Virus record (IMG/VR): IMGVR_UViG_3300028797_000007 | Span: 32,001 to 96,000 of that record | DNA: 64,000 nucleotides | From: a virus | Taxonomy: Duplodnaviria; Caudoviricetes | Reading direction: 5' to 3' (one strand) | Shown: piece by piece, positions 1 to 64,000 of the stretch | Position numbering within the stretch: the stretch's first letter is position 1 | How the letters are laid out: each line of letters begins with the position of its first letter | Translations under genes and position numbers: made by a program | The notes under the pieces: generated by a model | Told to the model about the DNA's origin: nothing | What the model saw: the letters and a program-made list of their open reading frames with translations, nothing else | Database searches by the model: none

Positions 1-1
1 C

Positions 2-592
2 AGTAGTATAAGTTATAACTACAGCTCCTATAACATAACCGCTCGTGTTAGTTAATTTGTAAGCATAAAAAGAACGTAATCCTCTCCCTTTAAGTACCTC
101 ATATGTTCCTGGGTCTTTTGATTTTACATCTTCTACATTAGATATAAAAGAACCACCGGTTTTATCTATTTCTTCTATAGGATAAGCTAGCATCGCTCTA
201 AATTGACTTTGGAAATCAGATATGACTGGTTTGTAACCTATATTAACACTTTCGTTAGTAACACTGAATTTTAAAAAGGAGATAGAATTCATATCCTTCC
301 CACCATTATGATAACGAGCTACCATAGCACGGCTTGCGCCTAAATCAGTTACTGCAGATTGTAAAAGCATATTAATAGTTTTATCTATTTTCATAGCAAC
401 ACGGTCTTCTTCTTCTGTTAATACATGCGAATTACCAACGCGTAATTGGTCTAATATAGCTTGGAATAATTTTGTATTTATATCTTCTTGTTTTTGATGA
501 TTTCTTAAAATGATATATAAAAATATACCGGCAATAACAGTTAAAACACCTAGTTCTGCTATAGATTGTGCTATTGATAAACCATATTCCAT
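2..592 (-). CDS. Putative holin-like membrane protein (N-terminal TM helix plus GAF-like domain); runs off the window edge
   Basis: ATG at 592 with AGGAGG RBS; MEYGLSIAQSIAELGVLTVIAGIFLYIIL... open to position 2; lies downstream of the tail genes; absent from the ORF track. Confidence 0.55.
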   Translation of the reverse strand, partial: MEYGLSIAQSIAELGVLTVIAGIFLYIILRNHQKQEDINTKLFQAILDQLRVGNSHVLTEEEDRVAMKIDKTINMLLQSAVTDLGASRAMVARYHNGGKDMNSISFLKFSVTNESVNIGYKPVISDFQSQFRAMLAYPIEEIDKTGGSFISNVEDVKSKDPGTYEVLKGRGLRSFYAYKLTNTSGYVIGAVVITYTT

Positions 593-655
593 AATTGTAC
601 CTCCTCTTTATTTTTCTCTATAATATATAGTAGTATTTTAAAGTATAAACTAAAA

Positions 656-2920
656 TTAGGCAGTTGTTTTATTCTCTATTCAAGAGCCTTCAGATTTAGT
701 ATAGAATTTCTTACATTGAACCCACGTGCCAGAAGAATTTTTGTACCATACCTTTCCTTTAACTCATGTACCATTAACTTTAACTCATACAACAGCTTGG
801 TCTAATTCCCATACCGCATATAAAATAATATCAACTGTTGGGGTATATACGGCTCCTGGATTATACGTAGGAGTCGTCGCCGTATCGCTAGTGGCGAAAC
901 CTTTTAATATATAATTTGTTCTAGTGCATTCTGCTGTAGTTGGTAATGTAACAGAACCATTAGTTGTGGAACTATTCCATTGAGCAGTTAACGTAGTTGT
1001 GTTGTCTTCATTAAAGTTAGTTGCTCCACCAGCCCAAGTAGCTCCAGTAGCACTTGATTTCCAATTATTAAAACTATATGTTGTTGTATTGATAGCGGTT
1101 TGTGAACTTTTGGTTGTAGACCCTCCGTTTGCATTAAACGTTACGGTATAACCATTAGATGTAGAATTATTACGACTAATAGCAGCCGCAATTGTTAAAT
1201 TAACTCCATAAGTTTTAGTTTGTGAACTAGGAGTCGAAGAACCCCCATTAGCTGCATAACTAATTGTATAAGTATTAAGTTGCCATACAGCATATAAAGT
1301 TCTTGTTGCATCTGGTGTATAGCTTGCACCAGGAGAATAAGTTGCACTTGTTGCACTTGAACTAGTTGACCAACCTAATAAGGTATATCCTGTACGAGTA
1401 CATTGCGCAGTAGTAGGTAATGTAACTGCGCTATAAGCCCCAGTTGAAGAGCTAAATTGCGCATAAAGAGTTTCAGCTGCACTCGGTGTATATTGAGCAC
1501 TCGCATTACCTCTATTTGTTCCACCTGACGAAGCAGTCCACCAACCAGTTTGACTGTATGTTACAGTAGCTGTTGAATTTTGACTAGTTTTAGTTGTAGT
1601 ACCTTGATTAGCATTAAAAGTAACGGTTCTTGTTGACGTAGTACTTGCTTTTGTAGCAGTTGGTAATGTTACTTTACTATAAGTACCAGTACTTGAACTA
1701 AATTGTGCATATATTTTTTCACTGGCAGAAGGTGTATATTTAGCTCCTGCAACTCCTCTGTTAGTACCTCCTGATGCAGCAGTCCACCAACCTGTTTGAG
1801 AATAAGTAATTGTTGCAGTCGAATTTAAACTTGCAGTTGAACAAGTACCTCCATTAGTCGTCGCATCAAAAGTAACTTTTCTAGTTGCAGTACCATTAGA
1901 TTTTGATGCAGAAGGCAATGTTACTTGGCTAAATGTTCCAGTGGAACTTCCTCATTGAGAATAAAGAGTTTCTGCTGAACTTGGAGAATAGGAACCTCCG
2001 TTATTACATCTTTTAGTACCCCCTGACGTAGCTGTATACCAACCATTAGAACTATAGGTAACTGTTGCGGTTGAGTTTAAGCTACTGGTTGAACAGGTAC
2101 CACCATTAGTTGTTGCATCAAAAGTAACTTTTCTGGTAGACGTTCCATTCGACCTTGATGCCGAAGGAGTAGTAATACTTGAACTTGTAGAGCTAGACCA
2201 CTGAGCCGTTAATGTAGTAGTATTATCTTCATTAAAGTTTGTTGCTCCACCAGCCCAAACCTTACTAGTTTTACTTGACTTTCATCCAGTAAAATCATAT
2301 CTCGTAGTATTAGTTGCTTTTTTAGATGTAGGACTTACACTACCTCCGTTAGCATTAAATGAAATAGTTACTCCATCCGCAGTTGTATTGTTACGGCTAA
2401 TCGCAGATGCAATTGTTAAATTAACTCCATAATACTTAGTTTGAGTACTAGGCGTTGTATTACCACCATTTGCATTATATGATATCTGCCAATTGTCGTC
2501 TCCAACATTTATCGTCCAAGTTCAAGAAGAACCAACGGGGATATACGTACCATCATTAATAGTTGCAACTTCAACAGTAATGGTGACATTTCCATGCAAT
2601 CCACTTACTGTTAAAGGAGATTCAGCACCACTATTTGAATCACGGAAGGGTGACCAATCCGTAAAATCAGAACCGGAAGGTGCTAAACCTATCCAACGAC
2701 ATTGTTTCCAATACTTAGTTCCATTTACATATATATTACAAGCATTTTCTGCTGCTGAAGAATAAGTATCTCCACCTGCATAGTTATCACGTTTACCCCA
2801 ACATTTATATATCTTAATAGAGCCCGCACTAGGTATATCATATTCCAATTGAACCATTGACCCTCTTTGAGCGGCCGTACTTGACTGGTTACAACGAGCA
2901 GTTCCTGAACGTACTGACAT
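656..2920 (-). CDS. Tail fibre/receptor-binding protein with InlB B-type (Listeria-Bacteroides) repeats, 754 aa (TGA=Trp)
   Basis: ORFs 2522..2920 and 785..1918 are in one frame, joined across TGA at 2522, 2282, 1952 and 785; repeats TF(N/D)ANGG...GW...LYAQW; ends TAA at 656. Confidence 0.8.
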
Positions 2921-2942
2921 AGGTTATTTCACCTCCTTTAAA

Positions 2943-4811
2943 TTATGATGTTTGAATATAAATATCGCCATTAACACCAGTAGATGCTGATGGTGTAGAT
3001 GTACCAGTATAAACTACTGGGACTAAAATATTTGCAGTAGCTGCGCTGCCATTAAATGTTGCAACATCACTACCATTTTTTTGTATTGTTAAAGTGCCAC
3101 TTGTAGCATTAGCAGTACCCGCTGTTGTGGCATAAGAAACTGCAGCCCATTGACCATCACCACGTAAAAATTTAGCTTGGTCTCCTGAGCCTGGAGCAGG
3201 AACAACTCCTGCTGTACCAGCAGTACTTGCTGTAGCACCTCCCATAACATTTGCTAATGTAATATAATTAGCATCATTAGTCCAATAACTAACATTTGTA
3301 GGTTTGTTTAATACACCAGACCATTCTACATTATCTGCTGTACCTCCACCAGTAGCACTTAATACTCCAGTACCACTATCTATACTTAAACCAGAACCTA
3401 TTTTAACTCCACCTAAAGTACCATTAACACCTGTACCGGCAATTGGTAATGTATAACCTGTAGTTGAGATTGTGATAGTTCCAGTTGTATCATCACCTTT
3501 AGTATAAGTAATAACATTATTATTATTAATTGATAAACCTTTGATATAATTTGTAATATCTAAACCGTTTTTATCACCAGTTGCGACAGTAGCTGTATCA
3601 GCATTACCTGTTAAATCACCGGTGATGTCTGCTTTAATGGAAGCAGGTAATTTTAGATTAACAGCTTGAGAACCATCTACAGCCACAGTTACAGCTGTAC
3701 CAGTTCCATCACTATTAACGATACCTATGTTACGAGAAGTTCCCCAATTCGCTGTAGTAATATTATCACTACCATCAAAACTAGTACCATTAATTGTTTT
3801 ACTTGCTGCAAGCTTAGTCGCAGTAGCAGCATTACCAGCTACATTACCTACAGTCAGTACATCAGTTCCTGGGTTATATGTAAATTGTGATGCATTAATA
3901 GTAGGTATACCATTATTACCACTTTTACCATATCATACTGCTCTATCACTATCTGAGGAAGATGTCTCTATACCTGAATAAGCAAATCCTCCAGCCGTGC
4001 TAAAAGTTTTAATACCAGTAATAGTAACATTGCCAGCTTTTTTGACATAAGTGGTATTAATTGCATTACCATCCGAATCATTAGTAGCATTGGTAGCATT
4101 AGTTGCAGTAGCTGCATTACCAGTAATATCATCAGCAGCCGTAATAAAACCGCTATCATTCGTTACATCACTTGTTTTTGTAGGAATGCTTAAATTAATA
4201 GTTTTATTTGTAGAACCATTAAATGTATCTCCTACTTGTACTCCATTCTTTTGAATTGTTAGTTCTTTTAAAACAACAACTCCAGTAAAACCATTTACTG
4301 AATTTACATCAGATGGATTACATAATACATATACACTACCACCCCAACGATATTGTTTGTTTTGATAACTACCTGTAGTCATGATAAGATAAATCTTACC
4401 TTTCTCTGGAGTTAAAGCAGTTCCCCCATCTGTAAGTGATAACCATGTGCTAGATAAAGCTGTAGCACCATCTCTAATATATGCTTCAATTACATCATCT
4501 ACATAACTAGGTAATTGAGAACTAGGCACTTTAGCTTCGCCGTCTAGTGTAGCTACTCCATTGGCTACACCCTTTTGACTTAAAGGCACATAATTACTAA
4601 AATTATCGTTTAAAACTTTACCTTGGTAAGCATCTAAAACTCCTTTACCAGCTTGTGAAGTTGTAACATTATTTTGAATTTTATATTTACCATTGTCCAT
4701 TAATTCTTGCAAAGTGACGCCATTGCTATCTGATACACCGGCTGCACTCGTAAACGGTACGAATGGTTGTCTATCTTCGTCTCTAAGCATTTTAATTGGA
4801 TATGTTGCCAT
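2943..4811 (-). CDS. Tail fibre protein (TGA=Trp)
   Basis: 3933..4811 and 2943..3686 are in frame across one TGA at 3933; GNAATAT and FDGS tail-fibre motifs; C-terminal GDIYI. Confidence 0.8.
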
Positions 4812-4869
4812 CGTTATCCCTCCTTTTTTGATTATTTCTCTATATATTTAGTATCTTTCGACACCCTAA

Positions 4870-4902
4870 AATAAAAAGAGAGGGGAATTATCCTTCCCCT
4901 CT
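4870..4902 (-). terminator. Intrinsic terminator after the FN3 tail gene
   Basis: AGAGGGGAA/TTCCCCTCT hairpin with a T-run. Confidence 0.65.
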
Positions 4903-6455
4903 TAGTGCTCATTGTCATTAAGCTTTCATTGACCATTAACTTTAATATATAACTTCTTAGCTTTTACCCAAGAACCATTTATTTTTATATAAGTTTTTCC
5001 TTTAACCCATTGACCATCTATTTTTCTTCTAATTTTAGCTTGGTCTGCAGGAGTCTTAACAGTTAAAGTCTTTGTCGCTGTAGTATCAGAAGCATTTACA
5101 CCAGTATGGATAGCTTTCACTTGAACTTTCATATTATATGTAGTTTCTTCATTTAAACCAGTCCAATTATAAGAACTGCTTGATTGATAAGAAGTTCATG
5201 TTGAGCCTCCATCTTTACTAAAGCGATATTTTAAAGTCCTACTAGGACTTATAGAAGCACTACAATTAATAGTGCAAGAAAAAGGCAATAAATTACTAAC
5301 CGTAACACTTGAAATAGTTGGATTAGTTAATAATGTAGAATAATTATATACGGTAGCACTCGTAGTAGTACCACCAGCATTTGTAGCCTTGAATCTAAAA
5401 TCATAAGTTGTATCAGCAGATAAGCCTGTTATAGTACCAGTATTAACTGCTCCTAGAGTTTTACTTGTCCATGTTGAACTAGAAGGTAACTTATATTCTA
5501 CAACATAATTTGTCATCGTTGTACCAGTAGCACTTAATCTAACTGAAATTGAGTTAGTAGTACTAGCAGTTCTTTCCATTGACAAATTTGTTGGAGCATC
5601 TCAAGCAGTTTGAAACACTACAGTTTTTTGTGCTGCTCCCTGAGAAGTTGTTCAGGGTCCTGTTGTATTATTAGGAGTTACTCCACTAACACTCGCTAAA
5701 TGCATGTATTGACCCGGAGTAAAATTCCTAAATGCGAAAGGCCTTTCTATATAATAACTTGAGGCCGGCTCATTAGAAACACGAGTATAACTACTTCCAC
5801 CATTACTAGAAAATTCTACAGAACCGGCTGTCCCAGTGCTATATGGTTCACTACCATCTGGAGCAAGTATTTTTAGATTAAAACCATAACTTTGACGACT
5901 AGCGCTTAATGTAGTATCAACATTACTTGTTACACTTGAATTATAATAATGAACTACATTGTAAATATTGTTATCTGGTCCACTAGCATTACCGTATTTT
6001 CAGTATTCTACCGAACTGCCATGAGCCACTTGCTCATTTACTCATACTCAAGGAGTCCCATAATTACCATAACAATCCATGTTTTTGATTGATAGCTTAA
6101 CTGTTTTCTTAGGTAACTCATCTGTACTAATATCTGCATAACCAGAAGCGCTGGCTGTTTTTCATTCCCCAGTACTTCAATTAGTATAACCACAAGTCCA
6201 ACTTCCGTCTACTCTATACGAAGTCTTTGGTGACAAATTAGAAAAAGTTGCTGTACCTATATGCGTAGAATTTGGACCATAAAAAGTCATACCTTGAATA
6301 CTACCTGATTGAGTTTGCCCATTACAAGTAATAGACCAGCTACCATTATTAATTCCTATTAAGTCCCAACCAGAGCTACTACCTCCAGCATAAATATAAA
6401 TAGTAAGAGAGCTACTAGTAGAGCTACCTTTTGCAACCGAACATGTCCATCCCAT
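4902..6455 (-). CDS. Fibronectin type III-domain tail protein (TGA=Trp)
   Basis: Three track ORFs share one frame joined across about 9 TGA; FN3 motif GLSADTTYDFRFKATNAGG; C-terminal W-x-K-x-NG-x-W repeats; TAA at 4902. Confidence 0.8.
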
Positions 6456-6473
6456 AAGTTATCTCGCCTCCTA

Positions 6474-9400
6474 TTAACTCTCTATTAAAATATATAAATC
6501 TCCATCTTTACTACCAGAGACAGTAGTTGGTGCTGAAGTACCATAATATGTATTAACACCCTCTGCAGCAATTTGAGCAGAAGTGTTTGTTCTAATTTTT
6601 GAAGCAGTCCATAATACTTGGTTAGATGTACCGCTATCATTTACTGTATAAGTATTTTGTAATTTATTAGCAGTTAAAGCAACATCAGCACTATCTGCAC
6701 GAGCTGCATATTTAACTCTTTTTTCTATTGTATTATCAACATAATCTGACACTAACATGTAATTATTTAATGATACTGAAGCAAATTGTAATTTATAGTT
6801 ATCTGAACTATCTTTTCCTAATGTAATCATTTTACCTAAGTTAGCTTCATTATATGTTACTTCAGTGTCGGCTAAATTAGCAAAACTTGTAGCTCCACTA
6901 CCGGCGACAGCTGCATTAATTGTAGCTCTACCATCAGTAACAGTGACTGTTAAGTTATCACCAAAATTCCATTCGTTAATCTTGTTCCAGTCTGTTTTTG
7001 CTACAAATGATAACCAATAATCAGTTTCAACTGCACTACCAGCTACAGCCGTAATAGTTAAATCCTCTTCTGTACTACTAGAAGGTAATTTATAAGTTAA
7101 AGTATCTAAACTAGGAGTATAAGTTAATATAGTATTTGCTACCATTGAAGAAGTGGCAGTAAATTTATACGAATTATTATTATAAGTAAAATAATAAATG
7201 TGTGCTGTTAAACCTCCAGATGGAACTGTATATTGATATTTAATTGCACTTGTATCTTGAGTTGTTCCTCCACTAATATAAGGTCCTTGTGTTCCACTAT
7301 TATAAACCTTATGGTAATGATTTTTAACTAAATCATAAACATTGGTTCCTAAAACAGTTTCTTCATTGCCTGCTGTATAAGTTACTTTACCATCTGCTAG
7401 ATGTCTTAATGTAATACTTCTATCAATTGGTGTAAAAGTAACTTGGTCTACGTCCGAATATCCCGATGCATCTTCAGTAGATACATAAACTGGTAAATCA
7501 AATACTCCTTTATCTCCATTTGAATTAGTACCATAATATTGGTCTGCAGTAGCATGGTCTAATACAGATAAATGGTCTGCTATTAATGCCCTATCTACTG
7601 CACCTGCATATAAATCAGGTCTAGCAGTTGCATTAACAGCGAATTCACTTCTTAGTAAGAATTGATTTGGGTCTGTTTGACCTACACATTCAATTGTTGC
7701 CACTCTGTTCGATGTATCAACATTTACGTTAGCACCAAAGGTATAGAATTTTAATGCTGTTACATCACCTAAATTAGTTGTTTCACCTGGGTTAGAACTA
7801 CTTCCACCTATAGTTTGAATACTAATATCTTCTAATTTTCTAGACAACTCATTAATAGTATTATCAGGTAATCTATCTGAACGTATACGTCTTTCTTCGT
7901 CTGGAGTAACAAATACTCTTTGTGTACCGTTTAATAACTTAATATCATCAGTTGATAAATTATGAGGATTAACAACTGTATGTGCTGAAGCAGAATCATT
8001 AGCTGAAATAGTATTCATATGGTTTTTAGAAGCAACTACATCAGTATTTTGACTAACTCTTTCTTGTGTGAACCATAAATTAGTTGCACCACCTAAACCA
8101 TCACCTTCGTTTATATCTCCTGTCATTAAGACTACGGTCTTGGCTTCATTATTATTTGTATTATCACCAAGTCTATAACCATTAATAGAAGTATTTTTAT
8201 GTACCTTATATTTCTCTACATATTGTATTCTACTTTCATGGTCTGCTACTTGTAAATCTATATTATCTAATCTATCTTCAGCATGGAACAATCTATATCT
8301 TATGCTTTGTTCGTATCTTTGTTTATTACTATTATCTGTTGACCATACTTCTTTTTCTAAGTCTCTTAATCTATCTCTAATATAGGTTAAATCATTATCA
8401 TCTGCTAACTTATAACCAGAAGTTACTGTATTATATGTACGTAATTCATTTATTGTTTTGGTAACATTAGTTGTTATATTATCAGTAATATATTTTTTAG
8501 TATCACTATAAAGCTCTCTTGTTACATGAGAAGGTAAAAAATCTAAACTATATAAACCTTGATAATTTTCATTTTGTAAATCAAATAAATCGAAACGTAC
8601 CATAGCTGGACTTGCGTCAGCTGCATCACCACTATATAATTTAAAAGCAGTGTCAGCGAATTCTGGACTAATAGTACCTACTTGACTAATGCGTCCTAAA
8701 GTTAAAAATCTACAACAATTTGCATCATCAGTTGTAAAAGTTTCAACACCTTCAGCCTTACCTAAAACAATACGAGTTGCTTCAACATAAGGAAATTCTA
8801 TATCTATACCAAAAGTATCATTTATATTTGATAAAGCATCTGTCATAGAATTATATACTTGTGTACCATAAATAATAATATTTTCTCCATTAGGAGTAAC
8901 TAAATGTTGTTGAATTGTAAAATGTCCATCTGGGACTGCCTTTAATTCAGTACCATCCCAATATAAATTGTAAAGCAATGTACTTGTAACAATCAAATCT
9001 TTGGCTAAACCATTATCTGGTATCATATATACAAAATAAGGACAAGGTGATTGCTCGTCATAATGTTTTAAGTTAAAATCACAGCCATTATCTGTATCTG
9101 CTGGGAAATTATCTGTTAATCCAATTGTATAATTAATACCTTCATCATAATAATAACCTGGACGTCTAGCGGCATTAGCGGTATTCATACCAGCTGTAAC
9201 TAAGTTCATACCTATAGCTTGTCCGCCATTAACCATAAAACTACCTCTATCAGCAGTATAAGCTATATCAGGTAAAGTGTATAAGCAAGTACCCATTACC
9301 GTACTACCTAATTTATTTTCTATAATTTTATTAGTATTATCAACTAAGAAAGTACCAATAAAAATATGATTTGTATCATCTGTTGCAGGCATTCCTGGAA

Positions 9401-9908
9401 TTATACTATAAGCACCAGTATAATCAGTAAATATTGAATAAGCACCAGCTCCTGATACTGATGATACTATATTAAGTGTAGTCGCATCTATTTTATACAT
9501 ACCTTTTAAATAACGACCATCACCCTCTTTGTTTTTGAAATAAACTAACATTGCTGGCATGTTAATAATTTGTCTTGTATCGTCTGCTAATGTCATAGGT
9601 CCTTCTAACACTACGGCTCCCGAATTTAAGAAACCTTGTCTAAATGTTTGACCAATATCCATTATTTTATGCCATTTATCATCAGTTTTTGAATAACGAT
9701 AAAATTCACCACTTGACACTACATAACAAACTTGTCCATCTAGTGGGTCTGGTACTGCATACATGTCAGTAATTGTACTTACAACCCCGTTCTCCTCAGG
9801 GAACACTAAGTTTGTATTAGCCATACTGATGGCATTTAATAATCTTCTAAAGTTCTCATTAAGTGGAGAGGAAGTTATAGGACCACCTATTCTAATAAAA
9901 TCTTGCAT
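6474..9908 (-). CDS. Large minor tail/baseplate protein, 1144 aa
   Basis: Long intact ORF between Dit and the tail fibres; central coiled coil; C-terminal DGDLYI motif. Confidence 0.7.
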   Translation of the reverse strand: MQDFIRIGGPITSSPLNENFRRLLNAISMANTNLVFPEENGVVSTITDMYAVPDPLDGQVCYVVSSGEFYRYSKTDDKWHKIMDIGQTFRQGFLNSGAVVLEGPMTLADDTRQIINMPAMLVYFKNKEGDGRYLKGMYKIDATTLNIVSSVSGAGAYSIFTDYTGAYSIIPGMPATDDTNHIFIGTFLVDNTNKIIENKLGSTVMGTCLYTLPDIAYTADRGSFMVNGGQAIGMNLVTAGMNTANAARRPGYYYDEGINYTIGLTDNFPADTDNGCDFNLKHYDEQSPCPYFVYMIPDNGLAKDLIVTSTLLYNLYWDGTELKAVPDGHFTIQQHLVTPNGENIIIYGTQVYNSMTDALSNINDTFGIDIEFPYVEATRIVLGKAEGVETFTTDDANCCRFLTLGRISQVGTISPEFADTAFKLYSGDAADASPAMVRFDLFDLQNENYQGLYSLDFLPSHVTRELYSDTKKYITDNITTNVTKTINELRTYNTVTSGYKLADDNDLTYIRDRLRDLEKEVWSTDNSNKQRYEQSIRYRLFHAEDRLDNIDLQVADHESRIQYVEKYKVHKNTSINGYRLGDNTNNNEAKTVVLMTGDINEGDGLGGATNLWFTQERVSQNTDVVASKNHMNTISANDSASAHTVVNPHNLSTDDIKLLNGTQRVFVTPDEERRIRSDRLPDNTINELSRKLEDISIQTIGGSSSNPGETTNLGDVTALKFYTFGANVNVDTSNRVATIECVGQTDPNQFLLRSEFAVNATARPDLYAGAVDRALIADHLSVLDHATADQYYGTNSNGDKGVFDLPVYVSTEDASGYSDVDQVTFTPIDRSITLRHLADGKVTYTAGNEETVLGTNVYDLVKNHYHKVYNSGTQGPYISGGTTQDTSAIKYQYTVPSGGLTAHIYYFTYNNNSYKFTATSSMVANTILTYTPSLDTLTYKLPSSSTEEDLTITAVAGSAVETDYWLSFVAKTDWNKINEWNFGDNLTVTVTDGRATINAAVAGSGATSFANLADTEVTYNEANLGKMITLGKDSSDNYKLQFASVSLNNYMLVSDYVDNTIEKRVKYAARADSADVALTANKLQNTYTVNDSGTSNQVLWTASKIRTNTSAQIAAEGVNTYYGTSAPTTVSGSKDGDLYILIES

Positions 9909-9921
9909 CTTAGTGCACCTC

Positions 9922-11433
9922 CTATAAATATCTTGGTTGTAGTTCAGCGCTTAATTTAAACGCCCCTACACTAGAACCCCTATTTGTAGTTCCATTTGTA
10001 CTTCTATAATTTATATTTTGACCAGTTGTTATAGTTAAAACATCTAGGTCTACTATGGTAGCTCCAAACATTCTATATACTGTTGTATAGTTACCATATT
10101 TATCTCTAAAATCATCTTTACTAGAAAAATAATTTGTTTCCTTTCATTCTCCTGGACCTCCAGCGCTTTTTAATACTCAAACATACCATTGGTCATCCTT
10201 AACACAGACATCTCCTTCGTTAGCTGAAGAAGGTAAGTTTCCATTATTTATTTCTATATAATTAAAAGCAAAACCAGCGGGTCTAGTCACAACTCCACTA
10301 CTTATAGTAGGAGCTGGTATATCAGCAGTATAGGTATTACTATCTAATATTAATGTATTATTTTCTAAATCTACCGATTGAATTTTACTACCTCCATTAC
10401 CATTACAACAAAAATATTGTCCTAGCATATCATTATTTACTTTTAAAATTAGAGGATTTATAGAAACAACATTATTTTCTATATAAAAACTATCATACTC
10501 TATTAAATCAGTATTTTCCATATCTCTAACCCAAGTCTCTGGGATTTCTATTACACTACGATATGGATTTATACTCATTGCCGTTCCACTAAAACGACCA
10601 TAATAAATATCACCGTTTTCGTCTTGTAGTATTTGACCTACTGTATCTACAATAATATCACCTGAACAATTACTTAAATCTATTACTGTAGAGCTTCCTG
10701 TATGTGCATTATTAAATTGAATATAACTATGATTAGCAAATGTTCCAGTATGCTCTATTAAATACTTAGGTGATGATGAAGCACTACCTGGATTATACAT
10801 TGGTATTAAATATTTATTTGCATTTGCTGGTATATCTCATTCGCATTTAGGACTCATATCTTTATATAAAAGACCACTATTGTAATAATAATCAACTCCA
10901 TAGATAGTTCTAGCATCATAGATTAAATCATCTCTATAATATGCTAAACCATAACCATATGCTGAACCAACCGTTTCAAACGTTACTGTAAAATTACCAG
11001 TATAAACTGCATCTCCTTCGGCATAATCACCTAAAAAAGAATGTTGAGGCGTCTGAATAGTAGTTAATGGATAAGCTCCTAAAGTTGAAATACTAGCGAC
11101 TTTAACCAAATAATATTTATAAGGTTGGTCTGATAAAACTAATCTTCCGACTTTACGAGGGCTTAACCAAGCTCTCATTCTATCATATTCAGAAGAAACA
11201 AGGTCGTGACAAAAACAAGTAAATTGAAATTGTTGACCAGTTATTTGTGTACCATAATAATATTTACCATCATATGCTGGTACTTCTAATTTATTATCTG
11301 AAAATGTTGGCTCAATATTAAATGTATATACTGCTCCACTAGTGATATTATAAATACCCATATTAGCGCAATCTTTGCCATCAAAAATAAATGTAGAAAA
11401 TAACTCGCCAGCTTTAACTGCTCTTATTGCCAT
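9922..11433 (-). CDS. Distal tail protein (Dit-like) (TGA=Trp)
   Basis: 10837..11433 and 10177..10800 joined across TGA, continuing to TAG at 9922; FIFDGK...MGI...VPAYDG...GRLVLSDQPYKYY typical of Dit; directly follows the TMP. Confidence 0.75.
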
Positions 11434-11522
11434 ACTTTTCCCTCCTATTTCTTTAATCTCTCTAACAATTAGTAGTTAGAAAAGAATAAAAATAAAAAGA
11501 CGAGGAGCTCATGCTCCCCGTT

Positions 11523-14500
11523 CTATAATGTATTTTTAAAACTATTTATTTTAATACCTGTTTGGTTACCAATCTCTTTAAACTTGTTAACAAATGCATC
11601 GAATGCTTTTTCTCCATCTTCTACAGAAGACATCGAATCAACATTGAATGAAATATTATCAATAGAAACTGAACTTGCACTATTTCCTGCAATATTATTA
11701 GTACATACTTTATCTAAAACATCTACAAATTTAATAAAATGTTTAGTTTGTAATGCACTTAATACCATCTCTGGATTTTGTGGAGAACCGTCTAACCAAC
11801 TAGGACCTGTATAATTAACTAAGCCGCCATTAGCATGATGTGGCATACTATAAGGATTAACAGGTAAATTAATACCAGTATTTGAACTAAAAGCATTAGT
11901 GTAAGTTGGTAGAATTGAAGTTGATTGTACAGCTTTCCACATTGCTTTAACCGTTTCATTTTGTGTAGGTTTATAAGTATAACTTCCCATAGTACAAATA
12001 CCCAAAGAAGGTATATCCCAACCAGTAAAGGTATATCCACTTCTTGTTAGAGAAGGTAAAGTAAGACTTTCACCTTTTTTAACATATTTAACCTGACAAC
12101 TACCCATGCCAGTGTCTAACTGTATAGTATAAGTTATATTATCACTACTACTATTGCCAGCTCCGGTGCTAGAATAAGTAGAAGTATTGTCTGCTGTTCT
12201 ATATCCTCCACCTACTTGAGAAACTGCTGAGCTAACAGCCTTAGAAATAGCACTACTAGTATCGCTTTGCCAACTTTTAATAGTCTGAATAATTTCTTTA
12301 CTGTTTTTACTCATGCTATTTGTTAGGCTAGTATCTAATTTTTCAATTTGGTTTCTGGTTTCACCAATATTTTCATATATATCGAATATTGATTTTCCAC
12401 CTTCTAAACCAGACATATAAGTTTGATAATTAGTATTCCATTCATCTAATAACTGCTTACGTTGTATCTCGGAAGATGTATTTCATTCATCAGTTTGTCG
12501 TAATAGTTCTGTTAAACGAGTGTCATCTTGCATAACAGATTCATCTAATCAGCCGAATAACCAATCCATATTATCTCATAATTGGTCAAACTCTTCTTGT
12601 AAAGCCTTTTGTTCTTTATCAAGCTTATCTGTTATATCATCAAGCATTTTACTATATTTATCTTCTGCTATATCTTCTAATTTGTCTTCTATGTCTTTTT
12701 GTGCTTTAATAAATTCTATATCTGAAGCCCCAGAAGTATCCATCATTGCTCTTTGTAAATTAGTTTGTAAACCAGATACAGCTTTAGCATTTTCTTGGTC
12801 TTTTCTAGCTTCTTCACGAGCTTTACGTAAATCTTCTATAGCTTCTTTTTCTTTGTCTATGGCTTCTAATTTAGTATCTAATATTTTTTGGTAGATTTCT
12901 TTAACAGCATTTGCTGCCTTATTTTCCATATCAACATATTTATCTACCATTTCTTGCTCTAAATCAATAACTTTCTTTAAGTAAGCTATATATTTGTCAA
13001 AGTCATCTTGTAATTCTTTAAACATATCTGTATAAGTATTATATACATCATCTGCTTTTTGTTTTAAAGTAACTTCTCCATCAGCTGCCTGGTCTTGAAG
13101 ATTTATATATTTTTCCCAATTTATAATAATTTGACCATATTTATCAAAATCAAAAACTCCTTCTAAACCTTCTACTGTATTAATAAAATCTTTATATCCA
13201 TTAGTAAATTGTTTTTGTTCATTTACTAGGAATTCATATTGGTTCATTAATTCTTTATTATAGCTTAATCTTTCTTGTAATAGTTTACCATATTTTTCAC
13301 CCTGAGAAACATCAGCGTAAGTATCCAATGTACTCAATCTATGTTCTAATACTTCAATACGATTTAATATATTATATATTTCTTTAAGCTGACCAATATA
13401 TGTTTCAATCTTTCCACTGTCAGCTTTACCACTACCAAGTTTGCCTAAATCAGAATTATATAAGTTTTCAAGGAATATCATCTGTGCTTCTACATTTTTC
13501 TTTTGAGCTTCTAGACTAGCTCTAGTATTTGATAAACCTTGATTATATTTCCTTAGCGCAGCTGCAGCCTGTTCACGTTGTTCTGTTGTTAATATTTGTT
13601 CTTCGTCAAATCCAGTAGAATCTAAAGCTGTTCCACCTTGCCATTTTATTTTTTCTCTAGCTTTCCATACTTCATTTTTTAATTGACCTATGCTAGTAAA
13701 TTGTCCTGTTAATAATTTATTAAATGCTTCACCAACTGCAGCAACACCGTCTATAGTTTGTGTAGCCCATTGAGCAGAACCTTCTGCCATGTGGTCATAT
13801 GTTATTGCTAAAGCTTGGTCAACCTTAGATTGATTTTTTCCATATTCTATATTTGCTAGACTTTTTGCTTTAGATAATGTAACTTCTGTTTGTGTACTAT
13901 CGGTTAAATAATCAATAGTAGCCTTATTAGCATTTATTTCTGCATCATAAAAAGCTATTTCAGCATCTAGTTCAGCATTTTTAACTTTTAATTTATCAAT
14001 AGTTTGAGCAATTTGAGCTTTAGTAGCAATCTCTTGTATATCTTGTAATGACTTGATTGCATCCCCTTGTGCAGTAATAAGACCTTTGCTTGCATCAAAA
14101 CCTAAATTTAAGTTATCTAATGCTTCGGTATACTTAGTTAAACTAGTAGGGTCTAATTTTGTTATATCTATACTATCTAACACTTCTGTTAAACTAGTAA
14201 ATTCATCTAAAGTCCAAGCACCATTTTCTGCTAATGATTTAGCTAAATCATTTAATGTTCTTAATTTTTCAGAAGCATTATCTAATTCTTTTGATAAATC
14301 TCCCCATGAAATAGCAGCACTATAACCTAATGATTTAAAAGCTTTTTCTTGTATATCTCTAGCTTGCTCAATTAATTTATCTCCTTTAATTGTTCCGTTA
14401 TCAATACCTTCTTGAATTGCATCATATAATGCTCTAACGCCTTCTTCTCCACTCATTTCAAATGCTGCTTCAATTTGAGACATTCGACCTTTTAATGCTG

Positions 14501-17500
14501 AAAAGATTTCTTCGTTACCAGCATCAAATAAACCGAAATTATCTAATTGAGATGCAGTATCTGGCTTCATTTGGCGGATAACATCTCGCATATCTTCTAA
14601 TATTCTTAACTTTTCTTGTAGCTCTTCTTTTTTTCCGAAAATAGCGAATTTTGATGCCTTCTCTGTATCATCAATACGAGTACCAATATTTTCTATAGCT
14701 TGACGAACATTTAATTGACTACCTTGATACATACTATCAAACATAGCATTACGCATTGCTTCTATATCTTCTTTAGAAGCTTTTGTTTGTTGTTGGAATT
14801 TCTTTAAATACGCCTCTACTTTGTCTTCCATTTCTCCGTAAGTTTTTTCAGTAGTTTCTGTTCCTAACTTATCTGTTTCAATAAACAAATCTTCTAAATA
14901 CTTGCCGTATTTTTCTTTATACTTTTCATACTTCTCTTCTAAAGCAGTACCATAATCAAACTTTTCCAATTCTTTTTTAGACATGTTGTCTACATCAGCT
15001 TGGACAGCATCTTTAGCTCTATCTTTAATCGCATTTTGGAATGTACGCTTAGTATTTGTTGATGCTAGTATTTTACCAGTTTCGTCTACAGTATTTTCAT
15101 TTATGGTATCGTTTAAATCGCCCATAAATGACATATACATATCTTTATATTCTTCAAAATGTTTCTTTAAATTTTCCTTTGCTTCTTTTAAATGTTTTTC
15201 TTGAGATTTTTTATACAAATAACTTCCAAGAATAGGTGAGAAAAGTGGACCAGCTAAATTACTTGCAACACCTATTCCTAGGCTTTCCCAGAAACCGGTT
15301 TTAGCAGTTTTTTTAGTCATTTTTTGTTGTGCCTTTACTATTTCGTCTTTTTGTTTTTCTCGCTCCTCTTTTTGTTCTTTTAAGTATTCTTCATATTCTT
15401 CTCTATTTATAATTTTATTGCCATATCTATCTGTTAAAACATCCAAATCAGCAGCATCTGCCATTTGTTGAATTAAATCGTTAAGTTCTTCTTGCTCATC
15501 TGCAGTTTTCGCTATTTTATTACTTAATTTATCATAACGGTCTAATAAACTTTCAGCTGCCCTTATTCCTACATTTAAAGCTTCGAAACCTTCAGCTAAA
15601 TCTCCTACAGCTTCATTACATTCCTCTAAAGCTTTTTTATTCTTACCAAATTCAGAAATCATAGATTTAACAAGAGCTGTTACTGCAGTTACTGCTAAAG
15701 CTATTGCTTGTAATATAAGTCCTATAGGGGTTGCTTCTATAGCAGCATTAGCAGCCTGTATAGCGACAACTATGGCAGCTAGTGCAGCAGTTATACCAAT
15801 AACCGCTTGACCCATACTATCATCTAAAGCATCAAAAGCTCCTACAATAGTAATTACTATTCCTACTACACCAGTAGCTAACTGAGCAGTAGCTTGAGCT
15901 GATTCCATAGCTAATTTTTTCTCTTCTGCTGTAACCTGTCTTACTCCCTTAGCATATTGTTCATGAGCTTGCTCTGCTTGAGCTAATTCTATTTTATATT
16001 GTTCAAGTTGCGCCCTGCTTTCCGCTATAGCTGCAGTTAATTGTTGTTGTGTAGATACGTCTTCAGGTTTTGCTGCAGCCAATTTAGCTGTATTACTTGC
16101 TATAGAATCTTCTGTAGCAGAAATTTTTGATTTTAAATCTTTAATTTTAGAAGCTTGCTTAGTCATTTTTAAATATTGACTATATGCTTTGATATTATCT
16201 TTAAAAGCTAAAGTAGAACTTTTTAAAGTCTTTATACTATTCTTCCATTTATCAGTTTGAGCCATTAAAGCAGACCCTAAATTTGCTATCTTATCTTTTA
16301 ACTTAATAACTACAGCGGCCAAAGCTCCAACTACTAGAATTGCCCTAGCCCCATCGTCACTAAGAGTGTCCATAACTTTTGTTAAAGTATTTAAAATACC
16401 AATAAACATATCTGAATTAGTTAATGTCGCTAAGAATTTTTGCCAACTATTAACTAATTTTTGGATAGAAGCATCCAAACTATTCATAGCTTTGGCGTGC
16501 ATTAATGTTTGCATTCCAGCACTGTCTTGAGATACTTTAGATAATTCTAGCGCTCTGTCCCAGTTTTGCATTAATGAAATAAAACGAGATTGTTGACGAG
16601 TACCAGCAATAACTGTTCCTAGGTATGCTTGGGTATTTCTATCTAATGAATTCCACTTAGGTCCCAATTCTTCTAATACTTCTTCCAAATCTCTTAATTG
16701 GTTATTATCATCTCTTAAAGCAATACCAACAGATTTTAATGCTTTTTCTACAGCGTTTACATCTGCATCTCCATCTTCACTAGTACCAGCTTCTTTTATT
16801 TGTTGGAATCTAGCCATGATTGTTTTCATTGAAGTACCTATGTTTTCTGGGGCTTCACGTGTTACTTCTATCATTGTTGCTAAATACCCTAAATAATTAT
16901 CCATACTAATACCAGCTTGATTAGCTTGAGAAGCACCTTTTTCAAATGCTGTTGATAATTCATTAATACTAGCAGCTGATTTTGCAGCTACGGCATTAAA
17001 TTTATCGGCTACGTCTATAGCTCCTTCTACACCTACACGATATCCATTAACAGCTGCGGTTAACTTATCTGCAGCATCTGCAACGGTAATACCAGCTACT
17101 TTGGCAAATTGGGCTGTAACTTCAGTCATTTCTAATACTTCTTCTTTTCCTAAACCTTGTTGGAAGAAAATAACCGATGCTTGAGCTATATCATCTATTG
17201 CCATACCAGTTTGTCTAGATAATCGAATAAAGTCACTTGTCAAATTTTGAGTTTGTTTTCTACTTAAATTAGATACTACAGAAATTTCAGTTAAGGCTTT
17301 ATCTAAAGACTTATAGAAATTAAATGATGCTGTTGCTAATTGTTTTAACTCACGGACAACCCATCCCGCACTAAATACAACACCAAATTCCGCTAATACT
17401 TCTTTAAAAGAACGTGAAGCATCTTCTAATGCTTTCATATTATTATCTTGCTCATTTAAACTTTCTTCTGCCGCAGTTTCCATAGCTTTGTATGCGCTTG

Positions 17501-18317
17501 TAATTTCTTTTAAAACTTCTAATAAAGAAGTGGCGTTTATAGTAGATTCTTTGAATTCATCTGGACCAATAACATTAGTTTGAACCTTTTGTATATTGGC
17601 ATTAATTTCGCTCATCGCTGCTGCAATTTCTTCTTTAGTACCCTTCTGTAAACCAGCTTTACTTATTTTTTTACTTAATGCTGCATCTATCGCATCAATT
17701 TGTTTTTGAAGTTGTGCCAATTGCTCTATCTTAGGAGCCATACTAGCTAACCAACTAACATCTCTGCTATTTAATTTATTGCCATCATTTTTTTGCTTAC
17801 TTAAACGTCCATAACGTTGAAGAGTATCTCCCAAATCATTACTACTAGTTCTTTTGCCCATAATACCAGAAACTTGTTGTAATACATTGGCTCTATTATC
17901 TTTTAAAGCGCTGATATCATTAGCCGCTTTTTTTAGTCTATTTAATTCTCTAGTTAAATTAGCTAATCCCTCTATACCATCTTGATTTGCCTTAGAGCTA
18001 AAGCTATTACGCATACTAGTTTTAAAATTATTAATTTGTTGCTGTGTAGCTTTTAACTCAGATTCGAATCCTCCTAAAACTGATTTAATTTGTTTAGAAG
18101 AAGTACCTGGCTGAGATATGGTTTTTATCATGTCTTTGTAATTATTAATGAAAGTCTTTAATCCTTTTTCTAAATCATTAATATATGACATGCTTTTAGA
18201 GTTAGACCCACCAAAATCTAATTTTAATTTAGATAAATTAGACTGCATTTGTTTTACCAAAGAGTCTACATTTGATGTAAAATTAATATTATACGTTATT
18301 TTTTTGTCTCCTCGCAT
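11523..18317 (-). CDS. Tail tape measure protein, 2264 aa (TGA=Trp)
   Basis: 12576..18317 and 11523..12416 joined across 3 TGA; TP901-type core (TREAPENIGTSMKTIMAR, IAGTRQQSRF); C-terminal HANGGLV...GPS motif. Confidence 0.92.
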
Positions 18318-18354
18318 TCCCTATTCACCTCTCTCTTCAACAAAAAAAATCAGC

Positions 18355-18921
18355 CTAGGCTGATTTATCTTCTTTGTTATTATTGTTGTTATCTTTTATA
18401 AACTTATTAACTAAATCTTGTAATTTATCATTTACCTCTGCTATTTGTTCTTGCTTAGCTTCTTCTGTAGCTGCAACTCTTTCTTTTGTAGCTGAATCTT
18501 TAAGAGCTGTTGCTGATAAAATTATATCTGATATTACATTAGTATCCATACTACCTAATTCTTTTAAAACTTTTTTAATAGCAAAAATAAATTTACCAGA
18601 AATTTCTATATCTCTTTCTTTATAATTATAGACATCTTCTACGATATCATATAAATATTCTTTATTATCTTTTAATAATTTATCTATAAAAGGTTCAATA
18701 ATATTCTTACTAAAATCTATACTAGACATTTCAGAGTTATTGTATAAATCTATAACATCTTCATTACAAGCATTAGATGCCACTGCTATCATCGCTATAG
18801 TTGTTATTCCTGCAGTTGTAAAATTTTCCTCTTCTCCTAATAAAGCAATTGTATCTAATACTATTTGATATTTTTGAGCATTAGAACTTAAATCATATCC
18901 TTCTTTTAATGTTAATTCCAT
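18355..18921 (-). CDS. Hypothetical protein, possible tail assembly chaperone
   Basis: Intact ORF with RBS directly upstream of the TMP. Confidence 0.55.
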   Translation of the reverse strand: MELTLKEGYDLSSNAQKYQIVLDTIALLGEEENFTTAGITTIAMIAVASNACNEDVIDLYNNSEMSSIDFSKNIIEPFIDKLLKDNKEYLYDIVEDVYNYKERDIEISGKFIFAIKKVLKELGSMDTNVISDIILSATALKDSATKERVAATEEAKQEQIAEVNDKLQDLVNKFIKDNNNNNKEDKSA

Positions 18922-18923
18922 AT

Positions 18924-19946
18924 CTATTTCCCTCCTTTGGTTTTATTGCCATATCACAGGCTATATTTATTTTCCCATAATCCTTGTATCAAACTAATCT
19001 TTTTACGCTCCCAACCTTTAGAACTTACTTCTTGTAAAAAAGCTCCATAGTCTTCAACTCCAGTAGATTCTAATTTAGTTGGCGTTAATATAGGATTACT
19101 ATAATTACGTAATTGCAATCACTTTTCTAGTCCATTCGTATCAGTAGTCTTCTCAGTAGTTTTCCTAATAAAATCACTAAATAACAAAATTTTTTCTCCG
19201 TCTTCTATAAAAGGGAAGAACTCTTTGTATTTATTTAATAAAAAATCATTACACTGTTGTTCCACAACCTCCTCAACAATATGAAAAACTATCTCTTTTT
19301 TATTTTTATCAACGCTAAACCAAATTGAATCTAAAATTGGTTTTATATATTGACTTTCTAACGTTCCTATTTTAAAAATTTCGATATAGTTCTTAACTTC
19401 TGAACGTACTTGTCTTCTGTTATTAACAGAAGGTAACTTAATTGCTATATCTAATTTTCCTTCAGAATAAGCACCTCTGTTAAATTCATGTGTATTAATT
19501 GTTACAGAATCTGGGTCCAATTTTTTAGCTCAAGCATGTCTTCTAATTGTTACTAATAGTTCTTTCTTTAAACCCTCAATCTGATTAGGAGAAAGTACTT
19601 TTTTATTATTAGAAAATTGCCCTGTGCTTAATGTTTCAATTAAGGATTGTATACCCAAATCCTCCATTATTTCTAAACCATATCCTTTTTTATAAATTAC
19701 ATCTTTCAAAGAATTAGTTAAATCTTGCCAATCTATGTCATCAGGCTCCAATTGGTATCCTTGAAGCGAAAGCATTTGCCTTAACTCTTCCTTCCAATTT
19801 TCATTATTTTGAGTAATCTTAGTTTTAGGTAATTTATTTAACTCTCTTAATTCATGATATATATCTTTTTCATGTTGTTCTACTCTAGGCAAAATGGTAG
19901 TTAAAATATATGGTGCATATTCATGAACAATTTCATATCCATTCAT
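18924..19946 (-). CDS. Hypothetical protein (TGA=Trp)
   Basis: 19530..19946 and 19119..19520 in frame across TGA; continues to TAG at 18924. Confidence 0.7.
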
Positions 19947-20242
19947 TAATCAACCACCACCTTAATTACATAATCTTCTGGACGAATCTGCATTTTTTTT
20001 AATTGGTAATAATTAAAATATCTTTTATCTCCTACTGGTTGATATTGACCTGGTCGTTTACCATTCATATATTCTTCAGATTTTTTAACAGATTTAACGT
20101 TTATCGCCTCTTCATAATAATTCATTGGATTGGCTCCATACGGTAATTCATATTCATATAATATACCATTGGCCCCCAATCTTCTAACACTTAATGTTCT
20201 ATCTATTTTAGCATTTCAATCATTTATAGTTCATTTACCCAT
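19946..20242 (-). CDS. Hypothetical protein (TGA=Trp)
   Basis: ATG at 20242: MGK(W)TIND(W)NAK... in frame with track ORF 19946..20179. Confidence 0.65.
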
Positions 20243-20243
20243 A

Positions 20244-21077
20244 TTAAATCACCACTATGGTTGCTATATCTTTATTTAATTCTTCACCCGTAGCTATAGA
20301 TTTTACACGTATAGGTGTAAATGATGCTTTACTACTATCATTAATTGATAATACCATGTCAGTATCAATCTGAACTTTATCACAATGAATATAAACCGTA
20401 TGTTTATCATCATTTTTTAAATCTACAGCATCTATGTAAATATCCATAGCAGCAAATATATTATTATGAACTTGCTTTACTTTTGTAATAGAAGAAGCCT
20501 CTATTAAATAATTATAAGTAACAAAATATTTGTCACCTTCTTTAGCATTAAAAACATGTAAGAACCATTGTCTTGGTTCATTATCAGAAACACATAATTC
20601 ATATTCATCTACATTTAATAAAGTGTTTTCATTATCCTCAACTTTATAAACATAAAACTTATCATTACCTGGAGATAATTCAGGTTTGGCTGTAAGTTTA
20701 GAATATCCTTGTTTATCAGTTTCTAAATACTCATTTCCTCTTATTTTAGTATTTCCTGGCTCCTCATCATTTAACCCGTATATATAACTTCATAAAGCAT
20801 ATAATACAGAGCCTTCATTAATTATAAAATCTATATGATTTGTTATCCCAGCCGTGCCAATATGACCTTGAGCATCTTGTGCTGTTACAGGTTTAGAAAC
20901 AAATGATAAATTAGATAACGCTGGATTGTTTATAATCATTATAGGCTCTCCAACCTCAAAATCACCATACTCTATACCTTTTTCTTGAGGATTAACTCTA
21001 TTTTGTCTTATAACAGCCCCCTCAGGTTTACTTAAAATAATTTGAGAAACTTCTTGCATTCTTAATTGTTCTAACAT
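20244..21077 (-). CDS. Structural protein, possible tail-tube paralogue (TGA=Trp)
   Basis: 20790..21077 and 20244..20447 joined across a single TGA; no TAA/TAG between them. Confidence 0.65.
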
Positions 21078-21196
21078 ATCATCGTCCCTCCTCTAAAATT
21101 ATAGTAGTAGAAAAGTTCCTTTTCTTCACTTTCCATTCTACTAACACTATATTATCATAAAATAGTACTTTTGTCAAGTAAAAATTGCAAAAAAAA

Positions 21197-21222
21197 TAAG
21201 AGAGAAGATTTCTCTTCTCTCT
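21197..21222 (-). terminator. Intrinsic terminator after the major tail gene
   Basis: AGAGAGAAGA/TCTTCTCTCT hairpin with a T-run on the minus strand. Confidence 0.7.
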
Positions 21223-21230
21223 AGTTATTA

Positions 21231-22205
21231 TTACATACTAGCTGGGTCAACTGGGTCGTAGTTTTCATCTAATGGATAAACTTTTCCAGTGTCAGTTAAA
21301 TGTCCATCAACAGAGTCAACTGTAACTTCTTTAGCTGGTACACGTTTAAATGAACCATCATATTGTCCGTAAGTTTCGTCTCCAGATTTTCCTTCTTGAC
21401 GTAATTGTCTGAATTTAATCATTTGTCCTTCGTCATCTCTTAAAGCTTTTCCTTTGAATGAGAATACTACAGCTTCTGTAGCAGCATTTAAGTTAAATGA
21501 GAATGAACTGTCAAGTTTTAATTTAGGAATTTCAATTTGGAAGATGTCATTTAATCCAGTATATTGGTTAAATAATAATGTATCACCAATAAATTTGTAT
21601 GTTCCAGCAAATTTATCAGCTAAAACTGTGATTTCAGTTAATTCTTCAGTTTTTGTTGGGAATCCCATTTCATATTCATAGAATACTCTGAAAGTAGCAT
21701 CTCCAACGATGCTGTCTTCTTTGTAGTTATGGAAATCACTAAATGAAATAGTATCAGTTTCTTCTTCTAGAGCATTTTCAGTTCTAGTAGCAGTTGATAA
21801 AATACCATTTATCATTTCAGCAATATAAACATAAGAACCTTTACGAGCTTTTCTACCTAATACGATAGTTTGTGCACCATCAGCTACGTGTACTAATTCA
21901 CTTTCCATCATAACGATTTTTTCTTCATTAGTACCTTCTCTTAATTCACCACCAGTTAATACTGCTAATGAACTCATAGTCATAATAGCGTCATCAAATT
22001 GAACATTGATAGCTTTAGAGTGAGATACAGAAGCTAATGTTGGGTTACCTTTACCACCTTGGATATCAGTAACTTCAGCAGTACCTTCAAGAGTAGTAAC
22101 TTTTAATGTATCGAAATACATTACTGGATATTTAGTAACTAAATCGTATAATGTAACATCACAAACAGTAACTGAAGCATATTTTCTTCCTTGAATATCT
22201 AACAT
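21231..22205 (-). CDS. Major tail (tube) protein
   Basis: Intact ORF with highly biased codons; FDTLKVTTLE...GGKGNP motif; followed by a terminator. Confidence 0.75.
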   Translation of the reverse strand: MLDIQGRKYASVTVCDVTLYDLVTKYPVMYFDTLKVTTLEGTAEVTDIQGGKGNPTLASVSHSKAINVQFDDAIMTMSSLAVLTGGELREGTNEEKIVMMESELVHVADGAQTIVLGRKARKGSYVYIAEMINGILSTATRTENALEEETDTISFSDFHNYKEDSIVGDATFRVFYEYEMGFPTKTEELTEITVLADKFAGTYKFIGDTLLFNQYTGLNDIFQIEIPKLKLDSSFSFNLNAATEAVVFSFKGKALRDDEGQMIKFRQLRQEGKSGDETYGQYDGSFKRVPAKEVTVDSVDGHLTDTGKVYPLDENYDPVDPASM

Positions 22206-22228
22206 CTTATATACCTCCTAAGTTATTG

Positions 22229-22960
22229 TTAATCTAGCCAAAATTTATTAGTATCTTGGCCATCTTCAGAACTTATGTATGGACTTAATTGAGTCCTTAA
22301 TTCAAAAGATTGAATATCTACATATTTCTGTAGGAGCATATTAAATTGTAGCATGGTCATATTATACACTTGCTCAAATGTATAGCCTCCGACAGCAACC
22401 AAGCCTAGAATCTTATTACCTAAATAATCTTCAGGTTTTTTATTAGGATTCTTTGTTTCTTCTATTTTCTGCTCGCTCATTTTCATCTTGCGAATCATTT
22501 CGCGCTCGCGCTCAGACATATGTTCATTTTCATGATATTGTCCGCCTTCTTCTGAAGCACTTGAATCAGGCAATGAACGTTCACATATCTCTTTCATAAG
22601 AAAATAGAAAGTATTGTCTAGAATTATTCCAGACTCCCTCTCCCCTATATATATAGTGCCACTAACATCAAAAAACTCTACTTTTGACTTTAAAAAAGTT
22701 TCACATGATAATTTTAATTGTTTTTTTAATATAGGACTTGACATAATATAAAGTTTTCATACTTCATAATCATCTAAGGTCTTACTCATATCTGTTTCTT
22801 GATTAATTATATCGCTTCTTTTTAGAAGTCATAAATTAATCAATGCCCAATATGTGTATTCCCCCATATCCACAATTTCTTGCAATGTGGGTTGATAATA
22901 ATATATATCTTGTGTAATTAGTATTGGTTTACCACTTAAAACTTTTGCTAAACTAATCAT
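22229..22960 (-). CDS. Hypothetical tail/neck-region protein (TGA=Trp)
   Basis: ATG at 22960 overlaps the upstream stop; 2 TGA before the track ORF start at 22744. Confidence 0.65.
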
Positions 22961-23450
22961 CTATTACAGCTTCATATATCATTCTATATCCTAGTAAAAT
23001 GTCTGATAATTGAGCATTTACTATACTAACACAACGATATTTTACTCCTCCAGTTTGAGTTAATTCATATTTCATTAAATTACTAATTACATGAGCTATA
23101 TTTAAAGGTCTAATACCTTCATTTATAATCCATTGATTTCCTGGAGTAAAAATATCTATTGCTATACTTGGATGAAGGGTATCTGTTTTTGCAGATTCCT
23201 CAGCTGATATCAAAGATATAACAACTATACTTCCTTCATCTTCATCAAAAGGTAGAAGAGGCACTCTTGATATTTGAGTATCTCTTAAATCTTTTGTAAC
23301 GTCTTCTTTTCTTTCTAAAGGTTTTTTATCAGTATATACCAATAATTTCTTTAATTCTTGGCAATTATTAAATACTGTAATCATACGATAGATATCATTA
23401 TTGACATCTAAGAAGCTATCTGTTTCCATGACGTTCTTATTTAATATCAT
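22953..23450 (-). CDS. Putative tail-completion/neck protein
   Basis: Intact ORF; position in the head-tail joining cluster. Confidence 0.5.
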   Translation of the reverse strand: MILNKNVMETDSFLDVNNDIYRMITVFNNCQELKKLLVYTDKKPLERKEDVTKDLRDTQISRVPLLPFDEDEGSIVVISLISAEESAKTDTLHPSIAIDIFTPGNQWIINEGIRPLNIAHVISNLMKYELTQTGGVKYRCVSIVNAQLSDILLGYRMIYEAVIDD

Positions 23451-23459
23451 AAGTACCTC

Positions 23460-24665
23460 CTATACTGTTCTTATATAAACTGTCTTTTCAATTATTCCTT
23501 GAGGAGTTTCTGCCGTAATAACAAAAGTACCCGAATACTTATCTTTAATACTAATAGTAACATTAGTATCTGTAATATCGATAGTTTTTCTTATCTTAGA
23601 GAATGTCTCTACACCAAATACGGCTGCACTTCCATCTGATAATTGATAAGTTTGTGATGTATTCCATTCAATATAATCATCACCAGTTATATATAATTTA
23701 ATTTCTTGTTGAGTATGTTCTCCTGATACTTCTATAGGAATATTTATAAAAATTGTTTCATTACGAGCTAGGGCAACTGTTATAATAGCAGTTCCTAATC
23801 CTCTACCTATCAATCTTCCTCCATCTACTTGGATTATATTTTCATCAGAAGATGATAAAATTACGTCTTCTTCTACTTCTATTCCATCTTTTAATACTAA
23901 TACAGGTAATTCCATAACATCTCCTGCATATAGTTTTGTATCATCAGTTAATTTATTCTTAATTACATATTCATATACATCATCATATGCTATTCCATTT
24001 ACTATATCATCAGTATCTAATAATTTATCATCAACAAATGATAAAATAGATACATTATCAATAGAAACATTATCCACATTTGTAACTCTATAAGCTTGTC
24101 CATTTATAATGAATCTCATTTCTGGATGTAACTCTAAATTTTGTTGAGTAGCAGCCATCATATTCCAATCAGTATCATGTAAAATAATGTTATCAAATTT
24201 TCTATTTACATCAGGAGTGACTCCTAAAGCATTTGTAATACGACCAGAACGGATATAAGCTGGTTGAATATGTAATTCTCTTGTATCTTTATCTATCCAT
24301 TTTAAATAACCTGTACAACGGTAAGCGATTCCATTGAAGCCAGGTTGGTCAGGACGAAACATCTTTTTAAGTAATATCCAATCGTTATCGTCCCATTTGA
24401 ATAATACTCCTTTCTCTAAACCAACTTCTAACGGAGCAATAACATTTGCTGCTTCATATTCTTGAGTTGTTTTAGTAGAAAGAATTGCCACTTCGTGGTC
24501 TTTATAAGTTTTATCATTTTTATTATAAACAGAAATGGTAAAACCATATTGGCTATCTTCTATTAATGAACTAATACTTTCTTTTACTTTAGTTTTAACG
24601 TATTCTCTCTTAGTGTTCCCTTTAAAATGAACTCTATCCTTGTATTCCTCGTAAAGAGTCAACAT
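23460..24665 (-). CDS. Head-closure-like protein with Ig-like C-terminal domain
   Basis: Intact 401-aa ORF; SSSDENIIQVDGG..GRGLGTAIITV is a Big_2-like motif. Confidence 0.55.
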   Translation of the reverse strand: MLTLYEEYKDRVHFKGNTKREYVKTKVKESISSLIEDSQYGFTISVYNKNDKTYKDHEVAILSTKTTQEYEAANVIAPLEVGLEKGVLFKWDDNDWILLKKMFRPDQPGFNGIAYRCTGYLKWIDKDTRELHIQPAYIRSGRITNALGVTPDVNRKFDNIILHDTDWNMMAATQQNLELHPEMRFIINGQAYRVTNVDNVSIDNVSILSFVDDKLLDTDDIVNGIAYDDVYEYVIKNKLTDDTKLYAGDVMELPVLVLKDGIEVEEDVILSSSDENIIQVDGGRLIGRGLGTAIITVALARNETIFINIPIEVSGEHTQQEIKLYITGDDYIEWNTSQTYQLSDGSAAVFGVETFSKIRKTIDITDTNVTISIKDKYSGTFVITAETPQGIIEKTVYIRTV

Positions 24666-24894
24666 AATTAATTACCTCAAATATAGTTTGTCTAAAATTA
24701 GTGTAATCTATATATTTTAAAGTTATAATCTTTAAAACTATAGTTCCTTTTACGTCTTCAGGCATAAAAGTATTAAAAGTAATTTCGCTTAATAATTCAT
24801 CATATATAGTATGCCAATGTTTGCCTTCTTCTCTCCAACATAACATTTTATATAGGCTTGAAATGATATGTTTATAGATAACACTTGTATCCAT
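24634..24894 (-). CDS. Hypothetical protein
   Basis: Intact ORF with RBS within the operon. Confidence 0.65.
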   Translation of the reverse strand: MDTSVIYKHIISSLYKMLCWREEGKHWHTIYDELLSEITFNTFMPEDVKGTIVLKIITLKYIDYTNFRQTIFEVINYVDSLRGIQG

Positions 24895-24912
24895 ATGCTT
24901 CCCTCCTAATTA

Positions 24913-25443
24913 TTAGTCTCTGTTATTTGGAATAGGGTCATTATCGTCCCCATTATGAATTGTTGGTCCTGGTTGATAATCCTGATTATTAGGATATTTT
25001 TCTAGACCACCAAAATTTCCAACAATACTTACTCTTTTATAAGTATATTCATGTAATGCTTTACGCATATCAGCTAAGTATTGTTGATATAAAACTGTTA
25101 AATTTCTCAAATTTTCATTTGGTGAATAAGTTTTAATACCCGCATCATAATATTGTTGTTCAATTTTTCTACTACTGTTTATATAACGTTCTAACCATAC
25201 AGGTTTCATACAAATGGCTAAAACCTCTATCTCATCATCAGTTAAAGTCTCGTAAAATACATGTGCTCTTTCATCTCTCTTTCTTAAATTATGTTCTGAA
25301 ATACGAGCAAAAGAATTAATAGCACTTAATAAAACAGGATAAAGTGCTATGTGCAATTTATCCTCGTCTAATGATGCCAAATACTCGTCTTCTATTTTAG
25401 CTAGAAAACGCATATATACATCATAATATTCTGTTATTTTCAT
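24913..25443 (-). CDS. Putative head-tail adaptor
   Basis: Intact ORF downstream of the MCP; LTDDEIEVLA...WLER...YSPNE pattern. Confidence 0.55.
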   Translation of the reverse strand: MKITEYYDVYMRFLAKIEDEYLASLDEDKLHIALYPVLLSAINSFARISEHNLRKRDERAHVFYETLTDDEIEVLAICMKPVWLERYINSSRKIEQQYYDAGIKTYSPNENLRNLTVLYQQYLADMRKALHEYTYKRVSIVGNFGGLEKYPNNQDYQPGPTIHNGDDNDPIPNNRD

Positions 25444-25859
25444 TATTTTGTTTTCTTAGATGATGTTTTCTTTGTAGTAGTTGTTTTTTTAGTTGCAGTC
25501 TTTGCGGCAGGAGCTACAGCCTTAGGTTCTTCAATAGTGATAATTTCTTCTTCTTCAGGTTCTTCTTCAATTTCTTCTGTTATTACAACAGCTGAGTAAT
25601 CTTCTCCTAAAAATTTAGCGATTTCTTCTTCAGTTAAACCCATTTCATATAGTTTATTTGCATCTATATTACTAATTCTAATCATTCCTTCATTAAAAAT
25701 AATTTTGCTAGCAGGATAATCTAAAATATCTTGTAAACTTGTCTCACTAATTCTAATTCTTCCCCCAAGACCAAAACGATAAGTTCTGTTTTGTGTGTCT
25801 TTTAAACCTACAGGTTGTCCTGAAATGTTTTCTAAAACAACTGTTCTCTCATTATTCAT
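25443..25859 (-). CDS. Hypothetical virion-associated protein
   Basis: Intact ORF with an acidic then Lys/Thr-rich tail. Confidence 0.65.
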   Translation of the reverse strand: MNNERTVVLENISGQPVGLKDTQNRTYRFGLGGRIRISETSLQDILDYPASKIIFNEGMIRISNIDANKLYEMGLTEEEIAKFLGEDYSAVVITEEIEEEPEEEEIITIEEPKAVAPAAKTATKKTTTTKKTSSKKTK

Positions 25860-25890
25860 TTGTCATTCCTCCTAAAAAATTGTAAAAAAA

Positions 25891-25926
25891 TTAAAGAGAA
25901 GGGACTTTCGGAAAAGTCCGTTCTCG
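25891..25926 (-). terminator. Intrinsic terminator after the major capsid gene
   Basis: GAGAAGGGACTTT/AAAGTCCGTTCTC hairpin. Confidence 0.65.
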
Positions 25927-25944
25927 TTTTATTACTAAGAAATA

Positions 25945-26970
25945 TTACATAGATGGATTGTCATCTAATTCAGTATTTCTGTAGATACCCCAGTAGTTAT
26001 TAGCTACTACTGCTACGTCAAACATATGTTGAGCAGATACTTCGATAGAACCATCTTGTAATCTTTGTTCATCGATTAAAGTTCCACCTTCAATACCAAT
26101 CTTAACTGGTTTTTCTTTACCAGCTGGCATAATATATGCATATTGGTCATCAATAGCTTTGATAGTATTACCTTCATCTTCAAAAGATTGAGTTAATAAT
26201 ACTACGTTAGTTCCTTTATAACGTCCAACATATCCTTGTTCTCTAACATCATCATAATCTCTTAATGATGTAACAGGATTAGCATCTCCAACCCATCCTG
26301 GTTGATTGAATAAGTATGAAGCGAATGCTTTAGTACAATAAATTGTAACACTGTCTCCATAAGCTTCTACAGTAGTGATAATTTTGTCGAATTCTTTTGC
26401 GTCAAATCCAGCAACTACAGCTTTGTTAGCAGCAGGTCTGTCTTCAGCGTTGATAGCAGCTTTTAAAGCTCCTTGAACTGTTTTATAGATACTGTCTGAT
26501 AATCCTTCGATTATGATATCCATTAATTCAGCCATATCAACACGTCCAGCTAAGAAATCTCCTAATTCTAAGATAGCTGCACCAGCGTATACTCTAGGAC
26601 TCATAGTGATGTCTCTAGTATCTACGTTGAATGTACGGTAAGTTCCGTATTCTCCAGCAACAGTAACGAATCTTTTACCACGTGTAACACCTGTTCTTTG
26701 TTTGAAAACTATTTTTTCTCCAACATTTACATGTTGTACTTCAGCGAATGAACCAAATTGAGCGATTACTTTTTTAGGAACAACAACGTTAGCGATTTCT
26801 TCGATTAATTGGAATAAAATATTTTTGTTAGCTCTATAATAACTATAGTTATTGAAAGCTTTTAATTCTTCTCTTAAAGTTTCGTTAACGTCAGCTAGAC
26901 TGTATTCTGCTGGAATGTTTTCTTTAGTAGCAGCAGCTACACCTAATTCAACTAATTTTTCTAATTCCAT
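25945..26970 (-). CDS. Major capsid protein
   Basis: 341 aa, strongest codon bias in the module, follows the scaffold/decoration genes and precedes a terminator. Confidence 0.85.
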   Translation of the reverse strand: MELEKLVELGVAAATKENIPAEYSLADVNETLREELKAFNNYSYYRANKNILFQLIEEIANVVVPKKVIAQFGSFAEVQHVNVGEKIVFKQRTGVTRGKRFVTVAGEYGTYRTFNVDTRDITMSPRVYAGAAILELGDFLAGRVDMAELMDIIIEGLSDSIYKTVQGALKAAINAEDRPAANKAVVAGFDAKEFDKIITTVEAYGDSVTIYCTKAFASYLFNQPGWVGDANPVTSLRDYDDVREQGYVGRYKGTNVVLLTQSFEDEGNTIKAIDDQYAYIMPAGKEKPVKIGIEGGTLIDEQRLQDGSIEVSAQHMFDVAVVANNYWGIYRNTELDDNPSM

Positions 26971-26988
26971 AGTCTTGTCCCTCCTTTA

Positions 26989-27492
26989 TTATGCGATAAC
27001 TCTATAAGTAGCACCGATTGTACCAGCTGGTACTGTTTCTAATGCACTACTTTCTATAACCATGATTTTATGAGAACCGAAAGTGAAAGTTGTTCCTTTA
27101 GCTAATTTGCTAGTGATAATTCCTTTTCCAGCGTTAAAATCAAAGTTAGTAGTAAAGATATCTCCTATTGTTAATTTGTATAATCTTGGTAAATAAGCTT
27201 CACCAAAAATTTCGTAATCGTCGTTTACTTGGTAAATAAAGTTTTCCATTCCACTTTTTCCATCTTCGTATCTACGAGGATTAGAGAAATGTAAGTACAT
27301 AGCGTCAACACATTTATTAGCTGTATATGATTTAACAATTGTATTGTCTTCAGCATTTATGAAAACGATTGCACCATTTTCTAATGAGTATCCGTCAGCA
27401 GCGAATGCTTCTCCTAATTTGCATTGAGCTTCGATTTCACCAGTTTTTCTACTAGCTACTTTGTTTAACTCAGCAACTGCGTATTTTGCCAT
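26989..27492 (-). CDS. Capsid decoration/auxiliary protein
   Basis: Intact ORF between protease and MCP; LENG and GDIFTTN motifs. Confidence 0.6.
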   Translation of the reverse strand: MAKYAVAELNKVASRKTGEIEAQCKLGEAFAADGYSLENGAIVFINAEDNTIVKSYTANKCVDAMYLHFSNPRRYEDGKSGMENFIYQVNDDYEIFGEAYLPRLYKLTIGDIFTTNFDFNAGKGIITSKLAKGTTFTFGSHKIMVIESSALETVPAGTIGATYRVIA

Positions 27493-27510
27493 ATAAATGT
27501 ACCTCCTTAA

Positions 27511-28818
27511 TTATTTATTTGCCTTGTGGCGTTTTACTAAATCCCAAGCACCATTTCCTAAACTATTGTCTGCAATATTAATATTTAGACTAAAGTTAGC
27601 ATCAGTATCTGTAGATTCAGTTTCTTCAGCAGATAATTGTTCAACTAAAGCTTGACCTAGTTCATTCTTAATTTCGTCAAGTGAACGTTCATCTACTTCG
27701 TTTGTTAATTTTTCAATTAACTCATCGTTCTCTAACTTAGTAGAGAATTTGTTTATAATTTCTAATTTTTCTTTTTTTGTGTATTTATTTAATGAACTTA
27801 AAGCGTCATTAAGCTTGTTTTCTAATGATTCGTATTTTGCTTTATAATCAGCTAATTCTGCTTCTAAAGCTGAATAATCTTTTTCCTTATTGCAAGCATT
27901 TTCGCATACACAAGGATTTTTACCGCATTCTGGACATTCTTCTTCGTCTTCTTCTTCATCTTCGTCTTCCTTAGATGCAAATTCAGATTCTTCAGTAACG
28001 TCCTCTACAGTCTCTACAACTTCAGTTTCTTCAGCAGATTCTTCTTCAGCTTCAACCTCAACTTCTTCAGTTGATTCAGTTTCAGTTTCAACTTCAGTTT
28101 CTACTGTTTCAGTAGCTTCTACTTCTGTTTCAACAACTTCAGTAGCTTCTTCTTCAACTGGATTAGTAGTAACTTCTGGTTCTACAATTTCAGTAATATC
28201 TTCCATAATATTTTTACCTCCTTCATTATTTTTCTGTGTGTTCTCAACAAACATGGCGTAAGCACTTACCATGTTACTAAATGCTGTAATGAATTGAGCA
28301 TCTTCAAAGCAAGGTTCTACATCATCACCTAAAACTGTAATACCTGCAAATTCTGCATAAGTTACCCTGTAATAAGTAATAGAGCCTCTTCTTTCAAATG
28401 TTCCTTTCATTGTATTAGGATTTAATTCCATAGATAAATGTTTTTCATTCTTAAGAATGTCTTGAGCTTCTTCAAAACGTCCATCCCAAATAACAACATC
28501 TACTTCTAGATATTCTTTATCAGAACCGTCTTGTTTAACTCAAACCGCATGTGGTTCTAGTGGAATAAAACCAAAAGCACTTGGATTACTCTCATGCCCT
28601 TCGAAATCGTTAGTCTCATAATTGAATGTTCCAATTACTGGAGTACCAGGAATTGTAGATGCTAATTGCTCAGCAACTTCACCTTCAATGATAGAACGGT
28701 TTCTATTTATTCCTTTGTAAAAAATACGAGCTCTTCCCATTGAGAATACACTATTGATTTTGTTAGGAGTACCTAATAAATCAACTGAAAAGGTTGCATA
28801 CTTATGTAATTCATTCAT
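27511..28818 (-). CDS. Prohead protease-scaffold fusion (TGA=Trp)
   Basis: 28540..28818 and 27511..28431 joined across TGA at 28540; NRNRS...GH...SMEL...GITVLG.DVEPCFE protease domain plus Glu-rich coiled coil. Confidence 0.8.
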
Positions 28819-28830
28819 TGTAGCTCCCTC

Positions 28831-30420
28831 CTATAAACTCGCTTCCTTCGTTATAGTTGAATCTTTCTTCTCATTATCGTCCAATTCTGGGCGTCCATTC
28901 TTCTTGTCACTGGCTTCTTGTGCTTCAATGTTACCAGTTTTAGTTTGACCATTTGCTTTAATGTCGGATTTATTGCTCATGGTATGTGAACTTTGTAGGG
29001 GAACAAGTTTACTATCCAAGTCAAGAATGTCGTTCTCAAAAGCAGTAAGTGATTCTATATAACGTTGTTTAACTCCCAAAGCTACTTGAGGTACAATTTT
29101 GGAGAATCCATATTGAGCTCCTTCAAGATAACTTTTCATCATTTCCTCTCTATCCTTATAGGAAGTATCTAAAAATGAAAATACAAATTTGCTATTTTTT
29201 ATGATTTTCTTTTGGCAAACTGCGCCTAAATAGAAATTAAACCAAATAGCAATTTGTTCACGAAGTTTCCACATGAATATAGCATCTCTACGTTGAGACT
29301 CTTTCAATGTACCTGCTGATGTAGAATTAAATAATTCAGCAGATACCCCAGCATCATCGTAAAATTGGTCGTAATAAGTTTCCAAGAATTCATAATTTTT
29401 TGTAGCATCTCCTGTTTCACCTAACGATAAAACATCAATTTCTTTAGCCAATGTAGTAATAGCGTCAACATTATTCTTTTTAGCAGCAACGGCTTTTAAA
29501 TTCTTATGGAATTCAGCAGCTAACTCTAAATCTATTTCTGGGTTTCCTTCTTTGTCTATATCAATTAATTGAACTAATAATTTAGTTAAATTGGTAGAAA
29601 TATAATCATCTTTTAATGGTTCTAACATTTGTATACGAGCTATTTCTTTAATTAGAAAAGCAAAAGGTGGACGTCCATCTGATGTCGTAAATGCTATACC
29701 ATTTTCTACCGGTACAATAAACCATTGATTTATTGATTTACCATTTTTATATTCTTTATAAGCTGAACGAATTGCTTTAGGATATTGCTTTAATACTTCG
29801 TCCATTGTTAATAAATTATCTTTAGTCATTTCAGCCATAGCTACATCAATGAAAGTTAGGTCTACTGCAAATATATTAATTGATGGAGTTCCTGCAGTAC
29901 CAATTATTTTACAATAATCTGTAGGTAATTTTATCGTTTTAAAATACGAATTGGCCCCTTTTTTATATTCTTCATTATAATAATAAGTCTCACCTTCAAT
30001 TAACATATCTAATAAAGCATGACTAGTAAAGTTTTCTACTTCAATATCCTCATCTAATGTTCTTAAGGCTGCATTATAATCTTTCATTAACTTTTTCTTG
30101 TTTACTTTTTTATCGTCTAATATCGGAGATATAATATATGAATTATAATATATATAAGCAAAATATTCTAATAGTCTACGATATAATGGATGAGCAAAGT
30201 AAACTCTAGAAAATTTTCTTCAAGCTTTTACATCACTATAAGGTGTTTTTAAAACATCTTCTGGTTTAATAGGAATTTCCACTCTACGACCTTTAGTTAA
30301 AGCAGAGCCTTGAGGAATTTCTATAGTACCATTTTTAACAGCTGTACCCATTGCTTGAATAGATTTTCTAAATTCGGTTAAATATTCTTTTGTATAACTA
30401 GTAAATTTTTCTTTATCCAT
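28831..30420 (-). CDS. Portal protein (TGA=Trp)
   Basis: 30220..30420 and 28831..30087 joined across one TGA; follows TerL; C-terminal PLQSSHT...GRP. Confidence 0.8.
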
Positions 30421-30437
30421 TTGCTACTTTTCACCTC

Positions 30438-32195
30438 CTAATTTAAAAAACTATATTGACCTTTACTCCAATCTCGATTTTTCTTTTCTCTTTCTGTTTC
30501 TTCTACTTGATTTATATAATATAAACCATATACAAAAGCAGAAACCAAGTCTTTTCGAGTATGGCTATTGATACGAGTTAGCACTATAGTACTATTTGTA
30601 TCTAAATTGGCTTTTAAATTAGATAACTGGTCTTGTAACTTAGTCGTTTGAGCATATGGAATAAGTTTATTTGCTTGTTGAACTGGGTTCATCTTATTCC
30701 AAGTTTTATATTGACTGAAATATCTACGTGCTTGTCGTTCATTTAATAGTAGAGAAACACGTTTTAGACTCAAAATAATGTGAGCATTTGTATAAATTTC
30801 ACTATTTAAGCCTCGATTTGCTTCAATTCCGAACAATTTTCGCACATTTTCACGTTTTTCTGTACTAGAATACTTAGTTTTATTTAAAAAACCATAAGGA
30901 CTATAATAAATACCGTTTAATTCTTGTTCATCAATCATATAATCGGCAAGTCCAGCACCATTACCATTAATATCCATTACGATTGCTTTAAAGTCAAACT
31001 CTAAATCTAATTGTTTAAGCATTGCAGCCTGGTCTCTGAAGTGAGTCCCATTTAAAATCTTGATATTTACTAGGTGAATCTTATAACGTTCACCATCAGT
31101 ATAAACCTTAAATACCATCGCAACAGTTTGGTCGCCTTCAAATCTTGCAACGTCGACAGCACATACATAAAAACCTTTAAAGTCTTTTTCTCTTTTAAAC
31201 TCAGGTCTTACAAGATTACGACATTTACTAATTTGAGTATAGGAATAATAACTATCTTCGCTACCGCCAGTCCATACAGACATATATTCACGTAAAAATG
31301 ATTCAAGCTTATATGAAGATGCCTGTAATTTATCTTTTACTTTATCTACAGATAATAATCCGTGCATTACAGGTATTCTATAATCTCCACCAAAACAAAA
31401 TGCTTTGTCTGGTTCTAATGCCATATCAACTAATGTCTCTAATGTTCTATCATGAGCATAGGTTCCTTTATACCCCGCTGTAGTAATCATAGTTTGTGCA
31501 GCATGTGGTTCTGTCGGATTTAATAATCCAGCAACAGTTCTACGGTCAACATTCATCAATGGAATGATTACTTCGTTAACTGCATCACCATCCATCATGG
31601 CAAACTCTTCAAGTGTACCCCAATGTCTACGACCACCACGTCCAGCGTTACCAGTATTAACGATATCTATTTGACTATCATTACGGAATTTAAGTTCAGC
31701 ATAATCTGAACCCATATTACCATATTTCTTTTTCATCTTATCAATATCACTTATATTAAGTTCATTAACTAAAAAAGGAAATAAACGATAAATTTCATTA
31801 GTCTTTTCTTCTACGATTTGTGCCGCTTGCTTTTTTGTATCAGCACAAGTGAATCCTTTACTTCGCGGTTGCATAATTCCACGAATATTCATATCCAAGA
31901 AATCTAGAAATGACTTTGAATACGCACGAGGAAATGTTCCAGAAACCTCTCTAAAACGCATACATACTCTTAAAAATATTCTTTGATAAAAATATAATTT
32001 AAAGAATGAGTCAGCTGGAGTAATAACATCAATTAAATAATCAGGATATAAAGTAAATAATGTTACCATATCCTCGAATCATTCTCTATTATCTTCAACA
32101 TACTGAGGTGTTATAACTATTTGCGCCATATCATTTCTTTCTTGGAAAGTATTATAATACTTGTCTAATATTTCGTCAATACTATTTGAATTCAT
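30438..32195 (-). CDS. terL: Terminase large subunit (TGA=Trp)
   Basis: ATG at 32195, TGA at codon 39; PRAYSKS Walker A, RGGRR, LEEF Walker B, ITTA coupling motif, VDVAR nuclease Asp, RKD. Confidence 0.9.
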
Positions 32196-33177
32196 TTTCT
32201 ACTTGTTGGAACATATTTTCTAATTCTAATTCATTCATAGGGTCTTCTAATTCCATACCTTCTTCTTCGGATTCTGAGTATAATTGTTCTATATCTTCAT
32301 CAGTTATATCTGTACCCGCCTCTGAATTTAGTGCTTTAGCATTATACATCTCATTAACAGTCTCGCTAGAGTCCGTAAATAATCTACGAACATATTGTTG
32401 CATATTTTCTATTGTTTTATCAACTATATCTCTATTTTCAGATATTTTGTAATTTAATAAAAAGCCTGTTTTTTCTAAATATGCGACTAATTCACTTAAA
32501 CTTTCTATTGTATTTTCATTAGAAGATGTTTGAGTACTTATACCCAACTCTTTCATAAGTGCATTATAACTTTGAAGAACTGTAGTAGCTTCTTTGTTAT
32601 CTCCATTTGCAATACAATGGTCTGATATAGCAGAGAGCTTAGCTAGTTTTCTTACCATATCTCTTCTAGCTTCATCTTTAAATGGATAATGACTTAATGT
32701 ATGTCTTTCATATTCTTCCATTCTCATGTATTCTTCAAGAGTAAAACCATCTATGTGTCCTCATTTTTTTCTTAAGTACATAAGTAAATCTGAATGAATA
32801 GCAGTTAATTCATCTAATACACTATTGTACTCTCTACATTTTTCCCACATCTTATTGTATTGAAACCAATTATTATCAGCATATTTACCATTAGTCATTT
32901 CCTGACAATAATCTATAAGTAATGGGCCTAACTTCTCATACTTCTTTTCCATTTCTATTCATTTATTAGCATCATATGGTAAATCTAGGAATTGACATAA
33001 CTTATCAATTGAAGCTAAATCTTTTCTATCTATTTTTTGAGCTATGCATTCAATACAAGTATAACTTATTCCTTTTATTCCATAAAGAGATGAATTAGAA
33101 GTTGGAAGATACATGTCCAGTTTCTGTTTTTTACCACATTCTGGACAAATTCTATATTGTTCATTCATAAAATCCAT
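32182..33177 (-). CDS. Zn-finger protein, possible terminase small subunit (TGA=Trp)
   Basis: Three track ORFs in one frame joined across TGA at 32959 and 32761; CPECG...CIEC; directly upstream of TerL. Confidence 0.65.
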
Positions 33178-33182
33178 TCCTC

Positions 33183-34346
33183 CTATAGTTTAGTTGCTTT
33201 CTTAGATGCTTTTCTCAATTCTCTCTCTTTTCTTCTCTCCTCTTTAGCCATTTTATTTTCATAAACGCAATCTTTACAAATTTCCTTAAATGTCCCATCT
33301 TGATATTTGCCAAAATTTAATTCATGTGCGTATAGTTGTCTTCCACATTGTGGACATATTTTCCATTTAGTCATGTTTTCTAATGTACCATTAGGTCTAT
33401 GTGTTCTTTCTTCCCATCATAAATATGCTTGCTTAGCAATTTGTTTTGTAATATGTTGTTTCCATATTGTGCTGATATAATTAACACTATATGTTTTACC
33501 ACCCATTTTTTCTAAATCACTAACAATTTGTTCATTTGGTACATGATTAATTTTTTCTTCTAAAATTAATTTATGTTCAGGTGAAAATCTAGTTCTTTCA
33601 ATTAATTCATCTAAGAAATTATACATTTCTCACCATGGATGGAATGGATTATCTGTAGTCTTAGCTTTCATTCCTGAATAATATTTCAACATGGCATGTA
33701 TATGTTTCCAATTACCATAATCTACTTGCATCTCATAATCACATAAAACATGTGGTCCTATACACATTCCTATATAGTCTGGTTTTTCTGTATGAGAAGG
33801 AAGAACTCCAGTATTTCCTACTGGTGGTCTATAACTATCTTTAAGTAAGAATTGTTCTCTTCTTAAATCTATCATTCATTCTCTTAAAAAATATTTAGTT
33901 TGATATGTTGGAACTAATTTTCTATTAGGGTCCATATCTCTTTTACCTTCTAATACTTCACGACAATATTGATATTGCTCAGATATTAAATCTATAGCTT
34001 CCCATAAATCTTTCATAAAAGGTATATCTGCATCTTTTTCTCTATCTATTGTTGGTCTAGGAACTCTATATATTGATACTTCTTGACTTTTTTGTACAGT
34101 AGCTTCTCCTAATGCAGTTTCTATTAATGTCTCATAACTTACTTTCTTTTTACTCCCTTCTTTCAATTCTACTTCTGCATCTACATCTTCTGCATATAAA
34201 AGATAATTTGCTACTTTGTCTAATTCAGAAGGAGGACATAAAGATAATAATCCTTGCTCATCTAAAAAATTAACTAATCCTAATCTTTCTTGATAAGCTT
34301 GTAAGTTAAAGTCTAAATAACTTGCAATCTTCATTTTTACCTCCAT
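33183..34346 (-). CDS. Hypothetical protein with C-terminal HTH-like region and Zn ribbon (TGA=Trp)
   Basis: Four track ORFs in one frame joined across TGA at 33876, 33630 and 33417; CPQCG...CKDC. Confidence 0.7.
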
Positions 34347-34367
34347 ATTTCATTTATCTATATGTAT

Positions 34368-34394
34368 TATATCATGAATTTACTAGTTTGTCAA
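34368..34394 (-). promoter_or_regulatory. Sigma-A-type promoter heading the packaging/structural operon
   Basis: Minus strand TTGACA-N-TGATAAT upstream of 34346; divergent plus-strand TTGACA promoter at about 34530. Confidence 0.6.
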
Positions 34395-34583
34395 TAGGAA
34401 AGTTAAATTTTTTTAATTTTTTTATCTTTACAAAAAATAATATAATATATATAATATAATTAATATAATTTATAAATATATTAGATAGTCGTCGACGGAG
34501 CCAAAAAATAAAAAAGTTTTAGTTTTAAGTTGACAAACGCTTTCATTGAATGATAAACTGTATTCAGAAAAGGAGAGAGACCC

Positions 34584-35042
34584 ATGAAAATAATGATTTC
34601 CACATTCCACAATATTAGAAACTTTACACCAAACATGATTCCGGTTAGTACGGCAATATGGGACCCTAAATGGTTTCATGACTTTAGTCACCCCACCCAT
34701 GTGTTCAAAGATAAAAAGGGTGTATACAATGGGTTAAGGTATTTAAGTCTTGCGCCAGGTCTTACTTGTGAAGGATTGTGTAGAGGTCCGGAAGATTGTG
34801 GCAATAAACCACCACATTGTCCTTTCCTTACAGCATATAGAAAACAATTGGATAATATAAACTTTACTACCATGGTTAATGAGTTAGAGGCCATGGGAAC
34901 TGCAATTAAAAAACATGAGGGGTTCAAGGAAGACCCAATAATAGTTTTACTAGTTTATGAGAAACCAGATAATCCATGTAGTGAACGCTGGCCATTAAAA
35001 GATTGGTTCACAGAGCATGGTTTAGAATTAGAGGAGGTATAA
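34584..35042 (+). CDS. DUF488-like protein
   Basis: LAP...Y..QL...IVLLVYEKP..CSER pattern. Confidence 0.55.
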   Translation: MKIMISTFHNIRNFTPNMIPVSTAIWDPKWFHDFSHPTHVFKDKKGVYNGLRYLSLAPGLTCEGLCRGPEDCGNKPPHCPFLTAYRKQLDNINFTTMVNELEAMGTAIKKHEGFKEDPIIVLLVYEKPDNPCSERWPLKDWFTEHGLELEEV

Positions 35043-35043
35043 A

Positions 35044-35397
35044 ATGATTTGAGTAATAGGTATAGTTTGTTTCTTTTTCGGTTTTGTGTTTGGAATACTA
35101 ATGACTTTTAATAGTTTTAAGGAAAGATATAGTAATTGGAAGCCAATTTCAATGAGAGTAATATCAAAATCTACTGAATTAGAATATCATGCAGATAGAT
35201 ATAAATTTTCTATGGAAGATAATACTCCATATTTAAGAATATATAACATTGATAGATTTGAATGGTTCCCAATATGGCATTTTAAGAACCCATATTTAAT
35301 AATGATGGCAGTAGACCCAGATTATGCTAAAAATAATATGATGAGTTTATTTAGCATGGGAACTATTGAAAAGTTGACAGACTCTAATAAAAAATAA
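35044..35397 (+). CDS. Membrane-anchored hypothetical protein (TGA=Trp at codon 3)
   Basis: GAGGAGG RBS, then ATG ATT TGA GTA...; hydrophobic N-terminus in frame with the track ORF. Confidence 0.65.
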
Positions 35398-35433
35398 TAT
35401 AATATAATTGTAAATAAAGAAAGAAGGTATAAT

Positions 35434-35763
35434 ATGATAGAGATATTGGCTTTTTTAGAGAATAATCCACAATACACAAACATTGATATATTATATTCAT
35501 ATAAATTACCTGAAAATACAAAAGAAATTTCGCACATCTATTTTAATCGCGGTAACTGGTCATTATGTGTCACTGCACCACATAGCGGCAACGGCGGAAG
35601 GTTTCTCCTTCGCGCCAATCCCACTGCTACGCTAGATAGATGGTCCACTGCTGTCTATGAGATACTGCTAGATAGCTGGGAAGATGTGTGCAGGGACTTA
35701 GATTATGAAAATTATCAATATGATGTGGCCGGAATGGAAGTAGAAGAAGATTTTTGAAATTAA
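35434..35763 (+). CDS. Hypothetical protein
   Basis: Track ORF; its terminal TGA is followed by AAT TAA. Confidence 0.6.
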
Positions 35764-35859
35764 AATGTGTTTTAAAAGTTTACAAACGCTTAAAATTTTG
35801 ATATAATTAAATTGTAAAAAATAAAAAAGAAAAATTATTTTTTACGGGAGGGACAGTCT

Positions 35860-36054
35860 ATGATAACAAAATCTATCGTAACTAAAACAATAGAAATGTT
35901 GGAAGATTATATGGACGCTATGACGGCTAAGGTTAAATTCTTAGCAAATGCCGACCGCCCAGAGATGGATAAACAAATCGCTGAGGCGCAAAGTCTATTA
36001 AACTTCTGGAGATTGTACTCAAACTTTTTACCAGAGGAGGACGATGTATGTTAG
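35860..36054 (+). CDS. Hypothetical protein
   Basis: Own promoter and GGGAGG RBS. Confidence 0.6.
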   Translation: MITKSIVTKTIEMLEDYMDAMTAKVKFLANADRPEMDKQIAEAQSLLNFWRLYSNFLPEEDDVC

Positions 36055-36191
36055 CAGGTCTAGCGCATGGATTTGGTTTTATGTTCGGCGCGTTAATTTG
36101 TTACACAATTTACGATATTATATTCACCCTTATCGCCAGACACGCCGAAAAGACTGCAGCCGCTAAACGCAAAAAGCGTCGTAGAAATTAA
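36048..36191 (+). CDS. Small membrane peptide with basic tail, 47 aa
   Basis: GAGGAGG RBS; MLAGLAHGFGFMFGALICYTIYDIIFTLIARHAEKTAAAKRKKRRRN. Confidence 0.5.
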   Translation: MLAGLAHGFGFMFGALICYTIYDIIFTLIARHAEKTAAAKRKKRRRN

Positions 36192-36374
36192 TTTTTCGCG
36201 TACGCTCTTTCGCGTAAATTGTTTACAGAAGGTCCAAAAATATTTTATAATTAATTTGTAAAAATAAAAAAAAGAAAAAAAATATTTTTACGAATGGCGC
36301 GCAATGTATACTGCATTCGCCTTTCACCCTTTGAGTGCAGTATATGCGACGCAGCAATAGGAGGAACAAAAATT

Positions 36375-36593
36375 ATGACACCAAAATATGTAGTTTATGA
36401 ATGCGAAGAATGTGGAAAATTATTCTACAGAGAAGTAGCAGAAGTTTTAGTTGACGACGCAGAACATTGTGAAGTTAATGTTCGTTTAATCAACGACGCA
36501 AATGGCGAATTAGAAGAATTCCCAATGTGCGATTGCTTAGGGGGAGCAGAAGTTCATATGACAGATTTAATTCCCTCAAACTACGAAAAATAA
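36375..36593 (+). CDS. Small Zn-ribbon protein
   Basis: AGGAGG RBS before ATG 36375; CEECG and CDC. Confidence 0.6.
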   Translation: MTPKYVVYECEECGKLFYREVAEVLVDDAEHCEVNVRLINDANGELEEFPMCDCLGGAEVHMTDLIPSNYEK

Positions 36594-36901
36594 TACTGAC
36601 AGAGATGTCATATACATAGATGCGACGCAATATGTGGGCATAGTAGCTAATTCCCCCCTTCACCCTGGGGAGTTGGCGAACATGCTCATAGACCCCGCAT
36701 CTGTAACATCCGCACAGCTTTTGGGATACGGAGACTTGGACGGAACCAAGTGCCCAGTTGTGCGTCTATTTTATAATAACGGTTTAGCCGAAGATGTTTA
36801 TGATGTTAGACATACTTGGGCGAAGTAAGCACTCAACACCGCGCACCTTTCACCCTTTGTGCGGCGCAGTGCTTATTTTTTTGAAAAAAGCGAGGTGCAA
36901 A

Positions 36902-37189
36902 ATGAACACAGAAAAATTAGATAAATGAATAAAAATATTGCTAGCTATCCTTGGCGGCCAAATCGTTTTAATATTATGGGTATTTGCAATATTACTAGCT
37001 GGCCATGATTGCGCACTAATGTATGAATATGTGAAGCAAGACGGCACAACAGGTATGGCAAATATGTGCTATAATACAGAACGTGGTAAAGTATGCCGTG
37101 AAGATAATCGTAGTTTTATAGTTGTAGAGTATAAACAAGGAGACGTATGCAAAAATGACTGAAGAAGAGAAACGCTTAAAAGAGATTAA
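36902..37189 (+). CDS. Membrane protein (TGA=Trp at codon 9)
   Basis: GAGGTG RBS, MNTEKLDK(W)IKILLAILGG...; end is 37189 if the TGA at 37160 is read through. Confidence 0.55.
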
Positions 37190-37319
37190 ACATCTCTTAT
37201 GGCTTAAAAGTGAATTGATAAAACAAACTAAAAAAGAGATGGTGGCATTGCGCGAAGAGCGTGATTCCATTGAGGGGCAAAAGAGGCTAGTGCGCAAGGC
37301 ACAGAAAAACAAAAAATAA
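37155..37319 (+). CDS. Small coiled-coil basic protein
   Basis: MTEEEKRLKEIKHLLWLKSELIKQ...; AAGGAG upstream. Confidence 0.5.
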   Translation: MTEEEKRLKEIKHLLWLKSELIKQTKKEMVALREERDSIEGQKRLVRKAQKNKK

Positions 37320-37375
37320 TTTTGTAAATTCGGATTTTAGCTTTGTAAATTCGGGTAGGTGCTCTATGTTATATA

Positions 37376-37433
37376 CGAAAATTTGTTCGGTATTTTACTA
37401 AACCCACCCCCCACCTTTGCGAACATTTGTTCG
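37376..37433. promoter_or_regulatory. Two Firmicute LexA (SOS/Cheo) boxes
   Basis: CGAAAATTTGTTCG (37376) and CGAACATTTGTTCG (37420); consensus CGAAC-N4-GTTCG. Confidence 0.65.
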
Positions 37434-37611
37434 TGGGTATGGGTAGGGTGTCCCTAGTCCACTTGTCAAGTTAAAATGTAAAGTGTAAAAAAGTTATTAA
37501 AAAGTATTTACAATAAAAAAATTGTATGTTATAATTAGTATGTAAGATAAAGGAAGGGTATAACCTTTTATAAGTCTTATATAGTGTTATTAAAAGAAAG
37601 GTTGTGATATT

Positions 37612-37866
37612 ATGAATAACACAAAACAAAAAAAGAATATAGGAAAGGTTTTAAAGTCAATTAAGTGGGAAAACATTTATTGCCTTATTAGTTTAATACT
37701 TGACTTTGTAGGTATTATAAAACACATTCAATTAAATGGTTTCTATGCTATGTTAGGTTTTGAATTGATATTCTACTTTGGTTCTACTTTTATGGTAAGA
37801 TACTTAATAAAAGATATTAGAACTAACCCAAAAAATTGGTCAATGCTATTCTATGACTATGAATAA
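37612..37866 (+). CDS. Two-TM membrane protein
   Basis: Promoter, RBS AAAGAAAGGTTGTGA and downstream terminator. Confidence 0.65.
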   Translation: MNNTKQKKNIGKVLKSIKWENIYCLISLILDFVGIIKHIQLNGFYAMLGFELIFYFGSTFMVRYLIKDIRTNPKNWSMLFYDYE

Positions 37867-37905
37867 AAGACTTAAAAAAAGTCTTTTTTCTTTTAGTATT
37901 AAATA

Positions 37906-37919
37906 CGAACATATGTTTG
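37906..37919. promoter_or_regulatory. LexA box
   Basis: CGAACATATGTTTG upstream of tandem TTGACT promoters at 37952 and 38044. Confidence 0.55.
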
Positions 37920-38256
37920 TATAAAAAAATGTATTTTTTGTTAAAAAGTTATTGACTTGTTAGGTCATATATGATACAATTATAATGTAATAAGTTAAGA
38001 GTAGGCACTTAATAAAAATATCAAAAAAACTTTAAAAAAAGTATTGACTTTATAAAGGTTATATGATACAATATAAGTGTAATAAGAAAAAGAGTAAAAG
38101 ACTTATTACAAAACAATGTTCTTTGAAAAAGTAGTTATAATATCATTACTTACTTAAAGTTATTTAGTCAAGTAATTAAATGATTTTAAGTAGGTAATAA
38201 AACCTACATAGTAGTAGTTTACTTATAAGAGTAAATAAAAGAAAGGTTGTGATATT

Positions 38257-38541
38257 ATGGTAAAACTATCTACTGATAAAGCAAAGGTTGTCGTTAAATG
38301 CCTTGCTAATGAAACTGACTACATTTGTAGTGATAAGTTCTTTGATAAGTACAAAGAAGAACTTGAAAAAGTTAGCATTAAGAAAGGAAATAGTTGTAGT
38401 TCTTGCTTATCAATGGCAACTCTAAAAGAGATTATTACAAAAACTCCAAAAAGTGTTGTAATTGATGGCAAAGAAAAACTTTTACAACATTACAAGTTAA
38501 TTGATAACTACAAAGACTTTATCGAAGAAGAAAGCAACTAG
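38257..38541 (+). CDS. Hypothetical protein
   Basis: Same RBS string as the 37612 gene. Confidence 0.65.
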   Translation: MVKLSTDKAKVVVKCLANETDYICSDKFFDKYKEELEKVSIKKGNSCSSCLSMATLKEIITKTPKSVVIDGKEKLLQHYKLIDNYKDFIEEESN

Positions 38542-38704
38542 TTTTCTTCTTGTATAAGGTATTGACTTAATAGGTCAATGCTTTATACAAGTAGAAAATT
38601 GAAAAAATGGACTACTTGAAAAAATGTTCTTTGAAAACTCGGTTATTGATTTTATACACTTTAAAAGCAAAATGATATATTAGAAAAGGTGTGTGTATAA
38701 TTAA

Positions 38705-39535
38705 ATGATAACTATAAATGAAAAAAATAATATTGTTTTAGGTGAACCTAAGATTTTAAATAGGTCTAGGTGTGGGTATGGTGTTTGGTTAGACACTGAA
38801 ACTTGCAACAATGACAAAATGATTTTTGATTTTAGTATTAAGTTAGTAAACTTAAAAAATGGCAGTGTAAAAGAAGAACATTCGTTCGTTATTGAAGACA
38901 CTTACAAAACTAAAAAAATAATCATGGGTCAATATAGCAAGTTAAAAAGAAAGCAATACAAAACACTTTTAAAAAGTGGGTATTATAAAATGATAACTAG
39001 AAAAGAGTTAATAAACTTTTTAAATGAGTTATTCGAAACTTATAATATTTCATGTGTTTGTGCTTTTAATATTGAGTTTGATATTCAAGCATTATATAAT
39101 ACTTTGACTTATACGAATAGTCGTATGAAATACTTTAAAGAACCTTTAATCAATGACTTACACGAATTAAAGTTCTTTGAAACTGATATGCTTGATTTGT
39201 GGGCATATGCTAGTATAATATTTGCAAGTAATGACTATAAAAAATGGTATACAAGCAAAGGTTATAAAATGACTAAAAAAGGTTTTCTTAAAACTGGGGT
39301 TGAAATGCTAACTAGATACCTAAAAGAAAACGGAAAGTTCGTTGAGGCACATAGGGGACAAGAAGACTTGGATAACGAGTATAACATATTTGTTTCAAGT
39401 GCTTTATTAAGAAACGATAAAAAACTTTTAGTCAATGTTAGTGGTCTAAAAGCATTATCACTTGCAAAACCTAAAAAGACTGATAGAAAGTCAAAACAAT
39501 ATTCTATGTTTATAAAACAAATATTAGAAAATTAA
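38705..39535 (+). CDS. DEDDh 3'-5' exonuclease (DnaQ-like)
   Basis: LDTET (ExoI), AFNIEFD (ExoII), DLW, EAHRGQED (ExoIII). Confidence 0.8.
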   Translation: MITINEKNNIVLGEPKILNRSRCGYGVWLDTETCNNDKMIFDFSIKLVNLKNGSVKEEHSFVIEDTYKTKKIIMGQYSKLKRKQYKTLLKSGYYKMITRKELINFLNELFETYNISCVCAFNIEFDIQALYNTLTYTNSRMKYFKEPLINDLHELKFFETDMLDLWAYASIIFASNDYKKWYTSKGYKMTKKGFLKTGVEMLTRYLKENGKFVEAHRGQEDLDNEYNIFVSSALLRNDKKLLVNVSGLKALSLAKPKKTDRKSKQYSMFIKQILEN

Positions 39536-39896
39536 TATAGGGGGTTTATAAATAGGGGGTTATCGATTAAAAAGAGTATAAGTCAATAACGAGTTAATAA
39601 GGACATAAAATCACAACCTTATTATATAAATAGGTTGCAACCATGGGGCATAAAATTGCCCCTTAATTTTTTTGTAAAAAAGTGAAAAAAAGTATTGACA
39701 AATAAAAAAAATATGGTATAATATAGGTGCTTTTAAAGAAGAAAGACACACATAAAAGCAAATAATATATCATGAGTAATAACTTATTTTTACACAACCT
39801 TTAGAGTTATTACAAAATAAATAGGGGGTTGAGAACCCTATTTTTTTGTGCTATTTTTTATATAGAGATATTTTTCTTATAGAGAAAATATAGGAG

Positions 39897-39910
39897 CGAA
39901 CAAATGTTCG
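39897..39910. promoter_or_regulatory. LexA box
   Basis: CGAACAAATGTTCG. Confidence 0.6.
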
Positions 39911-40206
39911 GTCTTTTTTTGTGCCTCGAAATAGGTAGTTCCCCAAAAGGTTAGGTTAGGTATTGGAACCAACCTATTAGGCCGCCACCAAAGGAGCTGG
40001 GAGCTGGAAAAAGGTAGCGCTGCGCGCTTGCTGCGCAACGCACCCGGGTGTATCGCATTAAGGAGCTGCGTCGGAGCTGGGCGAAGCCCTGCGACCAAGA
40101 TAAAAAAAAAAAAAAAAAAATATTTCCCCTTTTTTTATACCATATTTCCGTCCCCATTGTCAAGTTTTTTAACTAAATTTTTTTTAAAAAATTTTCAAAA
40201 AATTTC

Positions 40207-40604
40207 TTGACTTCATAGGCGTTTTGTAGTATAATTATATTAGAAAAGAAAGAAAAGGGCAAAACTTAAAAAAGGGTACGGGCGGACGCCAGTCCCCCCT
40301 AACCCCCCATTCTTATATTATATCATAAGGAGCTGCATCTTGTCAAGAGTTTTTTAGAAAAAAAATTAAAAAAAATTAAGCAAAAACTATTGACTTTAAC
40401 AGAAAAATTTGATATAATATATATAGAAAAGATGAGAAAAGAATAAACAAAAAAATTCTAAAGCAAAATTAAAAAAAATAGTTGACTTCTTCTTCTGAAT
40501 ATGATATAATATATATAGAAAAGAAAAAGAAAGAAACTAAACAAAAAAGTTTTGCAAAAATCTTTTCAAAAAGTGTTGACTTTCACTTAGAGTTGTGATA
40601 TAAT
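40207..40604 (+). promoter_or_regulatory. Four tandem sigma-A promoters
   Basis: TTGACT-N17-TATAAT at about 40207, 40390, 40482 and 40576. Confidence 0.75.
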
Positions 40605-40680
40605 ATATATGACAATGAAAAAAGTCAAAATTAAAAGGAAAGGGCATTTACATTAGTCGGTAAATGTTAGGGTGATTAAA

Positions 40681-40965
40681 ATGGCTAAAATGGTTGGAAT
40701 GAACAAAAACTACAGAGAAGTTGGAGCAGTATTAAGAACATTTGAAAACGGTGCTGCATTCGCTAGAGAAGTATTAAATAAAATGGAAGGTAGAACTTTC
40801 AACTCAGTTAACGCTACTTTAGCAGCAATGGCTACTAAAGGCTATGTATCAAAAGCAAAAGCAGTATTTGAAGACAAAATGTTAACAAAATACACTTTAA
40901 CTGAAGCAGGTATCGCTGAATTAGATAAACCTGAAGAAGTTCCTGCTGATGAAGATGCTGAATAG
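40681..40965 (+). CDS. Small winged-helix protein (paralogue 1)
   Basis: AFAREVL...TFNSVNATLAAMATKGYVSKAKA.FEDKMLTKYTLT. Confidence 0.7.
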   Translation: MAKMVGMNKNYREVGAVLRTFENGAAFAREVLNKMEGRTFNSVNATLAAMATKGYVSKAKAVFEDKMLTKYTLTEAGIAELDKPEEVPADEDAE

Positions 40966-41216
40966 CATCTTTTTTTTAAAGTCTTTTTTTTATAAAAAAA
41001 ACTCTCCCATTATATATATATTATACCATGAAATACAAGTACTTGTCAACTATTTTTAAAAATTTTTTTAGCGAAATTTTGCCAGGTTTCTGGCATATTT
41101 TTTTCTGGCATATTTTTTGCCCGCCCCCTATATTTTGGTGACGGAGCTGCACCCCGTATTTTGCCTCCGCCCAAAAGGAGCTGCTCCCTTATTAAATGTA
41201 TTAGGGGGCCGCCCCC

Positions 41217-41230
41217 CGAACATATGTTTG
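41217..41230. promoter_or_regulatory. LexA box
   Basis: CGAACATATGTTTG. Confidence 0.5.
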
Positions 41231-41552
41231 GTAAAAGGAGCTGGACCTGAAGCAGAGCAGATGATGGAACAAAGGAGCTGCGGAGCAGCGACCAAAGGAA
41301 TATATATATAATAATAATACTCTCCCATTCTAATATAATTATACACCATCGCGCCAGTGTTTGTCAACTATTTAAAGCAAGATTTAGGATATTTTTTTAG
41401 GGCATAAAAAAAAGAGATAGCGAACACGCGCTACCTCTGTATAGCCCTTAAACTTGACAGGAGCTACCTCTGTTGAGGTACCTCATACCCCACCGCTTTA
41501 TCCCACATATTACCACACATAAAAAAAATAGGTATGTGTAAAATAGGTAGAG

Positions 41553-41807
41553 TATATAATTACTATATATATTACTTATATATAACCTACATATATATTA
41601 TACTTATACTACCTATTATATTATTATTATACCTATTATTATATTACTACTTATTATTACTACATAATATATACTTATACTATATATTATTACTATATAC
41701 TTATTATTACTATATACTAAATACTACTATATACTATATATTACTATATATATATTACTACTTATATTATACTATATATTATATATATATTATACTTATT
41801 TTTACTA
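41553..41807 (+). repeat. G-free A/T/C low-complexity tract
   Basis: About 255 nt of TAT/TAC/ATA units with no G on the + strand. Confidence 0.85.
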
Positions 41808-41899
41808 GATAGTATTTAACTACTTCGTAAACTACAATTTTAGTATATATTTAATTTGGTAGGGTAGTATATTTTATTATATTATACTACCCGCTAATG

Positions 41900-42169
41900 C
41901 TAACGCACTTTTTGTTTTGGTATGCCCCCTTTTAAGCCTCCCTCTAATGAGTAGTTAAGGAATTTAACCATTTCTGTGCCTCTTAGGATTAGAGCTGCCT
42001 TGGTCTTATCTACTACCCCTTTTCTGGCTAATGTTAATACCATTGATTGTGCCTTAAATTCAGTGTAGCCTTTTCCTAGCATATCTGCTATTTGTTTTGG
42101 TGTTGCCATACCTTCGTTTAATACTCTTACGATTTTTTCCTCGTTATGTGTCAACATCATAATGCTCAC
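41900..42169 (-). CDS. Small winged-helix protein (divergent paralogue 2)
   Basis: LTHNEEKIVRVL...TPKQIA...LTLARKGVVDKTKA. Confidence 0.6.
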   Translation of the reverse strand: MSIMMLTHNEEKIVRVLNEGMATPKQIADMLGKGYTEFKAQSMVLTLARKGVVDKTKAALILRGTEMVKFLNYSLEGGLKGGIPKQKVR

Positions 42170-42771
42170 GCTCCTTTCCTTTTTTCCTTAGCATTATTTC
42201 TTTATTACAATTATATTATACTACGACTTGGTGCCGTTTTTCAAGTATTTATTTCATATTTCTAGCATATTTTTTGTAGGTGTGCACTCCTTGCCTTGTT
42301 CCCCCATATTTGGAGGAGGTATCCCTGTACCAGCATATTTGCTGTACGGCACTGGACTGTGTCCGTAAAGGTTTGACAGGACTTGACTACCCGTCCACTA
42401 ATCCCCAAGGACCTACTATATGCAGCCGTTCCTAACGTGTTAGGCCATAACTCGCCTCTTCTTTTAAAGTCAAACGAGGAGAAAACTCGGCTCTGCCTTG
42501 CCTGCCAGGCTTATCCATCGCCCTGATAAGTGGGAACGCTAACCCCACGACCTAGCGTTTAGTCGGCTCGTGTATTTAACCACCCTCAACGAGTCATTGG
42601 AAAGGGAATCACCCCTATTGGTTGTTTGCAAACTAGTGTTTTTTACCTATCCTAATACGCAGTCCCGAAGGCACTGGGATACAAGGTTCGCTTCCTTGGT
42701 CCGCGGTCAAGGATTTAAGATAGCCTACAAAACTTAAATCCCTCAACGCGAACTAAGCAAGTGCTTAGTTA

Positions 42772-42927
42772 TTAGATAGCATACTTTGCTGCTCTTGGAT
42801 TAGCGTTTCTGCCGTGTAACTTTTTGTTAGTCTTGCCTTTTCTAGCTAGGTTTGCTGCTGTTCTCATGAATTGAGCAGAATTTTTGTCTACTACAATTTT
42901 GCTTACAGTTGGTTTTCTTTTAGCCAT
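42772..42927 (-). CDS. Small basic protein, 51 aa, paralogue of 49412..49639
   Basis: MAKRKPTVSK...AQF...NLARKGKTNKKL...NPRAAKYAI; structured leader and own promoter. Confidence 0.65.
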   Translation of the reverse strand: MAKRKPTVSKIVVDKNSAQFMRTAANLARKGKTNKKLHGRNANPRAAKYAI

Positions 42928-43145
42928 TTCGTTCACCCTTCACAGCATTTCTGCCGTGCCTTTCCATTTTATTTTTTCTTTTGTTTTTCTATATATATTA
43001 TATCACTTTTTGAACCTTTGTTCAAGTGATTTTTTAATTTTTTGCAACTTATTTTTTTAGGTAGTTGCCAAACCTTTTTGAAATGTATTTCTTTTTCATT
43101 TCTATAATAATTATATCATTATCAGGTGGCTTTGTTCAAGTCTTT

Positions 43146-43364
43146 TTATTCAAAATTGCTTAAAATTTTGAACTTAGGATTTGGGTCGCCATCTTTGCAA
43201 GTGCAGTTATATAAGTAGATTTCGTGGTTTACAATATTAGCTACGCTATGTAAACTATCATAACTGCCGATTGAATACCAAGTAAACGCAGGATAAATGA
43301 TGTGTCCCTCTTCATCTACTATATCTTTTTCAGCATATCTAAATACTTCCCACATAACTATCAC
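43146..43364 (-). CDS. Hypothetical protein
   Basis: Own promoter and RBS. Confidence 0.55.
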   Translation of the reverse strand: MIVMWEVFRYAEKDIVDEEGHIIYPAFTWYSIGSYDSLHSVANIVNHEIYLYNCTCKDGDPNPKFKILSNFE

Positions 43365-43686
43365 TTTCCTTTCTTTATTACAATTATATTATATCATTTT
43401 TAGGTGGCTCTGTTCAAGTTTTTTAAAAACTTTTTTGTTAAGCCTCCTCGCCAAATATTGACCTCTTTTGTGCACGCGACCTCTCGACAGTGACCATACT
43501 CACCTACCCGACTTACATAGCGAACTGCGTTGGACTCTTGTATGGTATATAGGAGCAGGTCAATCAGTTCCACCACAGCCATTTATCTTTTTCGCCCATA
43601 ATCATTGGACTGACGATAGTTAGGCTTCACTCCCTTTTCCCGAGTATAAAAATCAATATCTGGCGGCGAGGTTTAACTCTCACCTT

Positions 43687-43788
43687 TTAAGGAATAAATA
43701 CCTCAATGACAGAAACTATTAGTAGTATTACGGCAATCAATAAGCAAACTCCCATCATTTTAATATAATGTAATTTATTGCTATTCAT
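43687..43788 (-). CDS. 33-aa hydrophobic peptide
   Basis: MNSNKLHYIKMMGVCLLIAVILLIVSVIEVFIP; GAGGTG RBS and own promoter. Confidence 0.5.
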   Translation of the reverse strand: MNSNKLHYIKMMGVCLLIAVILLIVSVIEVFIP

Positions 43789-43868
43789 AATACCACCTCT
43801 TTCCTTTTTTTCTTTTTCTTTTTACAATTTAATTATACAATAAAAAGGTAGTTCTGTTCAAGTATTTT

Positions 43869-44144
43869 TTAGTTTAATTTTGCTTTAATTATATAATACA
43901 TTTCTACTGTGCCAGTTTCATAAGTTACTTCTAAAGTACCCCTTTCCCTATCTAAATTATAAGTAAACTGATAATCCATTTCCACAGCATCGGCTCTAAT
44001 TTCATCTAAAATATTCATTATTTCAGTTTCTGCCTTTGCTCTAGAGCTATGTAAAGCGTGGTTTTCATTACATATTAAAGTAACTAAACCTTGGTCATCG
44101 TGTTCAAAACCTGTAACAATGTAATAATATCTATCTTTAATCAT
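43869..44144 (-). CDS. Hypothetical protein
   Basis: RBS before ATG 44144; own promoter. Confidence 0.6.
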   Translation of the reverse strand: MIKDRYYYIVTGFEHDDQGLVTLICNENHALHSSRAKAETEIMNILDEIRADAVEMDYQFTYNLDRERGTLEVTYETGTVEMYYIIKAKLN

Positions 44145-44448
44145 ACTATCCCCTCTCCTTTCTATATTTTCTTTCTTTTTTCTAAATATATTATAATATA
44201 AAATGCTACCTCTGTTCAAGTCTTTTTTACCCTAAAATTTACATATCATTTTTAAAGCGATTTAAGGCACCGTAGAGCGACGAAATAGTTTTAATGATAA
44301 ATTATATTAAAAAAATATTAAAAGCTGTTTATACTAGCTCATTTCGCTTTATATGAGGTATTTATACTTCATTTAAAAAAAATATTTTTTAAAACATAAA
44401 AAAAGATAGGTCGGTCCTATCTTTCTATATCAATCTATCCCCCTACTA

Positions 44449-44703
44449 TTATTCAGCGTCTACTGAAACAGTATATTGAGTTAACATCTTGTCGCCTGAA
44501 ACAGCTTTAGCTTTAGTAGCTAATCCTTTTCCAGCACAAGCAGCTAGAGTAGCATTTACAGCATTGAAAGTTTTTAATTCAGTTCTATCTGCATAATTTT
44601 CGTCTAAGTATTCTAATACTTCACGAGCAAATGCTTTTCCTCCTAATTCTTTTACTGCATTGATAGCAGTTTCCATTTTACCTGTAACTTTTACTTCGTT
44701 CAT
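44449..44703 (-). CDS. Small winged-helix protein (paralogue 3)
   Basis: AFAREVL...TFNAVNATLAACAGKGLATKAKA...DKMLTQYT. Confidence 0.7.
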   Translation of the reverse strand: MNEVKVTGKMETAINAVKELGGKAFAREVLEYLDENYADRTELKTFNAVNATLAACAGKGLATKAKAVSGDKMLTQYTVSVDAE

Positions 44704-46308
44704 TGTTTTCACCCTTAACAATTAACTTGTCCCTTTCTTTTAATTTTTACATATATATTATAACACTTTTTTAACCGACTTTCAAGTGTTTTAATCATTT
44801 TTTTTAAGGTCAACTTTCGTTAGTTTCATCTCGCAACATCAGGTAGGGAATCACTCCATGCCCTTAGCTAAAAGAGCCGCCCACAGGTAAACCTTAATGG
44901 GGGGTCGCTATATCCCCAATGAAGACCTCGTAAATTAAGCAATATATACTTGCTTATTACGAGATTTTAAGTAAAAAACCTAAAACCCCCTAATAAATAA
45001 GTATATAAACGCCTAGTTGAGTGACTTGGTTGCCCGTCTGCTCAACTAGACGGAGGGAAGTATTAAGACTATTCCTAATCAGTGAGTAGCTTAAGTATCT
45101 GCACCTTTCGCCGTAGTCAACGGATACTCACACTTTCGCTAGCAGTGAGCTGCGTTGGTATGAAAGATTTAGATTTATAACACTGGTGCTCTTCATACAA
45201 GGTTCGCTACAGTCGTAACTCGGACACCTCCTTATGTGAAATTTACTAGGTAAAGTACACATCTGCCCTTTGTTTTGTATTTCGCACTCTGGTTCACTTT
45301 TCTCTTTCATTTTCTATATATATTATAACATTGTTTAATAGCATTCGTCAACTATTTTTTTAATGTTATTTCCAAAAAATAGATGTCCGCCCAAGGACTT
45401 TCACCAAGGGACGCCAACTCGAGGTTCAAAACAAATTACTGCTAGATGACCTGTTCGATTACCCTCTATATGAGCTGACCTTTATTTTCTTTCGTGTGTC
45501 TATATTCCACCACGGACAATAATTATGAAAGGTTGTGATGCCACCCCAATTTTAACCACAGTCTCTGGCACTAGGTGAACTTAATCTCCTAGGAGGGTTC
45601 GGGCCCCCGTGCGTCTTCCTTATTTCAAAGCTACGCGGTGGCATGTATAAACTAATTAAATGAGAACCTTTCGCATTTACCTTAAACCGATTAAATCGGG
45701 TGTAGAAATGGTAGCCTCGTCACTATACTTGGTATAGTAATTCTCACAAACTATTTTTCTTTCTTTCTAAAATAATTATATCATTTAACACTGCCTCAAA
45801 TCAAGTTTAAAACTTAAATTTGACTACTTAAATTTCGTTCGGTGTGTTAGAGAGGTTTTTGTTAACCATATTTATCAAACATCTCATAAAACTATGGTGT
45901 ATTCTTTTAAGTAAGGATTTTTCTCTTATGGTTATGACTCAAGGTCTACCAGCCTTACTATGGCTCACTTTCCAAATATTTCTTTTTCATTTGATATATA
46001 TATTATATCAAATATTTAAGATAATTTCAAGTTTTTTATAACCCATTTTTATCAAAACTTTTAAAATCTATGGGGCATTCTTTTTGATACTTTATTTCAC
46101 CGAAGTTACTGCATATCGGGCTCGCTTTCCAATTTCCTTTTTTTCTTTTTCTATATATATTATATAATATTTTGAATGCTTTTTTCAAGTCTTTTTTTCA
46201 AAATATTTTTCACAAAACGGTTACCCCGTTTTATTTTTTTCTTTTTCTTTTTTATTACAATTTAATTATATTATATTTCGCTACCTTTTGACAAGTATAT
46301 TTTTTAAT

Positions 46309-46915
46309 TTTATGCTCTTTGAAAAATAAAAGTATATGGTAGTCTTCCTACTAAGGTATTACATAAGATGAACTTCAGTCACCAGAGAGTTAAATGCCTC
46401 ATAAAGGAGCTACCTTTATTTCTACTTAACCCACACAAATGTGCCGGAGCTGGATGGGATTGGTACCCATTACTTTCACTTGTAATTTAGGCAATTTTGA
46501 TACCGCAATCAACGCCCTTGTCGCAGTCTTAAGCTACTCGCACTATCTTCCGTGTCTTATACCCATATTACTATGGTTCAGCTGCGACACTCGCTTATTG
46601 GTAATTCAGCTTCCCCTCTTGCCCACCACAGGCAGTGGTTCCACAGTCTCTCTCTTAAATATGGGGCTACCCATACCTAAGCCGTCAAGATGACGAGCGA
46701 CTGGAAGATATACTTTATCCACAATATATAATCCCCACAATCTACTTTCTTTTCAACCTATTAAAGTCGTCTTGTTATTTAGTTGCCTAAATAACCGTCT
46801 CCATCCATTGCTAAGTCTCCCAAGCAACTAAGAAGGGGCTGTAGATTTCCACCCCCTGACTACAATCAGGGTTTTTCAAGTGGTTCATACAATTTTATTT
46901 TTCAAAGAGCATAAA
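46309..46915 (-). ncRNA. Large structured ncRNA, ROOL-like (about 600 nt)
   Basis: Perfect 23-bp terminal inverted repeat; GC-elevated non-coding interior with many hairpins; size and tRNA-cluster context fit ROOL; family resemblance is from memory only. Confidence 0.45.
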
Positions 46916-47663
46916 TATTGTCTTGGTGGCGGCCACGCCGTTAATGTATTAAATCAATTAACATTGTGGTGGCTTCGCCTCGTCAAGACTATATATATTT
47001 AAAAAGGTTGTGAACTTGGAGATATAATCTCCTATGAATATTTTAGTGCCTCCGAGACTTACGCTGGGGCTGAGAATCACCTCTTATCCAAATGCTTCTG
47101 GGACTTATATAAAATATTCATAGCAAACTATATTTCCTACAACGCAGACCCAAACTCACTCCTACGGACTGCTGGGAGACCTCGTACTGTAAGAGCTGTA
47201 AAACAACTCCGCATCTCCGTTTCCACACCTTAATACTCCGATAGAAAATTGAGCATTCAACACGAATTACGGGCTAGCGGCCAATGCTGGGTAATCAATC
47301 CTCGGGCGGCAATTTCCGGCTGACGGTCTGTAGTCTCAATTCCCTATCGCAGCACTAAGGCTGCTTAGAAAAAATGGAATACTTAATCGGGGATTAAAAC
47401 CCCTGTGAGAACAACGCCTGACTCGGGTAGGAGCCGTAAATATCCCCTGCACTTACCGGGTAACCGTTGTATTGTTCTCACAGCGATTTTAATCACTTTT
47501 CTTTCTTTTTTTCTAAATATATTATAATATAAATTATAACCTTTTTTCAAGTATTTTTAACATAATTTTTATTTGGTTGCTTGTTACCTATTCTTTTTAA
47601 TCCTACTCCGAATAATCACTCCGATAGAAGGAAGAAACCTGTTCCCTGTTATCCAAATAAAAA

Positions 47664-47740
47664 TGGCGCCCCAAGTAGGACTCGAACCTACGACCTAACG
47701 GTTAACAGCCGTTCGCTACTACCAACTGAGCTACTGAGGC
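47664..47740 (-). tRNA. tRNA-Asn(GTT)
   Basis: Cloverleaf with encoded CCA. Confidence 0.92.
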
Positions 47741-47745
47741 AAAAC

Positions 47746-47821
<76 letters not shown>

Positions 47822-48047
47822 ATGTATAGCGTCGGTTTTATAGGTAAACCGACAAACTTAATGGAGATAAAAAACTGGTGAAGTATGTCTAGCATACTCC
47901 TATCAAAATATTATCAGGTGGAGCGGTCCTATCTCCACGCTTTAACACGGCGTCGCCTTCCCACATTAGGTAATCAACCCTTGCTTGCAGCCTGCTCTAG
48001 TTCCCCGGCAAACAGATAATATCTTGATAGCAATATGCTAACACATA

Positions 48048-48341
48048 TTACTTATTTGCTCTATATTTCTCCCAGAAATCAGAAGTAACAATGAAGTCAT
48101 TCATTTCTACCCATATTTTATTAAAGGTATATATTGCGAATGCTGTTTCCCAAGGCACAATTCTATTTCTTTCAGGTTGTTCTTTATCACATAACTCATA
48201 CATATAATACATTATGCCATCTCCACGACCTTTTTGTATTTGACGGGCATAAAATCTATCCCCGAATACATCTTCAAATAGTTGCTTGTTTAATCTTTTT
48301 ATATTACGATTAACCAATCTATCGTCCTTGGTCTTGCTCAT
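48048..48341 (-). CDS. Hypothetical protein
   Basis: Own promoter and RBS. Confidence 0.6.
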   Translation of the reverse strand: MSKTKDDRLVNRNIKRLNKQLFEDVFGDRFYARQIQKGRGDGIMYYMYELCDKEQPERNRIVPWETAFAIYTFNKIWVEMNDFIVTSDFWEKYRANK

Positions 48342-48417
48342 TATAATCACTCCTATTCTTTCTTTTTCTAAATATATTATAATATATTTCTCTAGGAGAT
48401 TTCAAGTTTTAATAGAC

Positions 48418-48633
48418 TTATTTTTTAATTATTTTATTAGCGTCCAATGTTACGCTGTTATGAAACGCATGGATAACATTCTTTAATAGTCCAACAGCTG
48501 CGAATATGAAGTAATATCCTGTTATAGTTAGTTCAGGACCTCCTAATTGAGCAACTCCTTTTATAAAGAAATTACCAAAACCAAATAAGTTTAAAAACCA
48601 CGCTACAAATAGCATCCAAATAATACTTAACAT
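48418..48633 (-). CDS. Small two-TM membrane protein
   Basis: Hydrophobic ORF, GAGGAGG RBS. Confidence 0.6.
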   Translation of the reverse strand: MLSIIWMLFVAWFLNLFGFGNFFIKGVAQLGGPELTITGYYFIFAAVGLLKNVIHAFHNSVTLDANKIIKK

Positions 48634-48747
48634 TATTCTTCCTCCTCATTATCTTTCTTTTTTATTTTACATATATATTATATCATAAAAAAATAAGAGA
48701 AATCAAGTCTTTTAATAAATATTATCTAACTTAATTTCTCTTTAGGA

Positions 48748-49170
48748 TTAGTCTAGTAAATTTAGTACTTCTTCAATGATTTCTCCTCTATAAAGACCTG
48801 TGTTTACAACAGTATCAAGGCTATAAAGATTATTACTAATATCACTAGCAATACTGCGTGCGATATCTTTTTCTTCTTGAGAAAGTTTACTGGGAATTTT
48901 TTCTTCCCTGTCATCTTCATCGTCCCAATCTTCCTCGTCTTCCTCATCATCGTCCCAACTATCATCATCATAGTCGTCGTCTTCCTCGTAATCATCGTCG
49001 CTGTCATAATCATCATCTTCGTAGTCTTCGGATTCAATCCAACCATTTTCTACTAAAAATGTTTTGAAATCAATATCAGCGTCTTCATGAGCTAGCATCT
49101 CACGAATATCTCCAATAGATTTTTCTAATAGTTCTTCTAAACTATCTTCTGTCCAGTTAATATTAGCCAT
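48748..49170 (-). CDS. Highly acidic protein
   Basis: About 45-aa D/E/Y/W tract. Confidence 0.65.
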   Translation of the reverse strand: MANINWTEDSLEELLEKSIGDIREMLAHEDADIDFKTFLVENGWIESEDYEDDDYDSDDDYEEDDDYDDDSWDDDEEDEEDWDDEDDREEKIPSKLSQEEKDIARSIASDISNNLYSLDTVVNTGLYRGEIIEEVLNLLD

Positions 49171-49172
49171 AA

Positions 49173-49397
49173 TTATTCTCCCTTCATCTTAAATTTTTCT
49201 ATTTCTTTTTTGGCTATCTTATCTTTAGCCTTGTTTTTATAGGTTCTATTATCTAAACACCATTGGCATTCCCATTGATGTCTGCGTCCACCATGATTTC
49301 TACAATGTCTGTCTACTGCTTTTGCAAAAGATTGTCCTTTTGTCCCATATTCAGTTCGGTGTTCTTTACCACTTTTTATTGCTTTGCTAAGAGACAT
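49173..49397 (-). CDS. Small basic Cys/His protein
   Basis: KSGKEHR...CRNHGG...CQWC. Confidence 0.65.
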   Translation of the reverse strand: MSLSKAIKSGKEHRTEYGTKGQSFAKAVDRHCRNHGGRRHQWECQWCLDNRTYKNKAKDKIAKKEIEKFKMKGE

Positions 49398-49411
49398 AGT
49401 CTCACCTCCTA

Positions 49412-49639
49412 TTATGAGGCTGCTACTTCACTCTTTCTATATTTTTTACCAGAACCTTTTGGATGAGCCTTGGCATATTCAGCTGCTGCGTCCTTAAGTT
49501 CTTTACCTTTAACTGATAAATACTTAGATGCCATAGGGTTGCTTTTTAATTTCTTATTAGTCTTACCCTTTTTATCTAAATTAAATTGAGTAACAGAGAA
49601 TTGTGCTTCTCCACTTTTACTTGCTTTTCTCTTTGCCAT
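49412..49639 (-). CDS. Small basic protein, paralogue of 42772..42927
   Basis: MAKRK...AQF...NLDKKGKTNKKL.SNPMASKY. Confidence 0.65.
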   Translation of the reverse strand: MAKRKASKSGEAQFSVTQFNLDKKGKTNKKLKSNPMASKYLSVKGKELKDAAAEYAKAHPKGSGKKYRKSEVAAS

Positions 49640-49709
49640 TTTAATCACCTTTCTTAATAATATTATATTATATATTTATACCTTTTGAAAAGTATTTAAC
49701 TCAAATTTA

Positions 49710-49796
49710 TGGTGGGAAACAGAGGATTCGAACCTCCTCAACCAAATGGTATTTGATTTACAGTCAAACGCGACTCGCCATCTTCGCCGATTTCCC
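49710..49796 (-). tRNA. tRNA-Tyr(GTA)
   Basis: Cloverleaf with long variable arm, CCA. Confidence 0.9.
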
Positions 49797-49806
49797 ATAA
49801 AAATAA

Positions 49807-49866
49807 TGGCTGGATTTATCCACTTTCCTATGACCCCCGAAGGCGCCACCCGGATTCGAACCGGGG
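49807..49866 (-). ncRNA. Circularly permuted tRNA-like module (YrlA/Y RNA-like order)
   Basis: T arm, then acceptor stem closed by UUCG, then UA, then D arm. Confidence 0.45.
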
Positions 49867-49913
49867 ATTGTTAACTTTCTACCTCTCCTATTTCAAGCAG
49901 GTTCCCATCATTT

Positions 49914-50270
49914 TTAATACTTCGCATTTGGACAATCTCTCTTGTATTTATCTTCAAATGCTTGTGTTTTAAAAGCACCCGTATTCATACAAACTAATTC
50001 AAAAGACATATAATAGCAATCGTTATCATTCATATAAGAATATACTGATTGACCTGGCTGTAATTGTTGCTCAGGTAATCTAACATTTTGCTCTATTCTA
50101 TCTTCTGCGACATTCTCGTCCAAAAAGTCCCTTTGTTTTATATATTCAATTAACTTGATGTATCTATTAAGAGCAGCCTTATAATTAGTACCAATATATT
50201 CTATTATACTCTCGTAGCCATCATATTCCCTTGTATACATAACTATATAAAACGGTCTTGTTCCTTTCAT
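49914..50270 (-). CDS. Hypothetical protein
   Basis: ATG 50270 just downstream of tRNA-Leu. Confidence 0.6.
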   Translation of the reverse strand: MKGTRPFYIVMYTREYDGYESIIEYIGTNYKAALNRYIKLIEYIKQRDFLDENVAEDRIEQNVRLPEQQLQPGQSVYSYMNDNDCYYMSFELVCMNTGAFKTQAFEDKYKRDCPNAKY

Positions 50271-50296
50271 TTTATACACCAACTTTCTCTTTAATT

Positions 50297-50384
50297 TGGT
50301 ACCGGCCGTGGGACTTGAACCCACACACCCATTGCTGGATAACGGATTTTAAGTCCGTTGCGTCTACCATTCCGCCACACCGGC
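50297..50384 (-). tRNA. tRNA-Leu(TAA)
   Basis: Cloverleaf, long variable arm, CCA. Confidence 0.92.
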
Positions 50385-50604
50385 ATATATTTCCCCCTGT
50401 ATTGTTTGTATCCCCAGGAGCTGAGCCACTCCCCTAGTTTCGAACCTAGAGTATTCTAGCTGGGAACCTTCTTCTCTCATCTTATAGAAGTCAAGCACCA
50501 TATATGAGAAGTGAAAATCTCTTTTTCATTTCTAAATATATTATATAATAAAACCCCGCCTATTTTCAAGTATTTTAGCATAATTGACGGGGATAAATTT
50601 CGAA

Positions 50605-50679
50605 TGGCTGCCGGAGCTGGATTCGAACCAGCGCATCCATGAGTCAAAGTCATGTGTCTTACCGCTTGACTACCCGGCA
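50605..50679 (-). tRNA. tRNA-Gln(TTG)
   Basis: Cloverleaf, CCA. Confidence 0.92.
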
Positions 50680-50684
50680 ATAAA

Positions 50685-50764
50685 TGGTCGGATTGGCAGG
50701 ATTCGAACCTGCGAGTTCTCCTGCTCCCAAAGCAGGCGGGGTAACCAAACTCCCCAACAATCCG
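50685..50764 (-). tRNA. tRNA-Pro(TGG)
   Basis: Cloverleaf, CCA. Confidence 0.9.
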
Positions 50765-51072
50765 ATAATGTTGAGAAATTCACCATCTCTGTTTTGTTTC
50801 CTCACAGCCACATCCAAGCTACGACTTTCACGTAGCACTTCATCCCCTAACATACCCGTCCTCATAATAATCAATTATAGGCAATTATAGGAGCTAACTC
50901 CCTTAGGCGTCTTTTTACACCGGCATTATCCTCGTGGATAGGGTCTAGAATTTCTCTATATAATAAGTGCGAACTGTGGCTTCTTGTCCTTTAGGTCAGT
51001 CTTTATCCTAGTCCTCACACTCCCCAAGGTCGACTGGGCTGACTTGGATGCTAGGTTACACTTATAAACTAA

Positions 51073-51148
51073 TGGTGGCTTCAGGTGGAATCGAACCACC
51101 GACACAAGGATTTTCAGTCCTTTGCTCTACCAACTGAGCTATAAAGCC
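51073..51148 (-). tRNA. tRNA-Phe(GAA)
   Basis: Cloverleaf, CCA. Confidence 0.93.
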
Positions 51149-51392
51149 ATATATAAAAACGGCATTTTGAATAGTAATATTGTATCTTAGGTCAAGTAGA
51201 TTTTCTCCGTGAATTACAGTCCGTTACCAGAGCTGCGCTTTCGCTTCAAAATTACGACATGGGGTCACCCCTCATATAACTTGATTACCACTTAGTATAC
51301 ACTTTAATCTATCAAAATTAACGCTCCGGACTGTTTCAGTAGTTAGCTAAACCGAGTTTCCTCACCGGAATGACGCGCCGTTACTATCAAAA

Positions 51393-51469
51393 TGGTGACG
51401 AGTATGGGATTCGAACCCATGAATGCTGCCGTGAAAGGGCAGTGTGTTAACCAATTTCACCAACTCGCC
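51393..51469 (-). tRNA. tRNA-Glu(TTC)
   Basis: Cloverleaf, CCA. Confidence 0.92.
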
Positions 51470-51760
51470 AATTTTAGTAGTTTTTCATGAGTTTACATGG
51501 AGCTCTCTAGCACTACAAACTCCTTTCGCCTGAAACATATTACTCCCGTCACGGTATCATCGCTTCTTTATATTATAGACGCTTCGCTCGCCGTGTGTTT
51601 TCAGGTAGGGATATGCCAATATACCAATTTGCTCGGGCGTCGGAGTTCAAATAACAAGTCACCGCTCTAGCCTTTACCTTCCCCGTAAGATTTTCAGTTA
51701 TTTGCTAATTGTATATCCTTCGGGTATCAAATTGGCATATTGCCATATCTCTACAAATAA

Positions 51761-51838
51761 TGGTCCTCGCTCTAGGACTCGAACCTAGGACCCCTTGCTT
51801 GTAAGGCAAGTGCTCGTAACCAACTGAGCTAAGCGAGG
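51761..51838 (-). tRNA. tRNA-Val(TAC)
   Basis: Cloverleaf, CCA. Confidence 0.9.
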
Positions 51839-51957
51839 ATGGCTCCCGAACTCTTCCATTCGGGCTCTACTCTTAGGGCATAACTTCTTCTGTTTCCTAA
51901 GGTTAATCGCTCTTAAGTTGCGACGCACTATCTATATTAAATTATATTATTATCAAA

Positions 51958-52033
51958 TGGTGGAGAATAGGAGATTCGAACTCCTGACATCTACCTTGCA
52001 AGGGTAGCGCTCTACCAACTGAGCTAATTCCCC
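51958..52033 (-). tRNA. tRNA-Ala(TGC)
   Basis: G3:U70, cloverleaf, CCA. Confidence 0.93.
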
Positions 52034-52227
52034 AAATGGAGCCGGATGGGCAGGAGTCTCACCTGCTTAGTAGCCTAGGACTATTATTCTCACCGACATA
52101 TATAATAAAGGTAAAGCATGCCGTTGGAGTCCCGCCCATCAGTGCTTTTTTACAATATAAGAGTTCTACTTTATACCCGAGGGCATTCAGTATAACATAC
52201 CTCTTTCTTAAACCTTAATAAACAAAA

Positions 52228-52303
52228 TGGTGCCGGCTTCAGGACTTGAACCCGAAACCTACTGATTACAGGTCAGTTGCTCTACCGATTGAGCTAAGCC
52301 GGC
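52228..52303 (-). tRNA. tRNA-Thr(TGT)
   Basis: Cloverleaf, CCA. Confidence 0.93.
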
Positions 52304-52306
52304 AAC

Positions 52307-52381
52307 TGGCGGTTCCAGGGGGAATCGAACCCCCATCTCCTGCGTGACAGGCAGACGTCATAACCACTGGACCATGGAACC
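52307..52381 (-). tRNA. tRNA-Asp(GTC)
   Basis: Cloverleaf, CCA. Confidence 0.92.
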
Positions 52382-52382
52382 A

Positions 52383-52456
52383 TGGAGCGGATAGAGGGAA
52401 TCGAACCCTCGTCAATAGCTTGGAAGGCTATAGTTCTACCATTAAACTACACCCGC
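52383..52456 (-). tRNA. tRNA-Gly(TCC)
   Basis: Cloverleaf, CCA. Confidence 0.93.
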
Positions 52457-52733
52457 ATATAATGTGAGGCCACGGTCCTCACGCGTGCTTTTTCCTGTTA
52501 ACTCAGCGGTTAGCCTTTAATCTAAGCAAATCACACTTAGCAAACCTGTGCCGTTTTATTTATATCAACAGCTTAAGCTGTTAATAATAAAGTTCATTGC
52601 CTTTCTCACTGTCGCTACGCGGTGGTCGAGCTTTCACGGGCAGTCCGAAAACCTCCGAGGGCGCTTATCTATTTAGTATTTTTCTTAATTGATAAATCAA
52701 TTATAGCATATTTTTTAGCCTAAAATCAAGTAT

Positions 52734-53009
52734 TTATTTATCTAAAATGCCATAAATTGCATATGGGGTAACAGTATATTTATTTAATACTCTTCCCTTG
52801 TAAAGAACTTTTTGACTCTCAACCAATGAGTTATCTCTTAGTCTTAACATTGCCCAAGTGATTTCATTGATTGTTAGTTTCTTTAGGTCTTCGTTTTCAC
52901 AATCAGCTAGGAGCTGAGGTCCAAAAGCTGAACCAGCAAACTCGTCAGCTAAAACCTTTAATACTAAATCTTGTTTATAACTTAATTTAATTGGTTCAAA
53001 CTTCTTCAT
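52734..53009 (-). CDS. Small winged-helix protein (paralogue 4)
   Basis: LSYKQDLVLKVL...AFG...LTINEITWAMLRLRDNSLVES.K....LNKYTVT. Confidence 0.65.
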   Translation of the reverse strand: MKKFEPIKLSYKQDLVLKVLADEFAGSAFGPQLLADCENEDLKKLTINEITWAMLRLRDNSLVESQKVLYKGRVLNKYTVTPYAIYGILDK

Positions 53010-53077
53010 AATCTCACACTCTTTTCTTTTTTATCTATAATAATTATAATATAAAAAGGTATAAGATTTCAAGTATT

Positions 53078-53416
53078 TTATCCAATATAAGTGCTTAAAA
53101 TATCATTTTCAGCATAGCGATGATTACCCAATATATGAGGACGCTCTACAGTGAGAATACTACCATCTCCCCTGTTATAGAAAAACCATTGTATTTCCCT
53201 AATATTAGGATATAATCCTTGCCCTATTTGTTCTATAACGGCATAATTATAATAACCATCTTCAAATATATCTCCACGATTTCGTGAGATACAATCAAAT
53301 GCTTCATCTAATTTACGGAAGTACCCAGGAGCTCTGTCATGAGGTATCACATCGTGTATCTCAAATAATTCTCCATCAGGAACTTCATTTATTTTTAATG
53401 TGCGAACTAAAAACAT
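53078..53416 (-). CDS. Hypothetical protein
   Basis: GAGGTG RBS; GDIFEDGYYNYAVIE motif. Confidence 0.6.
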   Translation of the reverse strand: MFLVRTLKINEVPDGELFEIHDVIPHDRAPGYFRKLDEAFDCISRNRGDIFEDGYYNYAVIEQIGQGLYPNIREIQWFFYNRGDGSILTVERPHILGNHRYAENDILSTYIG

Positions 53417-53437
53417 AATCACACCTCATTTCAATTT

Positions 53438-53523
53438 TGGTGCCCCCTACAAGACTTGAACTTGTACGCCCAAAGGACACGTGCTTCTAAGGCACGGGTG
53501 TCTACCAATTCCACCAAAGGGGC
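53438..53523 (-). tRNA. tRNA-Leu(TAG)
   Basis: Cloverleaf, long variable arm, CCA. Confidence 0.92.
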
Positions 53524-53524
53524 A

Positions 53525-53986
53525 TTATTTAAGCATATTTAATGCTTTTTGGTAGTCATAGATAGTGAAACCAAGCTGACTGTCACATCTTACTAAAAAT
53601 GGTAACAAATGACACATATCGCTATCATCATCTATGATAACAAATTTCCCTTTAAACTGATTTTCATCTATCCATCGTTGTATTTCTACACCTCTTTGTA
53701 GATATAGTTTTGGAGTTTTTCCAATAACTTCTATTTCAGGATTAAAACCTGACTTAATTAACAGTTCTTGGAGCTGTGCTATATCCATACTATAACGCCA
53801 AGTACTTGTTATAACTATCTTATAAGGAACTTTTTTATAAAGTTCATTTAACCAACCAATGGCTTGTTTATTATTTAATTCTTCGTGACCAAATTTATGC
53901 ACATTGTATGACCAAGTACCATCTTCGGCTTTTTCCCAATAAATGGTTTCGACCACACCGTCAAAGTCTAAAAAAACTATATTCAT
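53525..53986 (-). CDS. HAD-superfamily phosphatase (HAD_SAK_2, RNA-repair type)
   Basis: FLDFDGV, ITSTWR, RG.EI..W, VIIDDDSDM; true start at ATG 53986. Confidence 0.8.
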   Translation of the reverse strand: MNIVFLDFDGVVETIYWEKAEDGTWSYNVHKFGHEELNNKQAIGWLNELYKKVPYKIVITSTWRYSMDIAQLQELLIKSGFNPEIEVIGKTPKLYLQRGVEIQRWIDENQFKGKFVIIDDDSDMCHLLPFLVRCDSQLGFTIYDYQKALNMLK

Positions 53987-54008
53987 AAACTCACCACCTA
54001 TTTTAAAA

Positions 54009-54085
54009 TGGTGCAGGAGGTAGGACTTGAACCCACGACCAGAGAGATATAAGCTCCCCACTCTAACCAACTGAGTTACTCCTGC
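54009..54085 (-). tRNA. tRNA-Ile(TAT)
   Basis: Anticodon loop CT-TAT-AT; body similar to the adjacent Ile(GAT). Confidence 0.85.
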
Positions 54086-54090
54086 AAAAA

Positions 54091-54167
54091 TGGTGCAGGT
54101 AGATGGACTCGAACCATCGGCAGCTCGCGTATCAGACGAGTACTCTAACCAACTGAGTTACACCTGC
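54091..54167 (-). tRNA. tRNA-Ile(GAT)
   Basis: Cloverleaf, CCA. Confidence 0.9.
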
Positions 54168-54296
54168 AAGTGACGGAGGGTATAAAGTAGCCCTCCCCTC
54201 TACATATTTTTTTCGGCTTTACCTATATGTCGGGTTCCTAAAAGTAATCAACTTTCTCCGACAGGAGGTAACATTTGTTCTAAACCCTATATATAA

Positions 54297-54518
54297 TTAT
54301 CTTATTTTTCTTAATGTTTTTGGCTTTTCCTCTGGTTTTGTATAACCAAATTCACTTGCTATTTGTTCCAATGTTATTTTATTATTTGGAACCCAAATTC
54401 TACTAGCCAACTCATATGCAACAATATTAACTAAATCTTGTTGCGAAGTCCCTGCTGCTAGATTTAGTATATTTATAAGTTGATAAGTTGGAGTTGTTTT
54501 TAATTCTTTTTCTGTCAT
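54297..54518 (-). CDS. Hypothetical protein
   Basis: AAGGAG RBS. Confidence 0.6.
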   Translation of the reverse strand: MTEKELKTTPTYQLINILNLAAGTSQQDLVNIVAYELASRIWVPNNKITLEQIASEFGYTKPEEKPKTLRKIR

Positions 54519-54539
54519 TAGTATCTCTCCTTATAAATA

Positions 54540-54616
54540 TGGCGTCCTGTCAGGGACTCGAACCCCAAACCGATGCCTTAGAAGGGCATTGCTCTATCCA
54601 GTTGAGCTAACAGGAC
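54540..54616 (-). tRNA. tRNA-Arg(TCT)
   Basis: Cloverleaf, CCA. Confidence 0.92.
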
Positions 54617-54618
54617 AA

Positions 54619-54843
54619 TTATTTTTTCTTTTTTGCTTTTGTATATACTTTTGGTTGTTCTTTAACTTGTCCAATTATATTAAAATCTTCTCTTGCAATA
54701 ACTTCATCGCCCTGTCCATCATTTTTTATAACTAAATAACCAGCATAATGTGGTGCAAAATCTTGTAATTTACCCCAATCATTTTCTCCAAATGGATAAG
54801 GACCTTCGTATACATAATCAAAATTTTTTAAATATAACCTCAT
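54619..54843 (-). CDS. Hypothetical protein
   Basis: GGAGGA RBS before ATG 54843; the upstream part of the track ORF is tRNA sequence. Confidence 0.6.
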   Translation of the reverse strand: MRLYLKNFDYVYEGPYPFGENDWGKLQDFAPHYAGYLVIKNDGQGDEVIAREDFNIIGQVKEQPKVYTKAKKKK

Positions 54844-54866
54844 AATTATGTCCTCCAAAAAATTAC

Positions 54867-54953
54867 TGGCGCCCAGTAGAGGACTCGAACCTCTAAGCCG
54901 TTTCCGACCAACGGTTTTCAAGACCGCCCGACTACCAATTATCACAACTGGGC
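54867..54953 (-). tRNA. tRNA-Ser(TGA)
   Basis: Long variable arm, G73, CCA. Confidence 0.88.
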
Positions 54954-54957
54954 ATAA

Positions 54958-55033
54958 TGGTGGGAACACAGGGACTTGAACCCTGGACTCCAAAATTAAA
55001 AGTTTTGTACTCTACCTACTGAGTTATGTTCCC
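54958..55033 (-). tRNA. tRNA-Lys(TTT)
   Basis: Cloverleaf, CCA. Confidence 0.9.
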
Positions 55034-55396
55034 ATTTCTTAATTTTTCATGCTCCTCGGCATGACAATTACTACAAAGTAACTGGCATTTGTCTACTTCT
55101 TTTTCATAATCTTTCAAAGAATGAAAAGTAGCTGCTATACCAAATTCCTTATTTGAGTTTGGGTGATGAAAATGTAAGGCATCTATACATTTATTATACC
55201 CACATATTTCACATTTACCCCCTTTATAATTTACAAGGTATTTTTTGATATTCCTGTGTTTAACATTCATGGCTCTTTGTTGCTGTTCTCTATTACCAAG
55301 TTCATATTGTGGTACACACTCAAAACAATATTTTCGTGTATGACCATATTTTATAGTTTCAAACTCATTGCCACAAAGTACACATATCTTTTTCAT
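55016..55396 (-). CDS. HNH endonuclease
   Basis: CEICGY...LHFHH...LLCSNCHAEEH; stop codon lies inside tRNA-Lys. Confidence 0.8.
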   Translation of the reverse strand: MKKICVLCGNEFETIKYGHTRKYCFECVPQYELGNREQQQRAMNVKHRNIKKYLVNYKGGKCEICGYNKCIDALHFHHPNSNKEFGIAATFHSLKDYEKEVDKCQLLCSNCHAEEHEKLRNGNITQ

Positions 55397-55417
55397 AATT
55401 CACCTCTTTTAATCTTT

Positions 55418-55513
55418 TGGCAGGGGCTATAGGATTCGAACCCATACCCCGGGCTTTGGAGACCCGTCTTTACGGTTTTGAAGACCGCTGTGCTACCATT
55501 ACACTAAGCCCCT
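55418..55513 (-). tRNA. tRNA-Trp with two anticodon arms: UCA (reads UGA) and CCA
   Basis: AGGGGCT TA GTGT-AATGGTA-GCAC A GCGGT-CTTCAAA-ACCGT AAAGA CGGGT-CTCCAAA-GCCCG GGGT ATGGG-TTCGAAT-CCTAT AGCCCCT G CCA. Confidence 0.85.
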
Positions 55514-55521
55514 ATATAAAA

Positions 55522-55597
55522 TGGGGTAAGATAAGAGACTTGAACTCCTCCCTGCAGTGCCACAAACTGCCGTACTAACCTCTATACTAATCTCACC
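55522..55597 (-). tRNA. tRNA-His(GTG)
   Basis: G-1, C73, CCA. Confidence 0.9.
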
Positions 55598-55630
55598 ATA
55601 TAAAATGGGGCCTAGAAGCCCCTTGTACAA

Positions 55631-56440
55631 CTAGTTACCTATTCCAAATAGAACATTTGAACTATCCCCCAACATAGTAGTAGGATATTTTCCGTCCCAT
55701 TTATTTATAAGTGCTTCTTTGATTTCTAATTCTTTTAACTTTAATGTTTTGTCAGTAATTTCTTTATTTTGTAATTTCATAACCTCAGCTTCAGCTTTAG
55801 CGTTTTCAACTTTCTTTTCGTTTTCAACTCTTGCTTTTTCTAACTCATATTGAGCCTTTTGAGCATTTTGTTGAGCGACTTGTTTTTGTTCTATTGCTTG
55901 ATTATAAGCATCACTAAATGCTAAGTCTGTAATAGAAAGGTCTACAATAGTAAACCCCCTGTTTTGTAGTTTGTTAGTTAATGTTTCATACATTAAAGCT
56001 GATACTTCTTGTCTTTTAGTAATAAGTTCTTCAGCTGTATATTTAGCAGTAACTGATTTTATACTTTCTAATATAGCTGGGTTAACCACAACAGCTTCAT
56101 AATCTACACCTACAGTTTGATATAATTTATTAGCATAATCCTTGTTAACACTATAATTAACAGCAACTTTTAGATTAACATCTTGTAGGTCTTTAGAAGC
56201 TGCACCGTTATCAACTTCAACTTTTTTAGTTCTACAATCCATCAACACAATTTTTTCAATGTAAGGAATTTTAAAGTTAATACCTTCGTTTAGCATATCG
56301 CCTTGAACCTTACCAAATTGTGTCTTAACTCCTACATAACCTGTAGGGACTGATTTAAAACTAGCAAATAAAGTTATAATAACAAAAAGAATAATAGCAC
56401 CTATAATAGAATATTTAACCACCTTAGTTTCATCAACCAT
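55631..56440 (-). CDS. SPFH/prohibitin (band 7) membrane protein
   Basis: N-terminal TM, VPTGYVGV...GINFKIP, SKDLQ, AIEQKQVAQQ, KWDGKYP. Confidence 0.88.
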   Translation of the reverse strand: MVDETKVVKYSIIGAIILFVIITLFASFKSVPTGYVGVKTQFGKVQGDMLNEGINFKIPYIEKIVLMDCRTKKVEVDNGAASKDLQDVNLKVAVNYSVNKDYANKLYQTVGVDYEAVVVNPAILESIKSVTAKYTAEELITKRQEVSALMYETLTNKLQNRGFTIVDLSITDLAFSDAYNQAIEQKQVAQQNAQKAQYELEKARVENEKKVENAKAEAEVMKLQNKEITDKTLKLKELEIKEALINKWDGKYPTTMLGDSSNVLFGIGN

Positions 56441-56479
56441 GGTTAACTCCTTCCTATATAAGATTATTATTATCAAAAA

Positions 56480-56570
56480 TGGCGCCTGCTATAGGACTCG
56501 AACCTATGCGTCGATTACTCGACCTAGCTGTTTAGTAGACAGCCCCCTTAACCAACTTGGGTAAACAGGC
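56480..56570 (-). tRNA. tRNA-Ser(ACT)
   Basis: GCTGT-CTACTAA-ACAGC anticodon arm, long variable arm, G73. Confidence 0.82.
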
Positions 56571-56886
56571 AAAAATTAAACAACGGGGGTTACGGCCCCC
56601 CGTTGGGGATTTCATGTATCTCCTACAGAGAGTTTCTGGGGTTATATATATAGTAATATTATAACATTACTATTAAAATTATATAATATATATATCCTTA
56701 CTCACAACCTCGGTTATGTCCACCGTGGACAAAGACTGTCCTAACCCAACAATCTTTATAATGGGGTGGAATTACGATTGCCACGCATGCTTACGATGAG
56801 TATTTTTATCTTGGCCCAAGAACTCATACTAAACTTGCTTATAAAGGCCCTGGACTTATATAGCTTGTAATACTAATGCCATTAAA

Positions 56887-57108
56887 TTATTCAGTTACTA
56901 TTGCAGTAAACTTAGTTTTCATCTTGCCATCAAATTCAGCTTTTTCTTTAGATGCTAAACCTTTAGTTGCTAAAGAACTTAAAGTTGCTCTAACTGATTG
57001 AATAGTTAAACCTTCAACTTCATTGATAACTTCTTCGGCAAAAGCACCATCAGCGAATTTTTCTTTTAAGATGTTTAAAATGTTTTCTTGTTTTTCAGTT
57101 AATTTCAT
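56887..57108 (-). CDS. Small winged-helix protein (paralogue 5)
   Basis: LTEKQENILNIL...AFAEEVI...TIQSVRATLSSLATKGLASKEKAEFDGKMKTKFT. Confidence 0.7.
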   Translation of the reverse strand: MKLTEKQENILNILKEKFADGAFAEEVINEVEGLTIQSVRATLSSLATKGLASKEKAEFDGKMKTKFTAIVTE

Positions 57109-57324
57109 TTTTTTCACCCTTAAAAACTATTTGTTTTTCCTTTCTTTAATTTTTACAATTTAATTATATCAAATATCAGAGCTAATTTCAAGTATTTTTT
57201 GAAAATTTCTGCTCTTCTATAAGAACATATCGTCTGAAACCAACATAGCCATCATTGGTCCGCACGATGCTCTGGCCTCCGGATGTTGAAGATATATCCT
57301 TATAGAAAAGCAGAATTCTTCTTT

Positions 57325-57642
57325 TTAATCTTGACTACTTATTATTAAATCATACAACTCTGATGCATTAGATAATGGTATTGGTGTGCCATCTTCTTTA
57401 GTTATACAACCTTCTTTATATTCTTTACCAAAATCAATTTCCCACATATAATAACTTATGTTATCATATTTATCATTCATTAACTTAGATAACAATTCTT
57501 CAACCAAGAATATAGTTTTATTATGAACATAACCTCCTCCAAATTCAGGGTCTATTTCTCTAAGAGCATCATTGAACTTTTCTTGTTCTTCACTTAATTC
57601 TTGTAATTTATTTATTGTTTCTACAAAAAGTTGTTTGTCCAT
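57325..57642 (-). CDS. Hypothetical protein
   Basis: Own promoter and RBS; ISYYMWEIDFGK...ELYD motif. Confidence 0.65.
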   Translation of the reverse strand: MDKQLFVETINKLQELSEEQEKFNDALREIDPEFGGGYVHNKTIFLVEELLSKLMNDKYDNISYYMWEIDFGKEYKEGCITKEDGTPIPLSNASELYDLIISSQD

Positions 57643-57710
57643 ATGAATACTTATCCTTTCTTTATTTCTAAAATAATTATAATATATTTATTAGTCATTT
57701 TTCAAGTATT

Positions 57711-58001
57711 TTAAATAAAATCTAATACTTCGTCATCGCCCCATCTTATTTGGTTTTCATCTACATATATTTGTAAATAATAGAATATATGACCATTTTT
57801 ATGAATAACAACTAAATTAGTCTTTTCATAATCATAATAGCTTTGTTCCAAAGTAGTATTAAAATCTGTAATATCTGGTATTGGGACATATCTATATACT
57901 TTATGAACTTCTTTTTCTTCTATTACATTATTTTGTACTAGAGTACTTCTATTTTTTGTTAGATTTTTTCCCAATACATATCCCATTGTAAAGTCCATCA
58001 T
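57711..58001 (-). CDS. Hypothetical protein
   Basis: Own promoter and RBS. Confidence 0.6.
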   Translation of the reverse strand: MMDFTMGYVLGKNLTKNRSTLVQNNVIEEKEVHKVYRYVPIPDITDFNTTLEQSYYDYEKTNLVVIHKNGHIFYYLQIYVDENQIRWGDDEVLDFI

Positions 58002-58434
58002 AATTATCTCTCCTTTCCATATATTTTTTTCTTTTTCTTGATTATATTATATCAAATCTAAAACATAATGACAACTATATTAAACTATTTTCTTGGTAAA
58101 AATATTTTTTACTTATTAAATTATATATATTATATATATTGATTAAATAAATAATATATTATAGTATCTATTGTCAAGTCATTTTTAAAATTTTCTCTAC
58201 TTAATATATTATATCTCTACTATAATATTATGTCAAGTAGTATTTATTGCTATCTATATTATTTGACAAAAGGAGCTGTGAAATTTTACTAATATTAAAA
58301 AACAGCAAAATAATTTATCCTGAGTAAAATATATCTTCCCCTTTTTTATTAAAAGAGTTTACAAATGGAATTATATAATTATATAATCTATTTGTAATTA
58401 TTAAAAAGCAAAAAAGAAAAAGGAGTACGATGTT

Positions 58435-58569
58435 ATGACAAAATTAAAGCAATTTTTCAAAAAAATATTAAAGAAAAAGAGGAAATGTCCTAACAAAAAA
58501 TGTAATTATAATACAGGCAAATGTAAATGTACATTAGATGTTTGCCACTATAAAAATAGACAAAATTAA
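58435..58569 (+). CDS. Small basic Cys-rich peptide
   Basis: AAGGAG RBS; MTKLKQFFKKILKKKRKCPNKKCNYNTGKCKCTLDVCHYKNRQN. Confidence 0.45.
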   Translation: MTKLKQFFKKILKKKRKCPNKKCNYNTGKCKCTLDVCHYKNRQN

Positions 58570-59049
58570 TAAAAAAACTTGAATTTAGCAAGTTTAATAT
58601 TATATAATTATTTTAATGATTTGAAGAAATAGTTTTTCAAATCAATTGGGGGAAGCGCTGGCGCTTGAGAATTGTGATACATACCCTACTATATGAAAAC
58701 TTATGGATTGATATATTATATGTGGAAACCAAGGAATGATTAGACCGTTAGGTGCTATGAAATTCCAGTAGAAACTTATAGTAATTAGATAGACATAAAC
58801 TTAAGTGACGGGTAGCCTACTAGGACTTATAAGACTATTAGGTGAATCTCACAATAAACTCAAATTAAGACGCTCCCAGAGACTCGGGATGAGTTGGGTC
58901 AGTAGGTGGGAGACTCGAAGCACCGGGGGGCAGTCTAGATGCTCGCGAGGTGTGGGCAAGAATCTACGCAGAATTCCTTTATGGTAAGAGTAAGCCGTAG
59001 TTATAAAATCTTGCCCGTCAGCAAATTGAAAATTAAAGGAGGATGCTTT

Positions 59050-59256
59050 ATGGACAATAAAATGTTTTTTTATTATATTAAAGAGTTAAATGATTTACTT
59101 AAGCAACCCAATACTTTTAGAAATAGATTACAAATAAGAAAAATTAAAAAGATTATAAATAGAATGATAAAAGAAGCTGCTAAAGCTCAAGCAAATATTG
59201 TTTACAACCAAACAGTAGAACTTTATCAAAATATTATGAACTCAAATTTAGATTAA
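59050..59256 (+). CDS. Hypothetical protein
   Basis: AAAGGAGG RBS before ATG 59050. Confidence 0.6.
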   Translation: MDNKMFFYYIKELNDLLKQPNTFRNRLQIRKIKKIINRMIKEAAKAQANIVYNQTVELYQNIMNSNLD

Positions 59257-59344
59257 ATACTTGAAATTATGAGAAAAAATATAATATAATTTTTATAGAA
59301 AAACAAAAAAACTTTTGAAATATAAAGTGGAAAGGTGGGTTTCT

Positions 59345-59557
59345 ATGAAGAAATATTATGCAGATATAAACTTATATTTTGATAATATGAAATATAGTAT
59401 AGCAGGGGATATTTCTACTAATCGCAAAGAAATGATTGAATTACTTAAAGATTTTGGTAAAAAATTAAACTTAGAATGTAATACTAAAAGTAAAAAGTTT
59501 GTTAATAAACAAGGTAAAGAAGTAGGTAGTTACACTCTTACTTCTATAATAATATAG
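59345..59557 (+). CDS. Hypothetical protein
   Basis: Own promoter, AAGGTG RBS. Confidence 0.55.
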   Translation: MKKYYADINLYFDNMKYSIAGDISTNRKEMIELLKDFGKKLNLECNTKSKKFVNKQGKEVGSYTLTSIII

Positions 59558-59573
59558 GAAAGGAGAATATACT

Positions 59574-59888
59574 ATGGATAATTTAAGTGATAAAGCAAAA
59601 ATAGTATATGCTACTCTAAAGATGTTAGGAGCTGAAGGGTTAGAAAATAAAGTGACTTCTTATGCAATTCTAGATTTTATAAGTGAAAATGAAGATTTAC
59701 AAGAACATGAATTGCTAAAAGATGTTAATGAAACTGACTTTGTAGACATTATAATGGAATTAAACATCAAGAGTGTAAATACTATTATTGCTTCTCTATG
59801 TCGTAAAGGCTTGGTAGAAAAAACAGAACCAACTTCTATGACTATTGATGGTCAAAGAAGAAATTTAAGACAATATTTCATAAAATAA
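59574..59888 (+). CDS. Winged-helix protein (paralogue 6)
   Basis: LSDKAKIVYATL...NIKSVNTIIASLCRKGLVEK...RQYFI. Confidence 0.65.
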   Translation: MDNLSDKAKIVYATLKMLGAEGLENKVTSYAILDFISENEDLQEHELLKDVNETDFVDIIMELNIKSVNTIIASLCRKGLVEKTEPTSMTIDGQRRNLRQYFIK

Positions 59889-60558
59889 TTGACAAATGGT
59901 ATTTAGAAATATTATAATAATAATGTAAAATGAATTTGACGATTATGTCGAGGAAATGCGATGTAACCGTTGTATAAAATGACAAAGTTTCAATTAAGGA
60001 GCTATAGGAATATTTTAGGACAAATGTATACAGCTCAAGGGCCGAGGTACTATGGAATAAAGGACGCCTTTAGAAGAATTTGAGAAATTAAAACATTTAG
60101 GTTTTTAGAAAAAAGTCGTCAGGTCTAATCAGCCTTAAACGATTTAAGGAGATTAACCAATAAACTTATTATGTATAAATGAATAATATGGTGTATATTT
60201 ATAGTAATATAAATAAGGCATTTATATTCCCTGCGAAGTTAGTAGGGCACATTTCTGATAAAACATAACGCTTAATAAGTTTAAATAATCTAACGGGAGA
60301 AAGAAACTTCCAAGAAAAATATCACGCATTTAGTAGATATGTAAATTAAATATGGCCTGACATATTTAAAGGACATACCATCGGCTGTGAAACTTATGGC
60401 TTGCGTTTTGAGTTAAATTGAGACAGACTGTCTCGACTATAAGTGCCAGCTCGGTTGATAGTTTAATAGGAAAAACATTAATATGTAGGTTCGAATCCTA
60501 CTCATCCTAAATGTCTTTTTGTTTTAATAGGGAGACTTTAGTTTCCCCTTTTATTTAT

Positions 60559-60635
60559 GGCGGTGTAGCTCAGATGGCTAGAGCAGTGGATTCATACCCC
60601 ACAGGTCATAGGTTCAAATCCTATCGCCGCTACCA
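60559..60635 (+). tRNA. tRNA-Met(CAT), elongator
   Basis: GGCGGTGTAGCTCAG...CGCCGCTACCA, Firmicute elongator Met body. Confidence 0.88.
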
Positions 60636-61140
60636 AATTTAGCTATATACACAGACGTGTGTGATATAAGGTTACAACTGGGACCAAACTACCAGTGATG
60701 CCCTGATGCAGGCTAAATTGAATGCATCGGCCTATTATGGGGATGTTTCGGTTTCGACAGGAACTAACGAACACTCATGAAACAAGTCGCAGGTATGCGT
60801 TAAATCCAAACCTAAAAAAATAAATGGAAACATTTTTTCTAAAATCGCTAACAGAGTAAAATCTGTTTTCACTGCAAATGCAGTTGCTTTAGCATAGTCT
60901 AAGGCGTAGGCGACTTTCATATGAGTAGTCAGGAAGTGGACAGACAAAAATATGAATGTATTAACTTAGCAAGGTCCACCAATATTGAGATTTCCTAAAA
61001 CAATTTCTCTATTGATTTACTAAAAGTTTTAGGCTACCCCCAAGATTTGTTAATTGGGTAGGGTAAGTAGATAGAACGAAATTAACTAAGCTTGTAAGAA
61101 AGTAATGACTAGTAAATTGGTTTTTGGACACGAGTTCGAT

Positions 61141-61814
61141 TAACTATAGTCGACCTAATAAGTAATTATTAGTGGAAAAGTAAACTCAAGACGGTGAAGG
61201 CTAAGTCGTAAGATATGCTAACGCTGCGCTAAACCTATTGGAAACAATGGGGGAACGCCCAGAGACTCAGAGAACACCTAAGGATTTAATCTATGGTGTC
61301 GCTCGGATGGAAAAAACGATATTCAAAATCTCTTTTATGTGCTTTCATTTCATCGGTATATTTACCATTTCTTGGTGTTAAGTTATTATATTCATTAACA
61401 AGAAGATTTGCTCGATATACTTTTGAAGGTTCAAGCATAAAAGGAAGCACTTTAGGTAAAAGATTTAAAACCTTATTACCAACTAAAGTCCAGTGCCAAC
61501 TTTGTTTATGATTTTCTTTGTAAACTTTGTTGGATACTATGGTTCCTCCAAAGTGAGATTTTAAATATTCTAAAAAAGAATAAGTTGTGCTAGTTACTGA
61601 CAATGTTGGATAACGGAATTCATTATAACTATGTATTTTAGTTAAGGTAATTGTCCCTTCTCCATCAATTATTCCAGCTGTGTAAGCATACATTATTTGA
61701 TTTTCCATAAATGTTTACCTCCTATATTTGGAATAGGGTTATATATCCCTCTATTCTAATAGTATATAGGATGAAGGAATAGTCCAAACTTTTATGAAAA
61801 TAGAAGATTATTTG
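61141..61814 (+). mobile_element. Group I intron in the tmRNA T-loop
   Basis: Exon ends in U, paired to G of the IGS (TCGAT/GTCGA); R element CAGAGACT; S element GAATAGTCC; terminal G at 61814. Confidence 0.85.
61286..61708 (-). CDS. LAGLIDADG homing endonuclease, antisense within the intron
   Basis: YAYTAGIIDGEGTI motif; own AGGAGG RBS. Confidence 0.85.
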   Translation of the reverse strand: MENQIMYAYTAGIIDGEGTITLTKIHSYNEFRYPTLSVTSTTYSFLEYLKSHFGGTIVSNKVYKENHKQSWHWTLVGNKVLNLLPKVLPFMLEPSKVYRANLLVNEYNNLTPRNGKYTDEMKAHKRDFEYRFFHPSDTID

Positions 61815-62032
61815 TCTCGTCATCTCCACCATATGCCCTGAGCAGTTTTTAGAGTTGAATGGGGGCAGAACCCATAGGGGCACCTAATAAGAAAGGCTCT
61901 GACAGTGTGAGTGAATTACGCTGTCTCACTTAAATGGAAAGCTTTCAACCTGATTTGGTCAGGCTGGGGTTGTTATGAAACAATGCTGTTAGAGCTTAAC
62001 TTTTTAGACAGCGTAAAGAAAGAGGCGATATT

Positions 62033-63019
62033 ATGAGAACTTTATATAAGTATTTTGTATTTAGCGATGTACATGGCGAATATGATGCTCTTATAAGAAG
62101 TTTGGAAGAAGCAGGTTATGAAAGAAATAATCCTACTCATAAATTAGTTAGTTTAGGAGATGAATTTGATAGAGGACCTGATAGTCGTAAAATATATAAT
62201 TTTTTAATACAAAATCATGCCATATGTGTTAAAGGTAATCATGATGTTATGTTTCAAGAGTATCTAGAAAAAGGTATGGATGGAGAATTTGTATTATTTA
62301 ATATATTACATAACGGATTAGGTGAAACAATTAAAAGTTTTACTGGTTTGCTGGACAAACAATTTAGTATAGAAACTTTACAAAAGGCAAGAGTAAGTGT
62401 ACAAAGTAGAGATAGCGTTCTTCGTTGGCTACAAAATAAACCTTTGTTTTATGAAACAGATACATTTATCTTTGTCCATGCTGGTATTAATCCAAAATTA
62501 AGAGATTGGAAAGATACTGATGAACACTATGCACTTTGGGATATAGAAGATAGCCATAAGAGCTGTCCTAATGTAGGTAACAAAGTTGTTGTTATAGGGC
62601 ATCATCATGCTTTTAGAGTAAGACAAAATGGTCTAGAAAATGGGAATGGTGACCCAGATTTAAGCCAAATAGATATGCATACGAATAGTCGTGATGAAAA
62701 TGGTAATTATCACTATTTCAAATTACATTCTTATGGTAACACTGATGAAAATCGTCCTTATGTAGGAGGAAATAAAATAGCTATCGATGGCTGTACTAAT
62801 TTAACTAAAAAGGTAAATGTTTTAGTTGTAGAAGATTATGAAAAAGAAGACCCTAAACCAGAAAAAGAGCCATCACCTGAGCAAGGCCCTAATGAACCTC
62901 ATATAACAGTAACACAAAATGGATACACAATAAACATGGAACCTCAATGGTATAACTATGTAGATATGGGAACTACAGCAGCAGGTGGAGTATATACTAC
63001 TACAACTGGTAGAATATAG
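62033..63019 (+). CDS. Metallophosphoesterase (calcineurin-like)
   Basis: SDVHG, GDEFDRG, GNHD, VHAG, GHHH, IDG. Confidence 0.9.
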   Translation: MRTLYKYFVFSDVHGEYDALIRSLEEAGYERNNPTHKLVSLGDEFDRGPDSRKIYNFLIQNHAICVKGNHDVMFQEYLEKGMDGEFVLFNILHNGLGETIKSFTGLLDKQFSIETLQKARVSVQSRDSVLRWLQNKPLFYETDTFIFVHAGINPKLRDWKDTDEHYALWDIEDSHKSCPNVGNKVVVIGHHHAFRVRQNGLENGNGDPDLSQIDMHTNSRDENGNYHYFKLHSYGNTDENRPYVGGNKIAIDGCTNLTKKVNVLVVEDYEKEDPKPEKEPSPEQGPNEPHITVTQNGYTINMEPQWYNYVDMGTTAAGGVYTTTTGRI

Positions 63020-63029
63020 GAGGATAAAT

Positions 63030-63362
63030 ATGAGAAAACAAATCATAAGTAAAGATGAAGAAAAACTTAATATAGTAATTCTTTCAAACGAAGATTTAGG
63101 TATAATAGTTAAAGGGATAGCTCGCTGTCATGCTGAAGATGAGTATAATAAAGAATTTGGTATATCATTAGCAAATACAAGAGCTTGGCTAAAATATTAT
63201 GAAAAATTATCTAAGTCTACTGTAAAAAAATTACAATGGGCTGAAGAAATAAGAAAAATCTATGAAGAAGAAATATCTCGTTTAACTACTACTAAAAAAT
63301 TAGCAGATACTAAACTTATTGAAATTAAAGAAGAATATAATAAAATGATAGAAACTATTTAG
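63030..63362 (+). CDS. Hypothetical protein
   Basis: GIARCHAEDEYNKEFGISLA motif; AGGAGG RBS. Confidence 0.6.
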   Translation: MRKQIISKDEEKLNIVILSNEDLGIIVKGIARCHAEDEYNKEFGISLANTRAWLKYYEKLSKSTVKKLQWAEEIRKIYEEEISRLTTTKKLADTKLIEIKEEYNKMIETI

Positions 63363-63429
63363 TTCCCCTCTATTTGGTAGAAGATTTGAATATATATTCA
63401 AGTTTTCTACTATATGATGGAGGTGTCAT

Positions 63430-63903
63430 ATGAAAAAAAGTAGAATAAGAGAATTAAGCGACCAAGATTTCTGTGCTTTAGTAGCATCTAGTTATTCATA
63501 TAGTGATATCCTTAGGGCCTTAAAATTAGGGACAAAAGGAGGTTCATCTACGGATATACTTAAAGCTCGCATAAAAGAATTAGGATGTTCAATAGAGCAT
63601 TTTAATAGACGCAAGAGTGAAAATGTAAAAAATATAACTCAACCTTTAAGTACCATATTAGTAGAGAACTCGTCATATCATAACATTTCTCGTCTAAAAG
63701 AAAGACTTATTAGAGAAAAGAAATTAGAATATAAATGTGCTATATGTGGCAATCCTGGAACTTGGCAAGGTAAAAAGCTATGTTTACAATTAGACCATAT
63801 TAATGGTATTAATGATGACCATAGATTAAATAACCTAAGATTTTTATGTCCTAACTGTCATTCTCAAACAGATAATTACAGTGGGAAAAATAATAGGGGG
63901 TAG
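63430..63903 (+). CDS. HNH endonuclease
   Basis: CAICG...LQLDHING...DHRLNNLRFLCPNCHSQT; stop codon lies inside tRNA-Trp. Confidence 0.88.
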   Translation: MKKSRIRELSDQDFCALVASSYSYSDILRALKLGTKGGSSTDILKARIKELGCSIEHFNRRKSENVKNITQPLSTILVENSSYHNISRLKERLIREKKLEYKCAICGNPGTWQGKKLCLQLDHINGINDDHRLNNLRFLCPNCHSQTDNYSGKNNRG

Positions 63904-63968
63904 GCGACGGTTGCCGACGAGTCTCCAAAACTTGTGTCGAGTGGGTTCAACTCCTACATCCCCTGCCA
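63895..63968 (+). tRNA. tRNA-Trp(CCA) with compact D arm
   Basis: AGGGGGT/ATCCCCT-G-CCA; CGAGT-CTCCAAA-ACTTG; T arm GTGGG-TTCAACT-CCTAC. Confidence 0.75.
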
Positions 63969-64000
63969 TTTTTTTTGTAATGGAGGAATAATTGTGAACA

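Follow-up and report, generated by a model that had tools for sequence, protein, structure and literature searches.

Reading of TGA as tryptophan, in replication as well as virion genes, in an SPbeta-like siphophage with a TGA-free arc

Many large genes in the phage DNA described here are interrupted by in-frame TGA codons, and the question they raise is what TGA encodes and whether its placement regulates anything. A first-pass annotation of the window (the whole stretch of 64,000 nucleotides that was analysed) had read TGA as tryptophan, had seen it as concentrated in packaging and tail genes and often present as a single gate codon, and had suggested that a phage tRNA with a UCA anticodon gates virion assembly. 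The window comes from a complete genome of 111.4 kb, that of an SPbeta-like siphophage from gut or rumen with a GC content of 33%. The genome has a terminal overlap of 127 bp and is circularly permuted or terminally redundant; IMG/VR assigns the record direct terminal repeats and 100% completeness. The replication module has the yorG-yorH-yorI-yorJ-yorK-yorL order and sequence homology of its SPbeta counterpart.

Coding density is higher when TGA is treated as a sense codon. Greedy ORF coverage of the whole genome rises from 0.78 under code 11 to 0.86 under code 4, and in the four 8-kb bins over window positions 1-32000 it rises from 0.79-0.95 to 0.97-0.99. Fragments of conserved genes are thereby restored to collinear, full-length genes in one tight, co-directional array. 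The approximately 40 in-frame TGAs that had been noted as joining fragments come to 42 in 656-37189, with 38 in the minus-strand array at 656-34346 and four in three small plus-strand ORFs that extend to 37189. Run without code 4, standard gene callers break up about 40% of the large genes of this phage, including DnaE, TerL, the portal and tail proteins. The relevant features in this part of the window are as follows:

656..34346, minus strand: late array of 24 genes (tail fibres, Dit, tape measure, head, portal, TerL, sigma-like), from gene calls and families; 38 in-frame TGA and about 101 TGG
656..2920, minus strand: repeat-rich tail fibre-like protein with Listeria-Bacteroides repeats; 6 TGA, 21 TGG
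2943-4811, minus strand: tail fibre; 1 TGA, 6 TGG
4902..6455, minus strand: FN3-domain tail protein, the most recoded gene; 9 TGA, 8 TGG
25945..26970, minus strand: major capsid-like protein (phrog_4088); 0 TGA, 2 Trp codons
27511..28818, minus strand: gene previously called "protease" (phrog_3313, unknown function); 1 TGA, at codon 93
28831..30420, minus strand: portal protein (phrog_2739, E 4e-72); 1 TGA, at codon 67
30438..32195, minus strand: terminase large subunit (TerL); 1 TGA, at codon 39
33183..34346, minus strand: opening gene of the late array, resembling a sigma factor in PHROG only (phrog_5767, E 8e-19); 3 TGA
35044..37189, plus strand: three small ORFs of uncertain coding status; 4 TGAs, at codon 3, at a second-to-last codon and at two internal positions

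We found no family support for the "protease" label: the PHROG match is of unknown function and there is no Pfam match. The gene lies directly downstream of the portal gene, in the slot that yonD occupies in SPbeta. Pfam likewise gave no match for the sigma-like gene at 33183..34346.

The identity of the encoded residue is best seen in relatives that do not use TGA as sense. In three complete standard-code relatives, each aligned over approximately 21,000 codons, TGG stands in 93 of the 116 cells aligned with TGA sites of the phage, and a further 11 encode Tyr or Phe; where these relatives have an in-frame TGA, it always belongs to a non-gene or to a start extension. Of the relatives compared around TerL, 14 lack in-frame TGA and show TGG at 10 of 11 phage TGA sites, and another 10 are recoded like the phage; summed over the TerL-region relatives, the phage TGA sites hold 121 TGG, 31 TGA and 19 other codons. 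Codon 67 of the portal gene and codon 93 of the 27511-28818 gene are both TGG in 13/13 standard-code relatives. TerL codon 39 is a variable position, at which relatives have TGG, GAA, AAG, ATG or GAG and recoded relatives have TGA. Within the phage itself, the repeat pairs cited earlier as evidence are present: the 656-2920 protein has LYSQ-TGA alongside two LYAVW copies, and in the 4902-6455 protein VNGT-TGA-VKGK corresponds to DGQWVKGK (our feature list instead places VNGT-TGA-VKGK in 656..2920).

More distant homologues were also consulted. Among 150 diverse RecJ-like homologues, site 266 is Phe in 108 and Trp in 36, and site 34 is Phe in 60, Tyr in 54 and Trp in 10. SPbeta YorL has Trp at two TGA sites of DnaE. 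Because SPbeta alone aligned at only eight sites (W2, F2, Y1, H1, P1, E1), which is suggestive and weak, close relatives were used in its place. Full-length DnaE homologues in the protein database have Trp at all three sites, a result that is possibly circular if those proteins were called with code 4; we therefore examined the DNA of relatives instead. An alignment of DnaE with Thermus Pol III alpha from the PDB was uninformative, the TGA positions lying in non-conserved columns. No confident gene of the phage terminates in TGA, as compared with 5 of 115 genes in standard-code relatives and 0 of 38 in recoded relatives, and no release factor domain was found in the phage genome. On these alignments, the reading of TGA as Trp is strongly supported.

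Having assigned TGA to Trp, we asked which genes carry it. The proposed concentration in packaging and tail genes disappears once the rest of the genome is included: replication and metabolism genes outside the window have 17/65 TGA and virion genes 36/135, that is, fractions of 0.26 and 0.27 (Fisher p=0.74). Outside the window, TGA occurs in the primase, the RecJ-like exonuclease, DnaE, glycan genes and the lysis pair; it occurs 2-3 times per gene in the primase, the RecJ-like exonuclease, DnaE and the gene that follows, and the holin-like membrane protein beside the CHAP endolysin has 2/3 TGA. Single TGAs among several TGG do occur as described (TGA/TGG of 1/4 in TerL, 1/3 in the portal gene, 1/2 in the 27511-28818 gene and 1/6 in the 2943-4811 tail fibre), yet five single-TGA genes against the 5.9±1.9 expected when Trp codons are shuffled is chance level. 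We detected no bias of TGA to gene 5' ends (p=0.62), no heterogeneity among genes (p=0.12) and, when all genes are taken into account, no significant excess in the FN3 tail protein. It is true that the major capsid and major tail genes lack TGA, but this is uninformative because they have only two Trp codons and none, respectively. Because the replication genes are recoded at virion-gene density, the suppressor cannot specifically gate virion assembly.

Codon usage points the same way. TGA makes up 25% of Trp codons, versus 80-92% A-ending codons for Lys, Glu and Gln. In close recoded relatives TGA and TGG interchange freely, without conservation of the TGA sites; the choice between TGA and TGG differs at 29% of the Trp codons shared, versus 16-28% for the third positions of Gln, Glu and Lys. 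Given this under-use and synonymous-like turnover, a tolerated, mildly disfavoured codon fits better than a placed regulatory device.

The one marked departure from uniformity is an arc of approximately 44 kb, extending beyond the window to about genome position 2150, which includes the following:

37600..64000, no strand assigned: window part of the TGA-free arc, with small early genes, 24 tRNAs, a tmRNA and a ROOL RNA
46319..46907, minus strand: ROOL RNA (RF03087, 186.8 bits)
58046..58387, no strand assigned: divergent consensus sigma-70-like promoters at the cumulative GC-skew minimum (consensus matches only)

The arc has 0 credible TGA and 66 TGG, as against 62 TGA and 190 TGG in the rest of the genome (Fisher p=7e-7, computed with 59 TGG for the arc, though the arc tallies sum to 66). 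Within 37.6-63.9 kb there are 24 ORFs with good coding scores and 29 TGG. The earlier statement that confident genes here contain no TGA is nearly right: three of the 24 good-scoring ORFs hold four TGAs, of which one is codon 3 in an ORF whose start is likely over-extended and the others are in two marginal ORFs (50 and 91 aa). Other TGA-bearing ORFs, at 39.5-47.5 kb and in the tRNA array, were rejected as genes; they have negative coding scores and overlap tRNAs or the ROOL RNA – those at 46319..46907 are not genes because the ROOL RNA lies there – and their TGAs are kept in standard-code relatives. On the DnaB side the edge of the arc is fuzzy, the last 10 Trp codons before the primase all being TGG (p ~0.05, from Trp codon counts and the 0.26 TGA fraction).

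The arc is centred on the GC-skew minimum and the promoters at 58046..58387, which match the sigma-70 consensus at 12/12 and 11/12 positions; we regard this region as a putative origin and early control region. The tRNA array, including tRNA(UCA), lies inside the arc, and the promoters are approximately 2.7 kb upstream of tRNA(UCA). From position, GC skew and consensus promoter matches, we infer that the arc is early. The TGA fraction then differs between early and late genes, with TGA absent from the former and present in the latter, and the recoded set also includes replication genes. Since the contrast is between a TGA-free early arc and a uniform remainder, any gate lies between the early genes and all others, at the early-to-middle transition. 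Evidence against the early-arc reading is a terminator-like hairpin at 56605-56581, which separates the best promoter from the tRNA array.

Two tRNA genes in this region bear on Trp decoding:

55418..55513, minus strand: tRNA(UCA), 96 nt, with Trp-type acceptor (A1-U72, G73) and body, UCA anticodon arm and long variable arm
63895..63968, plus strand: ordinary phage tRNA-Trp(CCA)

The phage thus encodes its own suppressor tRNA with anticodon UCA, and decoding of TGA by it is strongly supported. Its variable region is a 26-nt arm with a 5-bp hairpin and a 7-nt loop, CUCCAAA, that mimics the Trp anticodon loop. This extra hairpin shows covariation across the family; a single-sequence MFE fold gave no cloverleaf, as is common for tRNAs, and covariation was used instead. 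Genuine Sec-like phage tRNAs in the same comparison do not have the CCA loop. ARAGORN labels the tRNA SeC and the best Rfam family is tRNA; it has a 7-bp acceptor and a 4-bp D stem, versus the 8-bp acceptor, 6-bp D stem and selenoprotein context of tRNA-Sec. The acceptor, discriminator and body fit a canonical bacterial tRNA-Trp and the anticodon and long variable arm do not, making it a derived, non-canonical member of the tRNA-Trp class.

The anticodon-arm motif GGTCTTCAAAACC has no exact match in four complete standard-code relatives, and among the relatives examined the suppressor is present only in recoded ones. The tRNA is 91-97% identical to that of phages whose DnaE is only 41-43% identical. 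(The most-recoded tail protein gave no match in records sharing the tRNA, so DnaE and the portal were used instead.) For these reasons tRNA(UCA) may be a mobile "recoding cartridge" that renders a standard-code phage TGA-tolerant, after which TGA would spread neutrally through non-early genes. The CCA-loop arm could be a cis handle through which host TrpRS, which reads the CCA anticodon, charges a tRNA whose own anticodon has changed. The fuller proposal, that a tRNA-Trp(UCA) with a second anticodon-like hairpin (U-CCA-A) is a portable, specially built suppressor on which the recoding depends, we put forward tentatively, as somewhat less probable than its opposite. Our (incomplete) literature search returned no description of a two-anticodon-arm or anticodon-mimic suppressor. 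The architecture of this tRNA, the most unusual feature of the system, offers a directly testable hypothesis for TrpRS acceptance of an opal suppressor, of relevance to genetic code engineering.

We therefore favour, with considerable confidence, a reading in which this siphophage uses TGA as a Trp codon, keeps its early arc in standard code and then relies on tRNA(UCA) for its other genes. The early arc would be transcribed from host-type promoters and translated in standard code; tRNA(UCA) would accumulate, be charged by host TrpRS, possibly aided by the CCA-loop arm, and outcompete RF2, and full translation of middle and late genes would follow only then. The early-versus-rest split would be mainly a footprint of purifying selection, TGA being lethal only to genes whose products are required ahead of the suppressor, with AT-biased mutation supplying TGG-to-TGA changes and mild counter-selection holding TGA at about 25%. 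Genes with 6-9 TGAs demand very efficient suppression, and we found no explanation for how RF2 is beaten. A speculative possibility is that decoding of the in-frame UGA at the frameshift site of host prfB by the suppressor reduces RF2.

Could the codon, or the host, be otherwise? Decoding of TGA as Gly (code 25), as Sec or Cys, or as Ser has the SeC label, the long variable arm and G73 to recommend it. A long variable arm and G73 are features used by SerRS. We nevertheless think this scarcely credible, given that relatives have TGG at 80% of cells, Tyr or Phe at most others and no Gly or Ser, that distant RecJ columns are aromatic, and that the tRNA combines a 7-bp, not 8-bp, acceptor with A1-U72, G73, a Trp-like body and assignment to Rfam tRNA. 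Nor does it seem at all probable that the host is itself a code 4 organism such as a mollicute, which the phage merely matches with nothing gated. The low GC and the lack of TGA stops would suit such a host; a 44-kb arc of TGG, TGA at a quarter of Trp codons when A-ending codons dominate elsewhere, relatives of up to 95% TerL identity with no in-frame TGA and some genes ending in TGA, and a phage-borne tRNA(UCA) missing from complete standard-code relatives would not. The host therefore likely reads TGA as stop, as judged from these sequence patterns. Hints on the host come from a CHAP domain in the candidate endolysin and from the cultured relatives, all of which infect Bacillota; MAG bins containing relatives conflict (Bacteroidales twice, Bacillota once) and are not host evidence.

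It is harder to dismiss, though still unlikely, that TGAs are gate codons under selection, commonly one to a gene, which keep packaging and tail genes, and with them virion assembly, waiting for the suppressor. Every large virion gene with several Trp codons does have at least one TGA, and the 9/17 TGA of the FN3 tail protein and 2/3 of the holin-like protein are reminiscent of Agate phages, in which a tail protein and a membrane protein for lysis are reported to be preferentially recoded (10.1101/2021.08.26.457843). Against selection of this kind are the 2-3 TGAs in each of four replication-block genes at equal density, the chance number of single-TGA genes with neither 5' bias nor heterogeneity, and the turnover of sites between near relatives. 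Equal density, synonymous-like turnover and under-use together argue that recoding in this lineage is mostly tolerated drift bounded by early-gene constraint, which tempers the popular "lysis timer" view of recoding. Relatives of up to 95% protein identity in which TGA is either absent or freely used form a natural comparison set and, because the suppressor occurs only in the recoded relatives examined, the order of events in the code change is measurable.

The recoding adds one more case to a published kind, that of the TGA-to-Trp recoded gut phages of standard-code Firmicutes, which include the "Agate" clade (Borges et al. 10.1101/2021.08.26.457843); it does not amount to a dedicated switch for virion assembly. 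It shares with Agate-type phages low GC, TGA as Trp, near absence of TGA as a stop in relatives, a phage tRNA(UCA), bidirectional GC skew, very-high-identity standard-code relatives, recoded structural and lysis genes, a 110-135 kb genome and an animal gut source. The replication machinery of curated Agate representatives reportedly uses the standard code (10.1101/2021.08.26.457843), whereas here the primase, RecJ-like exonuclease and DnaE are as heavily recoded as virion genes. TAG-to-Gln crAss-like and Lak phages also have a phage suppressor tRNA, recoded late genes and standard-code early genes, but differ in stop codon, amino acid and Bacteroidota hosts, and some encode RF2. Mycoplasma and Spiroplasma likewise read UGA as Trp through a tRNA-Trp(UCA); there the change extends to the whole genome, with loss of RF2 and with TGA as the main Trp codon, whereas here recoding is partial, TGA is a minority codon and the system is phage-borne. 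SPbeta (Bacillus phage, Spbetavirus) is syntenic for the Sak4-like, YorH-like, DnaB (YorI), primase (YorJ), RecJ-like (YorK) and DnaE (YorL) genes, with DnaE 42.7% identical over its full length and homologous TerL and tape measure; it differs in being standard-code, temperate, higher in GC and without a large tRNA array. In the larger phages that share tRNA(UCA) (G005-G010), the DnaE that is 41-43% identical to that of this phage is free of TGA.

Read under genetic code 4, the late array resolves into 24 tightly packed genes containing 38 in-frame TGA codons, which join fragments into full genes as the first-pass annotation had proposed, and three small plus-strand ORFs up to position 37189 carry 4 further TGA. 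Greedy ORF coverage increases from 0.79-0.95 under code 11 to 0.97-0.99 under code 4 in the four 8-kb bins over window positions 1-32000, and from 0.78 to 0.86 over the genome as a whole. The in-frame TGA observation is real, and the repeat examples and per-gene counts of TGA and TGG were correct on recount; the label "protease" that had been given to one gene has no family support.

The window spans positions 32001-96000 of a single contig of 111,499 bp (33% GC) whose final 127 bases are a copy of its first 127, and the record is classed in IMG/VR as having direct terminal repeats and being 100% complete. The features on which the analysis draws are the following.

Features of the genome
Window 34346 to 656, continuing to genome position 21865, minus strand: late array, with a sigma-like protein, a YonG-position protein, TerL, portal, head proteins, a tape measure protein of 2264 aa, Dit and tail fibres
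Genome 27569-29455 (L002:7569-9455, a locus outside the window), minus strand, in the late array: candidate lysis pair, a CHAP-domain endolysin (1 TGA, 9 TGG) and then a holin-like membrane protein of 149 aa that has two hydrophobic segments (2 TGA, 1 TGG)
Outside the window, plus strand: Sak4-like ATPase, DnaB, primase, RecJ-like exonuclease, DnaE, NrdD and a glycan operon
Window 55418-55513, minus strand: tRNA(UCA), labeled SeC by ARAGORN and tRNA by Rfam
Window 46319-46907, minus strand: full-length ROOL RNA (RF03087, 186.8 bits), in a gene-poor stretch adjoining the tRNA array

The key evidence on which residue is placed at TGA comes from the DNA of relatives. The 24 IMG/VR loci around TerL (73-96% identity) split two ways. 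Fourteen are standard-code, with no in-frame TGA over 1,300-4,700 aligned codons and with TGG at 10 of 11 of this phage's TGA sites; the other 10 are themselves recoded, with TGA at this phage's TGG sites and vice versa. The expectation that TGA would fall at tryptophan columns of homologues was borne out more widely by three complete standard-code relatives (approximately 21,000 codons each), which, over 116 aligned cells in the replication, head and tail modules, have TGG in 93 and a Tyr or Phe codon in 11 others; their own in-frame TGA occur only in start extensions or in ORFs judged non-coding. Independent evidence from more distant homologues agrees: among 150 cluster representatives of the RecJ-like protein, site 266 is F in 108 and W in 36, and site 34 is F in 60, Y in 54 and W in 10, while SPbeta has W at two of three DnaE TGA sites. 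No signal for Gly, Ser or Cys at the TGA sites was seen in the homologue comparisons. By these alignments TGA is tryptophan in this phage.

The tRNA(UCA) is not of the selenocysteine type that its ARAGORN label implies: the acceptor stem (A1-U72, G73) is 7 bp long, the D stem has 4 bp, and the body is Trp-type. Following the UCA anticodon arm on its 3' side are a 5-nt linker, a second hairpin of 5 bp, 4 nt and the T arm, and the 7-nt loop of that second hairpin, CUCCAAA, is identical in sequence to the anticodon loop of the tRNA-Trp(CCA) that the phage also encodes. Scanning IMG/VR in an unbiased way for UCA anticodon arms gave at least 121 matches. Among the matches listed, nearly all non-Sec-like tRNAs with a long variable arm have U-CCA-A in the variable-arm loop (at least 43 distinct sequences scored by a hairpin finder, and about 6 more by inspection), with variants that include CUCCAAA, GUCCAAA, UUCCAAC, GUCCAUA and CGUCCAAAA, and the loop is absent from the approximately 20 Sec-like tRNAs. 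When 32 of these tRNAs are aligned, each of the five base pairs in the additional helix shows changes on both strands, and pairing holds in 91% of cells, much as in the canonical arms; the alignment was selected for TCCA, and loop conservation within it is thus partly by construction. Our literature search found no published description of such an anticodon-mimic suppressor tRNA, and it is the most original component of the finding.

The UCA anticodon-arm motif has no exact match in four complete standard-code relatives. Copies of the tRNA at 91-97% identity are present in a set of 105-136 kb phages; the DnaE of these phages has no in-frame TGA and is just 41-43% identical to that of this phage, and the other tRNAs common to these genomes are mostly 55-85% identical. 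The D arm is quite different in some of the tRNA(UCA) genes that carry the anticodon mimic, with 6-bp stems or a class II-like GGCAGAG...AAATGC (among them contig loci L066, L078, L119, L132, L138 and L139; L064, L081 and L157), so the CCA-loop arm may be old or may have arisen more than once. Two other viral contigs (L038:9830-9852 and L042:5091-5113) contain the 5' half of this tRNA as far as the anticodon loop (...GGTCTT), where a ribosome-binding site with an ORF interrupts it, an arrangement that could be an ORF-bearing anticodon-loop intron or a disrupted gene. Contigs L044 and L045 (116.7 and 119.6 kb) encode the two-hairpin tRNA(UCA) plus a CUA-anticodon tRNA (ARAGORN "Pyl"), placing two suppressor anticodons within one tRNA array.

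A difference in TGA use between early and late genes had also been proposed, and an early-versus-rest partition is supported. The TGA-free arc runs contiguously from window position ~37.6 kb through the contig end to genome position ~2.15 kb. Its ORFs with good coding scores contain 66 TGG and no credible TGA, the few TGA seen lying in start extensions or in a pair of marginal ORFs, 50-91 aa long; against the rest of the genome, Fisher p=7e-7 (run with 59 TGG for the arc). Other TGA-bearing ORFs in the arc were rejected as genes on negative coding scores, overlap with tRNAs or the ROOL RNA, and TGA kept in standard-code relatives. Toward DnaB the boundary of the arc is statistically soft, since Trp codons are few in that stretch. 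The cumulative GC-skew minimum (window ~57-58 kb) is the arc centre, and the maximum (genome position ~21 kb) is the convergence point of the two gene arrays. Divergent promoter matches lie at the minimum (12/12 and 11/12 to the sigma-70 consensus, as consensus matches alone), and the minus-strand tRNA array that includes tRNA(UCA) starts ~1.7 kb from them.

Outside the arc, TGA is spread rather evenly.

TGA and TGG by block, genes of at least 100 aa only
Replication and metabolism: 17 TGA, 48 TGG, TGA fraction 0.26
Tail fibres and lysis: 9 TGA, 43 TGG, TGA fraction 0.17
Late array in the window: 36 TGA, 99 TGG, TGA fraction 0.27

The first-pass annotation saw TGA as concentrated in packaging and tail genes, often as a single gate codon, and suggested that it gates virion assembly. 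Neither pattern exceeds chance, given that replication and late genes do not differ significantly (Fisher p=0.74), heterogeneity among late genes is not significant (p=0.12), genes with exactly one TGA number 5 against 5.9±1.9 by chance, and relative position within genes does not differ between TGA and TGG (p=0.62). The major capsid and major tail genes do lack TGA, but they have just 2 Trp codons and none, respectively. The data do not support gating of virion assembly. TGA behaves as a synonym of TGG that is disfavoured yet exchanges freely: TGA and TGG differ at 29% of the Trp codons common to this phage and its recoded relatives, beside third-position A/G differences of 28% for Lys, 22% for Glu and 16% for Gln, yet TGA makes up just 25-30% of Trp codons, where AAA, GAA and CAA shares are 80-92%.

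TGA terminates none of the confident genes of this phage and 0 of 38 genes in recoded relatives, as against 5 of 115 in standard-code relatives. This usage matches a published route to recoding, in which TGA stops turn rare, a suppressor is gained and in-frame TGA build up (10.1101/2021.08.26.457843). [quoted passage not shown] The replication genes of Agate representatives are reported to be in standard code, with "variable" use across clades, whereas those of this phage are recoded as heavily as its virion genes.

A host that itself uses the standard code is likely on four grounds: the arc devoid of TGA, the low share of TGA among Trp codons, the phage-borne suppressor, and close relatives without in-frame TGA that sometimes end genes in TGA. 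The candidate CHAP endolysin, the ROOL RNA and the cultured relatives, all of which infect Bacillota, point to a host in that phylum, with which the CHAP domain and ROOL RNA are associated. The MAG bins holding relatives conflict and were not counted as host evidence. As for Bacillus phage SPbeta, its yorI-yorL order is the DnaB-to-DnaE order of this phage, and its YorL is 42.7% identical to our DnaE over the full length.

The genome encodes 26 tRNAs, 24 of them inside the window; tRNA Ser(ACU) (56480-56570, minus) and tRNA Ile(UAU) (54009-54085, minus) have unusual, unmodified-looking anticodons. A tmRNA (Rfam; window 60747-61142, plus) is not tied to recoding, because the standard-code relative L009 has one too (4973-5387). 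Setting aside the ROOL RNA and four small genes, the ~8 kb at window 39500-47500 holds few ORFs with positive coding scores, a density unusually low for a phage. A ThiF/E1-like gene (locus L003:11668-12405, plus) lies inside the arc, and a partial OLE RNA match (window 51164-51318, minus; RF01071 model positions 437-594, 102.5 bits) is flanked by tRNA-Phe and tRNA-Glu.

Follow-up and report, generated by a model that had tools for sequence, protein, structure and literature searches.

A hairpin-bearing leader module on small early genes of an uncultured phage: a candidate interrupted Shine-Dalgarno sequence

Four small early genes of an uncultured gut or rumen phage share a leader in which a hairpin of freely varying sequence is set between two constant flanks. 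Our best explanation, to which we give a probability of about 0.42 on the basis of sequence comparison and energy modelling, is that this leader is an extended Shine-Dalgarno (SD) sequence interrupted by a looped-out hairpin and acting in cis as RNA. A shade more tentatively, we propose the geometry that it may adopt, in which one 16S rRNA 3' tail pairs with the two mRNA segments flanking the hairpin, such that the SD interaction would take the form of an mRNA-rRNA three-way junction.

Layout of the four leaders

The four sites of the 111-kb genome, all within the window (the whole 64-kb stretch of DNA that was analysed), have the same layout: a consensus sigma-A promoter is followed by an A/G-rich leader that closes with GAAAGG; flush with this stands the hairpin, and after it come a linker, GGGTGA and, 5 nt further on, the ATG. 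They read as described in an earlier note on this DNA (AAAGG, hairpin, (A)AGGGUGA-N5-AUG), listed stems included, and its observation that the hairpin sequences are unrelated while pairing, flanks and the 5-nt spacer are kept was borne out at all four. We could refine the 5' flank to GAAAGG, flush with the stem (0-1 nt), and the 3' linker to 1-2 nt.

40576..40604, + strand: site 1 promoter (-35, 17-bp spacer, TG-extended -10), third of three tandem promoters
40638..40683, + strand: site 1 leader module (GAAAGG 40638-40643; GGGTGA 40670-40675; then spacer; ATG 40681)
40644-40651 / 40660-40667, + strand: site 1 hairpin, 8-bp stem, loop 40652-40659, linker 40668-40669; z = -2.2
40681..40965, + strand: P0001, 94-aa winged-helix protein with acidic tail
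40951-40972, + strand: predicted terminator-like hairpin after P0001
42997..43025, - strand: site 2 consensus promoter
42925..42964, - strand: site 2 leader module (GAAAGG 42964-42959; GGGTGA 42938-42933; ATG 42927)
42958-42941, - strand: site 2 hairpin, 7-bp stem, GAAA loop; z = -3.7
42772..42927, - strand: P0002, 51-aa basic protein without family match
44757..44785, - strand: site 3 consensus promoter
44701..44737, - strand: site 3 leader module (GAAAGG 44737-44732; GGGTGA 44714-44709; ATG 44703)
44731-44717, - strand: site 3 hairpin, 5 bp; -2.2 kcal/mol, z = -1.2
44449..44703, - strand: P0003, 84-aa winged-helix paralogue
44426-44400, - strand: predicted terminator-like hairpin after P0003
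57163..57191, - strand: site 4 consensus promoter
57106..57144, - strand: site 4 leader module (GAAAGG 57144-57139; GGGTGA 57119-57114; ATG 57108)
57138-57122, - strand: site 4 hairpin, 6-bp A/U; -1.8 kcal/mol, z = +0.2
56887..57108, - strand: P0004, 73-aa winged-helix paralogue

Every true site has a consensus promoter 18-33 nt upstream, with a TG-extended -10 and 17 bp between the boxes, and homology among the four is plain to see in promoters and leaders alike. GGGTGA precedes start codons of the phage genome only in these leaders, and AGGGTGA-N5-ATG occurs five times in the window against 0.11 expected. The fifth copy (13289-13303, - strand) was rejected, as it lies inside a coding region without promoter, GAAAGG or hairpin; beyond the four, no complete site was found in the 111-kb genome. 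When the segments between the flanks were shuffled at matched composition, 2-11% of shuffles per site had a flush hairpin with 4 bp or more, giving a joint probability (product) of ~1e-5 for all four. Taken alone, the hairpins of sites 3 and 4 are weak, and their reality rests on comparative sequence evidence.

The products are as the earlier note had it: three winged-helix paralogues (41-51% identity, with a predicted winged-helix fold at pLDDT 82.7 and MarR/PadR/HxlR-type matches at TM 0.6-0.7) and one small basic protein. Searches of Pfam and PHROGs with these products returned sub-threshold matches only, megablast and tblastn against cultured phages gave no match, and a profile meant to reach remoter winged-helix relatives led back to the same contigs.

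Several other readings of the leaders were dropped. A uORF from the ATG beside the -10 box is not conserved, many relatives reading ATG-TAA, and neither is an alternative pairing at site 3 between the 3' arm and the start codon. No T run follows the stems, as a terminator or attenuator would require; the stems are too short for RNase III sites; and the 3' half has no GGA for CsrA-type binding. Lambda-type nut/boxB antitermination hairpins combine a short stem and a conserved GNRA-like pentaloop with boxA; here a GAAA loop occurs at site 2 only, the other loops in the window being unrelated and 5-11 nt long. The window has 27 Rfam matches, all of them outside the four leaders.

Conservation and covariation in related phages

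The earlier note had called for a scan of the genome and its relatives, and the motif proved to be kept in related phages, with 26 distinct module instances in IMG/VR relatives. Across these, GAAAGG is invariant, the 5' linker measures 0-1 nt, the 3' linker 1-3 nt and the distance from GGGUGA to ATG 4-8 nt (5 in the window), and the stems, of 4-9 bp, are unrelated in sequence. The module occurs in 3-4 cassettes per genome, mostly ahead of one paralogous family, and the same layout stands ahead of unrelated genes in two relatives (L029 and L096). An exact pattern scan across IMG/VR, used solely as a background sample, gave 119 chance co-occurrences of the flanks among the matches listed, only 8 of them with a flush hairpin, and 2 of these 8 were relatives of this phage. 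A MAFFT alignment of the 26 leaders put the flanks one column out of register, and no general covariance model was built on it; the covariance model built from the P0001 group (R1) recovers the four sites, but also scores plain SD leaders that have no hairpin. Two further R1 matches in the phage's own genome (28180 and 99823, genome coordinates) fell in coding or non-start sequence and were rejected.

In the P0001 group, 96.8% of stem cells are paired, compared with 66.1% in shuffles (0/500 reaching the observed value), and pairing falls to 27-38% when the stem registers are slid. Both sides are altered in 7/8 of the stem pairs. Because these stems contain 12 G-U cells, among them a conserved closing G-U, the structure is assigned to sense-strand RNA, and on these comparative grounds we regard the hairpin as a selected RNA structure on that strand. 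That it is instead a functionless passenger, duplicated along with its promoter-leader-gene cassette, seems very improbable. The homology of promoters and leaders at the four sites fits such a history, as does hairpin loss without gene loss in some orthologues, but the double compensatory changes, the survival of pairing through complete sequence turnover and the invariance of the flanks beside a variable upstream leader and spacer all speak against it. All instances may share one ancestral cassette, in which case the constant junction geometry would not represent many independent events.

The same alignments bear on the shared translational operator that the earlier note had offered as its other option, where a trans-acting protein (a winged-helix paralogue, P0002 or a host factor) would bind the hairpin at the ribosome-binding site and repress or time translation. 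A hairpin inside the SD would be ideally placed for a repressor, the module is confined to few cassettes per genome, and loops of the P0001 group are semi-conserved while their stems are not, a feature that the interrupted-SD model does not need. We nevertheless find this reading rather improbable. No stem or loop sequence is common to the four sites, as determinants of a T4 gp43-, RegA- or gp32-type operator would be; stems and loops vary even within orthologue groups, with no loop conservation in the P0003 and P0004 groups; the P0001 orthologues keep an identical recognition helix while almost no stem position is the same among them; unrelated genes, too, are preceded by the module; and the products have a predicted DNA-binding fold.

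That fold, MarR/PadR-like, together with inverted repeats just downstream of promoters, would suit a DNA operator, in which the repeats are palindromic sites for dimeric winged-helix proteins that autoregulate transcription by roadblock. We give this reading hardly any weight, since the arms vary freely among orthologues with an invariant recognition helix, spacer lengths run from 3 to 11 bp, the module also stands before genes whose products are not winged-helix proteins, and the departures from symmetry are almost all sense-strand G-T (12 G-U cells versus at most 3 others), as expected of RNA and not of duplex DNA. A sequence-specific operator, whether RNA or DNA, is thus disfavoured by the alignments, and the regulon suggested in the earlier note survives only as a group of 3-4 homologous promoter-leader cassettes per genome.

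Complementarity to the 16S rRNA tail and known systems

The two flanks complement adjacent, non-overlapping segments of a Firmicute-type 16S 3' tail, which we deduced from the SD word usage of the phage only. Gene starts of the phage are enriched for every overlapping 6-mer complementary to this tail (for example, GAAAGG 12 versus 0.7 expected and AGGAGG 33 versus 0.8 expected). Neither half contains the usual GGAGG core; together the halves tile abutting rRNA segments. By RNAcofold, the three-way junction is the minimum-energy complex in 25/26 instances, with predicted means of -14.3 kcal/mol for both halves versus -8.0 when only the 3' half pairs and -8.3 when only the 5' half does, and a median SD duplex of -10.6 kcal/mol for the phage. 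By itself, GGGUGA (about -8 kcal/mol) already makes an adequate SD. Orthologues moreover switch between the hairpin-bearing leader and an unbroken, plain extended SD (L016 versus L015, L017 and L018; L171 versus L001b), and distant P0002 homologues alternate likewise.

In the proposed mechanism, the module would ride on monocistronic promoter-leader-gene-terminator cassettes. The 5' flank, (A/G)GAAAGG, would pair with CCUUUCU, the 3'-terminal heptamer of the host 16S rRNA, and the 3' flank, GGGUGA, with the directly adjoining UCACCU at a normal distance from the AUG. The free-sequence hairpin would loop out as the third arm of the junction, and therefore one anti-SD tail could hold both halves at once. 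The expected result is a very strong initiation site, at which the bound 30S subunit would cover nearly the whole short leader and also shield the message from 5' exonuclease. The split SD of the earlier note is accordingly favoured in its complementarity, junction position, tight linkers, predicted energies and orthologue alternation; the mechanism itself, including simultaneous binding of both halves to one ribosome, is one that we infer from modelling, as we do any effect of the module on yield or stability.

The same 5' flank admits another reading, which we judge unlikely though deserving of attention. Here GGGUGA is the sole working SD, and GAAAGG is a separate SD-like 5' stabiliser of the STAB-SD or SP82 type which, with the hairpin, slows decay by RNase J1/Y, irrespective of initiation at the AUG downstream. 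Bacillus has established elements of this kind in the STAB-SD of B. thuringiensis cry3A and the SP82 polypurine stabiliser (Agaisse & Lereclus 1996; Hue et al. 1995; both cited in PMC3997798). Like them, GAAAGG is a leader polypurine complementary to the 16S 3' end without a start codon of its own: its pairing with CCUUUC comes to about -8 kcal/mol, and what stands next to it is the hairpin. The early transcripts of the phage, non-coding ones included, almost all start A/G-rich, so that GAAAGG may simply be where a general polypurine tract ends. It also lies within a few nucleotides of the predicted 5' end in four relatives (L013, L014, L009 and L004), and distant P0002 homologues in L031, L037 and L040 have other leader hairpins at other positions. 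However, the described stabilisers contain a GGAGG core and act at a distance from the start codon that is long and not fixed (PMC3997798), whereas the element here is only GAAAGG, flush with the hairpin and fixed in position relative to the true SD. At about -2 kcal/mol, the hairpins of sites 3 and 4 have too little stability to block nucleases unaided, and a stabiliser has no need of a hairpin and SD at flush, invariant spacing, or of two halves matched to abutting rRNA.

For the interrupted SD, the nearest precedents are the split (accommodated) translation initiation regions of T4 genes 38 and 25 (Nivinskas 1999; Malys & Nivinskas 2009; reviewed in PMC3014915). There, as predicted here, a looped-out phage mRNA hairpin joins non-contiguous parts of the ribosome-binding site, and it is kept in close relatives and missing from more distant ones. 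In T4 the SD is complete, and the hairpin that follows it makes up for too great a distance to the AUG (22-27 nt); in our leaders the start-proximal half is already at normal spacing, and the hairpin, whose pairing is likewise conserved, would lie inside the SD and unite two halves predicted to pair with adjoining rRNA segments.

Extended SD-anti-SD helices of Firmicutes, seen by cryo-EM in S. aureus, also use rRNA bases outside CCUCC, including start-proximal UGA(U) pairing with the rRNA, and in them, as in the module, G-U can stand for A-U (PMC13009471). Unlike the module, the known helices are continuous, with no interrupting hairpin described. Full-text literature searches for split, discontinuous, bipartite or interrupted SD sequences returned no paper on a hairpin inside the SD.

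Implications for ribosome recruitment

If the three-way-junction reading is true, SD recognition need not be a single continuous helix, and the ribosome-binding site could tolerate structured inserts or even exploit them; ribosome recruitment with such a geometry would be undescribed so far. Gene prediction and calculators of ribosome-binding-site strength would then misread these sites as medium-strength GGGUGA, and the finding would bear on synthetic leader design in Gram-positive hosts. Even if the three-way junction is wrong, the leader is a clean, covariation-supported RNA motif without an Rfam family, in a clade of recoded, uncultured phages for which, to our knowledge, no regulatory element has yet been described. 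Were the junction real, it would serve Firmicute phages in expressing a handful of early genes at very high level and would double as 5'-end protection, which would bear on how lytic phages reach very high and stable expression of small early proteins.

Hairpin leaders in the early region

The virus record, of which the window forms positions 32001-96000, is a complete genome of 111,499 bp with direct terminal repeats and 32% G+C. In its early region (window 40-58 kb), about 30 consensus sigma-A promoters accompany many small genes, a tRNA array and several non-coding RNAs. Four genes, whose products we call P0001 to P0004, carry the leader described here, with start codons and neighbouring RNA features as follows:

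ATG 40681, + strand, site 1 (P0001)
ATG 42927, - strand, site 2 (P0002)
ATG 44703, - strand, site 3 (P0003)
ATG 57108, - strand, site 4 (P0004)
46319-46907, - strand, ROOL RNA (186.8 bits)
51164-51318, - strand, partial OLE RNA match (155 nt, model positions 437-594 only, 102.5 bits)
60747-61142, + strand, tmRNA

Upon re-reading, all four sites matched exactly the layouts claimed in the earlier note. Each begins with a promoter (17-bp spacer, TG-extended -10), after which come 18-33 nt of A/G-rich leader whose 3' end is GAAAGG (the 5' half), a hairpin beginning at the very next base, a 2-nt linker, GGGTGA (the 3' half), 5 nt and the ATG. Terminator-like hairpins close site 1 and site 3 at least, which makes the units monocistronic cassettes.

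AGGGTGA-N5-ATG was observed 5 times (0.11 expected), the fifth copy being intragenic and devoid of any other leader feature, and neither a relaxed regular expression nor a covariance model detected further leader sites in the whole genome. Shuffling the inter-flank segments yielded a flush hairpin in 2-11% of shuffles per site, and where the flanks co-occur by chance in IMG/VR, a flush hairpin was present in 8/119 among the matches listed, two of these eight being relatives of this phage. Folding of single sites against shuffles gave z = -2.2 for site 1 and -3.7 for site 2; sites 3 and 4, each alone, folded no better than shuffles. At site 3, an alternative fold of the 3' arm with the spacer and start codon (window 44701-44726, -) is stronger than the claimed hairpin (-3.9 vs -2.2 kcal/mol); it is not conserved in orthologues and was rejected.

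Several other features of the region were observed. All four hairpin-leader promoters (40576, 43025, 44785, 57191) combine the optimal 17-bp spacer with a TG-extended -10, most other early promoters having an 18-bp spacer, and expression from these cassettes may be the strongest or the earliest. Upstream of P0001, a set of three near-identical consensus promoters is arranged in tandem at intervals of 92-94 bp (window 40390-40604, +), the first two without an ORF of their own, and two facing promoters (40207, + and 40346, -) both transcribe across a G+C-rich island of ~60 bp in surroundings of 32% G+C. The OLE piece, odd for a phage, lies within the tRNA array. Nearly all early promoters lead into the same A/G-rich, ATATATAGAAAAAGAAAG-like transcript start (window 45300-47550 and 50540-52730, -), including the ORF-less promoters at 45351, 45804, 46030, 46188, 47550 and 50569, and several ORF-less promoters have a GGAAAG(Y)GAG word ~30 nt downstream. 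This common start may mark the beginning of a repeated non-coding RNA, or it may act generally as a 5' stabiliser.

Covariation in related phages

We used protein-guided IMG/VR searches to collect orthologues of all four genes, and found them on about a dozen contigs, several of which are complete genomes of 110-120 kb. Together with the window, these provided 26 distinct leader instances. GAAAGG is invariant among them and nearly all have GGGTGA as the 3' half, with linkers of 0-1 nt (5') and 1-3 nt (3'), stems of 4-9 bp and loops of 3-11 nt; variation is seen in the upstream leader and in the spacer. A pattern scan of four complete relatives' genomes returned exactly three matches per genome, every one such a leader, and the reversed control pattern returned 0-1. 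Conservation in related phages, on whose absence the earlier note's reading would have foundered, was thus observed.

In the P0001 group (12 sequences), 96.8% of cells were standard-paired, compared with 66.1% after shuffling (reached by 0/500 shuffles), and sliding the partner by 1-3 columns reduced pairing to 27-38%. Seven of the 8 stem pairs changed on both sides, many differences being single compensatory steps, which contradicts neutral hitch-hiking of the hairpin. The closing pair is G-U in 10/12 sequences, and G-U accounts for nearly all exceptions to Watson-Crick pairing; the structure therefore resides in the sense-strand RNA. At least three unrelated stems, all able to pair, occur in the P0003 group, and likewise in the P0004 group. 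The leader is a real, covariation-supported RNA motif, limited to 3-4 cassettes per genome within a single clade of uncultured phages. The P0001-group loops (columns 24-34 of the leader alignment A2; window 40652-40659) keep UAGUC(A)G or GCUAUAG-like words despite complete stem turnover, a feature explained by none of the models.

Genes carrying the leader

As the earlier note had proposed, three of the genes encode winged-helix paralogues (P0001, P0003 and P0004, 41-51% identity) and one a small basic protein (P0002, 51 aa; no family match). The predicted P0001 structure has a winged-helix fold (mean pLDDT 82.7), with MarR/PadR/HxlR-type regulators as best structural matches. A further paralogue has a plain leader:

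52734-53009, - strand, fourth, distant winged-helix paralogue (E = 2.4e-5 to the family profile), leader without hairpin

Only the closest P0002 homologues have the hairpin leader; in more distant ones the leader is plain and continuous (GAAAGG...AGGTGAT) or has other hairpins. Three such other hairpins are in L031, L037 and L040: in two of them, CCUC pairs with an SD-like GAGG(U) ahead of the real Shine-Dalgarno (SD) sequence, and the third is a 5'-terminal stem-loop. Plain extended SDs precede the L016 orthologue of P0004 and an extra paralogue in L171, while their counterparts have the hairpin. The same layout precedes two small unrelated genes in the more distant contig L029 (3' half AAGGTG) and an unrelated 134-aa gene in L096. 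Homology is visible among sites 2-4 in both promoter and leader, and it is therefore probable that the module was dispersed as a unit of promoter plus leader.

This distribution disfavours a sequence-specific operator at the hairpin, the less favoured part of the earlier proposal: no hairpin feature is common to the sites, the recognition helix is identical in P0001 orthologues whose stems differ throughout, and the module also sits on unrelated genes, although the partly conserved P0001-group loops would suit such an operator. A DNA palindrome operator is rejected on the same grounds, together with the G-U asymmetry.

Complementarity to a Firmicute-type 16S tail

At phage gene starts, each overlapping 6-mer of the Firmicute-type 16S 3'-tail complement is over-represented (GAAAGG, 12 vs 0.7 expected; AGGAGG, 33 vs 0.8), which makes CCUCCUUUCU, the Bacillus-type tail assumed here, the most likely end of the host anti-SD. 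In this assumed tail, the last seven rRNA bases are complementary to (A/G)GAAAGG, and the six directly 5' of them to GGGUGA, the latter with one G-U pair; the hairpin thus occupies the very point at which a continuous 13-nt SD would carry on. The usual GGAGG core is absent from both flanks. When each leader was cofolded with 15 nt of the assumed tail (RNAcofold), the minimum-energy complex was a three-way junction in 25/26 leaders, with both halves paired and the hairpin kept, at a mean of -14.3 kcal/mol compared with -8.0 when only the 3' half, or -8.3 when only the 5' half, is free to pair (median SD duplex of the phage's genes, -10.6). GGGUGA lies at the normal Firmicute SD spacing from the AUG, and start-proximal UGA(U) pairing is documented by cryo-EM in S. 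aureus (PMC13009471).

Together, these observations favour the earlier suggestion of a split SD, here an extended SD interrupted by a hairpin that would loop out. It is plausible instead that GGGUGA is the sole SD, with GAAAGG and the hairpin acting as a 5' stabiliser in the manner of STAB-SD or the polypurine element of SP82 (references in PMC3997798). In favour of this, transcripts from nearly all early promoters, non-coding ones included, begin with a polypurine stretch, and GAAAGG is at the very 5' end in some relatives; against it, the GGAGG core is absent, the hairpins at sites 3 and 4 reach just ~-2 kcal/mol, and the flush geometry is invariant.

The closest tested system to the split extended SD is the split initiation region of T4 genes 38 and 25, in which functional spacing is restored by a hairpin between SD and AUG (PMC3014915). 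The leader here would work similarly, yet is not a member of that class, because its hairpin interrupts the SD itself. No Rfam match coincides with any of the four leaders, full-text literature searches returned no description of a hairpin-interrupted SD, and the mechanism, specific and testable, is apparently undescribed. From sequence and thermodynamics only, we infer that both halves are held by the ribosome simultaneously, that the looped-out hairpin would be sterically accommodated there, and that expression would be affected. Because the leaders are short, a 30S gripping both halves would occupy almost the entire 5' UTR and should protect the message too.

Follow-up and report, generated by a model that had tools for sequence, protein, structure and literature searches.

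Gut phages in which TGA has been recoded to Trp, of which the ~127-kb 'Agate' is an example (Borges et al., 10.1101/2021.08.26.457843), resemble the phage analysed here in size and in carrying a tRNA array, and likewise place TGA in late genes, encode a UCA suppressor tRNA and bring no phage synthetase. The founding survey of these phages left open the charging of suppressors by host synthetases (Borges et al., 10.1101/2021.08.26.457843). More recently, transcripts of 213 phage suppressor tRNAs have been assayed in E. coli extract (Seki et al., 2025; 10.1101/2025.10.30.685624), among them UGA-suppressing sequences from cattle metagenomes that are near-identical to the tRNA described below. A second anticodon-like arm is mentioned in neither study, the latter making no mention of either the variable arm or a second anticodon (10.1101/2025.10.30.685624). 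Suppressor tRNAs of recoded phages are known and near-identical sequences have been published and tested, while the two-arm architecture reported here, and its meaning, were not found described. The full-text literature, with subscription journals outside its scope, yielded no paper describing a tRNA with a second anticodon arm, in agreement with the initial annotation of this DNA, which knew of no such architecture on record.

Each element of the design has a relative among described systems. In Mycoplasma tRNA-Trp(UCA) and tRNA-Trp(CCA) are encoded by tandem genes, and E. coli opal suppressors have been derived from tRNA-Trp. As here, a tRNA-Trp derivative reads UGA as Trp with a duplication behind the decoder, but in those systems whole genes were doubled and the synthetase tolerates U34, whereas here the anticodon arm alone appears to have been doubled within one molecule. 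Anticodon-like hairpins that lie outside an anticodon context and are read by the anticodon-binding domain of a synthetase are also on record. The E. coli thrS operator is an anticodon-arm mimic bound by a synthetase. An mRNA mimic in yeast likewise presents an anticodon-like hairpin that is bound by HisRS (PMC6542539). Both are regulatory mRNA elements, whereas the hairpin described here belongs to a tRNA that takes part in translation and would aid its charging. A fifth helix between the anticodon and T arms, with an extra arm that aids synthetase recognition, is shared with the class II tRNAs (Ser, Leu, bacterial Tyr and Sec). The nev-tRNAs of nematodes have a variable arm and an anticodon for Gly or Ile, yet receive Leu (PMC3333845). 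As would be the case here, the extra arm and the body set their identity independently of the decoding anticodon; theirs acts through the presence and orientation of the arm for LeuRS and leads to a different amino acid, whereas here the arm repeats the cognate anticodon in its sequence.

The window analysed, a stretch of 64,000 nucleotides, comprises bases 32001-96000 of a 111,499-bp IMG/VR virus record that has direct terminal repeats and is rated 100% complete. ARAGORN, Rfam and the sequence itself place a whole tRNA(UCA) gene of 96 nt at 55418..55513 on the minus strand, bearing out the earlier description of a 96-nt two-arm tRNA with a Trp body, G73 and CCA. Reading 5′ to 3′ along that strand, the acceptor 5′ strand AGGGGCU (55507..55513) is paired with AGCCCCU (55422-55428) and is followed by the D arm GUGU-AAUGGUA-GCAC (55490..55504), with the 4-bp stem and 7-nt loop of the class I type (helix 2, 98.9% paired). 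A26 separates the D stem from arm 1, the decoding arm, which starts straight after it (GCGGU-CUUCAAA-ACCGU; 55472..55488) and carries the anticodon UCA at 55481-55479. A purine-rich linker, AAAGA (55467..55471), which was delimited from the alignment, leads to arm 2 (CGGGU-CUCCAAA-GCCCG; 55450..55466), a copy of a tRNA-Trp anticodon arm with CCA at 55459-55457. Between arm 2 and the T arm are the four nucleotides GGGU (55446..55449), by sequence and alignment the length of a tRNA-Trp variable loop, the last U of which could pair with A15 (A15-U48). The T arm AUGGG-UUCGAAU-CCUAU (55429..55445; helix 5, 100% paired and covarying), G73 (55421) and the encoded 3′ CCA (55420-55418), all likewise on the minus strand, complete the gene. 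Both stems had been called fully paired, which holds if one wobble pair is allowed in each arm (G-U topping arm 1, U-G beside the loop of arm 2).

Arm 1 with its linker and arm 2 with GGGU form two 22-nt units. When either arm is taken out with one linker, 74 nt are left and ARAGORN calls the product tRNA-Trp(cca) or tRNA(tca), so that the earlier claim that either arm gives a canonical cloverleaf stands. Single-sequence folding is uninformative for this RNA, since the five-helix cloverleaf (-31.5 kcal/mol) is not the minimum free energy structure (-32.1 kcal/mol), the gap between them is 0.6 kcal/mol and plain minimum free energy folding, which did not return the cloverleaf, gave a z of -1.07 that is not significant.

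The general tRNA model of Rfam (RF00005) gives the gene 61.2 bits, where the gathering score is 29, and the cloverleaf, a T loop of the form UUCRANY and covariation in all helices are those of that family. In B. subtilis and E. coli the Trp identity set comprises G73, A1-U72 and the pairs G2-C71/G3-C70/G4-C69/G5-C68, and the anticodon CCA, including C35, is among the major Trp identity elements (PMC9976931). The body of the 96-nt tRNA has this set in full (G73, A1-U72, G2-C71, G3-C70, G4-C69 and G5-C68), but UCA rather than CCA is at positions 34-36 below the D stem, and CCA is found in the second arm only. Nor is the molecule a class II tRNA of the Ser/Leu/Tyr kind: the extra helix is present, but it is closed by a 7-nt copy of an anticodon loop instead of a 3-6-nt loop, is flanked by linkers of 5 and 4 nt and is combined with a class I D arm. 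It would be read by a class I enzyme that binds anticodons and not, as in class II tRNAs, by SerRS, LeuRS or TyrRS.

The same design was found on more than 40 independent contigs, viral and from gut metagenome-assembled genomes (MAGs), a recurrence that rules out an assembly artefact. The exact 7-nt second loop is present in at least 20 independent assemblies with differing stems, and a pattern demanding both loops and the T loop returned 21 IMG/VR contigs. Two further scans placed no requirement on the second loop, one being anchored on the UCA loop and the T loop and the other on the D arm alone; in the D-arm scan the first loop held UCA and the second was (C/G)UCCAAA in all 15 long tRNAs whose D arm is of the Trp type. 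Across the fetched loci (2.3 Mb, 1223 tRNAs), UCCA is in the extra arm of 31/35 unique long tRNA(UCA), mostly in a 7-nt loop, with the exceptions having 8/5 helices and G1-C72 and resembling true tRNA-Sec. At the same loci CCA was found in the variable-arm loop of none of 157 unique Ser/Leu/Tyr control tRNAs, in which the loops are mostly 3-6 nt and, in the same phages, often GNRA or UUCG. The design also occurs in gut MAG bins of Bacilli and Coriobacteriia and in one Treponema bin, and on Bacteroides contigs it is seen on other bodies, with UCCA loops on at least two other body types. Matches to GUCCAAAAG in bacterial tRNA-Sec (Caulobacterales, Bryobacterales and others) were set aside as pattern artefacts with UCC in the stem and a loop of CAAAA.

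Among 22 distinct homologues, 98.2% of the cells of the five helices are paired, and the covariation score is 0.435 against 0.119 in shuffles, with 0/500 shuffles as high. Arm 1 (helix 3) is 98% paired and arm 2 (helix 4) 94% paired, in each case with 3/5 pairs changed on both sides, and the outer pairs of arm 2 use four pair types (CG/AU/GC/UA). The second loop is CUCCAAA in 19/22 and a UCCA loop in 22/22, standing on GGGU/GCCC here and forming GGU-CUCCAAA-ACC in most homologues, while the linker between the arms varies from 4 to 7 nt. A1-U72 and G73 are invariant in 22/22, with the remaining acceptor pairs covarying. Both arms and the second loop are under selection. Selection on both arms had been argued in the initial annotation, which also proposed a search for homologues and for covariation in both stems; that search returned the contigs counted above and covariation was found in each stem. 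A further argument made there, that a hybrid of the two stems would not pair, holds for the two outer pairs, which fail to cross-pair, and not for the three loop-proximal pairs, which are common to both arms. A hybrid helix, with its 5′ strand from arm 1 and its 3′ strand from arm 2, was nonetheless rejected, being 65% paired over the 22 homologues against 98% and 94% for the arms themselves.

The common loop-proximal pairs, together with the division into two 22-nt units, would also suit a view of arm 2 as the relic of a tandem duplication, retained as a structural extra arm with a loop sequence that has no function. This seems very unlikely given that compensated turnover of the stem around a constant loop is seen in lineages whose proteins are distantly related (only ~20 shared proteins at E<1e-20), that UCCA loops recur on the other body types and that ordinary extra arms in the same phages have the shorter, often GNRA or UUCG, loops of the controls.

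Translation of the window under genetic code 4 joins many open reading frames (ORFs) that code 11 breaks up, chiefly in a minus-strand block at 656..34346 in which PHROG matches identify late and structural genes (a Dit-like tail protein, portal, large terminase, a sigma-like factor and others), and most of the in-frame TGA codons of the window are in this block. Genome-wide, 82 TGA stand in frame beside 274 TGG, and 36/84 ORFs (ORFs of at least 100 codons) have TGA, so that about a quarter of the phage's tryptophans are written with UGA. Whole-proteome comparisons with sister phages were used as the tail-like protein at 4902-6455 is too variable, homologues of it being found in 1/5 sister phages. 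In alignments with three sister phages W is the residue most commonly opposite TGA (14), followed by Y and F, much as for TGG, with S and G rare. TGA is Trp in this phage, and the earlier description of a TGA-recoded phage is confirmed by the joining of ORFs, the in-frame TGA count and the alignments. With a UCA anticodon in a genome whose genes have in-frame TGA, the 96-nt tRNA has the features of a suppressor, and it is the sole UCA tRNA among the 26 tRNAs of the genome.

The genome also has one ordinary tRNA-Trp(CCA), single-armed and with a different body (63895..63968, plus strand; ARAGORN). A class Ib synthetase (PF00579) is absent from the complete 111,499-bp genome and the phage thus encodes no TrpRS; PF00579 is equally absent from the 10 other records with a two-arm tRNA (0/11 in all). 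Among the single-arm records one was complete, and it encodes a PF00579 enzyme, a sample (n=1) too small to count towards a complementarity between the second arm and a phage TrpRS. No match to the tRNA locus was found by blastn among cultured-phage records (INPHARED).

Activity data for this group of tRNAs can be taken from the published screen, in which supplement file 1 lists each sequence with its fluorescence and to which arm status was assigned in the present analysis (10.1101/2025.10.30.685624). Identical sequences show that tRNAUCA-6 is the tRNA of L010 (sister phage G002) and that tRNAUCA-3, the positive control of the screen (10.1101/2025.10.30.685624), is that of L008. They are 3 nt and 4 nt, respectively, from the 96-nt tRNA, tRNAUCA-6 differing by a U-A pair turned to U-G in arm 2 and by one compensated T-stem pair, and the two gave 76-84% of wild-type sfGFP above background (10.1101/2025.10.30.685624). 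All 13 of the tRNA(UCA) with a CCA extra arm were active at UGA (33-84% of wild-type sfGFP above background, median 68%), whereas 2/12 standard-length single-arm tRNA(UCA) exceeded the 25,000-RFU cut (median 5%), a difference significant by Fisher (p = 2e-5) and Mann-Whitney (p = 2e-4) tests. The two phage tRNAs accompanied by a TrpRS of their own (AP1, HF2) have a single arm and showed no activity with E. coli enzymes. The two-arm tRNAs of the screen also carry good Trp acceptor stems, such that arm and body are confounded and the screen does not isolate the contribution of the arm itself. Two single-arm tRNA(UCA) with A1-U72/G73 reached 37% and 71% of wild type, indicating that the extra arm is no strict need for E. 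coli TrpRS. Mass spectrometry gave Trp at UGA for 13/13 analysed active tRNA(UCA), the identifiers of which were not matched to the 13 two-arm tRNAs (10.1101/2025.10.30.685624).

These data also bear on whether the molecule could be an opal suppressor of the Ser or Sec type charged by SerRS, for which the long extra arm, G73 and the UCA anticodon would speak. ARAGORN labels the gene 'SeC(tca)', a label owed to the combination of a UCA anticodon and a long extra arm and to nothing else. The acceptor and T helices are 7/5 with a 4-bp D stem, as opposed to the 8/5 helices (13-bp domain) and 6-bp D stem of tRNA-Sec (RF01852), and the best clan match is the Rfam general tRNA model instead of tRNA-Sec. 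Opposite TGA, where W predominates, S was seen 0 times in the forward and 3 times in the reverse alignments, and the true tRNA-Sec recovered in the same scans have no anticodon-like CCA loop. As the published mass spectrometry reported Trp, charging by SerRS is unlikely, and with all these points taken together a Ser or Sec suppressor is scarcely credible.

The layout is not confined to the pairing of UCA with CCA. A scan for CUA versions returned one IMG/VR record, the sister phage G006 (146 kb), with a portal protein 29% identical to that of the present phage. G006 is TAG-recoded, and its sole CUA tRNA, which adjoins a tRNA-Trp(CCA), combines a Trp-type body with a GUCCAAA extra arm. TAG in this phage is opposite W (55) or a TGA of a sister phage (14) at 69/171 ungapped positions, followed by Y and F, with Q outside the top 15. 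Judged by these alignments TAG is read as Trp in G006, Trp identity persisting there with no C35 in the decoding arm. A CUA version is also listed in the screen of Seki et al., as tRNACUA-44. At the loci fetched, an extra arm with a centred GAU is carried by nine unique long tRNA-Ile(UAU), and one Gln-type tRNA(CUA), from L228, has the extra loop UU-CUG-AG. In the table of Seki et al. about a dozen tRNA(CUA) have CU-CUG-AA or CU-UUG-AA extra loops and most of these are active at UAG. The tRNAs of phage L223 that have normal anticodons end their extra hairpins in GNRA-type tetraloops, and the GAU loop is seen there on Ile(UAU) alone. Judged from sequence, the second loop follows the amino acid of the body in three systems, each served by a class I synthetase that reads the anticodon. 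The second arm of the 96-nt tRNA itself behaves as a copy of an identity element, with a centred cognate anticodon in a loop that is conserved while the stem covaries.

Another reader of the tRNA-Trp anticodon loop could in principle account for the retention of arm 2, be it a modification enzyme such as MiaA, a host trp T-box leader or a host anticodon nuclease for which the arm would act as a decoy. Exact copying from tRNA-Trp extends over the loop and the three pairs that close it, as would suit any factor that reads the stem-loop, and phage tRNA arrays are often tied to defence against tRNA-targeting nucleases. We regard such a reader as unlikely. The second loop always fits the identity of the body (Trp with CCA, Gln with CUG or UUG, Ile with GAU), and since it does so in three synthetase systems the charging enzyme is the most obvious common partner. 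In addition, the arm goes with strong suppression by unmodified transcripts in a foreign (E. coli) extract, and modification of A37 is not general to the design, the equivalent of position 37 being U in many Ile copies.

It is the charging enzyme that we favour as the partner of arm 2. The decoding anticodon and the anticodon that confers TrpRS identity probably lie on separate arms of this UGA-to-Trp suppressor tRNA. Arm 1 (UCA), below the D arm, would pair with UGA, and with UGG, on the ribosome, allowing the phage to translate its in-frame TGA codons, in the window mostly those of the late and structural block. Arm 2, with the intact Trp acceptor set, would present the equivalents of C34-C35-A36 to the TrpRS of the host, which would then charge the tRNA with Trp despite a decoding anticodon other than CCA, the phage bringing no synthetase of its own. 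The initial annotation had raised the CCA arm as a handle for host TrpRS, and the suggestion fits the comparative and the published suppression data, with contact between TrpRS and arm 2, and so a role for the arm in charging, being what we infer from them.

Two geometries may be envisaged for such a contact. Arm 2 could serve as a long and flexible variable arm; alternatively, the equal-sized arms could swap within a five-way junction such that the CCA arm takes the anticodon position on the enzyme. A variable arm points away from the anticodon and would lie out of reach of an anticodon-binding domain without an exchange or unusual docking. Exchange is plausible, if with rather more doubt than confidence, given that two arms of equal size emerge from one junction and that the four nucleotides after arm 2 have the length of a tRNA-Trp variable loop. 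With as much reserve, arm exchange might be a general design of recoding and rare-codon phages in which the cognate arm takes the anticodon position when the synthetase binds and the decoding arm does so on the ribosome, a design of which the TAG-to-Trp sister phage would be an instance in nature. The cognate arms would be CCA here, CUG/UUG for Gln and GAU for Ile, and the decoding arms UCA, CUA and UAU.

The equal size of the arms, and the canonical 74-nt cloverleaf that either one gives in silico, might equally be taken as the marks of a two-headed decoder, with UCA for UGA and CCA for UGG, or of a molecule that flips or is processed to time read-through, the latter a role also put forward in the initial annotation. 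A second head for UGG would add little as U34-C-A already reads UGG by wobble, the host supplies tRNA-Trp and the phage has its own tRNA-Trp(CCA). As for a switch, we know of no bacterial pathway for the excision of a 22-nt arm, and a timing signal was looked for at the tRNA locus and none was seen. Transcripts of near-identical tRNAs, trimmed by RNase P alone and unmodified, work in E. coli extract (10.1101/2025.10.30.685624). The proposed timing of read-through thus found no support, and a decoder or switch of either kind is highly improbable.

Returning to a decoding arm and an identity arm with separate tasks, the order in which the two arose may be read from the sister phage G002, where the anticodon stem of an adjacent tRNA-Trp(CCA) is identical to the stem of arm 1. 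This match points to arm 1 as the older of the two, altered from C34 to U, with arm 2 as the copy added to it.

If identity and decoding are divided between the arms in this way, the architecture would explain why tRNA finders call these genes 'SeC' or miss them. For the engineering of the genetic code it suggests a natural route by which codon choice may be uncoupled from synthetase recognition for TrpRS, GlnRS and IleRS, with near-identical tRNAs already in a working cell-free assay; if arm exchange is also true, tRNAs for arbitrary codons could be charged by any synthetase that reads anticodons. For the phages themselves, a second arm of this kind would be a simple and portable answer to the charging of suppressors in standard-code hosts, and would explain both why they need no synthetase of their own and how Trp is retained when the decoding anticodon becomes CUA.

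In the sister phage G006 (IMGVR_UViG_3300028805_000058), which has a genome of 146 kb, TAG is read as tryptophan and not as glutamine. TAG codons of G006 were aligned with tryptophan or TGA at 69 of the 171 ungapped positions, and the TAG-reading tRNA of this phage (L302:10262-10354) combines a CUA anticodon and a Trp-type body with the sequence GUCCAAA in its extra arm. The phage recodings described by Borges et al. (bioRxiv 10.1101/2021.08.26.457843) were TAG-to-Gln and TGA-to-Trp only.

Extra arms carrying anticodon-like loops were also observed in tRNAs for other amino acids. Long tRNA-Ile(UAU) genes, found at loci L037, L136, L161, L165, L178, L210, L223, L238 and L240, have GAU, the ordinary Ile anticodon, centred in the extra arm; the tRNA-Ile(UAU) of the window (54009-54085) has no GAU-type extra arm and its length is normal. 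In amber suppressor tRNAs with Gln-type bodies the 7-nt loop of the extra arm is CU-CUG-AA, CU-UUG-AA or UU-CUG-AG, with examples at L228:13850-13937 and in the supplement of Seki et al. (tRNACUA-14, 31, 41, 56, 104, 109, 135, 139, 147, 148 and 155), the majority of these Gln-type tRNAs having UAG activity in E. coli extract (Seki et al., bioRxiv 10.1101/2025.10.30.685624). Insertions of a different form were seen in the L223 phage, where short hairpins with GAAA/GUAA-type tetraloops are present in the variable region of many ordinary-anticodon tRNAs (6630-12584; Glu, Thr, Lys, Met, Ile-GAU, Gln and Leu).

An ordinary tRNA-Trp(CCA) adjoins the two-arm tRNA in two sister phages, G002 (8971-9145, with a gap of 4 nt) and G003 (42162-42731, with a gap of ~400 nt). 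In G002 the arm 1 stem of the two-arm tRNA is identical to the anticodon stem of the neighbouring tRNA-Trp(CCA), GCGGU/ACCGU. In the window the two genes lie 8 kb apart on opposite strands.

The window also encodes a tmRNA at 60747-61142 (+), albeit with a borderline score (47.6 bits vs the Rfam gathering score of 47), and tmRNAs are likewise encoded by G002, G003 and G006. A sigma-factor-like gene at 33183-34346 (-) (phrog_5767, E = 8e-19) contains three in-frame TGA codons, such that this putative transcription factor would itself depend on the suppressor tRNA. Within the phage tRNA array, flanked by tRNA-Glu and tRNA-Phe, 51164-51318 (-) strongly matches the OLE RNA model over its 3′ domain, at positions 437-594 of 616 (102.5 bits vs a gathering score of 50). 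Carriage by a phage of a fragment-sized OLE copy is unexpected. OLE RNA is borne by anaerobic or extremophilic Firmicutes and the match hints at a Firmicute host for the window phage.

A tRNA(UCA) in which A1-U72 and G73 are combined with GUCCAAA in the extra arm was also found in a cultured isolate, Bacteroides neonati MS4 (L272:2962-3012; 1.48-Mb contig NZ_HG726020.1). If prophage-borne, it would offer a laboratory system for the two-arm tRNA class.

Follow-up and report, generated by a model that had tools for sequence, protein, structure and literature searches.

A phage ssrA gene with a T-loop group I intron and an antisense I-CreI-type nuclease gene

The window, a 64-kb stretch of viral DNA (bases 32001-96000 of a 111,499-bp IMG/VR virus record), contains a tmRNA gene (ssrA) that is very probably a phage copy of a known form: a tmRNA whose T-loop is split by a group I intron carrying, on the opposite strand, an I-CreI-type homing endonuclease gene (HEG), a reading in which we include both splicing and homing of the intron. 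The element class itself is already described in bacteria, and the phage copy is a further example that leaves the basic picture unchanged. What is new is the phage host, a nuclease gene whose ends overlap ribozyme helices, and the presence of free-standing copies of the nuclease gene that adjoin ssrA in about 33 genomes of Clostridium and Bacillus. Judged from its sequence, the phage element is functional by every indirect test available.

The tmRNA gene and its phage setting

The IMG/VR record is rated complete and has direct terminal repeats at its ends. It encodes portal, terminase and virion proteins, which identify it as a phage, and the window includes 24 tRNAs; no SmpB gene is encoded by the phage. 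A blastn search of GenBank phages with positions 60700-61900 gave no match, and an exact 23-mer from the tmRNA 5' end had no occurrence in IMG/VR. The tmRNA gene occupies 60739-61831, as follows.

60739-61140, plus strand: tmRNA exon 1, with the 5' acceptor strand, the D-like element GGTTTCGAC, the tag reading frame, the pseudoknot region, the 5' T-stem strand and six of the seven T-loop bases
60826-60897, plus strand: tag reading frame, resuming at GGA after UAA-AU, encoding GNIFSKIANRVKSVFTANAVALA and ending at the stop TAG
61141-61814, plus strand: group I intron of 674 nt between T-loop bases 6 and 7, preceded by U and with G as its last base
61815-61831, plus strand: tmRNA exon 2, with the last T-loop base T, the 3' T-stem strand CTCGT, the 3' acceptor strand CATCTCC, the discriminator A and CCA
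62033-63019: phosphatase gene just downstream of the tmRNA

The acceptor stem has seven basepairs, in which GGGGATG (from 60739) pairs with CATCTCC and includes G3:U70, followed by A and an encoded CCA. Near the 5' end, GGTTTCGAC represents the D-like GGnTTCGAC element. The T arm ACGAG/TTCGATT/CTCGT is formed only once 61141-61814 is removed, with the junction GTTCGAT-TCTCGT. On the unspliced DNA ARAGORN makes no tmRNA call; joining the exons in silico (60739-61140 with 61815-61831) gives a 419-nt tmRNA that it does call. The original prediction of a phage tmRNA split in the T-loop by a 674-nt intron is borne out in all its coordinates, and both the T arm and the Ala acceptor that removal of the intron was said to restore are rebuilt. 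It had also proposed the Rfam tmRNA model as a check. That model (RF00023) recognises exon 1 alone, at 47.6 bits against a threshold of 47, over 60747-61142; the 3' T-stem and acceptor strands are absent from the match. Standard annotation thus misses the gene. Because ARAGORN reports nothing and Rfam only a borderline partial match, phage tmRNA genes of the intron form are probably under-counted.

In the Rfam alignment, GGA falls at the consensus position of the resume codon, and for the joined exons ARAGORN predicts a tag with a hydrophobic, alanine-rich C-terminal end (...ANAVALA). An alternative reading of the tag from GCT, giving ANRVKSVFTANAVALA, is possible, and it remains uncertain which of the two is the resume codon; ARAGORN chooses a GCT-type start in two related phage contigs, L170 and L171.

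These two viral contigs (L170 has 118 kb) were found using the downstream phosphatase gene as a handle. Both have the same gene order as the window: tRNA-Met, tmRNA, phosphatase, tRNA-Trp. Their tmRNAs are uninterrupted, with ARAGORN calls of 401 nt (L170) and 424 nt (L171) and Rfam tmRNA scores of 110 and 84 bits respectively, and the intron model has no match in either contig. Over its whole length, first G to CCA, the spliced window RNA can be aligned with them at 62-70% identity, with an unbroken T arm exactly at the proposed junction. Since these syntenic contigs carry the same gene uninterrupted, they fix the borders of the intron. The phage copy and its intron-less sister alleles constitute a natural donor/recipient pair for the study of homing at ssrA. 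Synteny with the window also holds for the flanks of L087, a third relative and a 120-kb contig assigned to a MAG bin; this contig has the same intron with the same antisense nuclease gene. The T-stems of the two show compensatory changes (ACGAG/CTCGT in the window, AGGGG/CCCCT in L087). Three other contigs (L167-L169), reached through a 17-mer shared with L087, have no tmRNA, tRNA or intron signal and were treated as chance matches.

The ribozyme fold of the intron

Every core helix from P1 to P9 was verified base by base in the window, and minimum-energy folds of sub-domains recover them. The elements of the fold, all on the plus strand, are:

61136-61153, plus strand: P1, exon TCGAU (61136-61140) with the guide GUCGA (61149-61153), 5/5 pairs, with U.G at the splice site
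61155-61272, plus strand: ribozyme 5' half, matched by model R1 (see below), helices recovered by minimum-energy folds
61155-61172, plus strand: P2, with a GUAA loop
61180-61185, plus strand: P3 5' strand, pairing with 61713-61718
61190-61196 with 61222-61227, plus strand: P4
61199-61219, plus strand: P5 and P5a, with a GUAA loop
61228-61258, plus strand: P6 and P6a, with a GAAA loop
about 61259-61272, plus strand: R-like element, CCCAGAGACTCA
61262-61267, plus strand: P7 5' strand, with a bulged A
61270-61304, plus strand: P7.1 hairpin, whose 3' strand and loop also encode, on the other strand, the last nuclease codons
61307-61708, plus strand: P7.2, AUGGAAAA (61307-61314) with UUUUCCAU (61701-61708), 8/8 pairs, with the nuclease gene in its loop
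61713-61814, plus strand: ribozyme 3' part, from the P3 3' strand to the terminal G at 61814
61713-61718, plus strand: P3 3' strand, pairing 6/6 across the 423-nt gene
61720-61771, plus strand: P8, in a long form preferred by comparison with other HEG-type introns
about 61773-61785, plus strand: S-like element, GAAGGAATAGTCC
61781-61785, plus strand: P7 3' strand
61786-61788 with 61811-61813, plus strand: P9.0
61789-61806, plus strand: P9, with a GAAA loop

Throughout the tmRNA intron family the guide keeps the motif AGTCGCC. In P7.1, the alignment has GAG/CUC in the window in place of the UAG/CUA of relatives, and at the position of P7.2 and its gene the ORF-less relatives have a short hairpin. 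P7.1 and P7.2 between P7 and the P3 3' strand are the mark of subgroup IA. By its sequence features, the intron is assigned to the subgroup-IA type and to the bacterial tmRNA introns as a homologue.

The homology is seen along both ribozyme halves in an alignment of 37 distinct tmRNA introns, gathered through relatives of the embedded nuclease, most of whose loci lie at ssrA genes. In 36 of the 37 introns, P3 is fully paired (6/6), with constant spacing from an AUAA anchor and many compensatory variants: GTAAAC/GTTTAC in the window, and GAGAGC/GCTCTC, GATGGC/GCCATC, GGGTGT/ACACCC and CGGAGC/GCTCCG elsewhere. For P3 we used an anchor-and-offset search; a one-piece MAFFT alignment did not bring the P3 3' strand and P8 of the HEG-type introns into register with those of the ORF-less ones. 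For 28 ORF-less bacterial introns, RNAalifold finds compensatory changes in P2, P4, P5, P5a, P6, P6a and P8. It also paired the internal guide with a P7 strand when given the 5' half, a helix that we removed as an artefact of omitting the exon and the 3' half. P7 differs between the subgroups, with a G-C pair across a bulged A in the HEG-type introns versus a U-A pair across a bulged C in the ORF-less ones.

The general Rfam model for group I introns, which the original prediction had suggested as a second check, does not detect the intron: the Intron_gpI scores in the window are 24.2, 19.3 and 20.5 bits, all under the gathering threshold of 50. Scores below threshold are expected, because the core is split by an insert of about 400 nt and because the Intron_gpI seed is without bacterial introns (bioRxiv 10.1101/2020.01.27.920355). 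We therefore built family-specific covariance models of the two halves, R1 and R2, trained on the 28 ORF-less bacterial tmRNA introns and including no phage or HEG-type sequence. Both do match. The sole R1 match in the 64-kb window is 61140-61272 (32.4 bits, E 6.6e-7, full model length). The sole significant R2 match is 61743-61814 (23.4 bits, E 1.5e-4), also full-length and ending on the terminal G. The R2 alignment proposes P8 as a small local hairpin at 61753-61771, for which the longer 61720-61771 helix was substituted from the other HEG-type introns. Amongst HEG-type introns the R1 scores are lowest for the window (32 bits) and L087 (38 bits), against 59-85 bits for the others, making theirs the most divergent lineage of HEG-type introns scored.

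With the P1-P9 core fold present and R1 and R2 matching the intron ends, the group I identity of the intron, as originally proposed, is upheld. The two independent matches together with the intron-less alleles at the same locus put the intron, as read from these comparisons, far beyond chance.

The antisense nuclease gene and its orientation

The gene in the P7.2 loop and its ribosome binding site are:

61286-61708, minus strand: homing endonuclease gene of 140 aa, with a single LAGLIDADG motif, YTAGIIDGEG
61718-61723, minus strand: Shine-Dalgarno AGGAGG, 9 nt before the nuclease ATG and identical in L087

This agrees with the earlier claim of an antisense LAGLIDADG gene between R and S with its own RBS. 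Its frame stays open when read in the standard genetic code. The ends of the gene overlap the ribozyme. The complement of the Shine-Dalgarno sequence on the plus strand, CCUCCU, is the junction of the P3 3' strand and P8, and the start codon lies within the P7.2 3' strand. At the other end, the final nine codons of the gene (..FHPSDTID) are antisense to the P7.2 5' strand and to P7.1. Free-standing relatives end earlier, at ..FF(x)L, without a tail of the FHPSDTID type, and for this reason the C-terminal tail looks like read-through into ribozyme sequence.

The Pfam LAGLIDADG_1 model scores the protein at 21.4 bits (E 4.8e-4), just under the curated cut-off of 23.1; the protein has 426 homologues, and many of its cluster relatives carry PF00961. 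All 17 of the 17 invariant family residues are kept, with D15, G16, E17 and G18 invariant among 38 homologues, and these include the acidic residue of the LAGLIDADG motif at the end of helix 1 (family pattern YxAGxxDGEG). The AlphaFold model (pLDDT 94.7) has the alpha-beta-beta-alpha-beta-beta-alpha fold, and the best Foldseek matches are I-CvuI, I-CreI and I-MsoI, with probability 1.0 and TM 0.65-0.72. On the predicted structure, the 140-aa protein is classified as an I-CreI-type single-domain LAGLIDADG nuclease.

The gene anatomy, intron borders, conserved ribozyme fold, bacterial homology, nuclease fold and selection on RNA and protein are established by the analysis; what we infer is that the intron splices and homes, that the nuclease cuts, and that its antisense gene is expressed. 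After plus-strand transcription of ssrA, the intron would fold into P1-P9 with P7.1 and P7.2 and remove itself via two guanosine-initiated transesterifications. Ligation of the exons would complete the T arm and the alanine acceptor stem, with G3:U70 and the encoded CCA, and the 419-nt tmRNA would work with the SmpB of the host, since the phage encodes none. From the minus strand, the gene in the P7.2 loop, with its strong RBS, would produce the 140-aa nuclease. By analogy with I-CreI the nuclease would be a homodimer, and it would cut intron-less ssrA at the nearly palindromic DNA of the T arm. Repair from the intron-bearing copy would then spread the intron (homing), for example into co-infecting phages like L170 and L171.

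We scored the arrangement of the nuclease gene in the collected homologue loci by placing the R1 and R2 matches around it. Three arrangements are found:

Gene inside the intron, antisense: 21 loci, plus L087 and L099 with one half model each, in Gammaproteobacteria, Chloroflexota, Bacteroidota and others, and in the viral contig L009
Gene free-standing, some 40 nt past the 3' end of a tmRNA gene with an ORF-less intron, convergent: about 33 loci, in Clostridium, Bacillus and allies
Gene downstream of ssrA, co-directional: 6 loci, in Steroidobacteraceae and others

Among the loci examined there is no sense-oriented copy inside an intron. One candidate for such a copy, L010, proved to have an intact standard tmRNA and, after it, a free-standing copy containing an in-frame TAG. 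Because all 21-23 intron-borne copies found are antisense, the layout is the rule for the nuclease family and not peculiar to the phage in the window. The family-wide placement, antisense or convergent, and the way the start and tail of the window gene overlap ribozyme helices offer specialists something specific to examine.

Why the orientation is uniform admits two readings. We see about an even chance that it is only historical: the gene would have entered the P7.2 loop once, and the unit of intron and gene would then have been inherited and spread whole, with no regulatory role for the orientation. HEG-type introns form one recognisable subgroup, sharing GGAUGGAAGAA/UCUUCCAUAA P7.2 stems, an extended P8, a P7 of the AGAGACU/AGUCC type and an FFHPS tail. 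Because these shared features point to common descent, the 21-23 antisense cases do not count as independent events, and a homodimeric nuclease gene works either way round given its own signals. Against a purely historical origin, the free-standing copies in bacteria are mostly convergent (about 33 versus 6 co-directional), which may point to a more general avoidance of co-transcription with ssrA, and a sense-oriented intron-borne copy is lacking among the loci examined.

That the antisense orientation was selected for the roles the original prediction gave it is possible, if somewhat unlikely. Selection would have favoured a nuclease expressed independently of the very strong ssrA promoter, and splicing would be modulated by transcription of the antisense strand or by pairing between the RNAs. 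The orientation is uniform in the intron-borne copies and biased in the free-standing ones, as this proposal would have it, and an antisense mRNA, with an RBS complementary to the P3'/P8 junction and a start codon complementary to the P7.2 strand, would pair with core segments of the ribozyme. However, descent can explain the uniformity, and sense-oriented nuclease genes function in other structural-RNA introns, as I-CreI does in 23S rRNA. Nor was a promoter-like site found for the gene: a sigma-70 scan gives no sigma-70-like promoter on the minus strand upstream of it, and the motifs noticed by eye in upstream regions are all weak and lack conservation in the window. The uniform orientation fits selection and a single ancestral insertion equally well; from the distribution of loci, it may be inherited.

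A different doubt concerns the protein. Some LAGLIDADG proteins, such as I-AniI and bI3, are maturases, and the ORF could have ceased to encode a nuclease, either as a maturase aiding the folding of the ribozyme or as a decaying remnant, in an intron that is inherited vertically only. A dS of 0.83 between the nuclease genes of the window and L087 does argue against a very recent transfer between the two phages. We regard this possibility as improbable, as dN/dS in the same comparison is 0.11 and all invariant residues are kept, including the acidic residue of the motif; the presence of the intron varies among syntenic phages, as homing produces; and the closest folds are those of active homodimeric nucleases. 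When the window is compared with L087, identity reaches 92% and 96% in the two ribozyme halves, 61% in the tmRNA exons and about 40% in the flanks. From these values and the dN/dS of 0.11, the nuclease is under purifying selection, with protein and ribozyme both strongly constrained, and this constraint, as indirect evidence, is the best available sign that both still work. It is very improbable that the intron stays unspliced and the phage makes no working tmRNA, as the want of a phage SmpB might suggest, given that host SmpB is the usual partner of phage tmRNAs, that all core helices are intact in ribozyme halves conserved at 92-96% while the synonymous sites of the embedded gene are near saturation, and that G3:U70 persists in the exons, along with compensatory changes in the T-stem and a tag frame that stays open.

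Comparison with known systems

The element in the window resembles several described systems. The closest are the intron-form tmRNAs reported in 2025 (PMC11915505), with 883 unique sequences in 21 phyla, so that T-loop introns in tmRNA, originally described to us as known but rare, are no longer rare. Those introns lie in the T-loop at four subsites, nearly all at position 7, preceded by U (-1) and ending in G, and all are shorter than 700 nt; 36 have LAGLIDADG genes, found in the P7.1 region in 19 of the first 23. Since that paper already documents HEGs within the P7.1 region of tmRNA introns, the arrangement in the window is less novel than the original prediction implied. The window intron shares with them position 7 of the T-loop, the U-1/G pair in P1, the terminal G, a homologous core, a gene in the P7.1/P7.2 region and, at 674 nt, the size range below 700 nt. 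It differs in residing in a complete phage genome and in being the most divergent HEG-type member scored. The phylum table of that paper comprises bacteria and archaea only, and the main text does not give the orientation of the genes. A limited search of the literature, from which absence is not proven, returned no report of an intron-form tmRNA on a phage. Carriage by phages is a plausible route for the wide and patchy spread of tmRNA introns among bacteria.

The homodimeric nucleases I-CreI, I-MsoI and I-CvuI, from group I introns in organellar 23S rRNA, resemble the window nuclease in their single domain (about 140-165 aa), which shares its fold at TM about 0.7, in the location of their genes within group I introns of structural RNA genes, and in a near-palindromic target spanning the insertion point, which is the expected target for the window nuclease as well. 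The window nuclease has about 20% identity to them, it is encoded on the strand opposite to its host RNA, the ends of its gene overlap ribozyme helices, and its presumed target is the T arm of ssrA.

Antisense homing endonuclease genes are also known in nuclear rDNA group I introns, for example L2066 (PMC9548176), where, as in the window, the nuclease gene runs opposite to both the intron and the host structural RNA gene. Those genes encode His-Cys box proteins in eukaryotic nuclei and have Pol II signals and spliceosomal introns, whereas the gene in the window is of bacterial type, with a Shine-Dalgarno sequence, and is located on a phage.

A last comparison concerns the free-standing copies. 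Zeng, Bonocora and Shub reportedly described in 2009 a case of collaborative homing in the cyanophage S-PM2, in which the free-standing nuclease gene F-CphI lies beside an ORF-less intron in psbA. Similarly, in about 33 Clostridium and Bacillus genomes, free-standing relatives of the window nuclease adjoin an ssrA with an ORF-less intron; the window gene, unlike F-CphI, is inside the intron, as a fused stage of the same pair. By analogy, a collaborative mechanism may operate at ssrA. A broader and more tentative proposal, which we think rather unlikely, is that intron and nuclease serve the phage as more than passengers: that the nuclease cuts the intron-less ssrA of co-infecting sister phages such as L170 and L171, and possibly that of the host, giving the intron-bearing phage an edge through marker exclusion; that tRNA-rich phages have been the vehicles carrying the element into the ssrA of about 21 bacterial phyla; and that the free-standing Clostridium and Bacillus copies represent an earlier, collaborative-homing stage of the arrangement now fused in the phage intron.

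Nuclease copies outside the intron

The LAGLIDADG nuclease that the window encodes antisense within its tmRNA intron (61286-61708, minus strand) has homologues outside the ssrA intron in numerous genomes of Clostridium, Bacillus and allied bacteria. At about 33 genome loci, among them L100, L106, L109, L114, L116, L118 and L122, the free-standing homologue lies approximately 40 nt past the 3' end of the tmRNA, convergent to ssrA, with a hairpin terminator between the two, and the ssrA gene itself carries an intron without an ORF. This pairing of a convergent nuclease homologue with an ORF-less intron looks like a free-standing-endonuclease-plus-intron layout, by analogy with "collaborative homing", a type of arrangement for which we found no description for ssrA in the literature.

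A free-standing copy is also found in L010 (region 2064-2880), a viral contig of 115 kb that carries a tRNA array and represents another tRNA-rich phage with a tmRNA. Here the tmRNA is complete and has no intron, and the nuclease gene follows it on the same strand, with an in-frame TAG inside the gene. This copy is either a pseudogene or a gene read in a TAG-recoded phage. The T-loop of the L010 tmRNA is atypical, with TGCGACT in place of TTCGATT, and could be a putative cleavage-resistant site.

In the window, the tag frame of the tmRNA ends in a TAG stop, and the nuclease gene contains no TGA. The nuclease matches phrog_5046 in PHROGs (E 2e-22), a family labelled "HNH endonuclease"; this label is misleading, because the protein is clearly a LAGLIDADG nuclease.

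Other RNA elements in the window

Further features were annotated in the window:

46319-46907, minus strand: full-length ROOL RNA (model positions 1-574, 186.8 bits)
51164-51318, minus strand: match to the 3' portion of OLE RNA (102.5 bits, over positions 437-594 of the 616-position model)
55418-55513, minus strand: 96-nt tRNA with a TCA anticodon ("SeC"; ARAGORN)
60452-60509, plus strand: 58-nt tRNA-like element (Rfam tRNA, 39.4 bits)
60530-60547: terminator-like hairpin, downstream of the tRNA-like element

The 58-nt element has acceptor, D and T arms and lacks the anticodon arm. The related contig L087 shares this conserved element, likewise upstream of the tmRNA. The partial OLE RNA sits within the phage tRNA array. 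The known carriers of OLE RNA are otherwise anaerobic and extremophilic Firmicutes; finding part of it in a phage genome is unexpected.

Intron subsites in Chloroflexota

In four Chloroflexota loci (L097, L104, L117 and L119), the same HEG-type intron with its antisense nuclease gene occupies another subsite of the T-loop, where GGGTT or GGGTTC precedes it. The unit of intron and gene has thus shifted between neighbouring T-loop subsites. The Chloroflexota subsite agrees with the minor T-loop subsite reported for Anaerolineae (PMC11915505).
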